This document shows, one piece after another, positions 1-64,000 of a stretch of DNA of 64,000 nucleotides (within the stretch, counting starts at the first letter, position 1; the number at the start of each line of letters is the position of its first letter). Origin of the DNA: Yuukianura sp. NJ FZ-2021 (taxonomy: Eukaryota). Both the position numbers and the translations under genes were made by a program. The DNA is taken from NCBI GenBank assembly GCA_046563655.1, contig CM102286.1, positions 14,136,001 through 14,200,000 of the forward strand, written 5' to 3'. The notes beneath the pieces are model-generated. The model made no database searches and was not told the origin of the DNA. It worked only from the letters and a program-made list of their open reading frames with translations.

Positions 1-1858
1 GATTAGGTTAAAAATTCACTACAGTGCATTTTCCTTTTTTATGGAAATTTAAAAAATTCCAAATTATTGATTTTTAAAAACTCCATCACACCTTCTAACT
101 TTCTACAGAAGGATTTTTGGAAAAAGTCAGGATTAGGGTAACAAATTCACTACATTGCATTTTGCTTTTTTATGGAAATTTAAAAAATCCCAAAGTATTG
201 ATTTTTAAAAACATCATCACACCTTCTAACTTTCTACAGAAGGATTTTTGGAAAAAGTCAGGATTAGGGTAACAAATTCACTACAGTGCATTTTCCTTTT
301 TTACGGAAATTTAAAAAATTCCAAAGTATTGATTTTTAAAAACACCATCACACCTTCTAACTTTCTACAGAAGGGTTTTTGGAAAAAGTCAGGATTAGGC
401 TAACAAATTCACTACAGTGCATTTTCCTTTTTTATGGAAATTTAAAAAATTCCAAAGTATTGATTTTTAAAAACACCATCACACCTTCTAACTTTCTACA
501 GAAGGGTTTTTGGAAAAAGTCAGGATTAGGGTAACAAATTCACTACAGTGCATTTTCCTTTTTTATGGAAATTTAAAAAATCCCCAAAGTACTGATTTTT
601 AAAAACACCATCACACCTTCTAACTTTCTACAGAAGGAATTTTTGGAAAATGTCAGGATTAGGTTAAAAATTCACTACAGTGCATTTTCCTTTTTTATGG
701 AAATTTAAAAAATTCCAAATTATTGATTTTTAAAAACTCCATCACACCTTCTAACTTTCTACAGAAGGATTTTTGGAAAAAGTCAGGATTAGGCTAACAA
801 ATTCACTACTGTGCATTTTCCTTTTTTATGGAAATTTAAAAAATTCCAAAGTATTGATTTTTAAAAACACCATCACACCTTCTAACTTTCTACAGAAGGA
901 TTTTTGGAAAAAGTCGGGATTAGGGTAACAAATTCACTACAGTGCATTTTCCTTTTTTATGGAAATTTAAAAAATCCCAAAGTACTGATTTTTAAAAACA
1001 CCATCACACCTTCTAACTTTCTACAGAAGGAATTTTTGGAAAATGTCAGGATTAGGTTAAAAATTCACTACAGTGCATTTTCCTTTTTTATGGAAATTTA
1101 AAAAATTCCAAATTATTGATTTTTAAAAACTCCATCACGCCTTCTAACTTTCTACAGAAGGATTTTTGGAAAAAGTCAGGATTAGGGTAACAAATTCACT
1201 ACAGTGCATTTTCCTTTTTTATGGAAATTTAAAAAATCCCAAAGTATTGATTTTTAAAAACACCATCACACCTTCTAACTTTCTACAGAAGGATTTTTGG
1301 AAAAAGTCAGGATTAGGCTAACAAATTCACTACAGTGCATTTTCCTTTTTTATGGAAATTTAAAAAATCCCAAAGTATTGATTTTTAAAATCTCCATCAC
1401 ACCTTCTAACTTTCTGCAGAAGGATTTTTGGAAAAAGTCAGGATTAGGGTAACAAATTCACTACAGTGCATTTTCCTTTTTTATGGAAACTTAAAAAATC
1501 CCAAAGTATTGATTTTTAAAAACACCATCACACCTTCTAACTTTCTACAGAAGGATTTTTGGAAAAAGTCAGGATTAGGCTAACAAATTCACTACAGTGC
1601 ATTTTCCTTTTTTATGGAAATTTAAAAAATCCCAAAGTATTGATTTTTAAAAACACCATCACACCTTCTAACTTTCTACAGAAGGATTTTTGGAAAAAGT
1701 CAGGATTAGGGTAACAAATTCACTACAGTGCATTTTCCTTTTTTACGGAAATTTAAAAAATCGCAAAGTATTGATTTTTAAAAACACCATCACACCTTCT
1801 AACTTTCTACAGAAGGATTTTTGGAAAAAGTCAGGATTAGGCTAACAAATTCACTAAA
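1..1858. repeat. Tandem satellite array, ~130-131 bp monomer, ~14 copies (truncated by window start)
   Basis: Monomer gattagg(g/c/t)taa(c/a)aaattcactacagtgcattttcc...ccttctaactttctacagaagg...gtcag recurs about every 130 nt with few substitutions. Confidence 0.97.
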
Positions 1859-1995
1859 CTGCTTTTTTGCTAAATTTTCCTTTTTTTTATAGAGACTTAA
1901 TGTTTATGAACAGATTTTATTTCAACAATTTCTAACCTAACTTGTAAAAGCGTTTTACAATAAATTAGAAAAAAATTGAAATTGTTTAAACTTAT

Positions 1996-2148
1996 TCAAG
2001 TATAGCAATGGCGTCCTGCACGAGCAGCTTTTCCATAGCCGTGGTTCTTCCCGTGCTTTCCTTCGTGCCGATTCTTTTTTCGAAGAATGTTTGCCAAAAT
2101 GGAAGCAACAGCAACGACCAAAAGCGTTTTCTTCAGGTTGAATCCCAT
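1996..2148 (-). CDS. Small secreted cationic peptide, 50 aa (MGFNLKKTLLVVAVASILANILRKKNRHEGKHGKNHGYGKAARAGRHCYT)
   Basis: Own translation, below the ORF-track cutoff. Hydrophobic signal-like N-terminus and K/R/H/G-rich tail. Candidate 5'UTR intron with acceptor near 2189 and donor near 2260. Confidence 0.6.
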   Translation of the reverse strand: MGFNLKKTLLVVAVASILANILRKKNRHEGKHGKNHGYGKAARAGRHCYT

Positions 2149-2459
2149 TGTTCAGATTTTTGAAGATTTTGGAAAAATTGCTGAAAATCTGTAACAACAA
2201 TTTTGAAATTAGTTTTAGAGAATGGAAAAATTCAAATCAGAATCAAAAAGTATTTTTTTACCTCAGAAAAAGTTGTTCATCTGAATGGCAGTTAACAATA
2301 TAATAAGATAATCCAAGGAAGTAATGTTGTGTTAAATAGGTAAAAGTATGACTAAAAATAAGACAACGCATTTATTTACCACGTCATGGCAATTAGTAAT
2401 TGAGTATAGTTAGTGATGTAATTGTGGTTAACTAACTAAAGTGTAACGATGATACATGG

Positions 2460-2681
2460 TCATTTCCACATTGGTCGCCCTGTGTAGATCCTCTGACATC
2501 GACCAATCCGCGTCGGATAGTACCCTTCTTCGCAGGTCACAGATAAAGCCGCTGCTGCTGTCCCTGGTCCACTTCCACTCCGGTTGAACACTGACCTCTC
2601 TTGACCTTCACATTGGAGTGAAACGAGGCCTTGCAATATCAACATTCCCACTATTATTTTCCACAGTAATACTGAACCCAT
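2460..2681 (-). CDS. Small secreted peptide precursor, ENF/growth-blocking-peptide-like
   Basis: ATG at 2681, signal peptide MGSVLLWKIIVGMLILQGLVSLQC, C-terminal CEEGYYPTRIGRCQRIY loop. Candidate 5'UTR intron ~2704-2775. Confidence 0.72.
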   Translation of the reverse strand: MGSVLLWKIIVGMLILQGLVSLQCEGQERSVFNRSGSGPGTAAAALSVTCEEGYYPTRIGRCQRIYTGRPMWK

Positions 2682-4296
2682 TGGACACAAACCAGCAAAA
2701 TCACTAAAAAACAAAATTTTGATTTTTGAAATGTCTATTTCAATTCAATCATTGAAAATTTTCCATTTTTTTTACCTCCAAAAAACTACACTGTTGTTGA
2801 TTAGAACTGAAATCAATTTTCAAAATTTCGATTCCTATGTTGTTGATTAGAGCTGAAATCAATTTTCAAAATTTCGAATCTTTGATAATGCTAAAACCAA
2901 ACTCGACGCAGGTTTTGAAATCGTGGGTTAAAAAAGAAACGTGCTTTAGAAATCAATCACTCCACGAGAAACTGTAAAACCTTGAAAACTTCAGAAAATT
3001 GACTTTGTGAATACGAAAGTGCTCATTCATCAAAATTTTGAGAGACATGGATGGACTCAAAACGGTTTTCTAATTTTTTTCTTTGTAAGGAAGGAAGATG
3101 CGGTATTGCGGTTTTATGTGTCCATTTCGTGTAGCATCTTTAATCAAGTTCACATTGACTCAAAAAATCAATTATTATTGCTGCGTTTTGATTTTCTTGC
3201 TGGTGGACTAGCATATTGAATGCAACGAAAAGCGAAAGGTCATCCAAGGTCAATGCCATTCACATTCACTCCGAAGCAATAAAATTTAATGTAGGTTGAT
3301 CTGGACAACGTCGATAAGATACTTCTTCCTAAAGGAAAACTTTCACTCCGTTCAGCTTCTTTTCAATACGTTTAAATTATTTGAAATTTACAACTGCAAA
3401 AGTTGCAAAATGTTATTTCGTTTTTTTTGCCAGTATCAGTTGACTAAATTTTTTGTTGTTGCATATGTGTTGAATTCAGTTGAACATTTCGTAGAAATAG
3501 AATTAAAAGGACATTATTCTTTAGACAGAAAAACTAACGATTAGATTGGATTCTAGGAAGCTTAGTTCGCAGTTTTCCAAAAACGTTTTGTTTACGCTTA
3601 TGTTTTTTGCCAATTTTATTTGCACATTGCAAATATTTTTTCCGTTCTCCTGTACAGAATGATCCAGAAGTCTTGATCGTCGACATGAAGATTGAACCAG
3701 GGAGCATATAAATCCCTGTGCCCTGCGCATGCCCTATTAACACGAAGTGGATTGAAGTGGTTCCTTCACACCTCTCGCACTTTGACATAACACATAAGTA
3801 GGGCACTTGGAGTTCCACTTTTAAGATTGAGACTGTATTCTTCTCAGTCTGTCACAAGTTATCGGCGGGAGTGGAACTCAACCAATTCAAATTAGTAATT
3901 AGAGTGACGTCAAGCTCAACGCACGTGGAGTGGATACACTATACACTCCGGCTCTAATCCATCTTACCATTAATCATTTTAGTACAACAGCGGGCTCAGG
4001 TAACATCAATTGCTTCTTAGTTCTTGCTCTAGTCCTTCCAAGGTCTAAATTAACAAAATTTTTTAAGCTATGACGTTTACAGGACGTTTATTATTAACAT
4101 ATGTTAAAGACTATTTTTTTGGAATATTGCTTTCTGGGAATGACTAAACACTTCGGAGTTTAGCATTTTTAAAAACTTGAATTCGGGAAGTTTCAAGGTC
4201 AAATTTTAATTGCATTAATTTTGGTTTGAAACAGGTCAGAAGCACGGTCAACCACAGTTCCAGCTCCTCGTTTCCTAATTGAGTTACAAGGTGACA

Positions 4297-6700
4297 ATGA
4301 ACAGCTTAGGTGACCATAATCATGAAGACGCAAGTGGGGAAATGGATACTGTCGTCGACGGATTGGCATGTGAAGAGATGTTTGCGAGCAAAGAGGGGCT
4401 GACTTACAAGTAATTGAATTCAAAAAGATTTGCAAGTATTTCGAAACTGAACTGATGATGAAGCATATTCTTTGTTTTTGCAGTGACTTCATTATTCTTC
4501 CGGGGTATATCGATTTCGAACCAAAGGAGGTGGTAAGTTTTTGTTTAATGCGTTTAACGTCGGACTGTTTCTGACTCACTGGCATACTTTTGTCCATCCA
4601 GATTATAAATGTGCTGAGTTTTGTCAACTCCGCTGTTATCTTTGTAGGAACTGGGTTGCCGACTGACCAAGGAGATTCAACTGAAGGCCCCCCTTGTCTC
4701 ATCTCCAATGGACACTGTTACTGAATCTGAGATGGCAATTGCTATGGCTCTCTGTGGTGGTATTGGAATTATCCATCACAACTGTACAACGGAGTTCCAG
4801 GCTTCAGAAGTTCTCAAGGTCAAGAAGTACAAACATGGATTCATCCGTGACCCCGTCGTGCTTTCTGCCCTTCATACAGTAAGTCTCACTCTGTATCCCT
4901 CTCACATGTACTATTCATGTTCATTAATCATAAGTTATGCGTTGGATTAACGTTTGTACTTTTTGATTCAGGTGAGAGACGTTTTTGCAGTGAAGAAGAA
5001 GTATGGATTTTGTGGAGTTCCTGTTACGGATACTGGGAAATTAGGAGGAAAATTATTAGGAATCGTTACCCAAAGAGATATTGATTTTCTGGATGGAGTC
5101 TTAGATCTAGCCCTAGAAACTGTCATGACCAAGGATCTGGTCACTGCACATGAAGAGGTTAAACTTTCTGATGCCAACAGGTAATAACTCCAATCAGCAC
5201 AGTTCCTGGAATCAATTACTTTTTCACAGATTGTTTTTCCAATTTATGGTCGATTTTCTCGGAAAAGTTTCCTAGGAACTTTTCCCCGGTAAACTGACAG
5301 TGTAAATAATTGGGGTGTATGGATTTTCCAGGATTATGGAGAAATCAAAGAAAGGAAAGCTTCCGATTGTGGATGACGAAGGACGACTCGTTGCATTGAT
5401 TGCTCGAACGGATTTGAAGAAAGCCCGGAGTTATCCCAATGCTGCCAAGGATGCTAACAAGCAACTGCTGGTTGGTGCTGCTATTGGAACTCGTGAGCAG
5501 GACAAAGAACGACTGGCAGCATTAACTGCTGCTGGAGTCGATGTCATTGTGCTTGTAAGTGCTCTACTTAATTCTGGATTACGTCAATCTTCAAGCATCC
5601 TGAAGTTGATTTATTAACTTTGATTTTTAGGATTCGTCACAAGGAAATTCCAGCTATCAGATTAACATGGTCAAGTACATCAAAGAAACTTATCCAAAAT
5701 TGCAAGTGATTGCTGGAAACGGTAAAATTTCAAAATACCTATTTCAATTTTGGCACTTTTTTTTTTTGAATTTTCTCGACTTTTTGTTCATTTTTTGAAA
5801 ATATTTGCAGTCGTAACGACTCAGCAAGCCAAAAATCTCATTGACGCTGGTGCTGATGGCCTTCGAGTGGGTATGGGCAGTGGATCGATTTGTATTACAC
5901 AGGAAGTGATGGCAGTTGGAAGGTCTCAGGTAAGCAAATAAAAAATAATATAATTAAAGTAATGAAATAATATAATAAAAATAATAAAATAATATAACTA
6001 AAACAATTTTGTTTACCATTTAGGCTACTGCTGTCTACAGAGTAGGAAAGTACGCCAGTTCCAGAGGCGTTCCAATTATTGCCGACGGAGGAGTACAAAG
6101 TGTTGGGCATATTATTAAAGCGCTTGCGCTGGGAGCTTCAACAGGTGAAAATTTAACTTATACATGACATTTTCAGAAGTTTTTTGAAAGTTTTTTTTTG
6201 ATCAGTTATGATGGGTTCGATGCTTGCTGGAACGACGGAAGCTCCTGGAGAGTACTTTTTCTCTGACGGCGTTCGACTTAAGAAGTACCGTGGAATGGGA
6301 AGCTTAGAAGCCATGGAACACAGAGATCCAATCACCAATTCCCCCTCTGCCGCCATGACACGCTACTTCCATAGTGATTCTGATCGAGCTTTGGTGGCCC
6401 AAGGGGTCAGTGGATCCATTGTGGACAAGGGCTCTGTCCGCAAGTTTCTGCCATACATCAACACTGGCATTCGTCACTCTTGCCAAGTACTCCAACACAT
6501 TTTCAAATTCAACTTTGAAGTCCAGTTTTAAAATTGAAAACATTTTTTGAAATTGTTTTTAGGACATTGGAGTTCGTAGTTTGCAGATTTTGCGAAAAGC
6601 AGTTGCTGACGGCACAGTTCGTTTTGAACGACGTACTGCATCGGCCCAAATCGAGGGTGGCGTTCACGGTCTCTACTCTTACGAGAAGCGACTCTACTAA
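4297..6700 (+). CDS. IMPDH: Inosine-5'-monophosphate dehydrogenase (10 coding exons)
   Basis: [18 protein letters not shown] region, catalytic loop [22 protein letters not shown]-terminus [14 protein letters not shown]. Exons about 4297-4409, 4484-4532, 4649-4878, 4972-5180, 5332-5554, 5631-5721, 5811-5929, 6024-6144, 6206-6486, 6562-6700. Confidence 0.97.
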
Positions 6701-7516
6701 AATATTGAATACTTGCAAATGTGCTTGCCAATGTCCTCAATCATTCTTCATTTTCAGTTTCATACACTATGTTTCTTTGCATGGAAAAACACACATTTCA
6801 TGACCAATCATGAGATTAATTATATATTTTATATAAACACTTTCAGTTCTGCAGTCTTTGGTAAAAATTTTGACATGATCTTTGATTTTGAGTAAAACCA
6901 ACTTTCAAAAAAGTTCGAAATTGCATCCATTGTTTGCACGCGAAACACGTAAAATTTTAAGGCGTCGTCACTAAAGTGCGTCAAGTCCAAAGGTTATCGT
7001 TCACATCGAAAGCTATTTACGTGTAACTAAATTTCCACCTCCTCTTAATTAAATCAACACACATGCAAGTTACTTAAAATCTTACTTAAAATTAACTTTT
7101 CACTAAAAAACTTAATTATTTGACGATGTATATTTCAGTTGCTTGAAAGCAAATAGCAGAGGAAGTGGTGCGTCGATGCAGAAAAGCGAATCGAATATTT
7201 TTTTGTACAAAAAACAACTTTGAAGAGTCAAACATAAAACAAAAGCAGAAAAGCACTTGAATTTGAGTTGAAATTTGGTAAGGTTATGAAAGGGAGAGTG
7301 ATAGGATAACCTTGGACAATAACATTAATCTTTTATCAAAAAAACATAGTCTATGTGCTTATAAGTGCAAAGTTACTCAACTTTTGTGTCTAGTAGATGT
7401 AAAAACTTGTTTGACCTTAGGAAAAAGTAGTTGACATTTGATAGATATAAGCCAGAGGGATTCTGATTATCTCATAATGTTTTCATTTAGTTTTTAGCGT
7501 AGTCTGTCTGAAAATT

Positions 7517-8853
7517 ACCGGATTAATTATCTCAAATAGTACACCTGTGTACTAATTTTGTTTTCGACTTCTGGGGGTGGTGTACTATTAGGGACCTGGT
7601 CACTATTATTATGACGGTGTACTAATTAATTTTTTAAAAATGAGGATTTTATTCTTAGCTAAAACGTTTTATCCCTGGTAATCAGGAGAAAATAATTTCT
7701 AAATTACAAAACTCATCTCCACTTCGAGGGGAACAGAATCCGTGTGTAATGTGTGACCCTAGGTCACCTCCACTTGAGTCAATTAACACTTTGATTTCAC
7801 AAGGTCATTTGTTCCGTCACCTTTGGCCGCTAGAACAAGCGTTGCGTGTGCCTTCTCATTTCTAGTCGACTTTAGTTGAACAGTTTTAGATCCAGTTGGG
7901 AGCAATTGATTGTGTTGCTCAGCATGTCGAACCACAAACTGATTTCATCCAGTTGACATATACACTTTACACACGGTTCATGCACTGTGTCCACGCTGGC
8001 GTGTCACCTGTCAAATGTAGCCAAATCTGCAACTGTCACATGTTGAAAACAATTGATCCGGGTGTCACCTTTTGTCACATACCGGGAGTCACCTGTCACC
8101 TGATAGTGAGTGTCTTTTGAGAAAACGATCCAGCCAGCCCAAACTTGCCGACGAGTCACTTCGTTCTGTTTCACGTTATCCAATGTTGGGAAAATCCTCT
8201 TCGCCTGCGTGCCACCTTGAATCGAACGCCGTGAGACTCTTAACGATTTGTTTCGTTGTTACATAATGCCAGTAAAGAGTGAATCATCCAACTCAGGTAT
8301 CAATCGTTTCCGTCCAGCGCCGATCAACCTGTCACGCCTCAGCTGATTTCACGTTTGACACTGTAAACAAAATACTGTTTCAGTATGAAATAATAATTAG
8401 GAAAAAATATTTTATTCACAATAAATTACTCACCTAAATCATTTTCCTTTCTGGGGGGGGAATCCATGTGGGGGGAACACACCGCCACTCAATGTTGTAT
8501 TCTTTAGCAGCTGCCGGGAAAGTGATTTATCCTTGGCCAATTTCACCACTTTCAATTTGAACTCCTGGTCAAATGATCTTTTTTTGTTGCGGAGACATTT
8601 TAAAGTAAGAATACGAATTTTAAGTAAAACAATTTGGAGAGAAGTAACGTGGGGAACACAACAAAGGAAGAGCTATGCTCAACTAACTTGGAGGGGGGCT
8701 ACTCCTAATGCTACATTAACAAAGACCCTGGTGTACTATTAGAGACCTGGTGTATCATTATGGGACGGTGTACTAATTAATCTCATTCTGGGGTGGTGTA
8801 CTATTAGGGACCTGGTGTACTATTTAGGTATGGTGTACTATTAGGGAAAATTA
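7517..8853 (-). mobile_element. Decayed pogo/Tigger-like (Tc1-mariner superfamily) DNA transposon
   Basis: Imperfect inverted ends (taattatctcaaatagtacacc near 7528 versus ggtgtactattagggaaaatta near 8832), subterminal ggtgtactatt repeats at both ends, and an internal transposase relic. Confidence 0.75.
7790..8345 (-). pseudogene. pogo-type transposase relic (CENP-B/Tc5 HTH plus start of DDE_1)
   Basis: Minus-strand fragments GAGRKRLIPELDDSL...RVSRRSIQ, ASLGWLDRFLKRH, LDEISLWFDMLSNT and TGSKTVQLKSTRNEKAHATLVLAAKGDGT, broken by stops and frameshifts. Confidence 0.8.
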
Positions 8854-8950
8854 GTTTGAGGGAAGGTGTAGTTTCGTGTTTAACTCCTGATTTTTTTGTA
8901 ATTTTGTGCGGAAAGTGTCGAAATTTTGAAAAAAAAATTTGAGAAATACG

Positions 8951-11413
8951 ATGATTTTCGAAATTTCGATTTTGTTGGTTTCGGTAGTTGTGTTGTGGCA
9001 TTTCTTTGTGGGATGGAACAAGCGTGACAAAGATGCTCCACCCGGTAAGTTTTTTGGATCAAATTTTCTCAAGAATTCAAAATTTGTGAAATTTTGACAA
9101 AAAATTTTTCAGGGCCTGTCAACCTACCGGTGGTTGGAAATTTAATTCAACTGGCTAAACGACGAAACCAAAAACCGTTTGAAATGTTTCATCAATTGTC
9201 CCAAACTTATGGACCAATCATGTCCATGAAAATTGGAGTCATTGATCAAGGTATGTAAAAATATAATACGTTTGATTATATTAATTATTTATATATTAAT
9301 TTATTTATTTTCGCAGTGGTTTTGGAAGATTATAAAACTATCAAGGAAGTTTTAAATTCCGAAATTTGGGTGGATCGCTTCTTTGATGAATTCCTTTCCC
9401 AGCGGTCTTTTGGCAAACAGCTCGGTAAATTTTTCTGTTTCGTAGCACCGCGGAAATACATTTCAAAAACGTTCAAAATTTTGAGCTTTTTTGAAACTTA
9501 TTTTAAAATTTGACATTTTTGATACTTTTGCATGTGTAGGGATTTTAATGCTGGATGGGAACGACACTTGGCGAGAAATGCGTCGTTTTAGTATTCGGAC
9601 TCTGCGTGACTTTGGTTTTGGAAAACAAAAGAGCATGGAAGAGTCATTGCAGGAAGAACTTGAAGATTTCATGAACAGTTTCAGCAGTCGGTTGACCTTG
9701 ACCTCTGACAAGGTCATCCACATGAAACAATTTTTCACCATTTCAGTACTCAACATTCTGTGGAATATGATTGCTGGATGTCGATTTGCCAGAGACGATG
9801 CACAGTTGCACAGATTGTTGTTCCTGCTCGACAGAATGGTCAAAAGTAGTGCAATCGGCTCACCACTGCTCACTCTGGCAGTTGCCTTTCCAATTTTTCG
9901 TTTTCTGGCACCACTGTTCAAAAAGTACCGTGACATTCGAATGGAATTTTTTACAAGTATGCATCAATTTTTTCGGGTAAGAACCGAAAACAATGTGTTA
10001 AGGTCTATTCACACCGAAGTGATAATTTTTGAAAAAAATTTCTCCAATTCGGAAGTTTACTGTTTTTGAAATTTTTTCAGGATATTTTGATAGCACGTAG
10101 GGCTGAAGGTCACTACAAAGAAGAACCAAGAGATTTTATTGATGTTTTCCTGCGTGAAATTGATGCACATGCGGAAGATACAACTGGACCAAACTACTAC
10201 ACTGGTAATATTTAATAAATTGCTAAATATAATATTAAGTGGTATTAGAATGTTGATTTAATTTAATTAATTCATTATATTTTTTAACAGATGAGCAGTT
10301 TATAATAGTATGCATGGATCTGTTCATGGCTGGTTCCGAAACAACAAGTAACACTCTTGAATTTGCCATTTTGTACATGATTCTTCATCCAGAAATTCAG
10401 AAAAAAGTTCAAGCCGAAATCGATTCAGTTGTGGGCCACCATAGATTTCCCTCCATGCAAGACAAAGCCAAGTGAGTTGTTTCAAAGTTCCCGCCTTTCT
10501 CTTACTTTCACTTTTGTACACCATGGTTCAAAAGTTGACACGAAAAATTCATCGATTTTTAATCCTTCTACAACTTTCTTACTATACCAACATAAATGGA
10601 CGCTGGCAAAAGAAAAACGTAGAGAAAGGCGTCCAACATTTTCACGCTATATTGTGAAACACGCTGTACATTTTTCCTTCCACACGTTGAATCAATTTTC
10701 TCTATCATTAGTATTGATTTCTTTTCGTTTTTTTCTTATTTTTCGTTCTATTTTTAGAATGCCATTTACTGAAGCCACTTTATTGGAAACCCAGCGGTGA
10801 GGAGACCTTGCTCATCTTTTCTTTTACTCCAAAATTTTGAGTTTTTGTTTTCTAACTTTTGTTTTGATGAAAGTTAACCGCTTTTACTATAATTTTTTTT
10901 AATGATGAATTTTTTTTGTACAGGATGGCCAATGTTATTCCACTTGACATTAGAACTCCAACGGAAGATACAATGTTAGGCGGATATAAAATCAAGAAGG
11001 GAACCGTAGGCATTATTAACCTACATGCAATGCACATGAGTGAAACAGAGTGGAAAGATCCACAAAAGTTTGATCCTGGACGCTTCTTAGACAGTCAAGG
11101 GAATGTCATCAATGCACACAAAATACTTCCATTTGGATCCGGTATGAAGTTAAATACAACAATTTTCAAAAAAAAATTCAAAAATTCCACAAAAAATTTG
11201 AAATTTGAAAATTTTGTTACAGGAAAACGAGTCTGCCTGGGGGAAGTCCTTGCTCGAACGACGCTTTTTACCTTCTTTACGTCGTTTCTGCAAAAGTATA
11301 CTTTTAGTCAACCCCCAGCGTCAGACTATTCGGCTGCAGAAATGAAAGCAACTTTAGGATTCACTTTGTCGCCTAAACCATATCATGCTCTAGTCACTCC
11401 AAGATTTAACTAA
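8951..11413 (+). CDS. Cytochrome P450, CYP2 clan (9 exons)
   Basis: N-terminal anchor plus PPGP-LP-VGN, WREMRRF (WxxxR), I-helix AGSETTS, ETQR (ExxR), DPGRF, heme motif FGSGKRVCLG. Confidence 0.95.
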
Positions 11414-11592
11414 CCATTTTTTCCATCAAAGAAAACCGCTTTGTCCAAGGTCAAATTTAGGACATGACATCAGGTTGACATGACCTCGAGTTTATTTAAG
11501 AAATTCTATTGTTCTTTTGTTCTATTATTCTATTTCATTTCGAAACTTTAAAAACGAAAGTTTTTGAAAATTTTTGTAAAGTTTACTTCAAA

Positions 11593-12720
11593 ATGTTCTT
11601 TGAAATTGTAACTTTATTGTTCGTATTGACACTTGCTTTGTGGTATTTGGTTGTACAATGGAACCATTTCCAACACGCTCCACCAGGTAAGCTCAAGGTT
11701 GCTATAGCACTCGTTTATACAAATGCACTTACAGGTTATGCCATAAGTCTATTTTTTTTAAATCACAAAAAAACAACTGTTGGATTATGATTTCACGATA
11801 ATATTTTGAATTTTTTTAACAGTCATAGTTTTGACTTCGAAGCTACAGAGCCGCGTCAACTATGCGATTCAAAAACTTTAAAAATGTGAAAAAATGAGCT
11901 ATGGTATAACCTGTTAAGAAAAAACAAACAAAATTTCCATTTAAACAACCTTGAAGTAGGCTGTTATTTTTAAATTTTTTTCCCAAATTTGATTAAAAAT
12001 TTCGAAAATAAAAAATTTACGCATACATTTTCAGGCCCAAGCCATCTATGGGTGCCATAAGTCTATTTTTTTTAAATCACAAAAAAACAACTGTTGGATT
12101 ATGATTTCACGATAATATTTTGAATTTTTTTAACAGTCATAGTTTTGACTTCGAAGTCAATACTAAAGCTAAAGCTACAGAGCCGCGTCAAATATGCGAT
12201 TCAAAAATTTTAAAAATGTGAAAAAAAGAGTTCTGGTAGAACCTGTTAAGAAAAAACAAACAAAGTTTTGATTTAAACAACCTTGAAGTGGGCTGTTATT
12301 TTTAATTTTTTTCCCCAAATTTGATTAAAAATGTCGAAAATAAAAAATTTACGCATAAATTTTTAGGCCCACAAAATCCACAAAAGTTTGATCCTGGACG
12401 ATTCCTGGACAGTCAAGGAAATGTCATCAATGCACACAAAATACTTCCATTTGGATGCGGTATGAACCAGTAACAATTTTCAAAAAAAAAAGTTCCAGAA
12501 AAATTTGAAATTTGAAAATTTTGTTGCAGGAAAACGTGGCTGCCCGGGCGAAGTCATAGCTCCTGCGAATGTTTTTACTTTCTTTACGTCGTTTCTGCAA
12601 AAGTATACTTTTAGTTAACCCCCAGCATCAGACTATTCGCCAGCAGAAATGAAATCAGAGTTTGGATTTACTTTATCACCTAAACCATTTCATGCTCTAG
12701 TCACTCCAAGGTTTGAGTAG
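11593..12720 (+). pseudogene. Internally deleted tandem duplicate of the P450
   Basis: Paralogous exon 1 (11593-11686) joins a segment starting near 12367 that jumps to PQKFDPGRF...FGCG/KRGCPG. CAA>TAA stop near 12616. The middle exons are absent. Confidence 0.85.
11694..11953. mobile_element. P-like MITE (CAAGG...CCTTG), partly re-duplicated at ~12053-12293
   Basis: Termini caaggttg / caaccttg with inner acaggtt / aacctgtt. Related to 39039-39258 in opposite orientation. A ~310-bp direct duplication follows. TSD unclear. Confidence 0.75.
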
Positions 12721-13089
12721 CTGCAACAAATTTCTTTTTCTGCACGAAACAGATCCATGCCCAAGGTCAAATGGATCAAATTTAGAAGATCAACTCACAT
12801 TTGACCTCTAATTTTGCCCTTAACAACAATTCTGAGAAAATTAAATTGCACAATCAAAACATAAAGTCTTGTTTTAAACAGATTAACATTCCGCTGCAGC
12901 TACAACCTCATTGACTTTGTATGCAATTTAGACACAATGAAACACTTGAAGTTAATAAATTTTAATTAATTAATATAAGAATTTTAACGTAAAACCACAC
13001 ATTAAAGCTCATTTATTGAATTGCACAAGTTCACGAAATCATATGGATTTTTTGTATTTAAAATAATTAAGGCTGCTGGGATAATTTTA

Positions 13090-13170
13090 TAGTTTGTCCT
13101 ATAATTTCTGGCATAAGTTTTATAATTTCTGGCATAATTCCTATAATTTCTATAATTTCTGGCGTAACTT
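13090..13170. repeat. Short minisatellite (tataatttctggcataa-like units)
   Basis: 3-4 imperfect tandem copies. Confidence 0.7.
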
Positions 13171-13986
13171 GTAGTGGCAGTTTTTACTGAATTCCAGTTT
13201 GGTAACTTTTTTTTGTTGAAGGCAAAGTGACTCACACAGTTTTGTTTTGAAAGGCTGTTTTACAACGATTTGAAATTTGGTATCTTTCAAAATAGATTTT
13301 TAAAAAATCTGCAACATATTCATTTTTGGAGAGTTGAATACAAGAAGAACAAAATAATCTATGGCTGACTTTTTCAAAATTAGGAACTGTGTTTTGGAAC
13401 AGAATTTGAAAAACGAAAGTATTTTTTGTAGAATTTTGAAATCACTGAACTAATACTTTTGAATTTGAAACCATAAAACAGTAAGGGTATTGTGCTTTTG
13501 AAGTTTAGACTGTAGACATTTAAAGCATATTGACATTAGAAACATTTATGATTCTTACTTACTACAGAAATTAAATTTTAAACTTTGTTTTTTTTTTTGT
13601 ACATGTTTTAACTTTTTAAAATATTTTTAAAACAAGGCTGCCTTCTTGCATTGGACGTTTTGAAGAAAGAAATGGACAAATACTAATAACTCACTAACAC
13701 AACATGAATGCTATTTTGAGGAATTGACTAAACAGATGAAAAGCTAATCTCACTAAACATTATTTTCAATTTCGAAAAACGACTTTCACTAAAGCTTGAC
13801 ATTTTCTACTAGAAACGAATCTCACTCAACTTTTTTTTAAATTTTAAATTTTTGAAAGCAGAAAGCCTAAGCCAGATCTTTTTTTTTTAATTTCGAGAAA
13901 ATTCAAGGTTGTTCTAACTTTTTTCTGAAATTTTTGTTGTTTAGAGTTATAAAATGTTAACCTTTGACCTTGTGTGAGGTGTTTGT

Positions 13987-14226
13987 TCACAAAGGCTGTC
14001 TGGAGATGACGCCTGTGCCTGCGGCGGGGGCACTTGGATCAGGCTCCTCTCCGACATACTTGCAAGCATGACAAATATTGGCACAAATGCAGCCGCAGCA
14101 TATGCCCAGGAGGCAGTTGACCCCGCAGTCAGAGCCACACCCTCGTTTGTACCAAACGAAGCCCCAAGACCAGCAGCACGCCGCTGCTTTTTCCCATTGC
14201 AAAACATCTTCCTTATCAGCAGGCAT
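13987..14226 (-). CDS. Small Cys-rich protein (79 aa), Pmp3/UPF0057-like proteolipid
   Basis: VWYKRGCGSDCGVNCLLGICCGCICANICHACKYV follows the Pmp3 pattern (VF.KRGCG.D..IN.LL.....P..IHA.Y). Splice acceptor just upstream of the ATG. Confidence 0.7.
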   Translation of the reverse strand: MPADKEDVLQWEKAAACCWSWGFVWYKRGCGSDCGVNCLLGICCGCICANICHACKYVGEEPDPSAPAAGTGVISRQPL

Positions 14227-14266
14227 CTTCTGAAATTTCAAAAAAGTTTAAAAAATTTCTAGAAAT

Positions 14267-14509
14267 CAAGGTTTGTTGACTTTGACTTTCTTTAACAGAT
14301 TGGGTATTACCTCATGCTATTTCGATTTTGCAACTTTTCATTTCAGTGTATCGTAGTCATAACAATACAGCCAATTGTTTAAATTTTGCATATGAATTGG
14401 TACCAATTTTTGCGACTGGTAGACTTTTTTTTTCTCACTATCTTGTCAACAAGTGAGGTAGTACTCAACCTGTTAAGGAAAATTAACTTTGCTTTGGCAA
14501 GGGACCTTG
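14267..14509. mobile_element. P-like MITE
   Basis: caaggtttg...gaccttg with flanks ctagaaat / ctagcaat (7/8 TSD). Confidence 0.85.
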
Positions 14510-16195
14510 CTAGCAATTTTCAAAATTGACTTTTAACAACTCCACGAAATATGCATACTTTAAATATTAATGTACTCTTTAAATATTTCAACCTCCCAAT
14601 AGCAGGTGAAAGTTGTATCCATGCTTTATACTAAAGCAAATGATATTTTAAGATTTGAATTTTTGAAAATAGCATTTTTTTAATTTTCAAAATTTTGAAA
14701 CTTGCAAACTTACGTTTAAGTAACACAATTGGTAGTATCAGCGATGTGATTTTTTCGTGTCCGTAGAATAGTTGCAAATGCGTGACTGAATTTTTTGGCA
14801 AAAGTTGGTAGATTCAACCACGGAATTTTTTGGTTTTTTAAAAAAGCTTGTTGATTCTGTATAAGTTGTTTGAAAGTCCACCTCTCCTGTTTGTTCTACA
14901 CGCACAGTTTCCTCTTTCTATACTAAAAATCCACCTCTTTTGGAAAACGCCCAACCAACTTTACTAAAACTAGAACGCGAAGTGAACAACGTTGCGTCTG
15001 GAGGAGAACTTTGCACAGGCGCAGCTCAAAAATATTTTTGCAAGGTCTCTACTTTTTTCTAAGCTTTCATGTGTGTCGTCAATACTGCCCTACTTAGACA
15101 AAGCACGAAAAGATCTTCTTAGTAGGATGGAACAGGAAGAATCTACAATTTTAGTACTTTGAAAAAAAAAATGAAAGGTTTGTTTCTATTGTTGGAGTTT
15201 TGCAAGTTGCAAAATTTACGATTTCCAAATGTCATGCAACAAAAACAATTTTTTTGTGCGGTTTACGACTAGGGCCGATGCGGGGTTCGAGATTTTGCAA
15301 TGATTTGGGAGTTTAAGCTCTTCTTGAACTTGTGTGTACTTTTGGGCGATACTGTACACTGAAGGGGGAACTTATATTTGGTTGTTCAAAACACATTCCA
15401 CATGCGTAAGAAGTGCTTCTGGTGAAGTGCTGTTTTTCTGTTCACTTCTTAGAAGTGAAAAAAAGTTTAAGGAAAAAAAAGAAAATTGATCTGGTGCTTT
15501 CAAATTACTGAAAGATTCATGGCCACCAAAATTAAAAATGTACAGCATGTTTCACAAGTATTAGAGGAGATTTGAATTTTAAACTTGCAGAACTTACAGA
15601 TCTAATTATAAAAAAGTTTTGTATGTTTTTATTACATTTTACGTTTTTACAATTTTTTTTTGCAATTTCAACGTGTGACTCAACAAAATACTTTACAAAT
15701 GAAAACAAACAAAATGCTTATTTAATACTCACGATGATAAAAATTTGTTTTTGAAGAAAAAACAAAACAAAAACAAATTCATGGTCAAATCAAAAAGTGT
15801 GGAGCATAAATTTAAACTTTTCATAAAAAATGAAAAATTCTTCGATTCTTACGTAATTTTTGCTAACTAGAAGTTTTTAATTAGAGCATTTCAGTGTACT
15901 AGGTCGACGGAAAATTAATTGTTGAAAATTCTTACACCGTTGACGTCTAAAACGTCTGTTTGTGCATAATATTTCAAAATTAACCATAATTTTGTTATGC
16001 ATAAGATTATTCTCATAATTAACAATTTTATCAAATTTGTTCCAAAAAATTCTCAACAGTCAAGTACTGACACAGAATCTAGAACATCACAAACTAAAAC
16101 CTTCCGCAAAACGTGTTTAAAGTAAAAGTTTAAGTCAGAGTCTTCAAAAGTTTAAGTTCGGCGTTGACCTTTGACCTCGCTGCTTCAGATTCAAA

Positions 16196-19100
16196 ATGGA
16201 CTTGTTAAAAACTGAAATGGATTCTGAAAATTTGGCACATTTGTTCAATTGGCCTGAATATTTGGTGTTTGGAGTAGTTCTGGCCTTGTCTATGGCTATT
16301 GGCGTCTTCTACGGTTTTTGTCATACACAAACCAATGAGGAGTTTTTGATGGCAGGACGCCAAATGTCTGTTTTCCCTGTAACACTTTCCATTATATGCA
16401 GGTAATTCAGGAAAAGTAATTACATGTAATTACAAGTAATTCGTAATTACATAAAATGTAATTCGGTTTGGTTTTAGTTTTATAAGTGCACTTACTTTCC
16501 TGGGAATTCCACTAGAAGTTTATTTGTACGGCGTTGTTACAAGCAGTATAATGTTGACTGGAATTCCGCTTTCACTTGCCATTGCCTATGTGTACCTTCC
16601 TGTATTTTATGAACTTCAACTTACATCGGCTTACCAAGTAAAATTTTCAAAAAATGAAATTTTTGAAAAAAATTAATATTTTATTATATATAAATATAAA
16701 TTATTAATACTTAGTACGTGGAGTATAGATTCAGTCGTCCAGCACGTTTGGTCATCTCTGTAACTGCCATTATTCATTTGGTATTCACTCTATAACTAAA
16801 TTTATACTAAATTTTTATCTCATAAATATTCATAAAAATAATAATCTACATGAATTTTTTTTTCATAAAGCTTTTGTACATGCCTTTAACAATATGGGGA
16901 CCGTCGTTGGCATTGGATCAAGGTTAGGTTCAAAGTTGCTATAACAACGAAATAGTTTTCCTTTAACAGGTTAGGCAAGAAGTCCTATTTTCGAAAAAGC
17001 TTGAGTCAAACCAAGGTAAATAGAATACTACTAGGTAGTGCGAATGGGAACTTTGTTTGGTTGCCATGTCAAAAAAAATGACGTCACTCGCTGAAAAATA
17101 CCGGAATTCTGCTCATTATTGATGGTGTCCTATAGAAACCCGTAAGACACATTTTGTTTACATAGATGCCAGCGGGTTCTATTTTCACGATTACGGTATT
17201 TTTTCAGCGGGTGACGTCACAAACAAAAATTGCGTTGGTTGCTATGGTCGCCATTTGCAGGGGGCTGGAGTCAAACAATTTTGTATACCTTTTTTGTTTT
17301 TTCCACTTTTTACTTTGAATTTGCCAATTCAAAAGCCATCTTTCTGAATTTTTTTAATTCCGTTCACCATACCAACCGCGATCGAAACTAGATGTATTCA
17401 ACTTTGAAAAGTTTTCGCAGAAAACTTAAAACTTGAGTTATTGCCTAACCTGTTAAAGAAAAAGTATTTCTTAGTTTATCCACGTTGACCACGTTGATTA
17501 TGTTAATCACAGCATTTTTCTGATTTAGTTGCTGGAATTGATAAATACTGGACATCGATCATTATATTTCTGGTGTGCATTGCTTACTCATCAATGGTAA
17601 TGCCAATCACAAACTCAAAACTGTCAAAAATGTTACTAGTTGTGAAAAATATTTAAATAGTTAAATATATTTTGAATGTTAGGGTGGATTAAAAGCCGTT
17701 GTTTGGTCGGATGTACTGCAAGGAGTCATAATGTTTGCAGCAATGTTTACAATTATAATTTTCGGAGTGAATGAAGTTGGAGGAATTGGCGTAGTTTGGG
17801 AAAAAGCTTCACTTGGAGGACGACTAAATTTTGACAAGTAAAAAGTATTTAGAAAAATACTTTCTCCAAAACAGAAATTTTGATTTTTTTTTTAATTTTT
17901 GATTAGTTTTGATCCGGATTATCGAACGAGATATAGCGGCTGGACAGGGCTGTTCGGTGGATTTTTTATTTGGCTTCAGCTTTACTGTGCAACGCAAGCG
18001 CAGATCCAGCGATATCTCTCTGTCCGCACGTTCTCGGATTCAAAAAAGTTTGAACAAAATTTTGGAAATTTTGAAAACTGTGTTGAACTTTTTTGATTTA
18101 CGGATTTTGTTTAGGTGTATGTTCTACAACATGGCTGGACTTTTTTTGATTAACATTTTATGCGGCTTCATTGGCCTAATTCTGTTTGCCAAGTATCATG
18201 ACTGTGATCCAATTTCTACAAAAGTGAGTTTACAGTAACCAAGGTTCTTTGGCAACGAAAAATGAATTTTCTTTGACAGGTTGGGTACTACCTCGCTTTT
18301 GACAAAAAAAAACTAAAGAAACATAAATTGTTACCCATCCAAAAAAAATGGGTACCAATTCATATCCAAAATTTAAAAACATACGTCTGTATTGTTATGA
18401 CTACGATGTTCTGAAATGAAAATACACTTTCTTTTTGCACTCTCAAAAAACCATGAGGTATTACCCAACCTGTTAAAGAAAATTAAAGTCAACAAACCTT
18501 GGCAGTAACAAACTTTTAGAAAACTTAAAATTTTTTGAAGAAATTAAAAAATTTGTATTAATAAAATGAATTTAATTACTTTCAGAAAGTGATGTCTGGC
18601 GACCAACTACTTCCGTTTTTTGTGATGGATGTTTTAGGAAAAATTCCAGGTCTTCCGGGACTCATGGTGGCTGGAATCACTTGTGGTAGTTTGAGGTATC
18701 TATTAAGTTTTAATCAACCAGTTAATTAGTTGTATTAATTAGTTAATTTATTAAATTTTAGTTCAGTTTCCAGTGCTCTCAATGCTCTTCCGGCAATAAT
18801 CGTGGAAGATTTTGTGAAACCTTGGCATCCAAATCTTTCTGACAAGCAGCTTAGTCTTGCTTCCAAAATAATTTCACTAGTCGGCGGCCTTATCAGCTTC
18901 GCTCTAATTTTCGTAATAGCTAACGTTGGCGGAATTTTTTCGGTATTCAAGAAAAAATTTCAAAAAAACTATTTTTTTTCGGAATTAAGAGAAATTTTAA
19001 CTTTTCAGTTTGCCTATCAAGTCCACGGAACTTTCCTGGGACCGATTGTTGGAATATTTACATTAGGAATGTTTTTTCCATGGGCAAATGCTTGGGTAAT

Positions 19101-19642
19101 AGTTCTAAACAAAAAAGATAGCGAAGATGAAGTAACTTTTCAAAAATTTCCAGAAATTTTTGACTAATTTTTTGTAAAATTTTGAACAGGGTTCGATGCT
19201 CGGCATCATTCCATCACTGGCCATAACTCTGTTCATTGGCATTGGATCTGTTGTGGCGGGAAATGCTGGACGACTGCCCAATCAAAAGTTGCCGCTAGAC
19301 ACTTTCTGTTTTCAAAATCAAAGCGCGGGAAATTTTGATTTCATTAGAAGACCAAATCTGAATTGGAAAATGCAGGAACTGGAGGGAGTGGACAAAATAT
19401 TTGGAATGTCTTACCAATGGCTTGCTGGAATCACTACAATAAGCACTGTAGTTTTTGGATTAATCTTCAGTTTGCTAATTAACATCTCCCGTTCAAAAAG
19501 CGCTAAAATTCAGAGAGTTAATTCAAAGTATCTGAGTCCTCCGATACTTAAACTTTGGAATCTCGTGTTACCTGCTAAACTAGTTCAAGATTGGGTGGAT
19601 TTTGATGTCAAAGATTCCAAAACCTCAAGCATCAAAACATGA
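16196..19642 (+). CDS. Sodium/solute symporter, SLC5 (SMCT/SMVT-like), ~12 exons
   Basis: EEFLMAGRQMSVFPVTLS, GGLKAVVWSDVLQ, QAQIQRYLS, YHDCDP, DQLLPFFVMD, PGLPGL, SSVSSALNA, GPIVGIFTLGMFFPWAN. Confidence 0.95.
16931..17496. mobile_element. P-like MITE in an SLC5 intron, carrying a nested element
   Basis: Homologous to 43314-43640. Flanks gttaggtt / attatgtt (6/8). Confidence 0.8.
17012..17268. mobile_element. Nested CAAGG-starting MITE
   Basis: Perfect 8-bp TSD agtcaaac. Internal inverted repeat tgacgtcac...ctgaaaaataccg. Empty site visible in the sister host near 43398. Confidence 0.88.
18240..18501. mobile_element. P-like MITE in an SLC5 intron
   Basis: caaggtt...aaccttg, flanks acagtaac / gcagtaac. 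Reverse-orientation relative of the 14267 and 44544 copies. Confidence 0.88.
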
Positions 19643-21136
19643 AATATTCACAACTGATTTTGAAGTTCACATTACTTTAATTTTCACATTAATTTCACAT
19701 TATGAGTCTCTGTTTTTTTTGTTCCAAATGTTTCTCAAATGGCAAAATTTTTGAAATGAAAATGGTAAAAAATTGATATATTTACTTTGAACTAGTAATT
19801 CTTTTCCTCTCAATGTCGTATAACCTGTGCAAATTTTTGAATTTGAACCCAAGCAATACAGAAACAATCAATTTTACTTTGTGGTTTAAAATTTTGGTAG
19901 AATAGATTACTCGTAAGTAAGCGTGTTTGTTAGTTATGAACAACAGCAATGTTTCTTAAATCTCTAAAAGTGATTCAGTTAAACGGTTCCAGAGAAAAAG
20001 AGCTTCTTCAGAATAAATCATCAATGTAAATTTCATCTTTCAAAATTCTGAGTTTCGCAAAACGAAACAAAATGTTTATGGTAGCAATTCCACCAGGGCA
20101 CAGAGGAAAATTTTCCCGAAATCTTAGACAACTTTTTTTTATTGTATTTTTTTGAAGAATCCTATTGATTACATCTAATTTTGAACTAGAAATGCGAAAA
20201 AAAATTCACCCCGCGTGATTTTTCTCCGAAAAACCGAAAAATCCGAAATTCGGATATTTCGGACTTCTAGCAAATTTTCTTCGTGTTTCTCAATGTTCGC
20301 CGATGAAAAAGTGCTAAGTTTCAATTTTCAGGTTAATATGATAACAGATGACGGAGTTAGCATGTCATTTTAACCGATTTTTCGGGGGCAACTTTGAGAC
20401 GGTCTCGCGGGTTATCCAGGAGCCGGAGCGATGAACGCAAGGTAGCGTTGGAAAGCTATCAGATTGAAGGATTATAAAAATCTCTCATGAATTTTACAGA
20501 GAAAATCCCATGTCAAAATAAACAGTTTCCGGGAGGTTAGGGAGGTACTTTGCCTGAATGCATGAACAATTTTTTATTAAAAATAAGCAAAAAAAATGCA
20601 TGCAAAAGCATGCAAATACTTCAAATTTTATGTGTAAGCAGATTGTGCGACAATAACAGGTACTTGGAACATGGGCTTAAAGCTCAGATGAAATCGGTTT
20701 TTTTGCCTCTTTGAGCCTCTTTGGATTTGCTTCAAAAATTTTGTTTAAAAAATGCCTAATGTCCACTCTAGTTACAAGAAAAAAACGCCAAATCGTCTTG
20801 ACAACTCTATGGTTTAATCCGGAATAAAGAATTGTAATTGTAAGGTTTTTACTACAATGGATGATTACTATTGTAGAATTTCATCATTCAAAATTCTGAG
20901 TTTTGCAAAACCATGGAAAAGGTAGGAAAAAAAGTGTTTAGTTGCAGCACTTCTTTGTGAAACAAGGTGTGTTTTTATGGACAATAAAATAAAAATGTTA
21001 CTGTAAAATTTTGCATTTTTAGTATCCAACTGCATTTAACAACTTGGGATTTTCAGTGTTCCGAAAATTTTGTTTCGCAAACATCATCTGTAGTGTCGAA
21101 AAGTTTTTCATAGTTTTGTAAAAAGTACGTTTTGCA

Positions 21137-23176
21137 ATGGTTAGTTCCAAATGTAATGGTAAGAGTGGCACTTTTGAAGAAATTTTGGAAGAAATTGGTA
21201 AGAAAATTACTTTCTAGGACTTACAGCGATTTTCAAAAACTTAGAAACTTTGATAAGAAATTGATTTTCTGTGTGTCTCTTTTCACAATTTTCAGGCGGA
21301 TTTGGAAAATTTCAGTTGTTGATGTTAGTGATTGTGCTTGGTTTGGAGCTTCCTGTGGCGTCTATTGGATTCATTACGGTATTCACTGGAGTATTTCCAG
21401 ACTACTGGTATTGCAATGGAGAAAAAATTCAAAAAACAAAAATTTGCGAATGCAACGGAACACTGTCAACTCCCTCTCCATTTAATTCTGTAGTTGAAGA
21501 GGTAATACACAAAGAACAAATTTTTAATTCAAATTTTGAAAAATGACATTTCGAAAAACAAATTTCAGTGGAACCTTGTATGCAGCTATGGATGGGTCTC
21601 AGATATGATAAACAGCGTTCAGATGATTGGAATGATTTTTGGCGCTCTCTGTTCTTCCCAGTTTGCTGATTGGTTGGAAAATTTTGCTTTTAAATTCCTT
21701 TTCAATTTTGAAAAGTTTGTTTAATTTTTTTTTTCAAATTTGGTGGGCATATAGGTATGGACGAAAGTATTCTACGCTCAGTTCTGCTTTGTTTCTAGGA
21801 CTCGGTTCTATATTTTCAGCAATTGCTCCGAATCCATACATTTATGCATTCGGAAGGGTTGTGTGCGGCGCAGGATTCTCTTCAGTTTTGAATCTTTCTG
21901 GAATTTATGCCATGGAGTTTTTACCAATCCGACGTCGATCGCTTTGCACATGCGCAGGACCGTACGGTTGGGCAGTCATGCTCCTAGCAATTGTTGCTTA
22001 CTATGTCAGACCATGGAGAACACTAGCTTGGATCACCACTTCACCTCTTCTCATATTCTGTCCACTTCTACTCATGTAGTTTCAAAATTTAAACAAAAAT
22101 TTGAAATTTTCATTTTTTTTGTATTTTTGAATTTATTTTTTTAGATTTGTACCAGAAAGCCCACGATTTTTGATTCGTCAAGGAAAGTTAGAAAAAGCAA
22201 CAAAAGTTTTGAATTTCATAGCGAAAATGAACGGTCGGCAAGAAATAGAGTTGTGCGTAGTTCAAAAAATTGCAGCTCAAGAACAAACCGGGGTCACAGC
22301 TTCATCTGAAGTTCGTGCTTCATATTTTGACCTCTTCCGCCAACGTGACCTCCGATCTAAAACTATTTGTCTCGCTTTCATATGGTTTTCATGGGGCCTA
22401 GTCTACTACGGACTCTACTTTAACATTAAAAACATTCCTGGGAACTTATATGTCGGCGCAATGTGCATGGGCCTGGCAGACGCCATTGGTTTCCCCTCGG
22501 CACTCCTCATAATGGACAGATTTGGACGGCGGAAGTCTGTCGTGGTTGCCATGACACTAAGTGCTGTTGTCATGGTTACGCTGGCTGGGATGCAGTTATT
22601 CCTGGATATTAACTCTATCCCAATAGTCGTCATGGTGACTTGTACTTTGGGCAAATTTTTCTTAGCAGTTGGTAGAAGTGCAGTGAAATGTTTTACTGGA
22701 GAGTCGTATCCAACTGACATCAGAAGCATAGGTAACTTTTTTAAAAAATTCCAAATTTTGAATTTTAAGAAATCGGAAATTTTAAATTTTGATTTTTAGG
22801 AATGGGAGTTTGCAGTGTTGCAATTGCATTAGGAGGAGCACTTTGTCCACAAGTCGTTTTCTGGGGCTCATGTAAGCTTGTAGTTTCTTTTTTTCGTAAA
22901 AATTACGTTTTGGTTTTCAAAAATTTTGACCAGTTTTTTGGAATTGTTGTTTTCTTTTTGACAGTCGAACCTTGTGTTCCGTTTCTGGCTTTTGCAGTTG
23001 TCGGATTAGGTGGCTCCTTCTTTTCGTTTTTCATTACAGAAACTTCTGGAAAGCCTCTGGAAGAATCCATTTCCAAAAAATTAGTCAGCGTGATAGCATC
23101 ATTAATAGTTCGAAGTTTTTACCGAGTTAAAACATCAACCAGCAACTTCAAATTAACAAGTAATTTTTTCAACTAA
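21137..23176 (+). CDS. SLC22/organic cation transporter-like MFS protein, copy 1
   Basis: GGFGKFQ, EWNLVC, D.YGRK, PESPRF, DRFGRR, ESYPTDIR, ETSGKPL motifs across GT-AG exons. Confidence 0.93.
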
Positions 23177-23583
23177 CATACATATAAACATGTTATGATT
23201 ACATCAGACAAATAAAATTTTTTAATGAAATTCAAAATTTTGTAGTGCTTTTTGATTTCTAATTTTTTAGCGTGATAACTACGTGCCTCTCGAAAGAAAT
23301 TCCTCGTGACGCAAAAGTCCGAAACGAAACTTGCTTATATGAATTAATTTTTTTTACATAAAAACTTTCCATGTCAAAGTTGAGTTTCAACTGGTTTTGA
23401 ATTTCCAAATGAATATTTTTTTGAAAAGATTAAGAAAAAAAAGTTTAAATGGAAATACAAGAGTTTATCAGTGGCATAACAAACATCCACTTAAGCGTCC
23501 TAAACGGAAATTGCTTTCTGTAATGATATTTTAAACGGAAATTTAGTCAACTCAATTCAGTCGTCTGCTTAACAACTTCCAGA

Positions 23584-26016
23584 ATGGTAAAAGATTTTGA
23601 AGACATTTTAGAAAAAACTGGTACGTCAAATTTTAAAAATGGGGAAAAAAAGATTCCAACAAACTTTAATCATTTTCCATAAAATTTTGTTGTTGTTTTT
23701 CTATTTTTAGGTGGCTTTGGGAAATTTCAGATTTTGGTATTAGTCATTGTTCTTGGTTTCGAAATTCCAGCGGCTTTTATTGGATTTATTCCAGTTTTTA
23801 CTGGAATACTTCCAGAGTACTGGATTTGTGATGGCGTCGAAATTCCAAAAACAGAAGCATGCAGTTGCAACGGTACTCTGACTGCACCTACCCCTTATAC
23901 ATCAGTTGTCGCAGAGGTAAATTTTTCAAAAAAGTTGAATACAAAAAAATTTTGACAAATTTTGACAAAATTTTTACAGTGGAACCTCGTCTGTGACTAT
24001 TCCTGGGTTTCTGATAGCTTCAACAGTGCTCAAATGATGGGGATGCTAATCGGTGTTATTTCGACTTCCCAAATTTGTGACTTGTTAGAAATATTTTTTA
24101 TTTTACTTTTCTTGAACTTTGAAAAAAAAATAGTTTTTCTTGAAATGTTAAGAAAAAGTTTAAGTGTTTAACATTAAATGTGCTGCATTTGGTGGGAATT
24201 TTTTTCAGGTATGGCAGAAAGTACACGACGTTTGGTACCGGAGTTGCTATTGGACTTGGTTCGATTCTTTCCGGCATTGCTCCGAATGCGTACGTTTAGG
24301 ATAATTTGCGGCGCAGCATTCTCCGCTCTATTAAATGTTTCCTGTATCTACTCCATGGAGTTTCTGACAGCCAATAGGAGAATGTGGTGCTCATGCGCAG
24401 GACCATACGGTTGGGCTACCATGGTCCTTGCGTTCATTGCTTACTTTGCTAGACCGTGGCGTACTTTGGTCTGGATCACAACATCACCTCTACTCATCTT
24501 TTGCCCACTTTTACTAATGTAACGCAAGCAAAAATTTTGAAAATTTCCAAAAATTGTACTTTTTTTTGCATTTTGTTTAATTTTAGGTTCATTCCAGAAA
24601 GTCCGAGATTTTTGATGCGGAAAGGCAGGCTGGAAGAGGCAACAGAAGCGATAAATTACATCGCAAGGTTCAACGGCTGTGAAGAAGTTGATGCCAAAGT
24701 GATACACCAAATCGCCGAAAAAGAGCAAGGGGAATCCAGCAACAGCGGAACAAGCTGCCTGGACTTGTTTCGACGAAGTGACTTGCTCAGGATAACACTT
24801 TGCTTTGGCACATTTTGGTTTTCATGGTCACTTGTATATTTTGGTCTTTACTTTAATATCAAAAACCTGCCTGGAGACATTTACGTCAGTGCAATGTGCT
24901 TGGGCGTGTCGGATGTTATCGGTATTCCCGCGGCAGCACTTATCATGGACAGGTTAGACTAATTCCTTCAACACCATTACGCAAACAACTCATTTGTAAA
25001 CAAAGTTTTCAAATACAGTCGAAACTCTCATTTCGCAACACGCTCTGATTGGTTGGTTTAGAAAAAATCAATGGTACCCTGAAGCTTTAAATTTGAACAC
25101 ATCTGAAATATTTTACTACAGAAAGTACCTTGTTTTGTGTTAAAATAAGTGCCTCACAGAGAATTCATAAGATTCTGTAAAATTCCTATGTTATGAGAGG
25201 CGGGGCTAAAAGTTGCACAATGAGAGGTTCGACTGTACTTTCAAAAAATGTTTAGTTTAGACTTGGTAGGTTTACCTGAATGGTTTTGACTTGTTTTGTA
25301 TTGATGGATTTCATGTTTATGTGATTCTGTGTTGATGTAATGATGTTTATGTATTAGGTGTGGCCGAAGACGATCAGTGGTGATGACGATGTCATTTGCC
25401 TCGACTGTTCTTGTTGTGCTAGCTGGACTCCAGCTAGCTTTGGATCTCCAGTCATTGCCAATTGTCATCTTGGTATTATGTACTGTTGCTAAATTCTTCT
25501 TGGCTATGGGTCGAAGTGCAGGAAAATGTTTTACAGCCGAATCGTATCCAACGGACATTCGTACTATTGGTGAGCACCGAAAAATTTGAATTATGAGAAA
25601 ACAATTTGGTAAAAAATTTTTCGAAAAAAACTCTAATTTCTTGTTTTGTTTTTATTCAAACAGGGTGTGGATTTTGTGGAATAACGTCAGGAATAGGAGG
25701 TGCCATTTGTCCACAAATTGTTTATGCTGGAACACGTTAGTTTACACTATTTTTTTTAAACATTCAAAATGTGTTCAAATTTTTCATAATTTCATTTTCA
25801 GTTCAACCTTCCGTGCCGTTTTTTGTTTTTGCTGGAATCGGAGTTGGTGGCTCCATCTTTTCTCTGTTTATCACTGAAACTTCAGGAAGGCCATTACAGG
25901 AATCAATTGCACGGAAACTGAGTCGACGCATAAGCATCATCAGCTCCAAGTTTTTACCAACGCTTAAGGAAAATCATAAGGAAAACTTGCACAGTATTGG
26001 TGAAAATCGGAGCTAG
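23584..26016 (+). pseudogene. SLC22-like transporter copy 2, frameshifted
   Basis: Full exon set, but an 11-nt deletion relative to copy 3 gives an in-frame TAG at 24297-24299. Confidence 0.75.
25016..25235. mobile_element. Tc1/mariner-pogo-type MITE, TA TSD
   Basis: ta|cagtcgaaactctcatt ... aatgagaggttcgactg|ta inverted termini. Confidence 0.88.
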
Positions 26017-26429
26017 TTTTACATTTCAAATCTACCAATGTTAGGATAGCATCAGACAAACAATTTACTGATTGAGTTTTGAAATTTTTTGTGCATCTTG
26101 ATTTCTAATGCTCTCGCATCACAGCTTCGTGTATCTCAATAAAAATTCCACGTGACTGCAAAGTTAAAAAACAAAAGTTACTGATTGAATTAATTTTTTA
26201 GCATAAATACTTTTCAGTGTCAAAATTGAGTTTTAACTGGTTTTGAATTTGAAGATGAACATTCTTTTAAAAAGATGAAGAAATAATGTTTAAATGGAGA
26301 TGCAAGAGTTTATCAGTGGCATAACTTTAAGATCCACTTAAACGTCGTCAACAGAAATTCCTTTCTTTAATAGTATTTTAAACGGAAATTTAGTCAACTC
26401 AATTCATTTGTCTACTAACATCTTTCAAA

Positions 26430-29400
26430 ATGGTGAAAGATTTTGAAGACATTTTAGAAAAAACTGGTATGTCAAATTTTAAAAATTTTGCAACAAGAGG
26501 AAGACGTCGAAGAAACTATTCTTTTTTTATATAAATTGTTTTTTTTTTTTCAAAATTTTTAGGCGGATTTGGGAAATTTCAGTTTTTGGTGTTAGTCATT
26601 GTTCTTGGTTTCGAAATTCCGGTAGCTTTTATTGGATTTATTCCAGTTTTTACTGGAATACTTCCAGAATACTGGATTTGCGATGGCATCGAAATTTCAA
26701 AAACGGAAGCATGCAGTTGCAACGGAACTCTCACCGCACCTACTCCATATACATCAGTAGTCGCAGAGGTAAATTTTTCAAAAAGACGTATACAAAAGAA
26801 ATTTTTTGAAAAATTTCAAAAAATTTTGAGAAATTTTTTACAGTGGAACCTCGTCTGTGAGTATTCTTGGGTCTCTGATGCCTTCAACAGTGCTCAAATG
26901 TTGGGAACTTTAATCGGTGTTTTGTCGACGTCTCAAGTTTCTGATTGGTTAGAAAGCTTTTATCAAAATTTTATTTTTCTCATTTTGAACCAAACAAATT
27001 TGGCTGAATTTTTTTTTTTTTTCAGGTATGGCAGAAAGTACACGACGTTTGGTTCCGGAGTGGCTATTGGACTTGGTTCGATTCTTTCCGTCATTGCACC
27101 GAATCCGTATATTTACGCTGTCGGACGCATAATTTGCGGCGCAGCAGTCTCCGCTCTATTGAATATTACCGGTATCTACTCTATGGAGTTTCTGACAGCG
27201 AAAAAGAGATTGTTGTGCGCATGTGCAGGACCGTTCGGTTGGGGTACAATGGTCCTTGCGTTCATTGCTTACTTTATCAGACCGTGGCGTACTTTGGTCT
27301 GGATCACAACATCACCTGTACTCATCTTTTGCCCACTTCTACTAATGTAACACAAGCAAAAATTTTGAAAATTTCCAAAAATTTTACTCTTTTTTTTTTT
27401 TGAATTTTTGTTTCATTTTAGGTTCATTCCAGAAAGTCCGAGATTTTTGATGCGGAAAGGCAGGCTGGAAGAGGCAACCGAAGCGATAAATTACATCGCA
27501 AGGTTCAACGGCTGTGAAGAAATTGACGCAGAAGTGATACGTCAAATAGTCGAAAAAGAGCAAGGACAATCCGGCGACAGTCGAAAAAGCTACCTGGACT
27601 TGTTTCGACGAAGTGACTTGCGCAGGAAAGCATTTTGTTTTGGTACACTTTGGTTTTCATGGTCACTTGTGTATTTTGGCCTTTACTTTAATGTCAAAAA
27701 CCTTCCTGGAGATATTTACGTCAGTGCGATATATTTGAGCGTGTCGGATGTTATTGGCTTTCCTGCGGCGTCACTCATCCTGGACAGGTTAGAATATTAT
27801 TTCAACACAGTTATGCAAACAATTCATTCGTATACAAAGCTTTCAAATACAGTCAAAACTCTCATTATGAAACACGCTCTGATTGGTTGGTTTGAAAAAA
27901 GTCACGGATACAGCGGGGACTCAAGTTTTAACACATATGAGCAGTGTTGCTGGATGGATAAAATATTTCTTCCACTCTCCTCGAAAGTGGTGGATATATC
28001 TGAATTTTATTGGTTTCTTCCGGACGAAATTCAATTTCGTCCATCGCAAACTGGATTTTATCCGGATTTATCCATTATCCAGTGGATATAATCCTAGACG
28101 AAATGCTAAAGAAGTGGAAATCCGGCAACACTGCATATGAGACAAGACAAAAAAAGTGACACCGGATAAGTTGGTATTTCAGTCAAAGTAACTTTTACTT
28201 GTACTTTGACTTTGGAAAATGAGGATATCCTCATTTTTGTCAAATCAAAGTGGTAAGTCAAAGTATAAGTTCGAGTGGAAGTTTGACTGAGAATTGAGTT
28301 TTTCACTCAAACTTGAGAACTTGCACTTTGTGTGTGGTTTCTTATGGTTGAAGTAAACTTTGACTCCACTGATGTGTTACCCACAAAATACATTGTACTA
28401 TTACATAATATTACATAATTAAAGTTAACTAATCATAAATTAGTTAAAGTTAATTAACTAATTGCAATTAATAATTAACTTTAATTAGTACGATTAACCT
28501 ATCAGATACCTACATTTACGGTGATTTCGGTTCGCTGACCACGAAAATCACTTCAAAAACGTTAAAAACCTAAACCTAATTAACTAATTACAATTAATAG
28601 TTAACTTTAATTAGTACAATTAGCACATGAGAAAAATGCATTTGGGGTAATTTTGGGTCGCCTACCACGAATATGACTTCAAAAATGCAGAGAAACGTAA
28701 ACATAATTAACTATTGCGATTAATAATTAACTTTAATTGATTAATTAAACTCAACTTCAACGTGAGTTTTGAACGAGGAGTCAGCTTACTTCAACCATTT
28801 TTTCGTTGAAGTCAAAGTAAAAGTAATGGGAAGTAACAACAGAACTTGTACTTGTACTTTGACTTTTGTCCGTCACAAAGTCAAAGTACAAGTAAAAGTT
28901 ACTTTGACTGAAATACCAACTTATCCAATGTATTAGAAATAATGTTATCAAGCAATTTCTAGAAAAGTTGGTAATTCCAAAAATCATAAACTGCGCAGTT
29001 TATGCGCAGTGCGCAGTTTGTACGCAGTGCGCAGTTTGTGCGCAGTGCGCAGGTTGTGCGCAGTTTGCGCGCAGTGCGCAGTTTGTGCGCAGTGCGCAGT
29101 TTGTGCGCAGTGCGCAGTTTGTGCGCAGTGCGCAGTTTGTGCGCAGTGCGCAGTTTGTGCGCAGTGCGCAGTTTGTGCGCAGTGCGCAGTTTGTGCGCAG
29201 TGCGCAGTTTGTGCGCAGTGCGCAGTTTGTGCGCAGTGCGCAGTTGGTGCGCAGTTTGTGCGCAGTGCGCAGTTTGTGCGCAGTGCGCAGTTTGTGCGCA
29301 GTTTGTGCGCAGTTTGTGCGCAGTTTGTGCGCAGTGCGCAGTGCGCAAAGTAAAAGTAATGGGAAGTAACAACAGAACTTGTACTTGTACTTTGACTTTT

Positions 29401-30396
29401 GTCAGTCACAAAGTCAAAGTACAAGTAAAAGTTACTTTGAAATACCAACTTATCCACCTTCCTGGTTTTGTATCATCATAAAAGACTCATCACAAAATTA
29501 GCGGTTTACGGTATTTATGTATTTTGCTTCTCCTCTCGAATTTTAGGAGAGGCGGAGCTAAGGGTTGCACAATGGGAGGTTCGGCTGTACTTTCAAAAAA
29601 TGTTTAGTTTAGACTTGTAGATTTAATTGAATAATTTTTTCTGGCTTTGTACTATTGATGAATTTCGTGTATATCTAATTTTGTGCTGATGTAATGATGT
29701 TTATGTATTAGGTTTGGCCGAAGACGGTCAGTGGTGATGACGATGTCACTTGGTTCGGCTGTCCTTGTTGTGCTAGCTGGACTCCAGCTAGCTCTGGATC
29801 TCCAATCACTGCCAATTGTCATTTTGGTGTTGTGTACTGTTGGTAAGTTCTTCTTGGCTATGGGTCGCAGTGCATCAAAATGTTTTACAGCCGAGTCGTA
29901 TCCAACGGACATCCGTACCATTGGTGAGCGTTGAAAAATTTGGATTATGTTTATGTAACAAATTGTTTCTGTTTTTTGGGAAAATATAATTTTTGGAAGA
30001 ATTCCAACTTTTCTTCTGATATTTATTCCAAAAGGATGTGGATTTTGTGGAGTAACTTCAGGAATTGGAGGTGCTATTTGTCCACAAGTTGTTTACGCAG
30101 GAACAAGTTCGTTTTACACAAAAATCTTATATTTTGTTTTGAAACATTGAAAAAGTATACAAAAAAAAATTTGTTTTCCAGTGCAACCTGCTGTGCCTTT
30201 TTTTGTTTTTGCTGGAATCGGTGTGAGTGGCTCCATCTTTTCTTTGTTTATCACCGAAACTTCAGGAAAGCCATTACAGGAATCAATTGCACGGAAACTG
30301 AGTCGACGCATAAGCATCATCAGCTCCAAGTTTTTACCAACGCTTAAGGAAAATCACAAGGAAAACGTGCACAGTATTGGCGAAAATCGGACCTAA
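26430..30396 (+). CDS. SLC22-like transporter copy 3
   Basis: Intact exon set, very similar to copy 2, with one intron (27788-29711) expanded to ~1.9 kb. Confidence 0.92.
27942..28133. mobile_element. hAT-like MITE
   Basis: TIR cagtgttgc(t/c)ggat and perfect 8-bp TSD catatgag (27934-27941, 28134-28141). Confidence 0.9.
28165..28926. mobile_element. MITE with ~50-bp TIRs (ggataagttggtatttcagtc...); right end repeated at ~29346-29456
   Basis: 28165-28214 is the reverse complement of ~28876-28926. Internal ~140-bp direct repeats at ~28430-28740. Confidence 0.85.
28985..29347. repeat. 18-bp minisatellite (gtgcgcagtttgtgcgca)n built from TGCGCA palindromes
   Basis: About 19-20 units, opened by the perfect 20-bp palindrome cataaactgcgcagtttatg. 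Confidence 0.97.
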
Positions 30397-31298
30397 AGTT
30401 TCCAATTGCGAATTTGCCATTCAGAATTTTCATTTCTAAGAATGAATAGTTAATTTTTTTCAGAATGCTTCTTAACATTCGTACAATCTTTGAATAAACA
30501 ATTTTAACACGTTCGAATAAATTAGGAATCTTCACATTACAACTTTTTCCGAACTTGGAATTTTGATTTTATTTTAATTCACGTATTTACTGTTCCACGC
30601 TTCGAACATTTTTGTCACACAGAAGCCCAATGACCTTCGATTTGACACTTTTTAAATTTGGAAAGGTTTGCGCCTAAATTGGAATCTTCTGGCACAAATT
30701 GCACTTGGAGTATTAAATGCACGAGATTTTTATGAAATTTTGTGACATATTTCTAAAAGTGTCAAAGGTCATGACTGTTCCTATGCTAATCTTAATGGTC
30801 AATTTAATCCTTGTGTATGCAAAACCAAAACCAAAACCGCATCTTAAAACTTGAACTTCAAATGACATCGTGAGCGAGAGGCTTTTGCTAAATATTTTGC
30901 AAGTATGTAAGATTTGGCATTACATACGTCTGTGGTAGTCATGTGTTTGAAGTTAATACAAATTTTGTAAAGACCAATCGAAAATTTCTTAGCTCCGAAT
31001 TAATTTTTCGCTGAAAAACGCTTTTTTTTGTGTCTTACCTTCTGACTTTAGCGTGTTGATTTTCGACAGAATTTGCTAAGAAATATGCTAAACACAAATT
31101 TTAAGTGGAAAGTGTGTGCATATGAATCAATCAGATCATGAAATTCAAGAATTTCTTCAGATTTTTTCTCCTGCTAAATCACTTACAACACCGAATCCAT
31201 CAGAAATTGTTTAGTTATTTGTTAAGTTAAAGAAATTTAGCAAAGTTTCAACAATAGCCTAACTTTTTCAACAAATACATCAAAATTTAAAAAAAAAA

Positions 31299-33554
31299 AT
31301 GACTAAATTTATAAAAGATTTTGAGGACATTTTAGAACATACTGGTAAGGAAATAATTTACAATTATTCCAGGATGAGGAATTCGTAACTTTAAGTTGTT
31401 TTACTATTGTTTTGATTTTGTTTTTTCATAATTTTCAGGTGGATTTGGAAAATTTCAGTTTCTTGTGTTGGTAATTGTGCTTGGCTTCGAAATTCCAGTG
31501 GCGTTTATTGGCTTCATTCCAGTTTTTACTGGAACACTTCCAGAATACTGGATTTGTGATGGAGAAGAAATAGGAAAAACGGAAGCTGCTAGTTGCAACG
31601 GAACACTGGCTGCACCTACTCCATTTACTTCAGTTGTAGCAGAGGTAAAATTTTTCGAAAAACTGAAATTCAAATTCCAAAAATATAATTTCTCAAAAAT
31701 TTTTAGTGGAACTTGGTTGGCGAATATGCTTGGGTCTCTGATTCCATCAACAGTGCTCAAATGATTGGCATGAACGTGGGAGTTCTACTTTGTTCCTGGC
31801 TTTCTGATTGGTTAGATTTTTTTAGAAGAAAAAAGTTCACAAAAGTTCGAATTTTTTGAAATTTAGTTTTACCGCGTTTTTTCATTAGGTATGGCAGAAA
31901 GTACTCGTGTTTTGGTTCCGGAGTGTTTCTGGCACTCGGTTCGATAATTTCTGCCACTGCGCCTAATCCATACGTTTATGGCATTGGACGCGTCATTTGT
32001 GGAGCAGCGTTTTCAGCTCTTTTGAATCTTACCGGCATTTATGCCTTGGAATTTCTGCCGGTAACGAAGAGATCGTTCAGCGCATGTGCAGGACCGTACG
32101 GTTGGGGCACTGTGATACTCGTACTGGTTGCATACTTTGTCAGACCATGGAGAACTTTAGCTTGGATCACAACAACACCTTTACTCATCTTCTGCCCACT
32201 TCTGCTAATGTAATTTCAAATAAAATTTTGAAATTTCTTTGAAATTTTGAAGAAAAAAAAACATTTTTCTTCTCTAGATTCGTTCCAGAGAGTCCGAGAT
32301 TTTTGATGCGGAAAGGACGAGTGGAAGAAGCAGCAGAAGCGATAAATTGCATCGCAAGGTTCAACGGACAGCAAGAAATCGATGTGGAAGTGATACGCAA
32401 AATAGCCGAAAGTGAACAAGGGAATACCAGCGAAAGTCGAGCTTCTTACTTGGACTTGTTTCGACGAAGTGACCTTCGCGGAAAAACACTTTGTTTGTGT
32501 TCAATTTGGTTTGCATGGGCGATGTTGTACTTTGGACTTTTCTTTAACGTCAAAAACCTCCCAGGAGATATTTACCTTGGTGCGTTGTGCTTGGGAGGGT
32601 CGGACGTTGTTGGTTTTCCTGCGGCTTTACTCATCATGGACAGGTTAGTTAATATTATGCAAGGTCCGTAAACAAGAAAATAGTTTTTTTTTCTTCAACA
32701 GGTTAAGCAATAACTCGAACTTTTTAATTTTTGTTGAAAAATTAGCAAAGCTTGGTTCACCATGCTTTTCTATTGCAATGATTTTTATGTAACTCCAATG
32801 GAATTGGAGGAAAACTGGGGAAAAAGGGGTTAGCAGCGAGATTTTTAAAAAACATACTTATTGCCCAACCTGTTAAAAACTATTACGTTGCTTTAGGAAC
32901 CTTGATATTATGTAATGATGTGTAATGTCATCTAATGTTGTGTTATGGTGTGTAATAGGTATGGTCGGAGAAGATCAGTGGTGATGACGATGTCACTTGG
33001 AGCTGTCGTCATGGCGACTCTGGCTGGGCTCCAGCTAGCTCTGGACCTCCGGACATTTCCAATCGTCATCCTGTTGTTATGTACTTTGGCCAAATTTTTC
33101 TTGGGTATGGCAAGGAGTGCTACCAAATGTTTCACAGCCGAGTCATTCCCAACTGATATTCGGACCATAGGTATACATAAGTATAAGCTGAGCGGGAATT
33201 TTCAAATTCTGACCATTTGGCCCTCTTTGTTCAACAGGAGCTGGATGTTGCAGTGTTCCAATCGGAATTGGAGCCGCAATTTCTTCACAAGTCGTTTTCC
33301 TAGGAAGCAGTAAGCTCATATTACAAAAAAAAGTTTTAGTATTTCAATAATTTTTAAATTTCTTGAATACAGTTGAACCTTCATCACCGTTTTTTGTTTT
33401 TGCCGCCGTTGGGATCACTGGCTCCATCTTTTCTCTGTTCATGACGGAAACTTCAGGAAAGCCATTACAGGAGTCAGTTGCCCGGAAACTGAGTCGGCGT
33501 ATCAGCATCATCAGCTCAATGTTTTTACCGTCAGTCAAGGAGATGCATACGTAG
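31299..33554 (+). CDS. SLC22-like transporter copy 4
   Basis: Intact exon set with the same motifs as copies 1-3. Confidence 0.92.
32660..32904. mobile_element. P-like MITE in an SLC22 copy 4 intron
   Basis: caagg...ccttg with perfect TSD atattatg. Confidence 0.92.
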
Positions 33555-34214
33555 TAACGATTCCGGATTTGAAAAATTGTAATTTAAAATTTCAAAATGC
33601 GGACTCCCTTCAGACACTCCGAATTCAATGTCCCTATTTCAAAAATTAATGTTTCGTCGTGAACGTGATTATGACTCAGAAATGTTCATGTGACTAGTAA
33701 ACAATAGCATTTTGATTTGTGCACTTATAAACACTAACTTTATTATATAGTAAGTAGTACTTTATGATTAAGTAAGCGTACAACATTGACACACTTTGTG
33801 TCGTCGTCATAGGCGTAAAACGACGAAGGTCAATTACTCTATAAACGTGAAAAGAATCAATTTAGCAGATCAAATACACAAAAAGTACCAAACACATTTT
33901 TAGTAAGTTTGCACAAAGCCATGGGAAAGAGCATGAGCAAAGATTCGGAGCAGTTGGATACGGGAGATAAGAAAAAGAGCCACTTGAGTTCTGGGAAGTT
34001 GTTAAATTTTGCATAAATTTCGCAACTTTAGATCTCACATGTTCATTTTCAATTTCGCAACTAACTAATCTACTACGTAAGACCAGCTGCTAAAAACGTG
34101 TGCTACTTGTGTAACAAAGAAAACTTTTACTTTTTTTAGGTGTTTAGCAGCCAAGCTGAATTTTTTTTTGATTTTTGAATTTTAGCGCCTTCAACTCCTG
34201 CAACGAGAACGACC

Positions 34215-34773
34215 ATGGGTTCAACACAATTGGCGACATTTGCGGCGGGATGTTTCTGGGGAGTTCAAAAGTTTTTCAAAAAGCAATTCGGCAGTGCCCT
34301 AATCAAGACAACTGTTGGATATACTGGCGGAAGCACAGCAACCACCAACTACAAAACAGTTTGTACTGGAACTACTGGGCATGCTGAAGCATTGGAAATT
34401 GAATTTGACCCGACGAAAGTCAGCTATGAAGACCTCGTGACCTACTTCTTCCGAATCCATGACCCAACGACACTGAATAGGCAAGTATCTACTAATATGA
34501 AAAACGTAACAGTAGTTTCATAAAACGTATCTTGGATTGTTTCCTAGACAAGCGAATGACCTTGGAACGCAGTACCGATCGGCCATTTTCTATCACTCGG
34601 ACGAGCAGAAGAGAACAGCTGATGAGGTCAAGGAAAAAGTAAAAGTGCACTTCAAGCATCCAATTGTCACGGAAATAACTCCAGCATCTCCATTCATCTC
34701 TGCTGAAGACTACCATCAGAACTATCTGGAAGCTAATCCAAATGGCTATTGCAGCCACCACTTACAGTGGTAA
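34215..34773 (+). CDS. msrA: Peptide methionine sulfoxide reductase A (2 coding exons, GC-AG intron 34481-34547)
   Basis: GCFWG active site, [45 protein letters not shown]. Confidence 0.96.
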
Positions 34774-35032
34774 CCAAAGTTACCTCAAAACAGCTGTTGG
34801 ACAGGACGATACCTTTCTAACATATCATAAACATCGATTAGCATTCCTTTCATCAATAATAATTGCAACCATACCCTTTCACCTCTGAAATTAATATTTG
34901 TTCATTCAATTTTGAAAGTGTCAATAGCAACAAAATCGACGTTGCTATGGCACCCTGGCAATACTCATCATTATCATCCGATCGATCCAACAAATAAAAC
35001 GACACCAAATCTGCTCGAAATTTGTTGCATGT

Positions 35033-35464
35033 CACAGTGGGGCACGATCAAAAATAACACGCCACGGTTGTTAGGGGAAACGCTAAGTTAATTTTTGAAA
35101 TTACATTAAAAATGAATGCACAAATCGGGATTTACTAACGTCGAAATCTCCGAAATTCTCTGGAACGCACAGGTAATCTAGATATTGGAATAAAAACTAG
35201 ACACCATGACGTACAAAGTCCGACCACCACTTGGCACCACTATGCCATTTTACTATTTTTAACCGATTTTTGAATTTGGGCTAAAATTGTGTCTATGAGG
35301 GGTAACCTAGGTCACCACGCATAAAAATTGAAAGCGCTCAATGTTTACAGTTGCTATGTCGACAATTTAGCAACTGTTTGGCCTCCATAATTGTGTATTT
35401 TTCAAAAACTAATTTGTTTCCCCCGAAACACTTGTCGTTGTTTGTACGAATCGACCCCACTGTG
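35033..35464. mobile_element. Transib-like MITE
   Basis: CACAGTGGGG termini on both ends and perfect 5-bp TSD catgt (35028-35032, 35465-35469). Confidence 0.88.
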
Positions 35465-35589
35465 CATGTTGCTGATTGAGCTGATCTGTGCGAGAGAGTG
35501 GTTGGCGCTTCTGAAACGTTGGTTGATCGATTACTTGATTTCCTAGAACGTTGGTTGGTCGATTACTTTTTTCTTGGGAAGTTATAACG

Positions 35590-37000
35590 ATGGAATCAAT
35601 TGACAAACCAGTGATGGTTTGCCATGTTGAGAAGTCGTTGACATATACTCTCTACGACTGCAAATGGATTCCAAAAACTGCCAAGTTTGTTGTGATTGGC
35701 TCCGAACCTCGTGGAACCGGAGTAATCGAAGTATTTGAAGTTGGTCCAAGCGACATCACAAGTATTCGAAAGGTTCGTCATTCTAATAACATAAATCGTT
35801 TTTGACACTGGGTTAGCAAACCTTTTTCTAGATTGAAACAAAAGCGGCAGTCAAATGTGGTACCTTCGGTGCAGTTCCAAAGGGTACCCATCATTTGGCA
35901 ACTGGCGATTTCAATGGAACCTTGCAGATTTGGTACGCAAATCTTAATCCTTCGATTAGTGATTAATCGATTACTGATTCCATCTTTCTTCTGCTTAGGG
36001 ACATAGACACGGGCAAGAACCTCTACGAAGTCAAAGGGCACGACGCCATAATCAACTGCATCGATGGAATTGGTGGGTACACGAATGGTCCTCCAGAAAT
36101 TGCAACTGGAAGTAGAGACGGTATGGGCTTTCTGAAAAAACAAAGAACCAAATAAAAAAAAACATAACAATTTTTAGAGTAAGTAAATTAATTCATGAAT
36201 GAATTAAAGGTACCGTGAAAATCTGGGATACTCGCCAAAAGGACAAACCAGTGACGACGATTGCTCCGCAGTCGGATGAGGTCAAACGAGATTGTTGGGC
36301 TGTTTGTTTTGGTAACTTTAAATTGACCCCACCTTAACATTCTAATTTTTGAATTAACCGCCTTCCAGGAAATTGTTACAACGATATGGAACGAGTCCTG
36401 TGTGCTGGGTACGACAATGGAGACGTAAAATTGTTTGACCTCAAGCAAATGACTCTTTTATGGGAAACGAATCTCAAGAACGGAATTTGTTCTTTGGAAT
36501 TTGATCGTCGAGATATCGAAATGAACAAGTTGGTGGCAACAACATTGGAGTCCAAGTTTCACGTTTTTGACTGTCGAACACTTCATGCTACCAAAGGTTT
36601 CACCGGAATGGTGGAAAAAGTACGTTGATGCCTATTCCATTCTCACTGAAAAACAAAACCAGAAGTCAATTACTGATTAATTGGTGTATGGCAGGCTCAC
36701 AATTCGACGATTTGGACTGTGAAGCATTTGCCACAGAACAGAGACGTTTTCATAACGACTGGAGGGAACGGTGGCCTATGTCTCTGGAAGTACACGTATC
36801 CATCGAATCGTGTCAAGGAAGAAGCAGACGGAACCAAGGTCGGGGTCACCGGAACTTTGGAACTGCTTCAAAACAATACACTGTCTACGCAACCCATTTC
36901 ATCGTTTGATTGGTGCGCTGAAAAACTTGGGCTTGCCATTGGAGTCAGTTTTGACCAATGCGTTCGCTTATTCATCGTCACCAAGCTCAATTTACTGTGA
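35590..37000 (+). CDS. WDR92: WD repeat protein 92 / dynein axonemal assembly factor 10
   Basis: [66 protein letters not shown]. Confidence 0.95.
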
Positions 37001-37100
37001 ATCATCTTAACAAAAACAAATAATTAGTTCCACAAATGTTAACTCTTAATTCAATTCTAAATATTTAAACTAACTACAAACTTCTACCGTCGTCCTCCAC

Positions 37101-37526
37101 TCAACTTTGTTTAGTCTTTTCTTCTTCTAGTAGTTCAGCCTGTTGTACCTTGACACTTATGTCGTGGGGAGTACCGGCTAGTTCCTGGGTCATCTTCATG
37201 GCATGTGTAATTTGTTTGTATTTAAACCTAGCTACTGCAAAATTATACCTACAGTAAACCCAGTATCCAAGGACTACTCCGCAACATGAATAGACTCCGA
37301 ACCTAGTGGCATTGGCCACTTTACTGAAGAAAGCAAAGTGGGCAATCCCAGCGCCGAAACCACTGGTGAGTCCATAGAGAAAACTATTCCGAAAGCAGGG
37401 TATACTGCTGACATCGGTGCCAAAAACGACTAATTTTCGTTCGTAGTCTGCTAGTCGCTGTTTCTGTTCTTCTAGTGACAGGGAGGTCACGTCTGGTTCC
37501 GGAGGTGACGATGACCTGTCATTCAT
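37101..37526 (-). CDS. COX20: Cytochrome c oxidase assembly protein COX20
   Basis: IPCFRNSFLYG, two TM segments, and W.YCRY motif. Confidence 0.88.
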   Translation of the reverse strand: MNDRSSSPPEPDVTSLSLEEQKQRLADYERKLVVFGTDVSSIPCFRNSFLYGLTSGFGAGIAHFAFFSKVANATRFGVYSCCGVVLGYWVYCRYNFAVARFKYKQITHAMKMTQELAGTPHDISVKVQQAELLEEEKTKQS

Positions 37527-38054
37527 CTTCGTGTAGGGTTAATTGTTCCTCAGGTCATGCGGTGGCTCGCAACCTAATTGACTGCTCACCTGAAATTCAA
37601 AAAAAAAAACACGGGAAATTAGCATGAGAAAGTAAGAACTGAATTTATTTTTCTTTTCCCTTTAATGATTTTACTTACGTTTTCAATCGTTCGTTTGTAA
37701 ACTGAAACTGGTAGGCCAAGGATACCAGTTGTCACTGTCGACTTGCTTTGGTACGTTGTTCGATCAATTTAGAAGTCAATTAATTGAAATGTAAATGGCG
37801 ATTAAAATTAATTTAACTAATTAATGTTTGGTGAAAGTTTATTTTTATCCACACTGACCACTGACGTACACGTGACGTGAGGCAGTCAAAAAATCCCGGC
37901 GAATCAGCTGTTTGATTTCAAAATTCGCGGTTTTCAACGCCAATGTGAAACTGACGCTCAAGTGAAAGTGAAGAAAGTCAACATTTTTTCTTTTCTAATT
38001 CAATTGCAATTTAGTACGTAGTTTGGAATTTCCAAACTAAACTTAAACTTTCAA

Positions 38055-38700
38055 AATCATACGTAACTGAGTATAAGGGTACAAGCTGGAGCCTGAGCGT
38101 CAGCCTTCAATTGAAAAATTAATAATCGTTTTGAAATTAAGAATATGTTCAATTGTTTATTAATTAACCCCTTCTCGACAATCTCCAAGTCCTTGAATTT
38201 ATCTTTGTTCAATTCCGCTTCCAAGGTTGGTAAAACAAGCAAACTATTGATTCCTTACGTCAGGTTATTCAATGACTTGACGTTTTTTAATTTTGTTAAA
38301 TAATTTGCAAAATTTGCTTCGCCATGCCTTTCTATCGTAATGACTTGTATGTAATGTAACGGAATTGGCTCAGAATTAGCGCAAAAATTCGTTTCACTCA
38401 AAATTTCGAAAACCACGAGTTATTGAACAACCTCTTGTAGGAAATGCAATTTGGTTTACTACAGCAACCTTGGATTTGTTGTTCAAAAATCATAGGTACG
38501 TTCTGATTATACGGGTACCAGCTGGAGCCTGAGCGTCAGCCTTCAATTGAAAAATTAGAACTTTCGCTGTCAAAAAACCACCAATCGTTATGAAATTAAG
38601 AATATTTTCAATTATTGTTTATTAATTAACGCCTTCCCAACAATCTCCAAGTCCTGGAATTATCCTTGTTCAATTCCGGTTCTATTGTTCAATTGTTTAA
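38055..38700. repeat. Two copies of a dispersed repeat (gggtaca.gctggagcctgagcgtcagc...) separated by a P-like MITE at 38222-38472; third copy at ~45050-45550
   Basis: Direct sequence similarity among the three loci. Confidence 0.8.
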
Positions 38701-38800
38701 ACGGAGCGGACTTAAGCATAAGTAACAAGTAGTAAAGGGAATAAGGATTTCTCAAATGATTTAATGTCAAGTGCCATTAGAAAACTGTGTGCTGAGACAT

Positions 38801-40130
38801 TTAAAGTCTTGAGGCAGCCCCTCCACCGACGACATGATTTTCTCCAGTGATGTACGATGCGTCATCAGAACACAGAAACGACACTATCCCTGCAACGTCG
38901 TCCGGAATTCCGAATCTACCAAGCGGAATTTGATCCATCAACTCTTTTGCCGTTTTCTCACATGTAGTTAGCTACCAAGGGACCACGAATTAGTCAAAGA
39001 CAAATCACTGCGTAATCTAAACATTTGTTAGGCTAGACCAAGGTTGTTTAAAACGGAATTTTGTCTTTTCTTCATAGGTTATGCCATAACTCTTGTTTTA
39101 AAAAAAAATGTTCGATTTTTTTCTCAAAACATTGACCCCGTCCCATGCTAAGGAGACCGTTGGTGAAAAACTTGTTTTTTTTCGTAATTTTTTGGAAAAA
39201 GGGAGTTATGATATAACCTGTTAGAGCATTCGTATGAATGGGCGCTATAGCAACCTTGGGCTACACAGTTATCTTACCACATCACTGAACCTTGTCTCGA
39301 TGACACCAGGGCAAACAGAATTGACGCGAATGTTATCAGCACCAAGTCCTTGAGCAAGTGCCTTCGTCAGTCCTAGAAGGGCTGTCTTACTCACACCATA
39401 GGCTCCTAGACCCTTAAACAAGAGAATACACGATTACTTTGCTTCTTGATTTATTGTGGACAGTGTTTTAACTGACCTGGAGAAATTTTATGCCAACAAT
39501 GGATGAAATGAATGTAATGCTACCACCCTTCCGATTGAGTAAAAGTGGATACACTTCTTGGGAGAGGAGAAAGGCAGCTTTGACGTTCGTCTCAAATATT
39601 TTGTCCCAAGCGGCTTCAGGGCACTACACAAACAAGAATTTGGTACAAAGATGGTCAGTTTGTTCTGATCCACATGAGTTACCTCTATTGCAGGTCCTAC
39701 GTGTGGATTGACAGCAGCATTGGAAACTAGGATGTCAATCCCTCCAAAAGTCTCAACAGTTTTTTGGATCATTTTGGTTCTTTCTTCCTTATTTGCCACA
39801 TGACACTGCATACCTCGAAACTGATCCTTCGGAATTCCAGCCTTAAACAGTGTTTCAAGGGCTTTTTCGACGTTTGCCGGTTTCCGACTGCTGATCATAA
39901 CTTTAGCACCATCTCGAAGCAGTCTCCGTGCTATTGCAAATCCGATTCTGCAAATTTAAAACGTAGAACCGCTAGAAGAGAAAGATTGATTAAATAATGA
40001 ATTTAGTATGAATCTGTACTTACCCATCAGTGGAACCTGTGACAATTGCAACTTTTCCATTTAACTTGGAAGCAGCAGTTGATCCCAGTCTTCTTGCGAG
40101 GAGCAGTAAAGGGCTCTTTCCGGTTAACAT
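38801..40130 (-). CDS. DHRS4: Dehydrogenase/reductase SDR family member 4
   Basis: VAIVTGSTDGIGFAIA, ISSRKPANV, DILVSNAAVNP, YGVSK (YxxxK), YITGE, C-terminal PTS1 SRL. Confidence 0.93.
39039..39258. mobile_element. P-like MITE in a DHRS4 intron
   Basis: caaggttg...caaccttg, flanks ggctagac / ggctacac. Confidence 0.9.
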
Positions 40131-40408
40131 GGTGCACTGAATTGTTCAATAGAAACTGAACTTACGAATCGTAAGTTCACTTTCTCGTAATCGTAAGTTA
40201 CAATGCTCAAGGACGCATGATCAATCATCACCAATTTCAAACTTTTATTACCTTATTGTCACAAAATTATCTCCAATTCTCCACTTAACTAGCCGACAGC
40301 CGACAAATAAAGTTTCACCTTCAAATACCGAAATTCCTGAACATTCATCATTGTTTTAAAGTTTAAAACAATGATAACAATGATGAACAATGGTAACAAT
40401 GATGGTGC

Positions 40409-40580
40409 GTCATCGCGTTTTCCGTCATGGCATAGGGAACTCAATTGGTCATCGCGTTTTCCGTCATGTCCAGAATAAAGGCCGGTCCGTCATCACGTTT
40501 TCCGTCATGTCCATAAGAAAGGCCGGTCCGTCATCGCGTTTTCCGTCATGGCATAGGGAACACCATTGAAAAATGGTGCT
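40409..40580. repeat. ~40-bp tandem repeat with core gtcatc(g/a)cgttttccgtcatg, 4 copies; related copies at ~44870-44960
   Basis: Direct inspection. Confidence 0.85.
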
Positions 40581-41619
40581 TCGTCATTCTTGGTATGATG
40601 CAAACGAACACCCTGAAATACTTCCATTTCAACACTCTACGACCAAATTCATTTGCAAATGGAATGGTCGCATACAACGAAAAAGTTTTAGCCAATGTAA
40701 ATCTTTTTCAGTGGCAAAATGAAACCTACAACTACCACTAAATTTATTTGAAATTAAGATCTTTTAATAAAAGCTTTCTCAATCAAAATTTCTCGACAAC
40801 AGGAACGTATGTTGACAAGGCTAAAAGTAGTACTCACTTTTTGGAATTTTATTTCTCGAATGTTCTAGAAGGGAGTCTGTAAAAAATAGAGTTTTTGAAT
40901 TTTGAATCAAATGTTATGTGGTAAACTTTAACAATGTTGTCGTCTCAATATGTTCAATTTTTAAAAATGGCTCATTATCTACTCCAAGCTCTCAAATCTC
41001 CATTCTACTAAGGCCTGACATGTTTTCATTTACCTCAAAACATATCCTTTTCGGTTGAAAACATTGATTTTTAAATTGTCAGTCTGGCCACTTAAATGGT
41101 CAATTTTAGCGGGTTAGATAAGCTACGCTCTGCACAATCGTCGTTTCACTTACTTATTTCAATTTAAACTGTTTACAATTTATAATGTTTCAATTTATAC
41201 TGTTAGTACTGTATAAACACTGTTAATGCGCTGTTAACTTTCTAATTGGCCTGCCATAAAAAGCTGAACACGCTATTACATTGTTTTAAACGGATACACA
41301 CTCACTACTCAAACACGCTTTTCCCCAATTATTGTTTCCTCGGTTTGCTAATTAGCAAATAAAAATATCAAATTTTGTTTGATAACAAAACATGAGAGTG
41401 GCATTACCGAAAGAAAAATATAGAATCACCGAAGTATTATTAATTTTTTATTAAAAGTAGAGAGCACGCCCTGAAAAAAAAAAACTAAAATCTAACCTTG
41501 AAACTGTGGTTGCTTCACTAATTGGTAAATATGTCGCTTTCGCTACGTTGAAATAGCCAATTATGTTCTAATGGCCTTCTAATTTGCCTACGATTTATTA
41601 AGTAGCGAAAGTATGAGCT

Positions 41620-42430
41620 ACTTTATGTTTTCCCTTGAGTCTGTCTGTCCGTCTGTCCGTCCGTTGCTGGTCAAGCTAGCTCTGGAGCCGCTGGACCGAT
41701 TTTCAATCTGTCTTTACAGATGAACATGCCATGGTTTGGGGGTGAACAATCAGTGTCCTGTTTGACAGGAAGTAGACCCCTTAAGGGTCAAAGGTCAAGT
41801 ACATTTTTGACAGAAATCGGAAAAATGACCTCAACAAAAGTTTATCTCATTGGACTGAACAACTTTTGTACAGGTGACCTTGACCTTTGACCTTGGGTTC
41901 TGGAGATATAGACCTTAGAAGTTGCATAATGGCGTCGCTCATGCTATTCGCATCTATAACTCCAGAACCACTGGACCGATTTTCAATCTGTCTTCACATT
42001 TGCGTTTCACATGTTCCAGGGGTGTTTAATCAGTGTCCAGCTTGACTGGAAGTTGTCCAGGTCCGGGTCAATGGTCAATGTCAAGTACTTGAATGCCGGA
42101 AAACGAAAAAGTGACCTCTACAAAAGTTGTTTATCTCATTGGACTGAACAACATTTGTGAAGGTGACCTTGACCTTTGATCTACGGTTCCAGAGATACAG
42201 ACGACAGAAGTTGCAAAATGGCGTCCCTCGTCCTACTCGGGGAAGCATGACCTATTTTATGTTTTCCCCCGAGTCTGTCTGTCTGTCCGTCTGCCTGTCT
42301 GCGCTATAACTATGTACCTCCGAAACCCCTGGACCGATTTGCAATCTGTCTTCGTAAATCAGTTTATCATAGCCTGGGGGTGATTAATACGGCTCCGGCT
42401 TGACTGGAAGTGCGCAATTTCCGGGTTGTG
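41620..42430. mobile_element. Helentron/DINE-1-like non-autonomous element with internal tandem duplication
   Basis: ctgtc(c/t)gt microsatellites at ~41640 and ~42275, three ctggaccgatt..caatctgtc blocks, gaccttgacctttga motifs. Family assignment is inference. Confidence 0.6.
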
Positions 42431-42866
42431 TGTACTCTAGCTTCCTCTCGATACTTACATACGGCGTTTACAACGGTTTATTTTCAAAGCATCTTTGCTT
42501 CGGTTGAAAATATTATTAATGTTTGAATTTGGCACATTTGCTACTTCAATTGTCAATTAGAGAGATAGATAACCTCCGCTCTGCAAAATATTTCTTGTTT
42601 CAATGTTTTTAGGTAAACATTGAATAGGTTTGTTGTCTGAATCTAACCAATTTTCAGACATCACGTATTCCTTATTGTCGATAATAAAGGCTCCGTATAT
42701 GCTTTAGTTCACGTTCAAAACATATCCGTTTCGGGTCAAATTTGGCGCATTTGTAACTTAAATTGCCAATTGGAGAGCTAGAAAAGCTCCGTTCTACACA
42801 ATCGTTGTTTCAATTTCAACCAAAACTCACAAGTGAATGTGCCTTTAAAAAATTAAAATTTTTACA

Positions 42867-44480
42867 ATGAATATTTGGTTTCTAATATCCTGGGTCAACT
42901 TGCATACAAAACTTTGGCTTTCTCCTTTTGTCTTCAAGTCAAAATTTCCTCCAGTCTTAACGACAGTATGTTATACTGGAAAATTGGGTACTGCAAGGTA
43001 TTACGTGGAGATTTTTTTGAAGATATTTGCATGGCCCTGGTTGGTATTTCTGGGAATTCGTTACATGCAATATATCGGAGGGTCATTGACTTTGGGAACG
43101 ACGGACATCGCGGCAATCACTGCCAGCATCATGAACATGCTGATTTACTTCTTGATAAAACTTGCGTTTTTCAAGAAGGAGGAAGATTGGACCTACTTTG
43201 TAAACTTGTTCCTGCGATTCCAATACCAAAATGAAAGTACGTGTATTTTAATCTCTTATTCAATTATTAAATAACATTTTTTTTTCATTTGTCTATCGTA
43301 CATGCCTGTTTATCAAGGTAGCTGTAGCAACGGAATAGTTTTCCCTTAACAGGTTCGGCAATAAGTCCTGTTTTCGAAAAATCTTTTCGAAAACAGGAGT
43401 CAAACAATTTTTTCTCCATTTCCTGTTTTTTTCTACATTTTACTCCTTTTCTATTTTGAATTTGCCAATTCAAAAGCCAACTCCCGAATTTTTTAATTCC
43501 GTTTGCCATAACAACCGCGATTGAAACTAGGTAAATTCAGTATTGAAAATTTTTCGCAAAAAAAAGAACAAAAACTTGAGTTATTGCCTAACATGTTAAG
43601 AAAAAGTATTTCTTTGTTTATCCACCTTCCTTGCCCGTTGATGTTTATTTGCTATAAGGTTCACAACAGCACAATTTTCGACGAATGTGGAACTTCTGTA
43701 ACAATCTTTTCTGCTGCGTATACTGGCTGGACTACGCAACTGGAGTTTATTCACTCTTGGCTGCATTCGAAAATCCAATTCAGTTGAGCATTCTCGTATT
43801 TGGACAACATTTTCGGGGAATTGGAATCGCTGAACAACTGATCAATTTTGGTGTCAAATCGCTGAACCAGTGCCTTCTCGCACAAATAAAATTTATTTCA
43901 GGAACTTATCATCTTGCCACTGCAAAGGCATTCAGACTGAAGTTGCAAAAGTACCACAAAATACCTTAAAATGGAAATATTTTATGGTACGGTAGTGCGT
44001 AAATTTTAATTTTTGAATTGCAGTAACCAATCATATGCGGAATTTGAGCGGGAATACCAACAGAGGGCCATTCTGAACAGAATTTACAACAACTTTTACC
44101 AAACAGTGGTGATCCCGGCATGTATTGGATTCCACCTTGTTGTCTTGATCAGAAGCATCTACGTTGCAGTTAGATTTCTCAACAAAGCTACAACTACTGT
44201 TACGATTGTACGATGTATTGACGTAATCTTGCAGGCTATAATTGGTGTAGCACTTTGTGCAATTCCTGCTCAAGTGTACCGTGACAGCTCCAATTTACTG
44301 GAATTTTGGAAAAGAAAAACGGATGGCATAGGAAACGTGATGCAGCGCCGCAGGATGTTGCGTAGTTTGGCGCCATTTGGAGCACAGTGTGCTAACTTCT
44401 TTGTAATTCGACCAGAAACGACAGTGGCATATGTTAGCCTGGCATTTGAAAACGCTATTAACGTTCTTGTTTGTGTGTAA
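42867..44480 (+). CDS. Divergent chemoreceptor (gustatory-receptor-like) multi-pass membrane protein, ~372 aa
   Basis: Exons 42867-43236, 43659-43950, 44024-44480 join in frame. Multiple TM segments and a GR-like C-terminus RRMLRSLAPF...FFVIRPET. Confidence 0.7.
43314..43640. mobile_element. P-like MITE in an intron of the GR-like gene
   Basis: Flanks ctgtttat / atgtttat. Homologous to the 16931 element. Confidence 0.85.
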
Positions 44481-44543
44481 TAGAACACTTTTGCACTTTT
44501 AGTTTATGTTTTGCAAAGTGGTACGAATTTACAGCATCATGTC

Positions 44544-44809
44544 CAAGGTTTATTGACTTTGACTTTCTTTAAGAGGTTGGGTAATACCTCATGTTTTTTT
44601 TTGATTTTGCAAAAAAAAAGTGTCTTTTGCTTTCAGGGAGTCGTAGTCATAACAATACAGCCGAATTTTTTAAATTTTGCATACAATTGGTTTCATTTTC
44701 TGGATTGGTAGTAATATTGGTACCATTTGTTTTTTCGTTTTTGTGTCAACAAGCGAGGTAGTACCCAACCTGTTAAAGAGAATTAACTTTTCGTTGTCAA
44801 GGAACCTTG
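44544..44809. mobile_element. P-like MITE
   Basis: caaggttt...gaaccttg, flanks atcatgtc / atcctgtt. Same subfamily as 14267 and 18240. Confidence 0.88.
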
Positions 44810-45079
44810 ATCCTGTTATTCCACGTTTATTAAGAAACTTTTGCTACTTTATAATTTTGATTTATAAAAGTCATCACGTTTTCCGTCATATCCCCATAAG
44901 AAACGCCGGTCCGTCATCGTGTTTTCCGTCATAACATAGGGAATACCATTGAAAAATGGTGAAAAACATCCGCACAATTATCCCGGAAACTACTGAACCG
45001 ATTTCGCCCCGGTTTTTACCAATCAACAGCTCATGAGCGTGACAGCTTGGTTCTGAGTGTAAGGGTACATGCTGGAGCC

Positions 45080-45377
45080 CAAGGTCCGTAAACATGAAAA
45101 TAGTTTTTTCTTTAACAGGTTAGGCAATAAGTCAGGTTTTTATTGTTTTCCTTCCAAAATTGAAAACATGAAACGGCATCACGGCAGCTCTCGTTTCCTT
45201 GGCGACTTTAGCTCGGATTTATTTTTATTTGTGCAGTTGGATGCAAATTTTTAACTCAAATAAAGTGATCTACAAGGTCAGAGTAAAATCAGAGTAAAAA
45301 AAATGTTTGCAGTGACATTTTTGAAACTTATTGGCTAACCTCTTAAAGATAACTATTTCTTTGCTATTGAAACCTTG
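45080..45377. mobile_element. P-like MITE nested in a dispersed repeat
   Basis: Flanks ctggagcc / ttggagcc. Empty sites near 38086 and 38522. Confidence 0.9.
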
Positions 45378-45651
45378 TTGGAGCCTGAGCGTCAGCTTCA
45401 GCCTTGAATTAAAAAATCAAAATTTTCGCTGTAAAAAAAACCGCCAATCGTTTTGAAATTAACAACACGTTCAATTGTTTATTAACTAGCCTTCCCGACA
45501 TTCTCCAAGTCCTTGAATTTATGTTTGTGCAATTCCACTTCTATTGTTCAACGGAGGTTACTTAACGCACTTGAATTTGTAATTCAGCGTCAGACTAACT
45601 CATTTCTTCGAAAGCAAAAAGACCTGCAGCCAGAATCGAACCGATTGAGCC

Positions 45652-46790
45652 ATGCAGTTTGCAGTTACGCTTGGCCTGTTGGTCGTCGTATTGCCATGGA
45701 GTGACGCAATGAAGGATTGCAAAAAACCCAACCCGGTTCCTTTCGTAGACGATTATGTAAGAAATTTAAATGTTGTCTTCTTTTCCACATCATTTCATTA
45801 TCAGTACTCTTAAACGCTTAAATTCGTTTTAAGTTCTAAATTCCCATTCACACTAAACCTAAACAAAAGTGTAACTTGATATGGCAATTGTCAATGTCAT
45901 ATAAACTAACTGATTGATTGGTTAAAAGCGTAAAAAGAAAATTAACAAAAATTCAGATTTCTAATATTTCTAATGTTTTTGTAGTTTTGTGGTGGGCAAA
46001 AGACATTGACCTTTGCGTTACACTCTGACTGCACCAACTGTGAAGAAGGTGATGTAAAATGGAGACCATTTCAAGGTCGATCAGTTCCAACGACGGTGTG
46101 CTACAAGATGCATGGTGAAATGTACGGGAAGCCATTTTCTGCTAACTTCGAATGTAATTACTCCGTGTCCGGACGAGGAGGCTGTGTACTCCTTCCAGGA
46201 AACTCAGCCCAGACACCATGTAAGAGATCAGTATTTCCAAGGTTCCTTGACAACAAGTTGCATTTCCTACAACAGGTTGTCCATTACCTCGTGGGTTTCA
46301 AAAATCTTGCTTCAACCAATTTTCTTTCAATTCCAATTGCTTTTACCTGCAAATAATTATCGCAGAAAAAAAAAGTTGCTCAAATTTTTTAACAAAATGA
46401 AAAATATAAAGGTATTGGACAACCTGGTGTAGAATAGACAACTTTTGTTTACGAACCTTGAGTATTTCTGTGATTATTATTATATGGTAAGTGGTTTTAG
46501 GTAAACGTCACGAAAATCTTAAAACAAACATTTTGTGCATATTTGCAGTTGCTGGTGACCATGTTGTGACGAAGACGGATAATAAGACGTACCTGGCTGG
46601 AGTCACTTGCGTTTTTGGGTATGACGAATTTTTCTGGGTTGTAACGAACGAGGACAGGTCAGCTGACGAGAAGTTCAAGAAGAAAATGTTGAAACACTTC
46701 AAAAGCATTGGATTCGAAACTACGAAATTGGTCGACAAAGATGGACCACTCGTTTTTAAAACCATGGACTACCAGAAAGACAAGTGCTAA
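45652..46790 (+). CDS. Secreted lipocalin-like protein (3 exons)
   Basis: Signal peptide MQFAVTLGLLVVVLPWSDA. Exons 45652-45756, 45985-46219, 46549-46790 join in frame. TDNKTY...TC (SCR2-like), FWVV and a terminal Cys. Confidence 0.7.
46238..46460. mobile_element. P-like MITE in the lipocalin intron; partial related end at ~47020-47075
   Basis: caaggttc...gaaccttg with perfect TSD agtatttc. Confidence 0.92.
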
Positions 46791-47440
46791 ATTCAACAGG
46801 CTCATCCGGATCATTCGATCTCCAACGGAAACAACTTAAACCTTCAAGTAGACTGTAGTTTCAAAAAAATTAAAATAAAAAAAAAATGCAATTCCATTAA
46901 GCAGTGCTCAAGGGTGAAGCACATGTCTACTAGTTTAACCGCAAGTTTTGTCCAACCACCGAACATTTTTTTATACCCGCCTGACCAGTTCAATTGTTTG
47001 AAGCAAAATTTTTGGAAACTCCGAGGTAGTGGACAACCTTTTGTAGGAAATACAATTTTTTGTCAAGGAACCTTGGATTATGCCGTCATTTAAAATAATT
47101 TTACTTCAGTAGATACTCGAGTCCATGATCACTCACTGGCTGATTTTCAATTCAGCACACCTACTGCAGATTGCACTAATTGCTGAAACTATAATGATTT
47201 TTCAAGTTTCGTTAAAAAATGCACTTCACTAACATCACCTCTTTCAAAAAATAGTATTTAGCCGGAAAATGTTAGTTTTCAAACTTACTATTCATCGTAC
47301 GTCAGCAGCAGCTTTTGAACTGAACGTTGTTCTTCAAATAGGGCTCTTTGAGAAATCCAAAGTTAATTTATTAATTTTTAGTAAAGGCGAATTAGTAGGA
47401 TGACTTGAAAAGATGGATAAATTTTGAAAAAAAAAAGTTT

Positions 47441-48712
47441 TTAAAAGGATTTCTTTCCGAAGATGGCATTTCCTGGTGCATTTTTATCGTCAGAGTAGAA
47501 GAATTCTTTCCACAGAGTAGTGTAGTAGGCTAGGTTTACTACTTGACCGCCATTCTACACAAAAATTTTTTTGTAGAAAACATAAAATTTTGAGTTTGAA
47601 TTTTGAAAATTTTAAATTTCGAACACCCACCTTGGATACGACATTGAATGCTTCTTTGCTCTCAGCCTCATTCACACCAAAAGCAGAACAAACGGCAATA
47701 AATTCGTCGAGATCAACACTTCCGTCACCTATGAATGAAAAACAAAGTTAGTTAATTAACTTTAATTGAGTTAATAACTTAATTAACACCTCTGGACATA
47801 CACAAGTGAAGTCCTTGATTAGTAATTGCATTACCTGACGTATCCTGGAGATTGAACATGAATTTCATGTACAGGGTTTGCCATTCGTCGCTGCTGGAAT
47901 TTGCCCAAAGGCCCAACCATTCCTCACGGCTCACCTTTTTTTTGCACAAAAAAAAGTACAGTTTAAATTTTTCTGCGAAAAAAAAGTTTTTGCAATGTTT
48001 TCCTTAAAATTGACAAGTTTTTGCACCCCCCGTGGTTTTACACAATTCGTGAAAAATTTGTGCCAATAAATTGTCTATTGTTCTTCTTTATCCTTGATTT
48101 TTTTTTGCAAAAAAAAAACGTCGCAAATTGTGGTTATTGAAGTTATTGAGTGCGACAAGGAACAAGAAATTTCAAAATTTCATACTTCCTGTTGACCAAA
48201 TTTTTGTGTGTGCAAATTTTTACCTGTCCATCTCCATCTTTGTCGGCGCGCAACAAAGCGTCCCACACTGCCAGAAAGCTCTTCTTCGTCTCGTCGTATT
48301 TAGCTGTACCAGCAGCCCATCCTCTAATTTTGCAAACTCGCTAAAAATTTAAAAAAAAAATTAAAATGAAAATTTGAGTCACTTTTTCCAAAAATTAGGA
48401 ATAAATTAACCAGAGAATTTACGAAATTAGACTAATAACGGTGGGAGGAAAATTTTGAGTTAAAAACTTACTTCTACAGCGAGCTCAAAATCTGCCTTTT
48501 CAATCTCACCACTTTTGTCGGCATCTTAAATCAAAAAATGAACGTGATTGTGTGGTACTTTCTGTTTTTTAAAAATTAGCGCCTTGTCTAAACATGCGTT
48601 TCGTCAAACAAGTGAAAAAAAAAGAACGAAAACGTTTGATTCAAAGTTGCTTACCAAAGAATTGATCAAAAACAAAGTACAGTTTTTGTTTACGGAAATC
48701 CGAAATCGACAT
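47441..48712 (-). CDS. Sarcoplasmic calcium-binding protein / calexcitin-like EF-hand protein (6 exons)
   Basis: MSISDFRKQKLYFVF, EF-hands DADKSGEIEKADF, DKDGDG and DTSGDGSVDLDEF, C-terminus LWKEFFYSDDKNAPGNAIFG. Confidence 0.92.
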
Positions 48713-49533
48713 CTGAAAAACAAAAAAACACAAATTAGCTTTTATAAACTTTTGCTAAACACAATTTCAAAAATTCCAAAAATCAGAAACCTAGAAAACT
48801 TATTAAAAACTTGGAAAAGTGTATAAACATTTTTCAGAGTAATACCAATTACAACACAAATCCAAGAAATTCTAAAATTTAAACCAAATCTAAAGCTGAA
48901 GTTATTGTAAAACTTTGAAAAAAAATTGTGCTTTATCATAGTGCTTTAAAATCAAAAAATTTGGAAACTGAGAAAGGTCATGTAAAATTCTGTAACAGCG
49001 TGTTCAAAAATTAAAAAAAAAATCTTTTTTGTTTGCAGACAAACCTTGGTAGAGTTTTAGGATGAAAGTTGAAAAATCTCAAATTTTCAGCACCGCTGAG
49101 ACTCTGGAGTCTTTTCCTTTTGGAGTTTGCAGTTGAACTGACGCTGAATTTTGAAGTTGGTGGCTCAATTTACGTCTGACTAGCTCCCTCGTTTTTCGGT
49201 GTTGTTTTCAAGTGTTAACGTTGGATTTGTAGGATTTGGTTGAAAAAACAGGAGAGATAAGACTGTGAGTCCATTGTTCTAGTGCCTAATCGCTGCTCCC
49301 TCCAGCCACTCATATGCTTTCCTCAACTGATGCATTCTTTATGACCTCCTCCACAACTTCAAGGCATGGCGCTTCCAGTGCTCCACTTCCAGGACCCACC
49401 AGAGCCACCTCATAAACAGCCCCACTTTACTACACAGGCCGAATCGATGCACTTTTGGACTTACCTGACTCTGCTCCTTTGTAACTAACCAGTTACCCTA
49501 CACTTTTGGACGGACTCTCATCTGACCGACCAC

Positions 49534-49897
49534 TCGGGGTTTCAAATCCGTAAGATTTTCAAAAAATCTGGATTTCGGAATTATCCGGAATTCTGGAATC
49601 TAAATCCGGTTTTTGATTCTGGTTTTTGCGTTTTAAACACCAGTGCTTAATTATTGATTACGGATGGTCATTTTTTGCAAGGAATTAAAAAAAATTAAAT
49701 TAGATTAAAATTTAAATTTGTCACAAAAAAATGCTGTTTAAGTTTTTTGTTTTCCTGACAATCCAATTTTTCTCTTACCTCGAATGCCCTCAAATGCAAA
49801 GGAAAATCCGGATCGAAAATATTGAAATCCGGATAATCCGAATCCGACAAAAATCCGAGGATAAATCCGGTTCAAAAAATCCGGATTTAGACACCTA
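49534..49897. mobile_element. hAT-like MITE rich in aatccg repeats
   Basis: Imperfect TIR ggggtttcaaatccg / cggatttagacacc, flanks ccgaccac / ccaaccat. Confidence 0.6.
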
Positions 49898-50812
49898 CCA
49901 ACCATGTCGGTTCAATTTATCCTTCAACATAATTTTCTGGCCATGTTATGTCGGTTTATCGGTATATGACCTTTCTAGTTATAAAAATTTGGTTTGTGGT
50001 GCAATGGTTTACAAATGGTAGGTAAAGTTTTGTCCGTTCAAGAGTGTCCTGGAAGTATAACTTGGTAGGTACAAATCTAACATACGAAGTAAAAGTTTAA
50101 GGTTTTCTGAGCTCCTAACCTAAGTGAAGCCAAAGTGGAAAAATCAATCTCCAGATCTCGTGACCTGATTAATAATTGATGACCTCCGGAAACCTAAACT
50201 TCGCCTCCCAACTCACTCCTCGACCCTCACGCACCTACCTGTTGAACTCAAAGCTCTTCTTCACTTGTAGGCGTTTAGGCTTACTTTGTATCAGAAAAGT
50301 GCAAAAACTCAATTTTCTTTCCAAATTTCAACTTTTCTGGAAAATTTTTAACGTAAAAAGCACATTGTGGACTTAAACATTTAAACCAGGCATGTTTAAA
50401 TGGTTAGGCTAACCTAACCAAGTTTGTTTAACGCTTGTACTTGATCAAATTTTTTATCAAGATTTTCTTTTTCAAAAATTCAATTTTTCAAGTTTTTTAT
50501 GGTAGGACTGATATGTTAATGTAATGTTGAATTGGAGTTGCAATTGTTATGTTTTATTTTGTTTTTGTTTTCAAAAAATTTTCTTTAGAAAATTGTGAAC
50601 AGTGAGTCATCAAATTCTTGTTGAATTTCGCTGGTTTTATTGAGTGGTCGTCCAACGTTTTCGAAAAACTCGCCTTCCCTGTTTGAATAAACACAAACAC
50701 AACATGAAAAAAGTAAAAAAAAATGACTCAAAATGATGAAATTTTGAACAAAAACGTAGCATGACAAAGAGTCATTTCATAAAAACCGTGAAAGTGTCAT
50801 ATCCGATGGATC

Positions 50813-52404
50813 TTACAAATTTCCTGGTGGAAAGTAATTGACAACAACAACGGAGTAATTGGTAGTTGGATTCATAGCTACTCCAACACCTTGACGCTCC
50901 GAACTTTTCCAGACGAGTTGCGTAAAATGTGCTAAATTTTGAAAAAAAAAATCAAAAAATTAGAAGGAAATGACAGAGGTCATGCCACTTTTGAATGTAA
51001 TCTGAACATGACAATTGACGTCAATGCTACTGCTGCAGTCGTGTGATAAGGTACTTCAGTAGTGTACAAAAACATACAAGTTTTTGTAAGTTTTTACAAA
51101 AAACTAATTTTTTTTTCGAAATTTTGTTTTATGATTAGCAATCATTGATTATTACCTGTGTGGGAGTCGAACAATGGGAGATTGTAATCGTAGTCCTTGA
51201 CTTCGTTGTACCAAGCCTTAATTGCTTGTTGAACTAAAAGTGATTTAGATTGTGGAAAATGACCTTTGACATAGTACAGATTTTCACCAAGGTCTCTGCG
51301 CATGCTATGTACAAAACTGTTTGTACTTGACAACTCGTCAGCATATGCTTGAGCAATTTTATCAATCTGAAAAAAAAATTAGTTACAAAATTTAGCTAAC
51401 AGAGTGTACCAAAAAAGTATGAAATTTTAAAACTTGAAGCAACTAAATTTTGAAACATGAAATGAGTCAAAACGTGACTTCATTTTTTGAATCGATTTTT
51501 TTCGTGACATAAATTTTTGAAATTTTACCGCCTCGTCTTGAATGAGCGGCAAAGCTTTGTGAATGGCTCGATAGTCATTGGTCTCATGCAAGGCCACTGT
51601 CCGGAAGTTTTCTTGCGTCGGCGCAGTAGGAACTACGCAGATTTTGAGTGTTGGTGACCACTCTGTTCCGTTTTGGCAAGAAATTGGCAATTGTTCCGTT
51701 TTGGCAATTGACTCCATTTGAGCATCACTGACTGAGGCAAGGTCATTGACCTGTGAAATGCACTCGGGTCGGAAACTTCCGTAACGGAAACCAACGTATG
51801 CTGAAACGCCACAAGCTTCTCCCAGTTTTGCACAGAGGCCGTTTACAATCACAAAATTTTCATAATTTGATGTTGTGTCATGCGCACATGGGTTTTGTTC
51901 ACACTCCAAGTTTCCAAATTCGTTGAGCCTTAACCAGAATCCGGATGGGCAGTAAGCCTAGAGGAAGAATATAAATTTTCAAGGTCACGGAGGTCACTAA
52001 AGTTCAATGACCTCTGACCTTACTAAACAGGACATGACACTTCTTTGTAGTGGAGTTGTAGACGCATGGCAAATCTCTATCACAGAAACAGTCTCCGAAA
52101 TTTGGCGAAGGCCACCGAAGTGAATAGAATTTCATGTTTTCAGAACACGGTCCAGCGCTGTCCAAAGCGTAACAGTGATTTGTCGCACGGTGAAACGCTG
52201 CGTTTGAGCCTTGTTCCAGGTCACATGGATCGTGCGGTGACCTCAATTAACAAAAACAACACAAACAAGTGAAAATTTTTTTTTTAAAGAAAAAACGTAG
52301 AAAAAAGTTGTTTGTTACCCGGTAAAATCTCTGGAGTTGCCGGGACTGTCCAAGGTCAAGGTCAGCGTCACAACAAGTGCCAAAAAGGAAACGTTTGGCG
52401 ACAT
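50813..52404 (-). CDS. Secreted Cys-rich (DUF4789-like) plus CAP/SCP/PR-1 domain protein
   Basis: Signal peptide, Cys-rich repeats (CY...GPC, YCP.G.WL...C..NPC), CAP motifs NDYRAIH, GENLY, WYNE, HFTQLVWK, VVNYFPPGN. Confidence 0.88.
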
Positions 52405-53179
52405 TTTGATTTTGAACTTTCCCTCACTTTTACTACATGTTAAGAGTTGGAGTTGAAGTTAGAGTGTGCGTCTGATCAGTGATGAGTGTGAAGGCATACC
52501 GATGATCATTATATTGATTGAACTGATCAAGGTCTCGTCATGTCAGGAAGCTTTTTATAAACGACTCAAAAAATGTCATGAAGAAAATTAACGTTTCTTT
52601 AGACCGTTTTTATGGGTGCGAGTATGCATGCATTCACATGCAAATGGATATTGTTTAGGTTTACAATTTATAATTATATATAATATATTTTATAGTATAT
52701 ATAATTACAAAATAAGTTTAGGTTTTAGGTTTAAATATGTTTATGTTTACTTAAATATCGTCGACTGCAGATCGCAGCTCTCGCAATTCGTCTAATAATT
52801 TGCCGAATTTCAACACAATTTTACATGCTGTAAGTTCAGTAGTACCGCGTTGACTCTGGTTCACCTCAGTGACCATCCGTTTGAGAACGTCCCACTTTGA
52901 TTTGTCCAACGCCTTCATTGCAAGCTGGCGCCTGCCGTCGTCTTCAGTTAGCTGAAAATTAAGATTTTAGGTGAATTTCACAATGCTTATGAAAACAATT
53001 TTAAATACTATTAACTCAAAATTTATAGGCGCTAAATCCGAGTTTAGTTCCGGATTAGGATTTTCCGAAATTCGGATTTGAAGGATTTTTAGTTCCATTT
53101 GAGGCTATGAACAATTGGAATTAGAACTCACCACTCTGTTCATTGAAGCTAGAATTTGATTGTTGTTCAAAACCACAAA

Positions 53180-53291
53180 ATTCGTTGTTATGACTATGAT
53201 GTACCGAGATGAAAAGATACTTTTCGCTCAAAATAAAAAAAACATGAGGTATTGCTCAACCTGTTAAAGAAAATCACGTCTACAAACCTTG
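53180..53291 (-). mobile_element. Truncated P-like MITE (one end only)
   Basis: catgaggtattgctcaacctgttaaagaaaa...aaaccttg matches the family end. Confidence 0.75.
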
Positions 53292-53868
53292 CTCCTAAGT
53301 TTTATTTGTAGAATTTATTATTATAGTTGACACTTTATTTATCGAAAGGGTCTACTTCACTTTTCGCAGAACGCTAGAAAAATAAAATTCTTCCGTTCAA
53401 AACGGTTATACTATTCTATTTTCATTTTTAAATCAATGGAAGGATATTAATGGAAATTTGATCGATTGATACAGAAAAGACACGAGATCAGGAAGTAAAG
53501 AGTGTCGATTAAACTTGACCTATGTGACCTCGTATTAGTTCTTAAGGAAAATCAAGTCGTGAAGACCAGTCACGACTTGGTGGCAAAATTTAACACTGCC
53601 TAATATCCTTTAACTTAATTTTTGGAAAACATCGTTGTTATTTATGGCTCGCTTTTCAGAAAATCATTTGTAAAATTTAATTATAAAATATAGAATATAA
53701 ATAATTTCTTGCATAGGCACTTTGAATTTTGAACAAAAATTTATACAAACTGCAACTGGAAATACGAAGTTTTATTTTGTATAGCATGTTGCCATCATGG
53801 CTAATTTTCTAAGATTTTATAACTTTAAATTCTTTTGAAACTTTTTTTCGAAATTGAAAAAGTTTGAG

Positions 53869-55449
53869 TTATTTTTGCTTCCGTTTTGGATTTGATTTGA
53901 ACAGAGTTGTAAACGGTGGAGGTTGTTTTGGTGGAGCAGGAACTGAGCCACCGCTGAAACTAATCTTTGTAAGATCATCATCTCCTCCGCCAGTCGGAAA
54001 GTAATTGACCTTGAAATTGTAAATTTTCTCCAACGTTTTTTCTTCTTCAGGGTCAAAGGTCACACGGTCTTTCATCTGCTTAGTGTTTTCCGTTTTGAAC
54101 TTTGCCGGTGAAATGTAGTTTTTCTCCCAATCGTCAACTCGAATGTTAGCCAATTTCTTTTCAATTTCTGTCAGCTCTCTAAACACACAAAAAAAAAAAA
54201 CGAAAACTACTTAACTCATTCTTGAAATTTTGTTCAAAATTTTGAAATACCCGCTGAATGGATCACTAAAAACTCCCGGAATTGCCCGAGTCCTGGCCAG
54301 ATGATGATAGCGATACAGTTTTTGGTCTTCCCAGGTTTGAATGCGCAGACGCAGAAGTCGAATGGCTTCTTTCAAGAGACCAACTTTTTCTGGATCCACT
54401 TTGACAATATTTTGATCATCTTCGTCCAAAGTCGCGGTTGGTTCTGGACAAAGTCGTGCCAAGGAATTGGCTAAACAAACGTCACTTTTCGTAGAATCTG
54501 GATTTGTGTCCAGGAATTTAACAAGTTCGGTGACTCTCGTTTTAGACACTTTTGTTAAATCTTCTCCGCAACAATCTTTCAAAATCGTTTCCAAGCATTT
54601 GAGCGCCGACTCCATCCGAATCCGAAGTTCCGTGTCGCTTTCTACGGTAGAAAGCAGACTGTCGACACTTCCTTGTGCCGAATCCAAACTTTCGGAAGAA
54701 TTTAAACCGAAGGAAGCACCGGAAATCCGGGCAGCTTTGCCGGATTCAGTGGTTGGCAAAGTGTCGGTTTGAATTTTAGCGGCTGTATCGTCGTCAGTTT
54801 GAGTTTTGGTGGTTGGCGTATGAACTTGATTTTTGGCAGTAGACTTGCGAAGTTTAGTTTTGGCGGTTGTCGTGTGAGTTTGAATTTTGGTGGTAAGGTT
54901 TTCGTTCCCGCCTTTTTTGGGGCTTTTGCTTCTGGCTGGTTTAGATTTGACAATGGACGGCTCCACAGATTTCTAAAACAACATTTTTAAAAAGTAAAAT
55001 TTTGAGTTTTTTGAATTTTGTATATGTTGAGTTACTCTGTCGGTTTTAACTTCCGAACGCCGCTTACGATGCATGCGTACAAGAGCTCCACGCCAAAGAG
55101 CTGAAATTGAAAGAGAAAAAAAATTAAATGTAATATTGAAAAACACCTCTAAAATTTTTAAAATTTTGTTCTCACCTTGTATTTTGATGCAACATTGAGT
55201 AACGATTTTCAAGTTATTTCGAACCAACCAACCACGAAATCGTGTTTGAATTTTCATTGCAGCCAAATTCCGCTTAATAACGCCTGCACAGAACTCATCT
55301 TCTGGAATTTCTAGTGACCTGGCTCGTTCGTGACCTTTGACCTCTTCTCGTTCTCCTCGAACGACTTCTTCAGGAAGTTCATCTTTGAAGAAGTTGTGTG
55401 ATTCGGTCACGCCTTTCAACTTCAACGCTTCGTTACTACCGGTTGGCAT
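53869..55449 (-). CDS. IQ calmodulin-binding-motif protein, otherwise uncharacterised (4 exons)
   Basis: IQTRFRGWLVR and IQ/ALWRGALVR motifs. Large open exons at 54250-54972 and 53869-54178. Start codon uncertain. Confidence 0.75.
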
Positions 55450-55709
55450 TGCAGCGATTACGGCAAGCACAAATAAAAGCAGACTTGCAGTATAAAACTG
55501 TCCGAAGTTTTGCACAATTCAAACCAGTTTTCAAAACCGAAATTTAAAAAGTGTGAGATAAACTTGTAGATAAACGTCTAAACAAAAATAAGTTCCTAGT
55601 AACTATGGCAATAAATGAACCAAGACAAAAACGAAACTGAAATCAAAGTACAAAATTCGAAAGTATTTTTTAATAGTGCAGGAGGTCGAACTGGAATCGG
55701 AATGCTTGT

Positions 55710-56666
55710 CTAAACTTCGTCTTCGTTTACTAGCATATTGGGAATACCGTTCTGGATTTGAAACTTCCTTCCAGTTTCAGGACATTCCAATTCACCCGTT
55801 ATTACGTCAATCTGTGAAGTTTCAACAGAAATACACCAGTTTTAGTAAGAAGTGATTCCACAAATAATATATTACGTTACAGAAGAACCTCTCATTTAGC
55901 AACTTTTTTCTTGAAAAGCAATATCGTAAAACCTAAGCTATTGGATGCAGTTCTGGGCAGTCCGATACTGTTGGCTGTGGTCTGGTAGTTCCGATACTTC
56001 TGCGGTGATGTAATGCTAATGGTAAAGGTATCGGACTGCGATTAGTAATCAGAGGTTTCACGGTATCGGAACGAGTTGCTATAAGAGAGGTTTTTCTGTA
56101 GTGTCAATTACTTCGAGGAGTGCATGGTGTGCTTTTCTAAGAAATTCATCGTTTCTTTCGTAGTCCTCTGGAACTTCAGCGGGTAAATTAGTACTCTCTG
56201 CCTGCCCAATCTAAGTATGTAAAAACAAATGAAAACTTCATATTCAATGTTCTTTAAAGCATATGATTTGCAATTTTTAAATTCGGAATTAGCACTACTT
56301 GAGTTTTCCTTACGTTTTTAACAGTATCACAAAGTACGTCCCAGCACACCTTTGGTAAGAGTTTGGCAACAAACATCGGTGAGAATTCGGATTCCAGTAC
56401 ATTAATTTCCGTTGTCTACAAAATTAAATAAAAAGTAAAATTAAAAAAATTGGAAGTTCCTTCGAATGTCACCATTGTTTCCATGGAATCAAAAAATCCA
56501 AAAATTCAAAATTGAAACAAACACAAATTCACCATAAAAAAAATTACTGGAAGGAAGAGTATCGATTGAGGATTGATTTGAAACTTACCGTGAGTTTCAG
56601 AGGATATCCATTTTGAACTTTACAAATCATCCTTGACGTCATCAGGTTGTGAGTAAGTAACTTCAT
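55710..56666 (-). CDS. TRMT112: Multifunctional methyltransferase subunit TRM112 (4 exons)
   Basis: MKLLTHNL...[51 protein letters not shown]. Confidence 0.96.
55880..56098. mobile_element. Tc1/mariner-type MITE, TA TSD, in a TRMT112 intron
   Basis: ta|cagaagaacctctc...gagaggtttttctg|ta, with internal tccgatac / gtatcgga inverted repeats. Confidence 0.85.
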
Positions 56667-56923
56667 TCTCACGATTAATCGATTAATTAATGCCAAAATT
56701 AACAAAACTAATTGAAAACACGTGTTTATGCTATTGCTGTTTACAACAACAAAAAAAGACAATTTGAAATTTACGACTTTGATTTTCGCGGTTTTATTCT
56801 TGAGACAATAACATAAGCTCGGACTTTTAAATTGTTTAAACAATAATAATTGTCGAAAAATCTTAAACTTTAAATTAACTTACATTGAAGTAATTAAAGT
56901 AATTAAAATTTCAGAAGTTAATC

Positions 56924-59136
56924 ATGACACTGCACTGGACTGTCTTGTTCTTACCGTTCCTCGTTCAGTCAATATCCGCCCAATTACGACAAGAACAATT
57001 GGACGATCTTCCTCGGGCAATCAGTAAGTTTTTTAAATAAAAATAGTTCTAAACAAAAAATATAATAATAATAAAATAGAATAATACAATAGTATATAAT
57101 ATTTAGTAGTAATATATAATAATTTAATGTATAATATAATACATATAATACTAATAAAAAAATAACTTTTAATGAATTAACTTACAGGTCTTCTGAGCGA
57201 CTACCAACTGACGTTTGTTCAGCAAGAAAAAGCTACACAACTTCGACTCAACAAAGAAAGGATCAACGGGCCTTCTGGAAATTTCACACCGATAAAGTCT
57301 CCCGTCCAAGTTTTACAGGGCTTGCAAACTGAGCATCTCCATAACCACAGTGTTTCGGCCATCGAATGGGCCATGACCTACTCCGGTCAAGATGTAATCG
57401 GCGCACTACTCATCTTCTTTACACTTTGTCCCATCTTTTTCGGCCACTTTGTACGGAGATATGTGTACCGATTACTCAAACCCACCATCTCCGTCAAGCA
57501 CAAAAGCAACTTTCCAGTCATTCCGCTCAAGTATCTCCAGGAAACGAAAGATGAGCAACGTGTTTTCCTTCCTTCCAGAAACACTTTGCGTTGGGCCGCC
57601 ATGCGGTACATCATCATGGCGTCCGATAACGTCGTGAACCTCAAGATGCTGCATTACGGTAAAGGTAGTGAGGAAATGGATCAAGTCAAGTACAGAAAAC
57701 ACCGTGCATGGTTCATCCTTAGAATTATGGCCAAGGTTTGTTGACTTTGGTTTTCTTTAACAGGTTGAGTAATACCTCATGTTTTATTTTTATTTTTGCA
57801 GTTCAATGCTATTTACACCCGAAAGCAAATGGAAAAAGAAGGTGAAGAAGCTGGACTGGACAAGCTGAAGCAATTGGCCAAAATCAGACGATTGCAGGCG
57901 CGCCAAGAAGAAATTCAAAAAATTGCTGAACAGGAAGCTGAGCGAATTCGACGAGCGGAACTTGGCGAAAGTGATGAAGATGATAACAAGAAACGACCAT
58001 TGTACAAACTCGGAATTGACAAAACTGGACTGCGCAAGTATGCTTACGACCTTCGTCACCCTGACGACCGGGCGTCAATTGTCGTTGACGGGGAGAGAGT
58101 TATGAAGCCCGAAGCGGTCAAAAGACGAACTTCATTGGAGATTGTGTACGAAGGGCTGCGGAGAGGCATGGCCAACCCCAGTTCTAGATTGAGTTTGGAG
58201 CGTCTGCGCCAATTTTCGGACGAAAGTATTATCCACGGACCGGCAGAACCCGAACCGGAACAGAAACCGGAAGTGGAAGAACCTCCGCAACTTTCGGAAA
58301 AAGCTGCCATGAAAGCAGCAGCGATGCAACAAAAACATATTTTGAGACATGTAGAGCAGGCAAATCGGTCGAGGCTGTTTAGCCAGGCGCCCGCTCCTGC
58401 CCGCCGGCCATCTCTCCGTACGATGTCACTAATTGAACTTGAAAAGCCCAAGACCAGTGTCCAGGAAACATCAAAAGAAGCGGCGCCAGAACCCGGAAAA
58501 GACGCTGGACAAAGAGATCATGTGACGAGAAAACATGGCCACCATCATCGTCATTCGCATGGTCATCATCACACTGAGCATGCCCAAGGTCCGAAACATG
58601 CAGCAGCACCCATAAACCCGCCCCATCAGAAAAATCGTCGTGATACGGAAGAGTCACGGCCTCCGAGAAAATCTGGTGCCGGGGGAGCTACGCATGCTCG
58701 TCATCATCATCGTCACCATGCTGCCCATCACGGTCGTCACGAACGCCGTGCAACTCTTGATCCAGCGACAGAACAAGCTAAACCTCGTGCTGCTACTGGC
58801 AAACACAATCTACATCACGATCCACAAGAACATCACACTGATGCTCCTCCTCCAGCACATCACACTGATGCTCCTCCTCCAGCACATCACACGGATGCTA
58901 CTCCTCGACCAGCACATCACACTCATGCTCCTCGAAAGGAACATCACACTGATACTTCTCCTCGACCAGCACATCACACTGATGCTCCTCCTCCAGCACA
59001 TCAGACTAATGCTCCTCCTCCAGCACATCACACCGATGCTCCTCCAGCACATCACGACCAGCAGCAACATTTGGAAGTACCAGCACGACACGGTCACCAC
59101 AAAGCAAGGTCACCCCAAGGATCGCCAAAAAAATGA
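56924..59136 (+). CDS. Orphan signal-peptide plus single-TM protein with His/Pro-rich repeat tail (3 exons)
   Basis: Exons 56924-57023, 57188-57735, 57802-59136 join in frame. TM VIGALLIFFTLCPIFFG and HHTDAPPPA repeats. Confidence 0.8.
57732..57801 (+). mobile_element. Left-end fragment of the P-like MITE family spanning the predicted intron 57736-57801
   Basis: caaggtttgttgactttggttttctttaacaggttgagtaatacctcatg...ttttgca aligns with the first ~70 nt of the 14267 and 44544 copies. Confidence 0.85.
58830..59056 (+). repeat. Coding minisatellite, 27-30 bp units (cacactgatgctcctcctccagcacat)
   Basis: About 8 tandem units encoding HHTDAPPPA variants. Confidence 0.93.
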
Positions 59137-62100
59137 AAGCCGTGACCAAGGTCAGCGTCAAGCATGCGCAAAACTCTACCGATTTTTTTGTTGCGTTGAG
59201 ACTTTGCGTTCCTTCTTCACAAAACTACGACTTTAATTGAACAAAAATGTAAAAATCGACAAAACTAAAGTTAAAAAAATGTGTTGTAAAAAAACGATTT
59301 GGTTGAAAAGTATGTTTGCTGATCTTCAGTTTTTTGCGAGTTTTTTGTAGAATTTTAAGTTTTAATTTTTGGATAGTTTTTTCCATGCATGATGTCAGGT
59401 TTCGTCTGTCGCCAAGCTGTCTTGCACTTCTTCTTGACTCGTCCACTTGACAGACGAAGTCTAACGACCTTGTTTGTGACTCTTGTGAGTCTTAGTCACT
59501 CTGACGACCATCCTGGACATAAGTTTGAAGAGGACACAGAAGATAGTCAAGACAAAGACCAAAGTGTCCAAGTTTCAATTAAGGATTTCCTTCTGAATTC
59601 ACTTTTTATTAGGAAATAGCACTTGTGCGTCGTCTTCTTGTCTTATCACACGGAATGTCCTCAATTCTTTAACTTTTCGCTATCATTCCCCTCTGCTTTT
59701 CCTTAAGTGCTCACAAACAATCAAACACAAAGTCAAAGTTAGTCTAAAACTCATAATACGTCTTTACTTATACTCACTTTCATACTCATACTCGCATACT
59801 CATCTACAAAAAATCAATGAAACTCTTTTAGATTTTAGTTTTAGAAGCTCGGCTGGAGTTGAGATGAGAAAATTTGCAAAAAGCTTCATTCAATCTTCTA
59901 ATCTAAAAAGTTTTTGCCAAAATCAATATTTGCTAAAAAACACGTCTTAAGCCTGGCTCACACCAACTCTCCGTTCTACCTAGTGTTAAACTTTTTACTT
60001 TTTTTGAACTTCTCTTTGTTTGAATTGTTTGTTCAAATTTGGAATTGTTTGGCGCTTAAGACAAGATTAAAATTGGACCACCTTATTTTCTATTTGCGGA
60101 GATGATGAATGCATAGTCTACTTTTTTAATGTTGAATCATGAATCTACCTTGGTTGCCATTTTGATCGTCTCCTTGAAATGTTTTTCCACAAGTGTTTTT
60201 GTGGTTTAACAAAAGTAAAACTGGTGCATAACTTTATTAGAAAGTTAATAAGGAGGTAAACGAATGTTAAGTTAGGGAAATCCTGCCCCTAACTTCCCCT
60301 TGTGCTTATTCTTGTACTAAAAGTACAGCATGTACTAAAAGTACGAGAATTACACTTGCTTTGAAGCTACCAGAGCAAGAAATGGTGCAGAATTTTGAGA
60401 GTCTAGAAATACTAAAATTAGGAGAGAAAACATCTGGTGGTGGTGTTAGTCATTTTTATTATTGAGAAAAAGAATAATTAAATCTACATTAAACGAAGAT
60501 GAAATTCTGAACGATGGAGATTTGACTAAGGTGATATGATGGAAAAGTGGAAGAAATTTTTTGATCCAAATTTTAACTTTTTTTAATACCTTTTTTGTAA
60601 AAATATTAATGTAAATCTGACATATTTTGACTATATCTTCCCCATGCAATCAAGTTAAACTTTGTGTAAATTGAACACAGGAAATTGAATTTACTAATAA
60701 AAATTTTAGCTGGCGTCGTGATTTGATGATCGACTTTCTTCCATAGCTTATCTACTAAAATTTTATTTTGGATTTGCGAAAATTTCTTACTAAAGTTTCT
60801 TACGAAACACTAAAAAAATTGCGAAGTTTATTTTTGGGGAATGAAGGTTTGAGGTTGGCGGTTAAGAATGTGAACGAATGAAGATTTTAGTCAAGTGTTT
60901 CGTGCTAAAAATGTGCCTATATGATTCCAAAATTTTGCACTTGGTGTTCAAACGAGTTCCAAAATTTTGAACTGTTTCGTAATTTTTGTGAGAATAAAAG
61001 TGAGCAAGACTCAAAATAGAAAAAATGTGTTTTAGACGCTTCTTCTTTGGAAACTCAATCCTCTGCTAGTCTTCTCCCATTTCCATTTATAACAGCTTAT
61101 GTTTTTTGTTAAGTTCAAAACAGCTTCATCTCTAGAGCGGCGACCCTCAGAATTTTTTTATTATAAAATTTTTCAAATTGTTTAATTTTTTTTTTGCGTC
61201 GGGAGATGCTGTAATGTCTTGGAGTCCTTCAGTTTGTTGGAGTTTATACAGGTGTTTTATGGTACTAGGAACCTTGTATTGTAGTTTCTAAATGGATCTA
61301 AAGTTAGCTAACCACAATCTAAAGTGGAATGATGAGGATATGACTGGAGATGAGGTTCGTAATGTTAGGTTCGGTTGGTGGAGGAGGCTGTCTTTGTCAC
61401 AAGGAGACACGAAGAGGCCCCTCCACTTAAACTAAAGGCGGCCGACTGGAGGTGTGGAAAAAGAAAAGTGGCGAGTCCACATCAACCTTGTCACAAAGGA
61501 GGAACTCAATTCAAAAAATCTACGCAATTTTTTTCCAAAACGATTTCGAAATTTTGCAAAATTTCAAGTTATTCTACTTGACATTGCTAGAAAAGACACA
61601 ACAGGGGCACAAGAGCAAAGAGTCGGAAGGATCTGGTGAAAGCAGAGAAAGTTCGACTAAAATTCTCCAAAAAGTAAGTTTTGCTTCTTTATTTTTTAAT
61701 TTCATGGCAAATTAAGTTAGGCTAACCACTTTAGGATAAAGTTAGGCTAACAGAGTTAACATAACGTTAGTTAAATTATGAAGCGTAACTATGTTAGTTG
61801 GATGTGGTTTGAATTAGGTTATGTTTCGGGTGCTCAGCTCAAGGTGAGGTTATTGAATTGGGTTGCGAATCAATTGAAATATGAATGTATGGTGGACGTA
61901 TGACCTTATCAGGGTAATGCATTTGCCTGGACGAGTCACGTTAGTCGCATACCTCATGACAAGTGCATGAGTAAACCTAAAAGTTCTGTTTGGATTGTAT
62001 CATCATCATTTTCAAAATGATTGCTCAAAATTTGGCGCCGGACTGTCTGACTTTTTTAAAAAAAAAAGACTCTCCCTACAAAAAAAAAACTTGTCAGTTC

Positions 62101-64000
62101 TCCTCAAAAAATTTTTGTCGCTAAAAACCACTTCACCTTTTCTCATAATTTTGTTTGTAGTAAACCTGAAATTTGTTTTGAGATTAAATTTGTGAATGCT
62201 CAAAAACATCTAATGTATAAACCAGGCATTATTTTTGTGAAAGCTGTCTGACCAAAGTACAGAATGGCGGGGAACTTCAAAAGTTTGAAAAAGTATCACT
62301 ATCTTGGTACCTATTTTTCAAAGGTTGTTAGGTTATTCAGAAGCCCTAAATCAAAAAAGGCAGAAAAATTTCGAAACGTGTGAAATTTGAAAAGCAGATG
62401 CAAAAACTGTTCATGGTTAGAGAAAGTGGGCACCAAGTTTGCCTTGGACATGGATTTTTGGAGCGAGCTAAAAAGTGAAAGTCGCTTCTGCTCATGCTTT
62501 CTCCACTTTCACCGATCTCGGACCTTCTTTCACTTTTTTCTTGCCACTTCCAAGCCTTTTCTTTTCCTCTTCCACTAAAAGTAGAAGCGAAGGATCCCCA
62601 AGCCCTTCCTAAGTTCTAGAAGGGGCCTGGAAGGTGAAAGTCTCCACCCAACTTCTTATAGTACTTTATAGTCCTTTCTCCGCCGAAGAAAGTTTTATAG
62701 ACGTTTGTCTTATAGGCTCCGACTTCTTCTAGAAGGAGGAGCTAAGGAGACTAAATATTAAGAAAAGCTTCACTTCTGAACGCCTACCATAAAAATCCTC
62801 AAAGGTTTCTACTTTCTCCATATTTTCAAAAAAAATCGAATTTCTCCAATCTTGAATCAAAATTTTGAACAATTTTAAATTAAAAGTTTCAAAAGTTAAG
62901 GAAATTAGCACAGATTGACCAAAACTTTAACATTTAAGTTCAGTTTTAGATAAAATTTGTACTGTATTTGTTGACTTAAGAACAAGGAAAGTAACTTTTT
63001 AGTAATATCCGCTCCAGAATCCAAATGAATCATTTTTTGACCAATGAGGTGCTTAGATTTTTGCTAATTTGTGTACAATCTCTTTTCCTGCTGCTCTGAT
63101 TAAAAAACCTCCGTTTTTTGTTTATCTTGACTAACTTTTTGTGCTTTTATTGACTTTTGTTACGAAAAGTTGAGGAAATTGAGTGTCGAAAACAACAAAT
63201 TTTTAAAAGTCAATAATTAATCACCTTCTTTGTCACTTTTTTAGTGTTCATGCTTAAAAAATGAGAGTTAAATGTACTTGGATTGATCACTTTTGGAGAT
63301 TAGACGGTTTTGCAGAGAATTTGCGTCATTTGTCAAAATGCTAAAAATGAGTTCACCTGCTTTTTAAAATGTAAAAAGTTGAAGGTTGAGAGTAGTGTAT
63401 CATATCAGCAGGTTTAAAGAATTTTTCTGATCAAATATTAGAAATGGCTTTTTTGATTTGATTTTAGCATTTTGAAGTAACACGTCGTCCAAGCGTTTAG
63501 TGTCAAAAGATAAGTAAAAAAAGTATTGCTCAATTTCCTGCAGAAACAAAAGGTGGGAGGAGAAGATAAAACTTTTTTTGCGAAACTGCGATGGAGGGGT
63601 TTATTTCTGTGAAAAGTAGAACTGTGCAAAAAATTAGCTAAGAAGGTAATGATAACTGGCGTTTTGTGATAACTTTTTGTAGTTTTTGTTTTTTAGACAA
63701 AAGAATTGGTCATAGAAAAAGAATAGAAGTTAAGGTGGCTTATCTCAAGTGGCTTTTCGCAACTCCCTGATATGGTCTCAGCAACTAAAAATGTACTGGA
63801 TGGTCCAAAGGTCAGAGAAACGGAAAAAGTTGAAGCTGTTTCAGTGCTGTAATAGTTTCTATAAGAAGCGGTGCGCTCGCCAAGTCGGATCGAGCGGAGT
63901 TAGTGCTAGCGAAGATAAGATTAAGCTTTCCATAACTTTTGTAGAGCGTGTTTAGTGTAAAAGAGTGAACGGAGGTTCTGGATCCTGGATGGGTGGAGTC

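What the first reader, a model, noticed from the sequence alone, without database searches (positions are those of the whole stretch)
2460..2681. ENF/growth-blocking-peptide-like cytokine precursor in a probable non-insect hexapod
Seen: signal peptide, short spacer, then CEEGYYPTRIGRCQRIY. Known: lepidopteran ENF peptides have C-x-x-G-Y-x-x-T-x-x-G-R-C-K near the precursor C-terminus, and the wider insect family follows C-x2-G-x4-6-G-x1-2-C-[KR]. Spacing and the GY, T and GRC residues match exactly; the residue after the second Cys is Q then R. Inference: a stress/immune cytokine, possibly processed after the Arg in FNR-SGS.
Basis: partly seen in the sequence, partly recalled or inferred. Interest (0 to 1): 0.72.

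Follow-up and report, generated by a model that had tools for sequence, protein, structure and literature searches.

The report
Springtail GBP-like secreted peptide precursor
This is a real, conserved small gene, probably from a springtail, for a secreted peptide built like the insect stress cytokine growth-blocking peptide; it misses several of that family's published rules, so it is a plausible but unproven sign that the family is older than insects.

Summary
The 73-codon ORF (2460-2681, minus) is a real gene. Two full-length relatives exist (44-47% identical); one lies at the orthologous locus, with saturated synonymous and low non-synonymous change (pS 0.83, pN 0.17). All three have a hydrophobic N-terminus, an invariant Asn-Arg, then exactly 39 residues with one two-cysteine loop. 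That is GBP/uENF precursor architecture. Membership is not shown: all three have Gln where the published motif needs Lys/Arg, the Arg lies 16 rather than 7-9 residues before the cysteine, Pfam GBP_PSP does not score, and the predicted hairpin matches ENF peptides, EGF loops and IMPI equally weakly. EGF-type repeats in this genome fit the ENF motif better. However, the genome holds three more short signal-peptide ORFs ending in such a loop, one meeting the published motif. Best reading (0.5): a protease-released haemolymph ligand that works like GBP, from a springtail branch of this peptide type. Immune function, cleavage, receptor and expression are inferred only. A second conserved 50-codon gene follows it.

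The parts
2460..2681 (-). ORF1: single coding exon, 73-aa pre-pro-peptide (P0001)
   Evidence: relatives P0004 and P0006; purifying selection against L006; single copy in G000 by protein search
2604..2681 (-). Probable signal peptide, residues 1 to about 24-26 (removes the third, unconserved Cys24 if cut there)
   Evidence: hydropathy in 3 of 3 relatives; (-3,-1) candidates; inference, no dedicated predictor
2580..2585 (-). Invariant Asn33-Arg34, candidate monobasic processing site
   Evidence: invariant in 3 of 3, always 39 residues from the C-terminus and 16 from the first loop Cys; cleavage itself inferred
2463..2579 (-). Predicted 39-aa mature peptide: Gly/Ser-rich flexible arm, then conserved core, net charge +3
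   Evidence: gap-free alignment A3, 19 of 39 columns invariant; pLDDT 45 for residues 1-10 and 73-80 for 11-30
2496..2534 (-). Cys50-Cys62 loop (C-x2-G-x6-G-x-C), predicted two-strand hairpin; Gln follows the second Cys
   Evidence: weak Foldseek matches to ENF peptides, IMPI and EGF loops
2704..2775 (-). Candidate 72-nt 5' UTR intron of ORF1 (GT...AG with T-rich acceptor)
   Evidence: read from the sequence; no RNA evidence
2362..2426 (-). Conserved non-coding block between the two ORFs, holding AATAAA at 2376-2371: 3' UTR and poly(A) signal of ORF1 and/or promoter of ORF2
   Evidence: local alignment to L006 scored 43; 0 of 1000 shuffles reached it
2189..2261 (-). Candidate 5' UTR intron of ORF2 (L006 has a GT...AG stretch at the same place, 1369-1432)
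   Evidence: read from the sequences; no RNA evidence
1996..2148 (-). ORF2: conserved 50-aa basic peptide with a hydrophobic N-terminal stretch (P0002); not GBP-like, function unassigned
   Evidence: 22 of the first 27 residues identical to L006:1468-1596, pS 0.82, pN 0.12

Best explanation
ORF1 encodes a secreted pre-pro-peptide ligand that works like insect growth-blocking peptide (GBP/ENF/uENF type), in a probable springtail. Proposed mechanism: (1) the signal peptide is removed near residue 24-26 and a 47-49-residue propeptide is secreted into haemolymph (inferred from hydropathy); (2) Cys50 and Cys62 form one disulfide that closes a short beta-hairpin (predicted, medium confidence); (3) a trypsin-like serine protease, activated by wounding or other stress, cuts after the invariant Arg34 and frees a cationic 39-residue peptide (inferred from conservation and by analogy with proGBP); (4) the conserved core, Leu46 to Tyr66 plus the terminal Trp-Lys, binds a host cell-surface receptor, most likely a Methuselah-like GPCR as for fly GBP, and changes haemocyte behaviour or growth (inferred by analogy only). 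Shown here: a real gene under purifying selection, the precursor architecture, the fixed Arg-to-end register, and two paralog-like precursors in the genome. It is not filed as a GBP family member because four published features fail.
For: Two full-length relatives at E 1.6e-10 and 5.4e-7 among 1.84 billion proteins; one at the orthologous locus with shared neighbours. pS 0.83 against pN 0.17 over the last 29 codons, Fisher p 3e-8. Conservation is concentrated at the C-terminus, as reported for uENF1/uENF2/PP (PMC2978622) and as expected of a ligand for a conserved receptor (inference). Two Cys and two Gly are invariant. Against silkworm PP as printed in PMC2978622, 6 of 17 positions from the first Cys are identical and 2 more are aromatic in both (by eye); the aromatic residue four after the second Cys is shared with PP, uENF1 and uENF2. 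Of 10 genome-wide matches to the ENF-type loop pattern, this is the only stand-alone loop at the end of a short hydrophobic-start ORF; the 5 matches in Cys-rich repeat proteins all carry an extra Cys two residues upstream, where these peptides have an invariant Val. Three more short signal-peptide ORFs end in such a loop; one meets the published motif. ENF structures 1b1v, 2eqq and 2djc appear among the Foldseek rows.
Against: Gln, not Lys/Arg, follows the second Cys in 3 of 3. Arg is 16 residues before the Cys, against 7-9 (PMC3251627). The predicted 39-mer is longer than the 19-25 residues given for the family (PMC6439351), and the precursors (73-86 aa) are below the 100-200 aa criterion. 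No Pfam GBP_PSP match for any of the three; in G000 the profile's 4 weak hits did not include this locus and the best was an EGF-type repeat loop, which matches silkworm PP at 9 of 13 loop positions against 6 of 13 here (by eye). No ENF sequence was hit in PDB at E<=10 by the protein or either profile. All Foldseek rows are non-significant, and IMPI or thrombomodulin rank above the ENF peptides; VIA-align gave no Z>=2. The residues freed by a cut at Arg34 are variable and low in complexity, unlike a conserved activating N-terminus (inference). No Methuselah ectodomain was found in G000, a weak negative because that domain is nearly insect-specific (PMC4768249).
Confidence: 0.5

Rival explanations
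1. A conserved springtail peptide hormone or developmental ligand that is not a stress or immune cytokine and need not share ancestry with GBP. It arose by freeing the last loop of an EGF-like or DUF4789-like protein. [FI]-N-R may be part of the active peptide (signal removal alone gives about 47 residues), held at a fixed distance from the hairpin to contact a receptor.
For: The same loop ends Cys-rich repeats and a DUF4789-like protein in this genome. The fold match is generic. The Gly/Ser arm keeps its exact length in 3 of 3 although its letters vary, which suits a spacer between two functional ends as well as a cut site. 15-19 of 21 core residues are shared among orthologs whose synonymous sites are saturated, hormone-like conservation.
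Against: Lepidopteran GBPs are also over 70% identical and themselves act in growth and embryogenesis (PMC6439351), so conservation does not separate the readings. A precursor that meets the published GBP motif sits in the same genome (P0017), which makes the presence of the family in this lineage more likely.
Confidence: 0.3
2. A secreted effector rather than a signal: a small disulfide-hairpin protease inhibitor or a cationic antimicrobial peptide, perhaps co-regulated with the basic ORF2 peptide.
For: The top Foldseek rows for the mature model are the 30-residue chain of insect metalloproteinase inhibitor (E 1.8 and 2.9). The predicted peptide is cationic (+3 to +6) and has an exposed Thr-Arg-Ile in the turn. 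The neighbour encodes a +10 peptide.
Against: The IMPI match is non-significant and covers one hairpin of a multi-disulfide domain (domain architecture recalled). The gene is single-copy by protein search with an almost invariant core, unlike the fast-evolving multi-copy pattern usual for such effectors (general knowledge). No Pfam inhibitor or antimicrobial family matched.
Confidence: 0.15
3. A chance ORF; the motif is a coincidence in non-coding DNA upstream of the IMPDH gene.
For: The loose loop pattern occurs 0.37 times per shuffled 62 kb; no RNA run was available.
Against: Full-length relatives, an orthologous locus, third-position-biased change (25, 23 and 11 of 29 identical at codon positions 1, 2, 3), and listed alleles that are silent or conservative.
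Confidence: 0.02

Closest known systems
Moth uENF1 and uENF2 cytokine precursor-like proteins (PMC2978622)
   Same: Short precursors (105 and 89 aa) with a signal peptide and a C-terminal loop with two conserved Cys and two conserved Gly; conservation highest at the C-terminus; aromatic residue four after the second Cys.
   Different: Their second Cys is followed by Arg, they have an I-x-V-P site before the loop, and they share a tricistronic mRNA with PP. Here Gln follows, the conserved basic site is Asn-Arg 16 residues upstream, and the neighbouring ORF is not a loop peptide. P0017 elsewhere in this genome is closer to the uENF pattern.
Lepidopteran ENF peptides: GBP, paralytic peptide, PSP (Pfam PF02425; PDB 2eqq, 1b1v, 2djc)
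   Same: Loop spacing C-x2-G-x6-G-x-C with G-[FY], Thr and G-R-C; model overlays 17 residues of 2eqq at 1.0 A, 41% identity.
   Different: No E-N-F start, Ile for the loop Asp, Gln for Lys, predicted product 39 against 23-25 residues, no Pfam score, structural match non-significant.
Drosophila GBP1 (CG15917) and non-lepidopteran GBP-like peptides (PMC3251627, PMC6439351)
   Same: Pre-pro-peptide with the loop at the C-terminus and an upstream Arg; several related genes per genome; too diverged for ordinary sequence search.
   Different: Precursor 73-86 against 100-200 aa; Arg 16 against 7-9 residues from the Cys; [KR] missing; receptor Mthl10 has no demonstrated counterpart here.
Last disulfide loop of EGF-like and TIL/IMPI modules, and C-terminal loop of DUF4789-like proteins
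   Same: Same hairpin geometry and same C-x2-G-x6-G-x-C pattern in this genome.
   Different: There the loop is part of a multi-cysteine domain, usually with Cys two residues upstream; here it stands alone behind a signal peptide and a Gly/Ser arm.

Membership tests
GBP/ENF insect cytokines | Consensus C-x(2)-G-x(4,6)-G-x(1,2)-C-[KR] (PMC6439351) | tested here: not met
   Core matched, last position is Gln in 3 of 3 proteins
GBP/ENF insect cytokines | Two Cys and two Gly conserved in a C-terminal loop of a precursor (PMC2978622) | tested here: met
   C50, G53, G60, C62 invariant, 11 residues from the stop
GBP/ENF insect cytokines | N-terminal signal peptide (uENF1, uENF2; pre-pro-peptide) | tested here: met
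   By hydropathy and the (-3,-1) rule only, 3 of 3; no dedicated predictor
GBP/ENF insect cytokines | Arg 7-9 residues before the first Cys (PMC3251627) | tested here: not met
   Nearest Arg is 16 residues upstream in 3 of 3
GBP/ENF insect cytokines | Precursor of 100-200 aa (PMC3251627 selection rule; uENF2 is 89 aa) | tested here: not met
   73, 86 and 79 aa
GBP/ENF insect cytokines | Mature peptide of 19-25 residues (PMC6439351) | tested here: inconclusive
   39 residues if cut after Arg34; the real cut site is unknown
ENF peptides in the strict sense | N-terminal Glu-Asn-Phe and Pfam PF02425 score | tested here: not met
   No such start; no PF02425 match at E<=10; locus not among 4 weak hits in G000
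GBP/ENF insect cytokines | Disulfide-closed EGF-like beta-hairpin core | tested here: inconclusive
   Hairpin predicted at pLDDT 73-80; ENF structures among Foldseek rows at E 3.2-7.4, below or beside IMPI and EGF rows; no Z>=2
GBP/ENF insect cytokines | Fat-body expression, stress-triggered cleavage in haemolymph, haemocyte or growth activity, Mthl-type receptor | not testable with these tools
   No RNA holder listed; no assay possible
EGF-like / TIL domain proteins | Loop embedded in a domain of three or more disulfides, Cys two residues before the loop | tested here: not met
   Only two Cys after the signal region; Val at that place in 3 of 3; no Pfam match
uENF1-uENF2-PP polycistronic arrangement | Several loop-peptide ORFs on one mRNA read by leaky scanning | tested here: not met
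   ORF2 has no loop; 9 ATGs (8 in L006) and a conserved AATAAA lie between the two starts; transcript structure itself not testable

The most novel reading that the evidence does not exclude
The GBP/uENF cytokine system predates insects. Springtails keep their own multi-gene branch: a conserved C-Q type with a longer 39-residue product (this gene and two paralog-like genes) beside a canonical C-R type (P0017). The same genome also holds the likely source, EGF-type repeats and DUF4789-like proteins ending in the same loop, so the family's birth by freeing a single EGF-type loop could be traced in early hexapods.
Probability: 0.35. Interest if true: 0.72.

Novelty: new variant of a known kind. 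Interest (0 to 1): 0.52.

Why it matters
GBP is described from six insect orders and its origin is open (PMC6439351). If this peptide works like GBP, stress-released hairpin cytokines go back at least to the split of springtails and insects, the published motif is too narrow (Gln allowed, longer arm), and Folsomia or Orchesella, standard soil-toxicology animals, would gain a candidate stress hormone that can be synthesised and tested directly. If it is not a GBP, it is still an unnamed, strongly conserved secreted peptide that matched no Pfam family, in a group whose peptide signals are little studied.

Tried and rejected
Word-index protein search with the single protein found nothing and with alignment A1 only the two known relatives among 43 candidates. 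Four long proteins (P0003, P0005, P0007, P0008) were dropped: they match the spacer region (query 19-61 at widest); three were read and are repeat proteins without the loop; P0003 was not read. Three of 4 metagenome loci (L007-L009) match only residues 47-66; L007 lies among bacterial-looking ORFs in a frame with no matching N-terminus and was taken as chance; L008 and L009 were not opened. No RNA holder listed. ESM Atlas: no usable hit for P0001; for P0004 the three shown of 30 hits were unnamed arthropod clusters at 0.76-0.77, below the level that counts. PDB sequence searches gave only chance rows. FOG_N rang nowhere, controls included, so it is uninformative. Methuselah_N gave no match. 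The C-Q-[RK]-I-[FY] pattern gave 8 hits against 7 in the control, only this gene and L038 with a full loop. The five-residue spacer pattern gave 8 hits, none a stand-alone signal-peptide ORF. Rfam over 1800-4400 gave one sub-threshold row, E 0.89. The sigma-70 promoter scan does not apply to an animal and was ignored. A leaky-scanning dicistron of ORF1 and ORF2 was considered and judged unlikely. N-glycosylation as the reason for the conserved Asn was rejected: only this copy has N-x-S. One paper search on mutant names returned unrelated papers. Earlier findings by place, sequence and words showed nothing for this locus. No complex prediction was run, as no receptor candidate was identified.

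Full report
Observation. The minus-strand ORF at 2460-2681 encodes 73 residues with the loop CEEGYYPTRIGRC at residues 50-62, followed by QRIY and ending 11 residues later. The first 22-26 residues look like a signal peptide by hydropathy (19-residue mean 2.15) and the (-3,-1) rule; no dedicated predictor was available. A GT...AG stretch at 2775-2704 would be a 5' UTR intron. The gene lies head to head with an IMPDH gene and is single-copy in G000 by protein search. The loose loop pattern is weak by itself (0.37 per shuffled 62 kb); a tighter ENF-type pattern occurred in 0 of 30 shuffles.

It is a real gene. phmmer over 1.84 billion representatives gave 6 hits at E<=0.001, of which 2 are short full-length relatives, P0004 (86 aa) and P0006 (79 aa), 47% and 44% identical in the alignment. 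Neither carries a name. P0004 is encoded on L006, which is the orthologous locus: it holds ORF1, the next small ORF, and then sequence matching L010:7904-6023, the genes just beyond a 131-bp satellite array that L006 lacks. Against L006 the last 29 codons give pS 0.83 and pN 0.17 (Fisher p 3e-8), with 25, 23 and 11 of 29 identities at codon positions 1, 2, 3. Contigs of 4 DNA runs (at most 2 samples, 2 studies) show 7 listed differences in the ORF, which read as 3 silent changes plus I9V, L16V and R64K; 144 further differences and 51 indel rows over the 3.6 kb were not shown, so this list may be incomplete.

Anatomy. In 3 of 3 proteins a hydrophobic N-terminus of variable length is followed by invariant Asn-Arg and then exactly 39 residues without gaps: a Gly/Ser-rich arm of about 10 residues, A-L-x-V-x-C, the loop, C-Q-[RK]-I-Y and a terminal W-K. 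Only two Cys remain after the signal region. AlphaFold2 on three-row alignments gives an N-terminal helix, a disordered arm and a two-strand hairpin inside the loop (mean pLDDT 62.8 and 65.4; 73-80 over the core).

Host. The COX20 gene of the window has 6 relatives at E<=1e-10 among 27 candidates; the only one with an organism name is Orchesella cincta, 47% identical. That supports a springtail but rests on one named hit from a word-limited search. Earlier scan notes on this genome say the same (unchecked AI notes). The organisms behind P0004 and P0006 are unknown; shared gene order makes a related animal likely for L006 (inference).

How well does it fit GBP? For: the architecture is that of GBP/uENF precursors; the two Cys and two Gly that PMC2978622 reports as perfectly conserved are invariant; against silkworm PP as printed there 6 of 17 positions are identical and 2 more aromatic (by eye); three ENF structures appear among the Foldseek rows (1b1v rank 3, 2eqq rank 19, 2djc rank 49 for the mature model; 2eqq rank 6 for the full model, 17 columns, 1.0 A). 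Against: the review's consensus ends in [KR] and all three have Gln; the Arg is 16 residues before the Cys, not 7-9; the precursors are under 100 aa; the predicted product is 39 residues, not 19-25. Pfam gave no GBP_PSP match, PDB sequence searches hit no ENF peptide, no Foldseek row reached E<=0.001, IMPI and thrombomodulin ranked above the ENF peptides, and VIA-align found no Z>=2 among 48,161 chains.

The motif is not diagnostic, the context is. PF02425 over G000 gave 4 sub-threshold hits, not this locus; the two best are loops inside Cys-rich repeat proteins, and the best matches PP at 9 of 13 loop positions against 6 of 13 here (by eye). An ENF-type DNA pattern found 10 places (control 2): 5 in Cys-rich repeat proteins, all with Cys two residues upstream; 3 with stops; 1 in a 46-codon frame without a leader; and this gene, the only stand-alone loop behind a hydrophobic leader.

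A small group in the genome. Two related patterns gave 19 rows. Three are stand-alone loops at the end of short signal-peptide ORFs: P0016 (L037, 74 aa), a two-exon gene at L038 (P0019 plus P0018, with an R-Q-K-R site and an ending C-Q-R-I-F...W-K like this gene's) and P0017 (L034, 109 aa), which meets the published motif and has I-x-x-V-P and a dibasic site before the loop. One more, L025, is a Cys-rich protein that resembles DUF4789 proteins by eye and ends in a motif-positive loop; Pfam did not name it or the three precursors. hhalign of A1 gave probabilities 93.5 for P0018, 93.7 for P0016 and 1.7 for P0017. An HMM of the mature region ranked L038 (18.9 bits) and L037 (16.2) first among non-self frames of 6,685, but a junk frame scored 15.5. 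These targets were chosen by motif, so the scores are inflated; their signal peptides and terminal position are the independent support. Their conservation in other species was not tested, and the pattern scans are not an exhaustive census.

The second gene. ORF2 (1996-2148, minus) is also under purifying selection (22 of the first 27 residues identical to P0009; pS 0.82, pN 0.12). It has a hydrophobic stretch and a basic tail, no loop, and no meaningful Pfam match. A 65-nt non-coding block between the genes is conserved (0 of 1000 shuffles) and holds AATAAA. With 9 ATGs between the two starts (8 in L006), a leaky-scanning dicistron like the moth uENF mRNA is unlikely; two compact genes fit better. 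RNA is needed to settle it.

Mechanism. Most likely (0.5) the product is secreted, closed by one disulfide, cut after Arg34 by a stress-activated serine protease as proGBP is (PMC3251627), and acts on a host receptor, by analogy a Methuselah-like GPCR (fly GBP acts through Mthl10, PMC6439351). Gene reality, selection, architecture and register are shown; secretion, disulfide, cleavage, receptor and immune role are inferred. No Methuselah ectodomain was found in G000, but that domain is almost confined to insects and the oldest Mthl receptors lack it (PMC4768249). The main rival (0.3) is a conserved hormone or developmental ligand that reached the same hairpin independently, possibly with Asn-Arg kept in the active peptide. 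An effector role, inhibitor or antimicrobial, is less likely (0.15).

Novelty and literature. The review lists GBP from six insect orders. In the held library 'growth-blocking peptide' with 'collembola' gave 1 paper, with both terms only in its reference list; none of the 25 listed of 2,977 papers in a wider search held the GBP term; a survey of springtail antimicrobial genes does not use the words cytokine or GBP. Much GBP work is in journals the library lacks, so absence from print is not established. What I saw: PMC6439351, parts 1-2 of 4 (main text to the conclusions, no figures); PMC3251627, passages and section 5; PMC2978622, part 1 of 7, passages and section 21; PMC4768249, PMC6709652 and PMC13449613, passages; PMC10051947, term counts only. 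Matsumoto 2012 and Duressa 2015 were not seen and are cited through the review. No supplements or alignment figures were opened; those of PMC3251627 and the review's Figure 2 could show accepted GBP members with other residues after the second Cys or other Arg spacing, which would soften the failed tests.

Verdict. Observation confirmed; interpretation partly supported. A real, conserved, unnamed secreted-peptide gene that is built and probably works like a GBP/uENF precursor, in a probable springtail, but not a demonstrated family member. New variant of a known kind; interest 0.52.

Noticed in passing
window 1996-2148 (-); L006:1468-1596: Conserved 50-aa basic peptide gene right behind ORF1. 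Its hydrophobic N-terminal 27 residues are the conserved part and the basic tail varies, which suits a small membrane or amphipathic peptide better than a cleaved signal peptide.
   Followed up: partly
window 2362-2426 (-); L006 about 1182-1235: Conserved non-coding block with AATAAA, TTACATCA and CATGACG. The latter two resemble bZIP (ATF4-C/EBP and CRE/XBP1-type) sites (recalled, untested), so the block may double as a stress-responsive promoter of ORF2.
   Followed up: partly
L034:1419-1748 (-), G000:C2 near 5017363: 109-aa signal-peptide ORF (P0017) that meets the published GBP consensus with C-R, has I-x-x-V-P before the loop like moth uENFs and a dibasic site 13-14 residues upstream: the most canonical GBP/uENF candidate seen in this genome.
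   Followed up: partly
L038:1172-1572 (+), G000:C5 near 5234693; L037:1336-1560 (+), G000:C5 near 2895598: Two paralog-like precursors: a two-exon gene with signal peptide, R-Q-K-R site and an ending C-Q-R-I-F...W-K, and a 74-aa single-exon gene with C-H after the loop.
   Followed up: partly
L025 (-), G000:C1 near 7036258; window 51427-51957 (-): A Cys-rich protein resembling DUF4789 proteins by eye ends in a uENF2-like loop with C-R; the window holds a weak DUF4789 match (E 0.0053). DUF4789-like tails may be related to GBP-type loops.
   Followed up: partly
L002, L015 (G000:C1 634-637 kb), L017, L018, L022: Large Cys-rich repeat proteins whose last loops resemble ENF peptides; the L002 loop matches silkworm paralytic peptide at 9 of 13 positions.
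   Followed up: partly
window 1-1867 and L010:8239-10000: A 131-bp satellite array of about 3.6 kb (28 copies, 93-95% alike) sits between ORF2 and the next conserved gene and is absent from the orthologous locus L006.
   Followed up: partly
L010:4362-6416 and 7111-7908 (+); L006:2032-3728: Conserved neighbouring coding sequence, including a 684-codon Ser/Pro-rich open frame; three L006 fragments gave no meaningful Pfam match.
   Followed up: partly
window about 4322-6550 (+): Intron-rich IMPDH gene, head to head with ORF1 across about 1.6 kb; not present in the DNA held for L006.
   Followed up: no
window about 21200-33600 (+): Tandem cluster of about five similar sugar/organic-ion transporter genes (PF00083), with an 18-bp tandem repeat at 28992-29324 inside it.
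   Followed up: no
window 57769-59136 (+): 455-codon frame ending in His/Pro/Ala-rich 9-residue repeats (27-bp tandem repeat at 58830-59045).
   Followed up: no

What the first reader, a model, noticed from the sequence alone, without database searches (positions are those of the whole stretch)
11694..57801. Abundant P-like MITE system with shared bipartite ends and unrelated interiors
Seen: at least 12 elements of ~220-330 bp excluding nested inserts (11694, 14267, 16931, 17012, 18240, 32660, 38222, 39039, 43314, 44544, 45080, 46238) plus fragments (47075, 53291, 57732). Most have short CAAGG/CCTTG termini and an inner AACAGGTT...AACCTGTT inverted pair about 30-40 nt in. 8-bp TSDs are perfect at 17012, 32660 and 46238 and near-perfect at most others. 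Interiors fall into several subfamilies and most copies lie in introns. Known: CANRG termini, 7-8 bp TSDs and subterminal transposase sites characterise the P/THAP superfamily. Inference: one transposase cross-mobilises many subfamilies through the inner motif.
Basis: partly seen in the sequence, partly recalled or inferred. Interest (0 to 1): 0.7.

Follow-up and report, generated by a model that had tools for sequence, protein, structure and literature searches.

The report
P-element MITEs that can create introns
These are small non-coding copies of P-type jumping genes in an animal genome, a known kind of element, and at least one copy seems to have turned into a new intron inside a protein-coding gene.

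Summary
Real, and P-type. Eleven of the 12 listed elements share a CAAGGTT terminus plus an inner AGGTT motif; 1,302 such ends occur genome-wide against 59 in the control. The genome holds full-length THAP-P elements with these ends: P-A (two copies 99.4% identical, one with an intact 781-aa DDE frame) and P-A2. None of 9 hAT loci has them. Target duplications are 8 bp (66 of 116 copies) or 9 bp (15), never 7, as in Drosophila BuT5. 'One transposase' is not supported: subfamilies of different ages track different P families, two have no detected parent, and 17012 is a separate family. Added result: the terminus reads CAAG|GT, a splice donor. The fragment at 57732 is a whole 66-nt intron. A syntenic relative has an unbroken exon there, and splicing restores the protein without a gap (Gln to Lys). 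Two to four more exon insertions in my sample have in-frame splice geometry. No RNA evidence. Earlier notes of this scan flagged this fragment and single intron-forming copies elsewhere in this genome. P-MITEs and introners are each known; a P-derived introner in an animal did not appear in my searches.

The parts
11694..11953 (.). P-MITE, subfamily F3 (no parent detected), 9-bp TSD with 2 mismatches, in the first intron of a P450 paralogue that looks internally deleted
12053..12285 (.).
14267..14509 (.). P-MITE, subfamily F0 (largest, no parent detected), 8-bp TSD; probably intronic in a minus-strand gene
16931..17496 (.). P-MITE related to 43314 (80% over 236 bp), in an intron of a sodium:solute symporter gene; hosts the nested 17012 element
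17012..17267 (+). Separate, younger MITE family (copies 89-98% identical, 106 candidates); left 26 bp match the TIR of a third P element (P-B, L046); right end GGCTG; 9-bp TSD; no inner AGGTT motif
18240..18501 (.). P-MITE F0, 8-bp TSD, intron of the symporter gene; 540 candidates in the genome, best other copies 79-84% identical
32660..32904 (.). P-MITE F1, perfect 8-bp TSD, intron of an MFS/sugar-transporter-family gene
38222..38472 (.). P-MITE F1, TSD not found, between two copies of a local duplication downstream of an SDR gene
39039..39258 (.). P-MITE (ends like F3), 8-bp TSD, inside an ordinary SDR intron that has its own donor
43314..43633 (.). P-MITE related to 16931, 9-bp TSD with 2 mismatches, between exons of a receptor-like gene (no Pfam support)
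44544..44809 (.). P-MITE F0, 8-bp TSD with 2 mismatches, downstream of a stop codon
45080..45377 (.). P-MITE F4; 79% identical over 131 bp to the 3' end of full-length P-A; 8-bp TSD
46238..46460 (.). P-MITE F1 (ends like P-A2), perfect 8-bp TSD, in an intron with its own donor
46992..47075 (.). One-ended F1 fragment (87% identical to the left end of 46238, inverted)
53185..53291 (.). One-ended F0 fragment
57732..57801 (+). F0 left-end remnant: 57732-57735 (CAAG) is exonic, 57736-57801 is a predicted 66-nt GT-AG intron of a host gene; absent from the syntenic relative L185
57190..59136 (+). Host gene (no Pfam family) whose coding sequence is interrupted by the MITE-derived intron; open for 626 codons when spliced

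Best explanation
The elements are non-autonomous MITEs of a clade of THAP-domain P transposons. They arose repeatedly as internal-deletion derivatives of several related P families: P-A, P-A2, and probably parents now lost. Each keeps a 7-bp terminus and a roughly 20-bp inner motif at a family-specific, often unequal distance from the end (30/38, 36/37, 39/41 nt). They were copied by cut-and-paste in successive waves, leaving 8-bp and less often 9-bp duplications. Shown: shared ends, TSDs, transposase domains and catalytic residues, deletion series. Inferred: the inner motif is the transposase (THAP) site, and each wave used the transposase of its time. Side effect: the terminus CAAG|GT is a splice donor, so a copy that lands in an exon next to a suitably placed AG can be spliced out in frame and survive as a new intron. 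For 57732 the DNA-level gain is shown and splicing is inferred.
For: Full-length P-A at L049:3635-7030 and L047:2693-6301, 99.4% identical, with 8-bp and 9-bp TSDs. THAP, HTH, RNaseH_N, GBD and P C-terminal Pfam hits in order. E=7e-26 to the Drosophila P transposase structure 6P5A, with the first two catalytic Asp and the DxxH motif aligned. The L047 model is 781 aa, GT-AG throughout, with D260/D333/E556. P-A2 (L048:3691-7287, perfect 8-bp TSD) carries the exact inner octamer. Deletion series: 827, 738 and 917 bp with perfect TSDs, and a 228-bp MITE 96-97% identical to both P-A ends. F1 consensus is 83% identical over 117 bp to P-A2; F4 is 81% over 132 bp to P-A. TSDs in 116 copies: 66 of 8 bp, 15 of 9 bp, 35 none, under 1 expected per class. 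Intron: gapless match of the spliced protein to P0002 and an unbroken exon in syntenic genomic contig L185.
Against: F0 and F3, which include 4 of the 12 window elements (39039 has F3-like ends), show no match to P-A or P-A2 at E<1e-4, so their link to P rests on the end motif and TSDs. P-A has a variant inner octamer. No binding or transposition assay was run. The genome searches score only the best candidates, so parents or other superfamilies could be missed. The intron rests on one outgroup and no RNA. Most copies are not introns of their own: 20 of 162 strand tests had in-frame geometry, and long open frames across the site were rarer at elements (5 of 232) than at random positions (6.9%).
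Confidence: 0.85

Rival explanations
1. One transposase mobilised all subfamilies through the shared inner motif.
For: The terminus and the AGGTT core are 97-100% conserved over 232 ends (partly by construction, since the detector required them). All larger subfamilies show the same 8/9-bp TSD mix. Some copies (32660, 46238) match P-A and P-A2 ends about equally. Hybrid P-MITEs are described in Anopheles (PMC1562414).
Against: At least two transposase families carry these ends, and each has its own derivatives. Mean pairwise identity ranges from 96% (F2) to 73% (F1). No near-identical F0 copy was found among the 40 scored, although P-A is recent, so P-A does not appear to be moving F0 now.
Confidence: 0.12
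3. For the intron claim only: exonic copies are not spliced and mark dead alleles, or the MITE landed at an existing intron boundary.
For: Some donors are weak (no G at +5 in L062 and L129). The L129 copy could lie in a native intron, since about 15-20 flanking residues do not match the Pfam profile. There is one outgroup only. The GC-donor route was added to my test after I saw L078.
Against: The relative has no intron at the 57732 site while keeping the upstream intron. The intron is MITE sequence over 63 of 69 aligned columns. The Gln-to-Lys change with no indel is what swapping four exon bases for CAAG predicts. Flanking frames stay open: simulated neutral survival at 6% divergence is 0.014 (57732), 0.08 (L062) and 0.22 (L078).
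Confidence: 0.15

Closest known systems
BuT5 MITE and the repleta-group P element of Drosophila (PMC3698922; passages and section 21 read)
   Same: P-superfamily MITE sharing only its ends with the autonomous element; very short TIR plus a 16-17 bp sub-TIR about 30 bp in; TSDs of both 8 and 9 bp, attributed to flexibility of one transposase.
   Different: BuT5 is one family of about 1 kb with tens of copies. Here there are many subfamilies of 180-330 bp, over a thousand ends, a 7-bp terminus, variable spacing, and exon insertions with splice geometry.
Anopheles gambiae P-MITEs (PMC1562414; parts 1-2 of 7 read)
   Same: Ten MITE families tied to six P subfamilies in one genome, 205 bp and up, P-like ends with unrelated centres, several waves of amplification.
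   Different: Anopheles has 27-31 bp TIRs and perfect 8-bp TSDs; no intron creation is mentioned in the parts read.
Drosophila melanogaster P element (review PMC7776569, passages; structure 6P5A)
   Same: Same domain order and catalytic residues; internal sites spaced unequally from the two ends (9 and 21 bp there).
   Different: 31-bp perfect TIR and strict 8-bp TSD there; here the TIR is interrupted and the TSD is 8 or 9 bp.
Introners (PMC9860276, passages; PMC12130899, passages, section 6 and supplements)
   Same: Non-autonomous TIR elements that carry one splice site and co-opt the other from the TSD or neighbouring exon, with zero or whole-codon change to the mRNA.
   Different: Introners were found in only two animal groups in the 2022 survey, and the 2025 family table had no THAP/P terms. 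Here only a few percent of copies are intron-like and splicing is not shown.

Membership tests
P superfamily | Transposase with THAP, HTH, RNase H split by a GTP-binding insertion, and C-terminal domain, bounded by the same ends as the MITEs | tested here: met
P superfamily | DDE triad and DxxH motif | tested here: met
   D260, D333, D368-H371 and E556 in the L047 model; the first two Asp and DxxH align to 6P5A
P superfamily | TSD of 8 bp (7 bp in Galileo and 1360; 8 or 9 bp in BuT5) | tested here: met
   66 of 8 bp, 15 of 9 bp, 0 of 7 bp among 116 copies; literature
P superfamily | Internal transposase-binding sites at unequal distance from the two ends | tested here: inconclusive
   Conserved motif with 30/38, 36/37 and 39/41 nt spacing; binding not tested
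P superfamily | GTP-dependent transposition with 17-nt staggered cleavage | not testable with these tools
   biochemical; described in PMC7776569
MITE | Short, non-coding, uniform size, high copy number, inverted ends and TSD | tested here: met
   89 copies of 180-339 bp; 1,302 exact ends
hAT superfamily | hAT transposase bounded by these ends | tested here: not met
   0 of 9 loci
Introner | Element carries or co-opts both splice sites so that the frame is kept | tested here: met
   DNA level: 57732, L062:1300 and L078:1501; weaker: L141:1469, L129:5453
Introner | Orthologous gene lacks the intron | tested here: met
   1 of 1 site tested against an orthologue (L185); a paralogue aligns without a gap across the L078 site
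Introner | At least four sequence-similar introns in unrelated genes | tested here: inconclusive
   3 good and 2 weaker candidates from three subfamilies; threshold from PMC9860276
Introner | Splicing seen in RNA | not testable with these tools
Catalogued Dfam/Repbase family | Match to an existing library entry | not testable with these tools
   no such library is offered

The most novel reading that the evidence does not exclude
A clade of P-element MITEs has acted as an introner in this animal. Because every end reads CAAG|GT (or forms AG|GCAAG when the target ends in AGG), copies landing in exons were kept as new introns, some later shrinking to ordinary intron size (66 nt at 57736-57801). 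At 2-4 of 81 sampled copies and roughly 1,300 copies (my extrapolation), that would be some tens of P-derived introns, from a superfamily and host group not found in the introner papers I searched.
Probability: 0.6. Interest if true: 0.7.

Novelty: new variant of a known kind. Interest (0 to 1): 0.5.

Why it matters
As a MITE system this is a further case of what is described in Anopheles and the Drosophila repleta group. It adds an apparently intact, recent P transposase that leaves both 8- and 9-bp duplications, which makes TSD flexibility and end recognition testable. The larger point is intron origin. Introners are reported to be rare in animals; here the generating superfamily, the base-level mechanism, the empty ancestral exon and a later shrinkage step can all be read at one site, and RNA data would test it directly.

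Tried and rejected
No RNA holder listed. Contigs of four DNA runs laid at 80% likeness were dominated by paralogous copies; only 15 of 505 joints were shown and none was a clean empty site, so presence/absence was not resolved. hAT partner rejected. 39039 as a self-made intron rejected: the geometry fits (+6) but the SDR intron has its own donor 17 nt upstream; 46238, 32660, 18240 and 16931 likewise lie in introns with native donors. A search for further P transposase remnants that could parent F0/F3 returned only the same loci (best candidates only). The automatic exon-chain model chose wrong splice paths and was replaced by a coordinate model (one search had a one-base slip). A homologue search with one P-A exon gave a single relative, P0001, at 49%, too little for a phylogeny or a horizontal-transfer claim. 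Open-frame candidates L006, L146, L153 and L028 had no Pfam support or no long frame and were dropped. Paper searches listed no report of P-derived introners or of this family, judged from titles and abstract openings. Supplement files 13-14 of PMC12130899 were not searched, and a bare 'P' label in its table could not be queried. I did not determine the host taxon; 'springtail-like' comes from earlier notes.
Full report
Setting. The window is G000:C4:14136001-14200000 of a 98.7-Mb eukaryotic assembly in 22 contigs, 36% GC, with short introns and animal-type genes. Earlier notes call the host springtail-like; I did not test that.

Observation. All listed elements are present (boundaries are in the observation check). 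The pattern CAAGGT-N20-34-AACAGGTT occurs 13 times in the window against 0.015 in shuffles, and 1,302 times in the genome against 59 for the reversed control. It catches 13 of about 26 ends in the window, so roughly 1,300 copies is a rough estimate. In 116 two-ended copies from the window and fetched loci, TSDs with at most one mismatch were 8 bp in 66, 9 bp in 15 and absent in 35, with under one expected per class from shuffled flanks. This sample is enriched for F0 and for P-A/P-A2 relatives by the way loci were fetched. The ends consist of a 7-bp terminus, a variable spacer and a motif of about 20 bp with an AGGTT core, at 30/38 nt (F0, F2), 36/37 (F1, F4, F5) or 39/41 (F3) from the two ends.

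Autonomous partners. Five loci carry the P RNase-H domain. L049 and L047 are two copies of one element (P-A), 99.4% identical, bounded by the MITE-type ends, with an 8-bp TSD at one and a 9-bp TSD at the other. The exons give THAP, HTH, RNaseH_N, GTP-binding insertion and P C-terminal hits, and one exon matches the Drosophila P transposase structure at E=7e-26. The L047 copy models as eight exons and 781 aa with D260, D333, DxxH and E556; the L049 copy has lost one acceptor. L048 holds P-A2 (3,597 bp, perfect 8-bp TSD, exact inner octamer, frameshift near residue 681). P-B (L046) and P-C (L045) have other ends. None of 9 hAT loci is bounded by the MITE ends.

Origin of the subfamilies. P-A has derivatives of 827 and 738 bp and P-A2 one of 917 bp, all with perfect TSDs. 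A 228-bp family (F2, 10 copies, 96% mean identity) is made of 99 and 106 bp of the two P-A ends plus a short filler. In the window, 45080 matches the P-A 3' end (79% over 131 bp), the F1 consensus (32660, 38222, 46238) matches P-A2 (83% over 117 bp), and 7 of 12 elements match a P end beyond the motif at z>=5. F0 (54 sampled copies, 83% mean identity) and F3 match neither, and no further P remnants were found. Element 17012 is a younger family (89-98% identity) that shares only its left 26 bp with P-B and has 9-bp TSDs in 5 of 6 copies. The simplest reading (inference) is successive waves from a diversifying P clade, as described for Anopheles (PMC1562414). The end structure and 8/9-bp TSDs parallel BuT5 (PMC3698922). 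That the inner motif is the THAP site is inferred from its conservation and variable spacing, by analogy with the unequal spacing in D. melanogaster (PMC7776569).

Intron creation. Earlier notes suggested that copies of this family form introns, so I checked the window. Full-length copies in introns sit inside introns with native donors. The fragment at 57732 is different. Removing 57736-57801 (GT-AG, 66 nt) joins two frames into 626 open codons that align without a gap at the junction to P0002 (64% identity over the upstream exon), with Lys for Gln. The genomic contig encoding P0002 (L185) is syntenic with window 52-63.7 kb, keeps the upstream intron and is unbroken at this site. The intron matches the F0 consensus at 63 of 69 columns. 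Inferred history: insertion into the exon; donor from the terminus; acceptor from the exon's own CAG four bases past the duplicated target, so that CAAG replaces four exon bases; later deletion of most of the element. The downstream TSD copy is gone, so this history cannot be checked directly.

How common. Of 81 copies with a TSD, 18 (20 of 162 strand tests) have an in-frame acceptor. I examined nine candidates. Three have Pfam support for a host domain on both sides: L062 (FolB, net 0), L078 (transporter, GC-AG, net 0; upstream hit weak, but a paralogue aligns without a gap) and L129 (CAMSAP CH, +6, possibly a native intron). All three have the geometry (about 0.002 at the background rate, post hoc). 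L141 has it without convincing Pfam support. A copy in a reverse-transcriptase frame lacks it. Four candidates were dropped. By gene and length, L062, L129 and perhaps L141 are the loci of earlier notes, so they are checks and not new finds. Against over-reading: elements are depleted, not enriched, in long open frames (5 of 232 against 6.9%); neutral survival of the flanking frames is low but not negligible for L078; and no RNA was available.

Comparison and verdict. P-MITEs with shared ends and different centres, and mixed 8/9-bp TSDs, are published. TIR-type introners that carry one splice site and co-opt the other are published (PMC9860276; PMC12130899). The 2022 survey found introners in only two animal groups. 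In the 2025 supplements, terms for P, THAP, Galileo and arthropod groups had no relevant hits (12 of 14 files searched, a bare 'P' label not searchable). Six paper searches listed nothing on P-derived introners. The MITE system alone is a new member of a known kind (about 0.35). The intron-forming behaviour, shown at DNA level for one site and likely for a few more, makes it a new variant; overall interest 0.5.

Noticed in passing
No TSD found.
   Followed up: partly
window 35023-35466 and 38057-46721: One contig of run X5 aligns on both sides but skips these two stretches, suggesting a structural haplotype or a paralogous region lacking six of the MITEs.
   Followed up: no
window 11595-12720: A second P450 copy joins an N-terminal exon to C-terminal exons across the 11694 MITE and its tandem duplicate; it looks internally deleted.
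   Followed up: partly
window 1-1867: 131-bp tandem array, 14 copies, 95% matches.
   Followed up: no
window 28159-29440: Long inverted arms (56 nt, 96%) around 126-bp and 18-bp tandem arrays; possibly a foldback-type element.
   Followed up: no
window 41646-42713: Very high-copy repeat (highest contig depth) with TGACCTT-type motifs; similar units form tandem repeats inside an intron of P-A2 (L048, about 5300-5650).
   Followed up: no
L049:5278-5408 and L047: Intron 4 of P-A holds a 54-bp tandem repeat whose copy number differs between the two otherwise 99.4% identical copies.
   Followed up: no
window 55711-56672, 59570-59674, 60231-60255, 63545-63756: Short blocks conserved (69-100%) with the relative L185, several more strongly than the known exons; small exons or conserved non-coding elements.
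   Followed up: no
L176-L183 (G000:C4, about 5.17-5.19 Mb): A P-A-related MITE is carried in a roughly 950-bp tandemly repeated unit.
   Followed up: no
L062: A bifunctional dihydroneopterin aldolase/HPPK folate-synthesis gene in an animal genome.
   Followed up: no
L051:3401-7053: A hAT locus with 38-bp inverted ends and repeated subterminal GAGGA motifs, a candidate full-length hAT.
   Followed up: no

Follow-up and report, generated by a model that had tools for sequence, protein, structure and literature searches.

Is the second intron of the gene at 56924–59136, only 66 nt long, made from the end of a transposable element, and was it gained at a site that had no intron before? We addressed this question in a window of 64,000 nucleotides, the whole stretch of DNA that was analysed, to which all positions refer.

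The host gene and the borders of its second intron

The window is AT-rich eukaryotic DNA (29–45% G+C) with short introns. Its Pfam matches comprise a P450, four tandem sugar transporters, IMPDH, MsrA, COX20 and a short-chain dehydrogenase, a gene content that probably fits an animal. One P450 exon is similar to eukaryotic clusters in which Chordata or Arthropoda are most frequent. Neither Rfam families nor tRNAs were found within the 64,000 nt. The host gene lies on the plus strand and is composed of three exons (56924–57023, 57188–57735 and 57802–59136), whose spliced frame gives 660 codons with a single, terminal stop. Its closest homologue, P0003, is encoded by L001, an 8,520-nt metagenome contig of genomic DNA. 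The parts of the gene are as follows.

56924–57023, plus strand: exon 1, with the start codon and a signal-peptide-like N-terminus; a frame-2 open reading frame ending in phase 1, which aligns with exon 1 of L001 (..LPRAI / ..LPRPI)
57024–57187, plus strand: intron 1, 164 nt, GTAAGT..ACAG, phase 1, at a position common to an intron of L001
57188–57735, plus strand: exon 2, encoding the ectodomain, the predicted membrane helix and a conserved cytoplasmic block, and ending ..RIMAK; its translation is P0001
57732–57735, plus strand: CAAG, the last four exonic bases, the same as the first four of the element; ambiguous between an element and an ancestral exon origin
57736–57801, plus strand: intron 2, 66 nt, phase 0, GTTTGT..TTTTGCAG, with homology to the left end of a MITE along its whole length and an in-frame TGA
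57802–59136, plus strand: exon 3, starting FNAIYTR, with conserved blocks followed by a repetitive, His-rich tail that ends at the stop codon; its translation is P0002

From its sequence, the product would begin with a signal peptide and a short ectodomain, followed by a single hydrophobic helix, a conserved block on the cytoplasmic side and a repetitive tail rich in His; we describe it as a putative membrane protein without an assigned function. Neither exon's translation (P0001 or P0002) matched a Pfam family, and an Atlas search with the protein gave no usable match. Among 1.84 billion representatives, five relatives were found besides the query (six proteins in all), and word-based protein searches returned P0003 and P0004 only.

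At intron 2, CAAG occupies 57732–57735, GT 57736–57737 and AG 57800–57801, and the next exon begins at 57802, so that the splice context reads AAG/GTTTGT .. TTTTATTTTTATTTTTGCAG/T. The GT 5' end, the AG 3' end and the pyrimidine-rich tract of a U2-type GT-AG intron are all present. Pyrimidines make up 80% of the 20 nt before the AG, compared with 38–68% in the homologous stretch of four MITE copies; the raised share could be expected from selection for a good acceptor, or could be due to chance. The branch-site consensus is YTNAY, and branch-like motifs of this form occur within the intron at 57757–57761 and 57776–57780. If intron 2 is retained, the reading frame continues to AKVC and then meets a TGA at 57742–57744, as a sequence-only reading of this DNA had pointed out for the stop at 57744.

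The junction can be placed by protein homology. P0001 and P0003 have 63% identity across 174 residues (E 1e-80); on P0003, the alignment of P0001 stops at residue 174 and that of P0002 starts at residue 175 (E 1e-31). A global alignment to the homologue encoded by L001 runs without gaps through more than 60 residues to either side of the junction, and P0004 reads ..RVLAK FNGIY.. across it. Removal of intron 2 restores this gap-free match. Both the intron and the placing of its borders are backed by homology, in agreement with the earlier proposal of a 66-nt intron joining ..IMAK to FNAIY...

Intron 2 matches the left end of a MITE

A blastn search of the window with CAAG plus intron 2 (57732–57801) as the query gave the following matches.

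44544–44608: 89.2% over 65 nt, E 4.8e-17
18501–18445: 91.2% over 57 nt, E 2.5e-15
53291–53230: 89.2% over 65 nt, E 2.5e-15
14267–14329: 84.6% over 65 nt, E 1.3e-13

According to the sequence-only reading, the whole intron comes from the left end of a MITE with copies at 14267, 44544, 18501 and 53291, and the identities of 84.6–91.2% to these copies bear this out. In pairwise alignments the homology opens with the terminal base of the element and carries on as far as the TTTTGCA that stands before the closing G, within 1–2 nt of the intron's end; in the T-rich tail the MAFFT and pairwise alignments disagree, leaving the exact last homologous base and the columns of the T run uncertain. The CAAG/GT terminus of the element coincides with the donor, as had been claimed.

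Over the first ~70 nt, the intron shows 83–87% identity to the copies, and the copies show 78–86% among themselves. Measured against a leave-one-out majority, 9 of 66 columns deviate in intron 2, compared with between 4 of 61 and 11 of 67 in the copies. Seven of the nine differences fall in the last 16 nt of the intron, leaving 2 in its 50-nt body. The border between exon and intron carries a 14-mer, CAAGGTTTGTTGAC, that occurs 8 times in the window at ≤2 mismatches, against a mean of 1.12 in shuffled sequence, and 0 of 100 shuffles reached 8.

A second match joins the core of the intron to the element's right subterminal repeat in inverted orientation (57751–57779; 28–29 nt, 89–93%), and the intron therefore derives from the element and was not captured by it. 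When full-length elements were used as queries, 57732–57796 and the inverted 57751–57779 were the only matches in 57000–59200 at E ≤ 0.01. It had been stated that no other part of the element remains in the gene, and none was detected in that interval at that threshold. The gene contains the first ~62–66 nt of an element of 243–266 bp and lacks both its right end and a second copy of the target. Directly upstream of it lies the following feature.

57724–57731, plus strand: putative integration target, ATTATGGC, the 8 bp adjoining the CAAGG terminus, present in one copy only

The MITE family in the window

The window holds five family copies, namely three full MITE copies, one truncated copy and the intron fragment. 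The elements are non-coding, 243–266 bp in length, and carry terminal inverted repeats with the ends CAAGG.. and ..CCTTG. The copies outside the gene and one related element are listed below.

14267–14509, plus strand: full-length MITE, 243 bp; flanking 8-mers CTAGAAAT and CTAGCAAT agree at 7 of 8 positions
18240–18501, minus strand: full-length MITE, 262 bp; flanking 8-mers agree at 7 of 8 positions; apparently within an intron of a gene on the plus strand, a donor-like GTGAGT lying a short way upstream at ~18222
44544–44809, plus strand: full-length MITE, 266 bp; flanking 8-mers ATCATGTC and ATCCTGTT agree at 6 of 8 positions
53159–53291, minus strand: truncated MITE copy, with the left ~110–145 nt only; its flanks are AT-rich and without a reading frame
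32660–32904, plus strand: related 245-bp MITE, CAAGGTCCG..GGAACCTTG, with a perfect 8-bp duplication ATATTATG, within an ordinary intron (32644–32958) of a sugar-transporter paralogue

An 8-bp target-site duplication and a YARNG terminus are described as hallmarks of the hAT superfamily (PMC3014272). In our window, 8-bp flanking duplications agree at 6–7 of 8 positions in all three full copies and at 8 of 8 in the related element. These duplications and the CAAGG terminus suggest that the source element is a MITE of hAT type. The open reading frames scanned in the window, among them those of an 838-bp element with similar ends, gave no transposase domain; the flanking 8-mers of that 838-bp element agree at 3 of 8 positions only.

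The family had also been described as introner-like, and this part of the earlier proposal is not supported by the window. One of its five copies forms a coding-region intron, and this copy is a 66-nt fragment of a 243–266-bp element. Two of the other four could be placed by their flanks, one in an ordinary intron and one upstream of a minus-strand open reading frame.

The intron site is uninterrupted in a genomic homologue

Five homologues cover the junction column, and all five are contiguous there. L001 alone is seen as DNA; the sequence origin of the other four (DNA, RNA or spliced gene model) is not given, and only L001 counts fully in this comparison. The L001 gene has a 77-nt GT..AG intron (2632–2708, phase 1) exactly at the position of intron 1, whereas its K/F site reads on without interruption as ..TTAGCACAG TTCAACGCC.. 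(GCACAG/TTCAAC). We found no convincing copy of the element terminus in L001, where a single match with 3 mismatches is at chance level.

Since L001 keeps the phase-1 intron yet is uninterrupted at the K/F site, a gain is favoured over the replacement of an older intron, with the reservation that L001 is a single distant relative (63% identity in exon 2), that its orthology is unproven and that its lineage may have lost an intron. As the mark of replacement, the sequence-only reading had named an orthologue with an intron of identical position and phase; this one distant genomic homologue has none there. Intron 2 is probably a single transposon-derived intron gain. That it was gained from MITE sequence, by whatever route, appears likely.

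Origin of the exonic CAAG

The sequence-only reading had assigned the exonic CAAG, and with it the Lys codon, to the element. CAAG does match the element at its first four bases, and either the element or the ancestral exon may be its source. At the Lys column the homologues carry Q, K, A, R and K, with Gln in the closest homologue (L001) and Lys in P0004 and P0008. Deleting 57732–57797 instead of 57736–57801 also keeps the frame, and the sequence then reads Ala-Gln, as in L001. It is possible that the CAAG of the element now encodes Lys in place of an earlier Gln, and that the former CAG turned into the acceptor. Alternatively, AAG may be the older state, in which case the element and the exon would share four bases by coincidence or as a microhomology; the codon may predate the intron because Lys occupies the column in P0004 and P0008.

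A proposed route by integration and truncation

We consider that the best explanation is the integration of a MITE into the exon, the use of CAAG/GT as the donor and a later truncation to minimal intron size, a route to which we give about an even chance. A family member would have integrated into the coding exon at an 8-bp target ending at 57731, producing the precise junction ..GGC/CAAGG... Splicing would then have taken CAAG/GT of its terminus for a donor and, for an acceptor, an AG in the old exon sequence or adjoining it. A deletion or abortive gap repair would then have removed everything past element position ~65, including the second copy of the target site. The remainder would be an intron of the usual minimal size of this genome, in which the T-rich stretch of the element serves as the polypyrimidine tract.

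Integration is favoured because the homology starts at the terminal base of the element, as it does in a junction made by transposase; the whole route, integration and then truncation, is read from this one junction. The putative target ATTATGGC has a T at position 2, as do four flanking duplications elsewhere, and this lends weak support to integration, T making up 0.33 of the window. The route fits a second left-end-only remnant at 53159–53291 and the raised pyrimidine share before the AG of intron 2. Without its MITE and the duplication, the intron at 32644–32958 would measure 62 nt, and we therefore regard 66 nt as the local norm for an intron.

Deletion derivatives of DNA transposons are described as arising by abortive gap repair or by microhomology-mediated joining (PMC3814204). 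Such events are a plausible source of a remnant with the left end only, and the right junction of intron 2 possibly holds a microhomology of 1–3 nt, which would be A, CA or GCA according to what the codons once were. The derivatives described there, however, keep both ends and are mobile, whereas the fragment in this gene has one end and is immobile.

Alternative explanations

The intron might instead have been gained in one step and without integration, during the repair of a double-strand break in the exon, with filler DNA copied from a MITE or with a captured fragment of an excised MITE. Microhomologies of CAAG on the left and GCA on the right would have guided the joining, and Lys would be ancestral. 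Break-repair intron gain is reported for Daphnia, Drosophila and others (PMC3443670). An event of this kind would agree with the presence of a partial element only, with the absence of a second target-site copy and with Lys at the junction column in two of the five homologues (P0004 and P0008), although the closest homologue has Gln at this column. The copy, moreover, starts exactly at the terminal base of the element, which is rare for templated copying but would fit a captured free end. The boundaries of the intron share AG only, and no direct repeat of the Daphnia type (5–12 nt) was found. We regard this explanation as possible but rather unlikely.

It is also conceivable that a MITE landed in an older intron at the same position, that deletions erased the original sequence and that the L001 lineage lost its intron. 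MITEs of this group do insert in introns (18240–18501 and 32660–32904), the presence of introns varies even between paralogues in the window, and the comparison with homologue DNA comprises a single, distant sequence. Replacement, however, would require the new donor to coincide at once with the element terminus and the exon end, with the phase and the residue count unchanged. It would also have to leave an intron in which all bases are accounted for by the element, save perhaps the last one or two, at a site where the five homologues covering it are contiguous. This explanation seems very improbable to us.

A different possibility is that there is no intron, and that the 66-nt MITE fragment disrupts the gene, giving a recent null allele or a truncated product of 216 residues ending in AKVC. 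The in-frame TGA at 57742–57744 would be its stop, and the splice junction is a prediction from homology. Against this, the stretch starts with GT, ends with AG and has a tail of 80% pyrimidine, its removal gives back the gap-free match to homologues, and the 444 codons downstream are still open and contain conserved blocks. Nor does the fragment need to be very young, as it has diverged from the family as much as the other copies. We assign a very small probability to a disrupted gene.

A chance likeness of a T-rich intron to the repeat, for which nothing but the low-complexity tail speaks, is practically negligible given the E values of 1e-13 to 5e-17, the 2 differences in a 50-nt body that is not of low complexity and the 0 of 100 shuffles.

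Relation to known cases of intron gain

Transposon insertion is a classical route of intron gain, and a review of 2012 counts 35 events, from Oryza, Drosophila, Oikopleura and Zea (PMC3443670). Introners are described as short, non-autonomous DNA transposons with terminal inverted repeats and target-site duplications, which bring one splice site with them and recruit the second; examples come from Micromonas, Aureococcus, fungi and dinoflagellates (PMC11282704; PMC9860276). A survey detected them in 175 of 3,325 eukaryotic genomes, and only two animal groups represent all the animals and land plants in that survey (PMC9860276). As in the introners of these accounts, a DNA transposon with inverted repeats and target-site duplications appears to have formed a coding GT..AG intron, taking one splice site from the element and the other from the insertion site. 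The introners described are whole elements at many sites, in contrast to the single 66-nt fragment reported here, the other copies in the window being ordinary insertions.

In the tunicate Fritillaria borealis, MITE-derived introns are reported to be mostly non-GT/AG and to need an altered spliceosome (PMC11282704). They resemble intron 2 in being MITE-derived and in an animal, whereas intron 2 has canonical GT..AG borders. The break-repair gains of Daphnia are described as often having short direct repeats at their boundaries (about 5–12 nt) and inserts mostly of unknown origin (PMC3443670). The likeness to those described cases is that foreign sequence makes up a short, newly gained intron where relatives read straight through; the difference is that the source of intron 2 is an identifiable transposon end and that its boundary repeat is only AG.

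The closest functional parallel is the splicing of maize Ds. Wessler and colleagues reportedly found in the late 1980s that maize Ds/Ac (hAT) insertions are spliced from exons by means of donors in the element terminus. In both cases a member of the hAT superfamily would be involved, and an insertion in an exon would be removed from the mRNA by splicing from a 5' site in the element terminus. The maize cases are mutant alleles with whole elements and imprecise or partial splicing, whereas intron 2 looks like a fixed, minimal, in-frame intron derived from one end.

Implications

We also weighed a broader proposal, in which a hAT-type MITE family is an active intron generator in an animal genome. 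With its symmetrical inverted repeat, the element would offer the CAAG/GT donor in either orientation, and insertions beside CAG or AAG would be spliced at once and shrink later. We consider this proposal improbable. If it were true, many of the genome's short introns would have begun as element ends that later decayed, and the present case gains in importance only if many such introns exist genome-wide.

Transposon-derived intron gain is already known as a kind of event, and a single instance adds an example and no new principle. New spliceosomal introns with a source that can still be read are nevertheless rare in animals. In this example, the end of a hAT element may have supplied both the donor and the pyrimidine tract of an intron, with a result at minimal intron size.

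Splice-like signals within the MITE left end

In three of the four copies of the MITE family, which has a CAAGG terminus, we observed a strong acceptor-like site (TTTCATTTCAG or TTTGCTTTCAG) approximately 80–93 nt from the element start. These sites locate at the following window positions:

14335–14350, acceptor-like site in MITE copy
18408–18424, reverse strand, acceptor-like site in MITE copy
44633–44648, acceptor-like site in MITE copy

Together with the CAAG|GT terminus, such a site makes the MITE left end a ready-made candidate mini-intron of approximately 85 nt. The intron at 57736, which is homologous to this left end, terminates about 20 nt upstream of the point equivalent to the acceptor-like site.

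Other repeats and a possible larger relative

An element of 838 bp (window 46236–47077) carries inverted ends of 86 nt with 87% complementarity, which begin with CAAGGTTCCTTGAC, a near-match to the MITE terminus. The 8-mers flanking this element agree at just three of eight positions, and its ORFs have no Pfam match. The element may be a larger non-autonomous relative.

A further repeat family (..GGTCCGTCATCGCGTTTTCCGTCAT..) is present in two copies with 93% identity to each other, one of which lies approximately 85 nt past the MITE at 44544–44809:

40390–40578, first copy
44894–44961, second copy

A tandem satellite with a period of 131 bp occupies window 1–2004 and reaches the left edge of the window, comprising at least 14 copies with 62–98% identity to the reference copy.

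The host gene family

The family of the gene hosting the intron at 57736 (56924–59136; homologue at 2547–4246 of metagenome contig L001) is very sparsely sampled, with only six proteins, query counted, found among 1.84 billion representatives. The host-gene protein has no Pfam match, and the family shares a strongly conserved block (..FP.IPLKYLQETK.EQRVF..RYIIMASDNVVNLKMLHYG..). In exon 3, eight copies of a 27–30-nt repeat (58794–59072) encode a nonapeptide rich in His and Pro (..PPAHHTDAP..). The C-terminal tail of the L001 homologue is likewise His-rich, with a sequence unlike the host-gene tail.

Intron variation among sugar-transporter paralogues

Four sugar-transporter (PF00083) paralogues lie in tandem at window 21100–33650. 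The long gap of the third contains two inverted arms, each 56 nt long, which share 96% complementarity and are separated by 661 nt. They are followed by a tandem array of approximately 19 units of 18 bp, and the whole (28159–29367) may represent another inserted element. At the MDR|(F/Y)GRR codons, paralogue 1 (22131–22799) is uninterrupted, whereas paralogue 4 has a phase-2 intron of 315 nt (32644–32958), of which a MITE and its 8-bp duplication account for 253 nt. Intron presence is thus variable between recent sugar-transporter paralogues.
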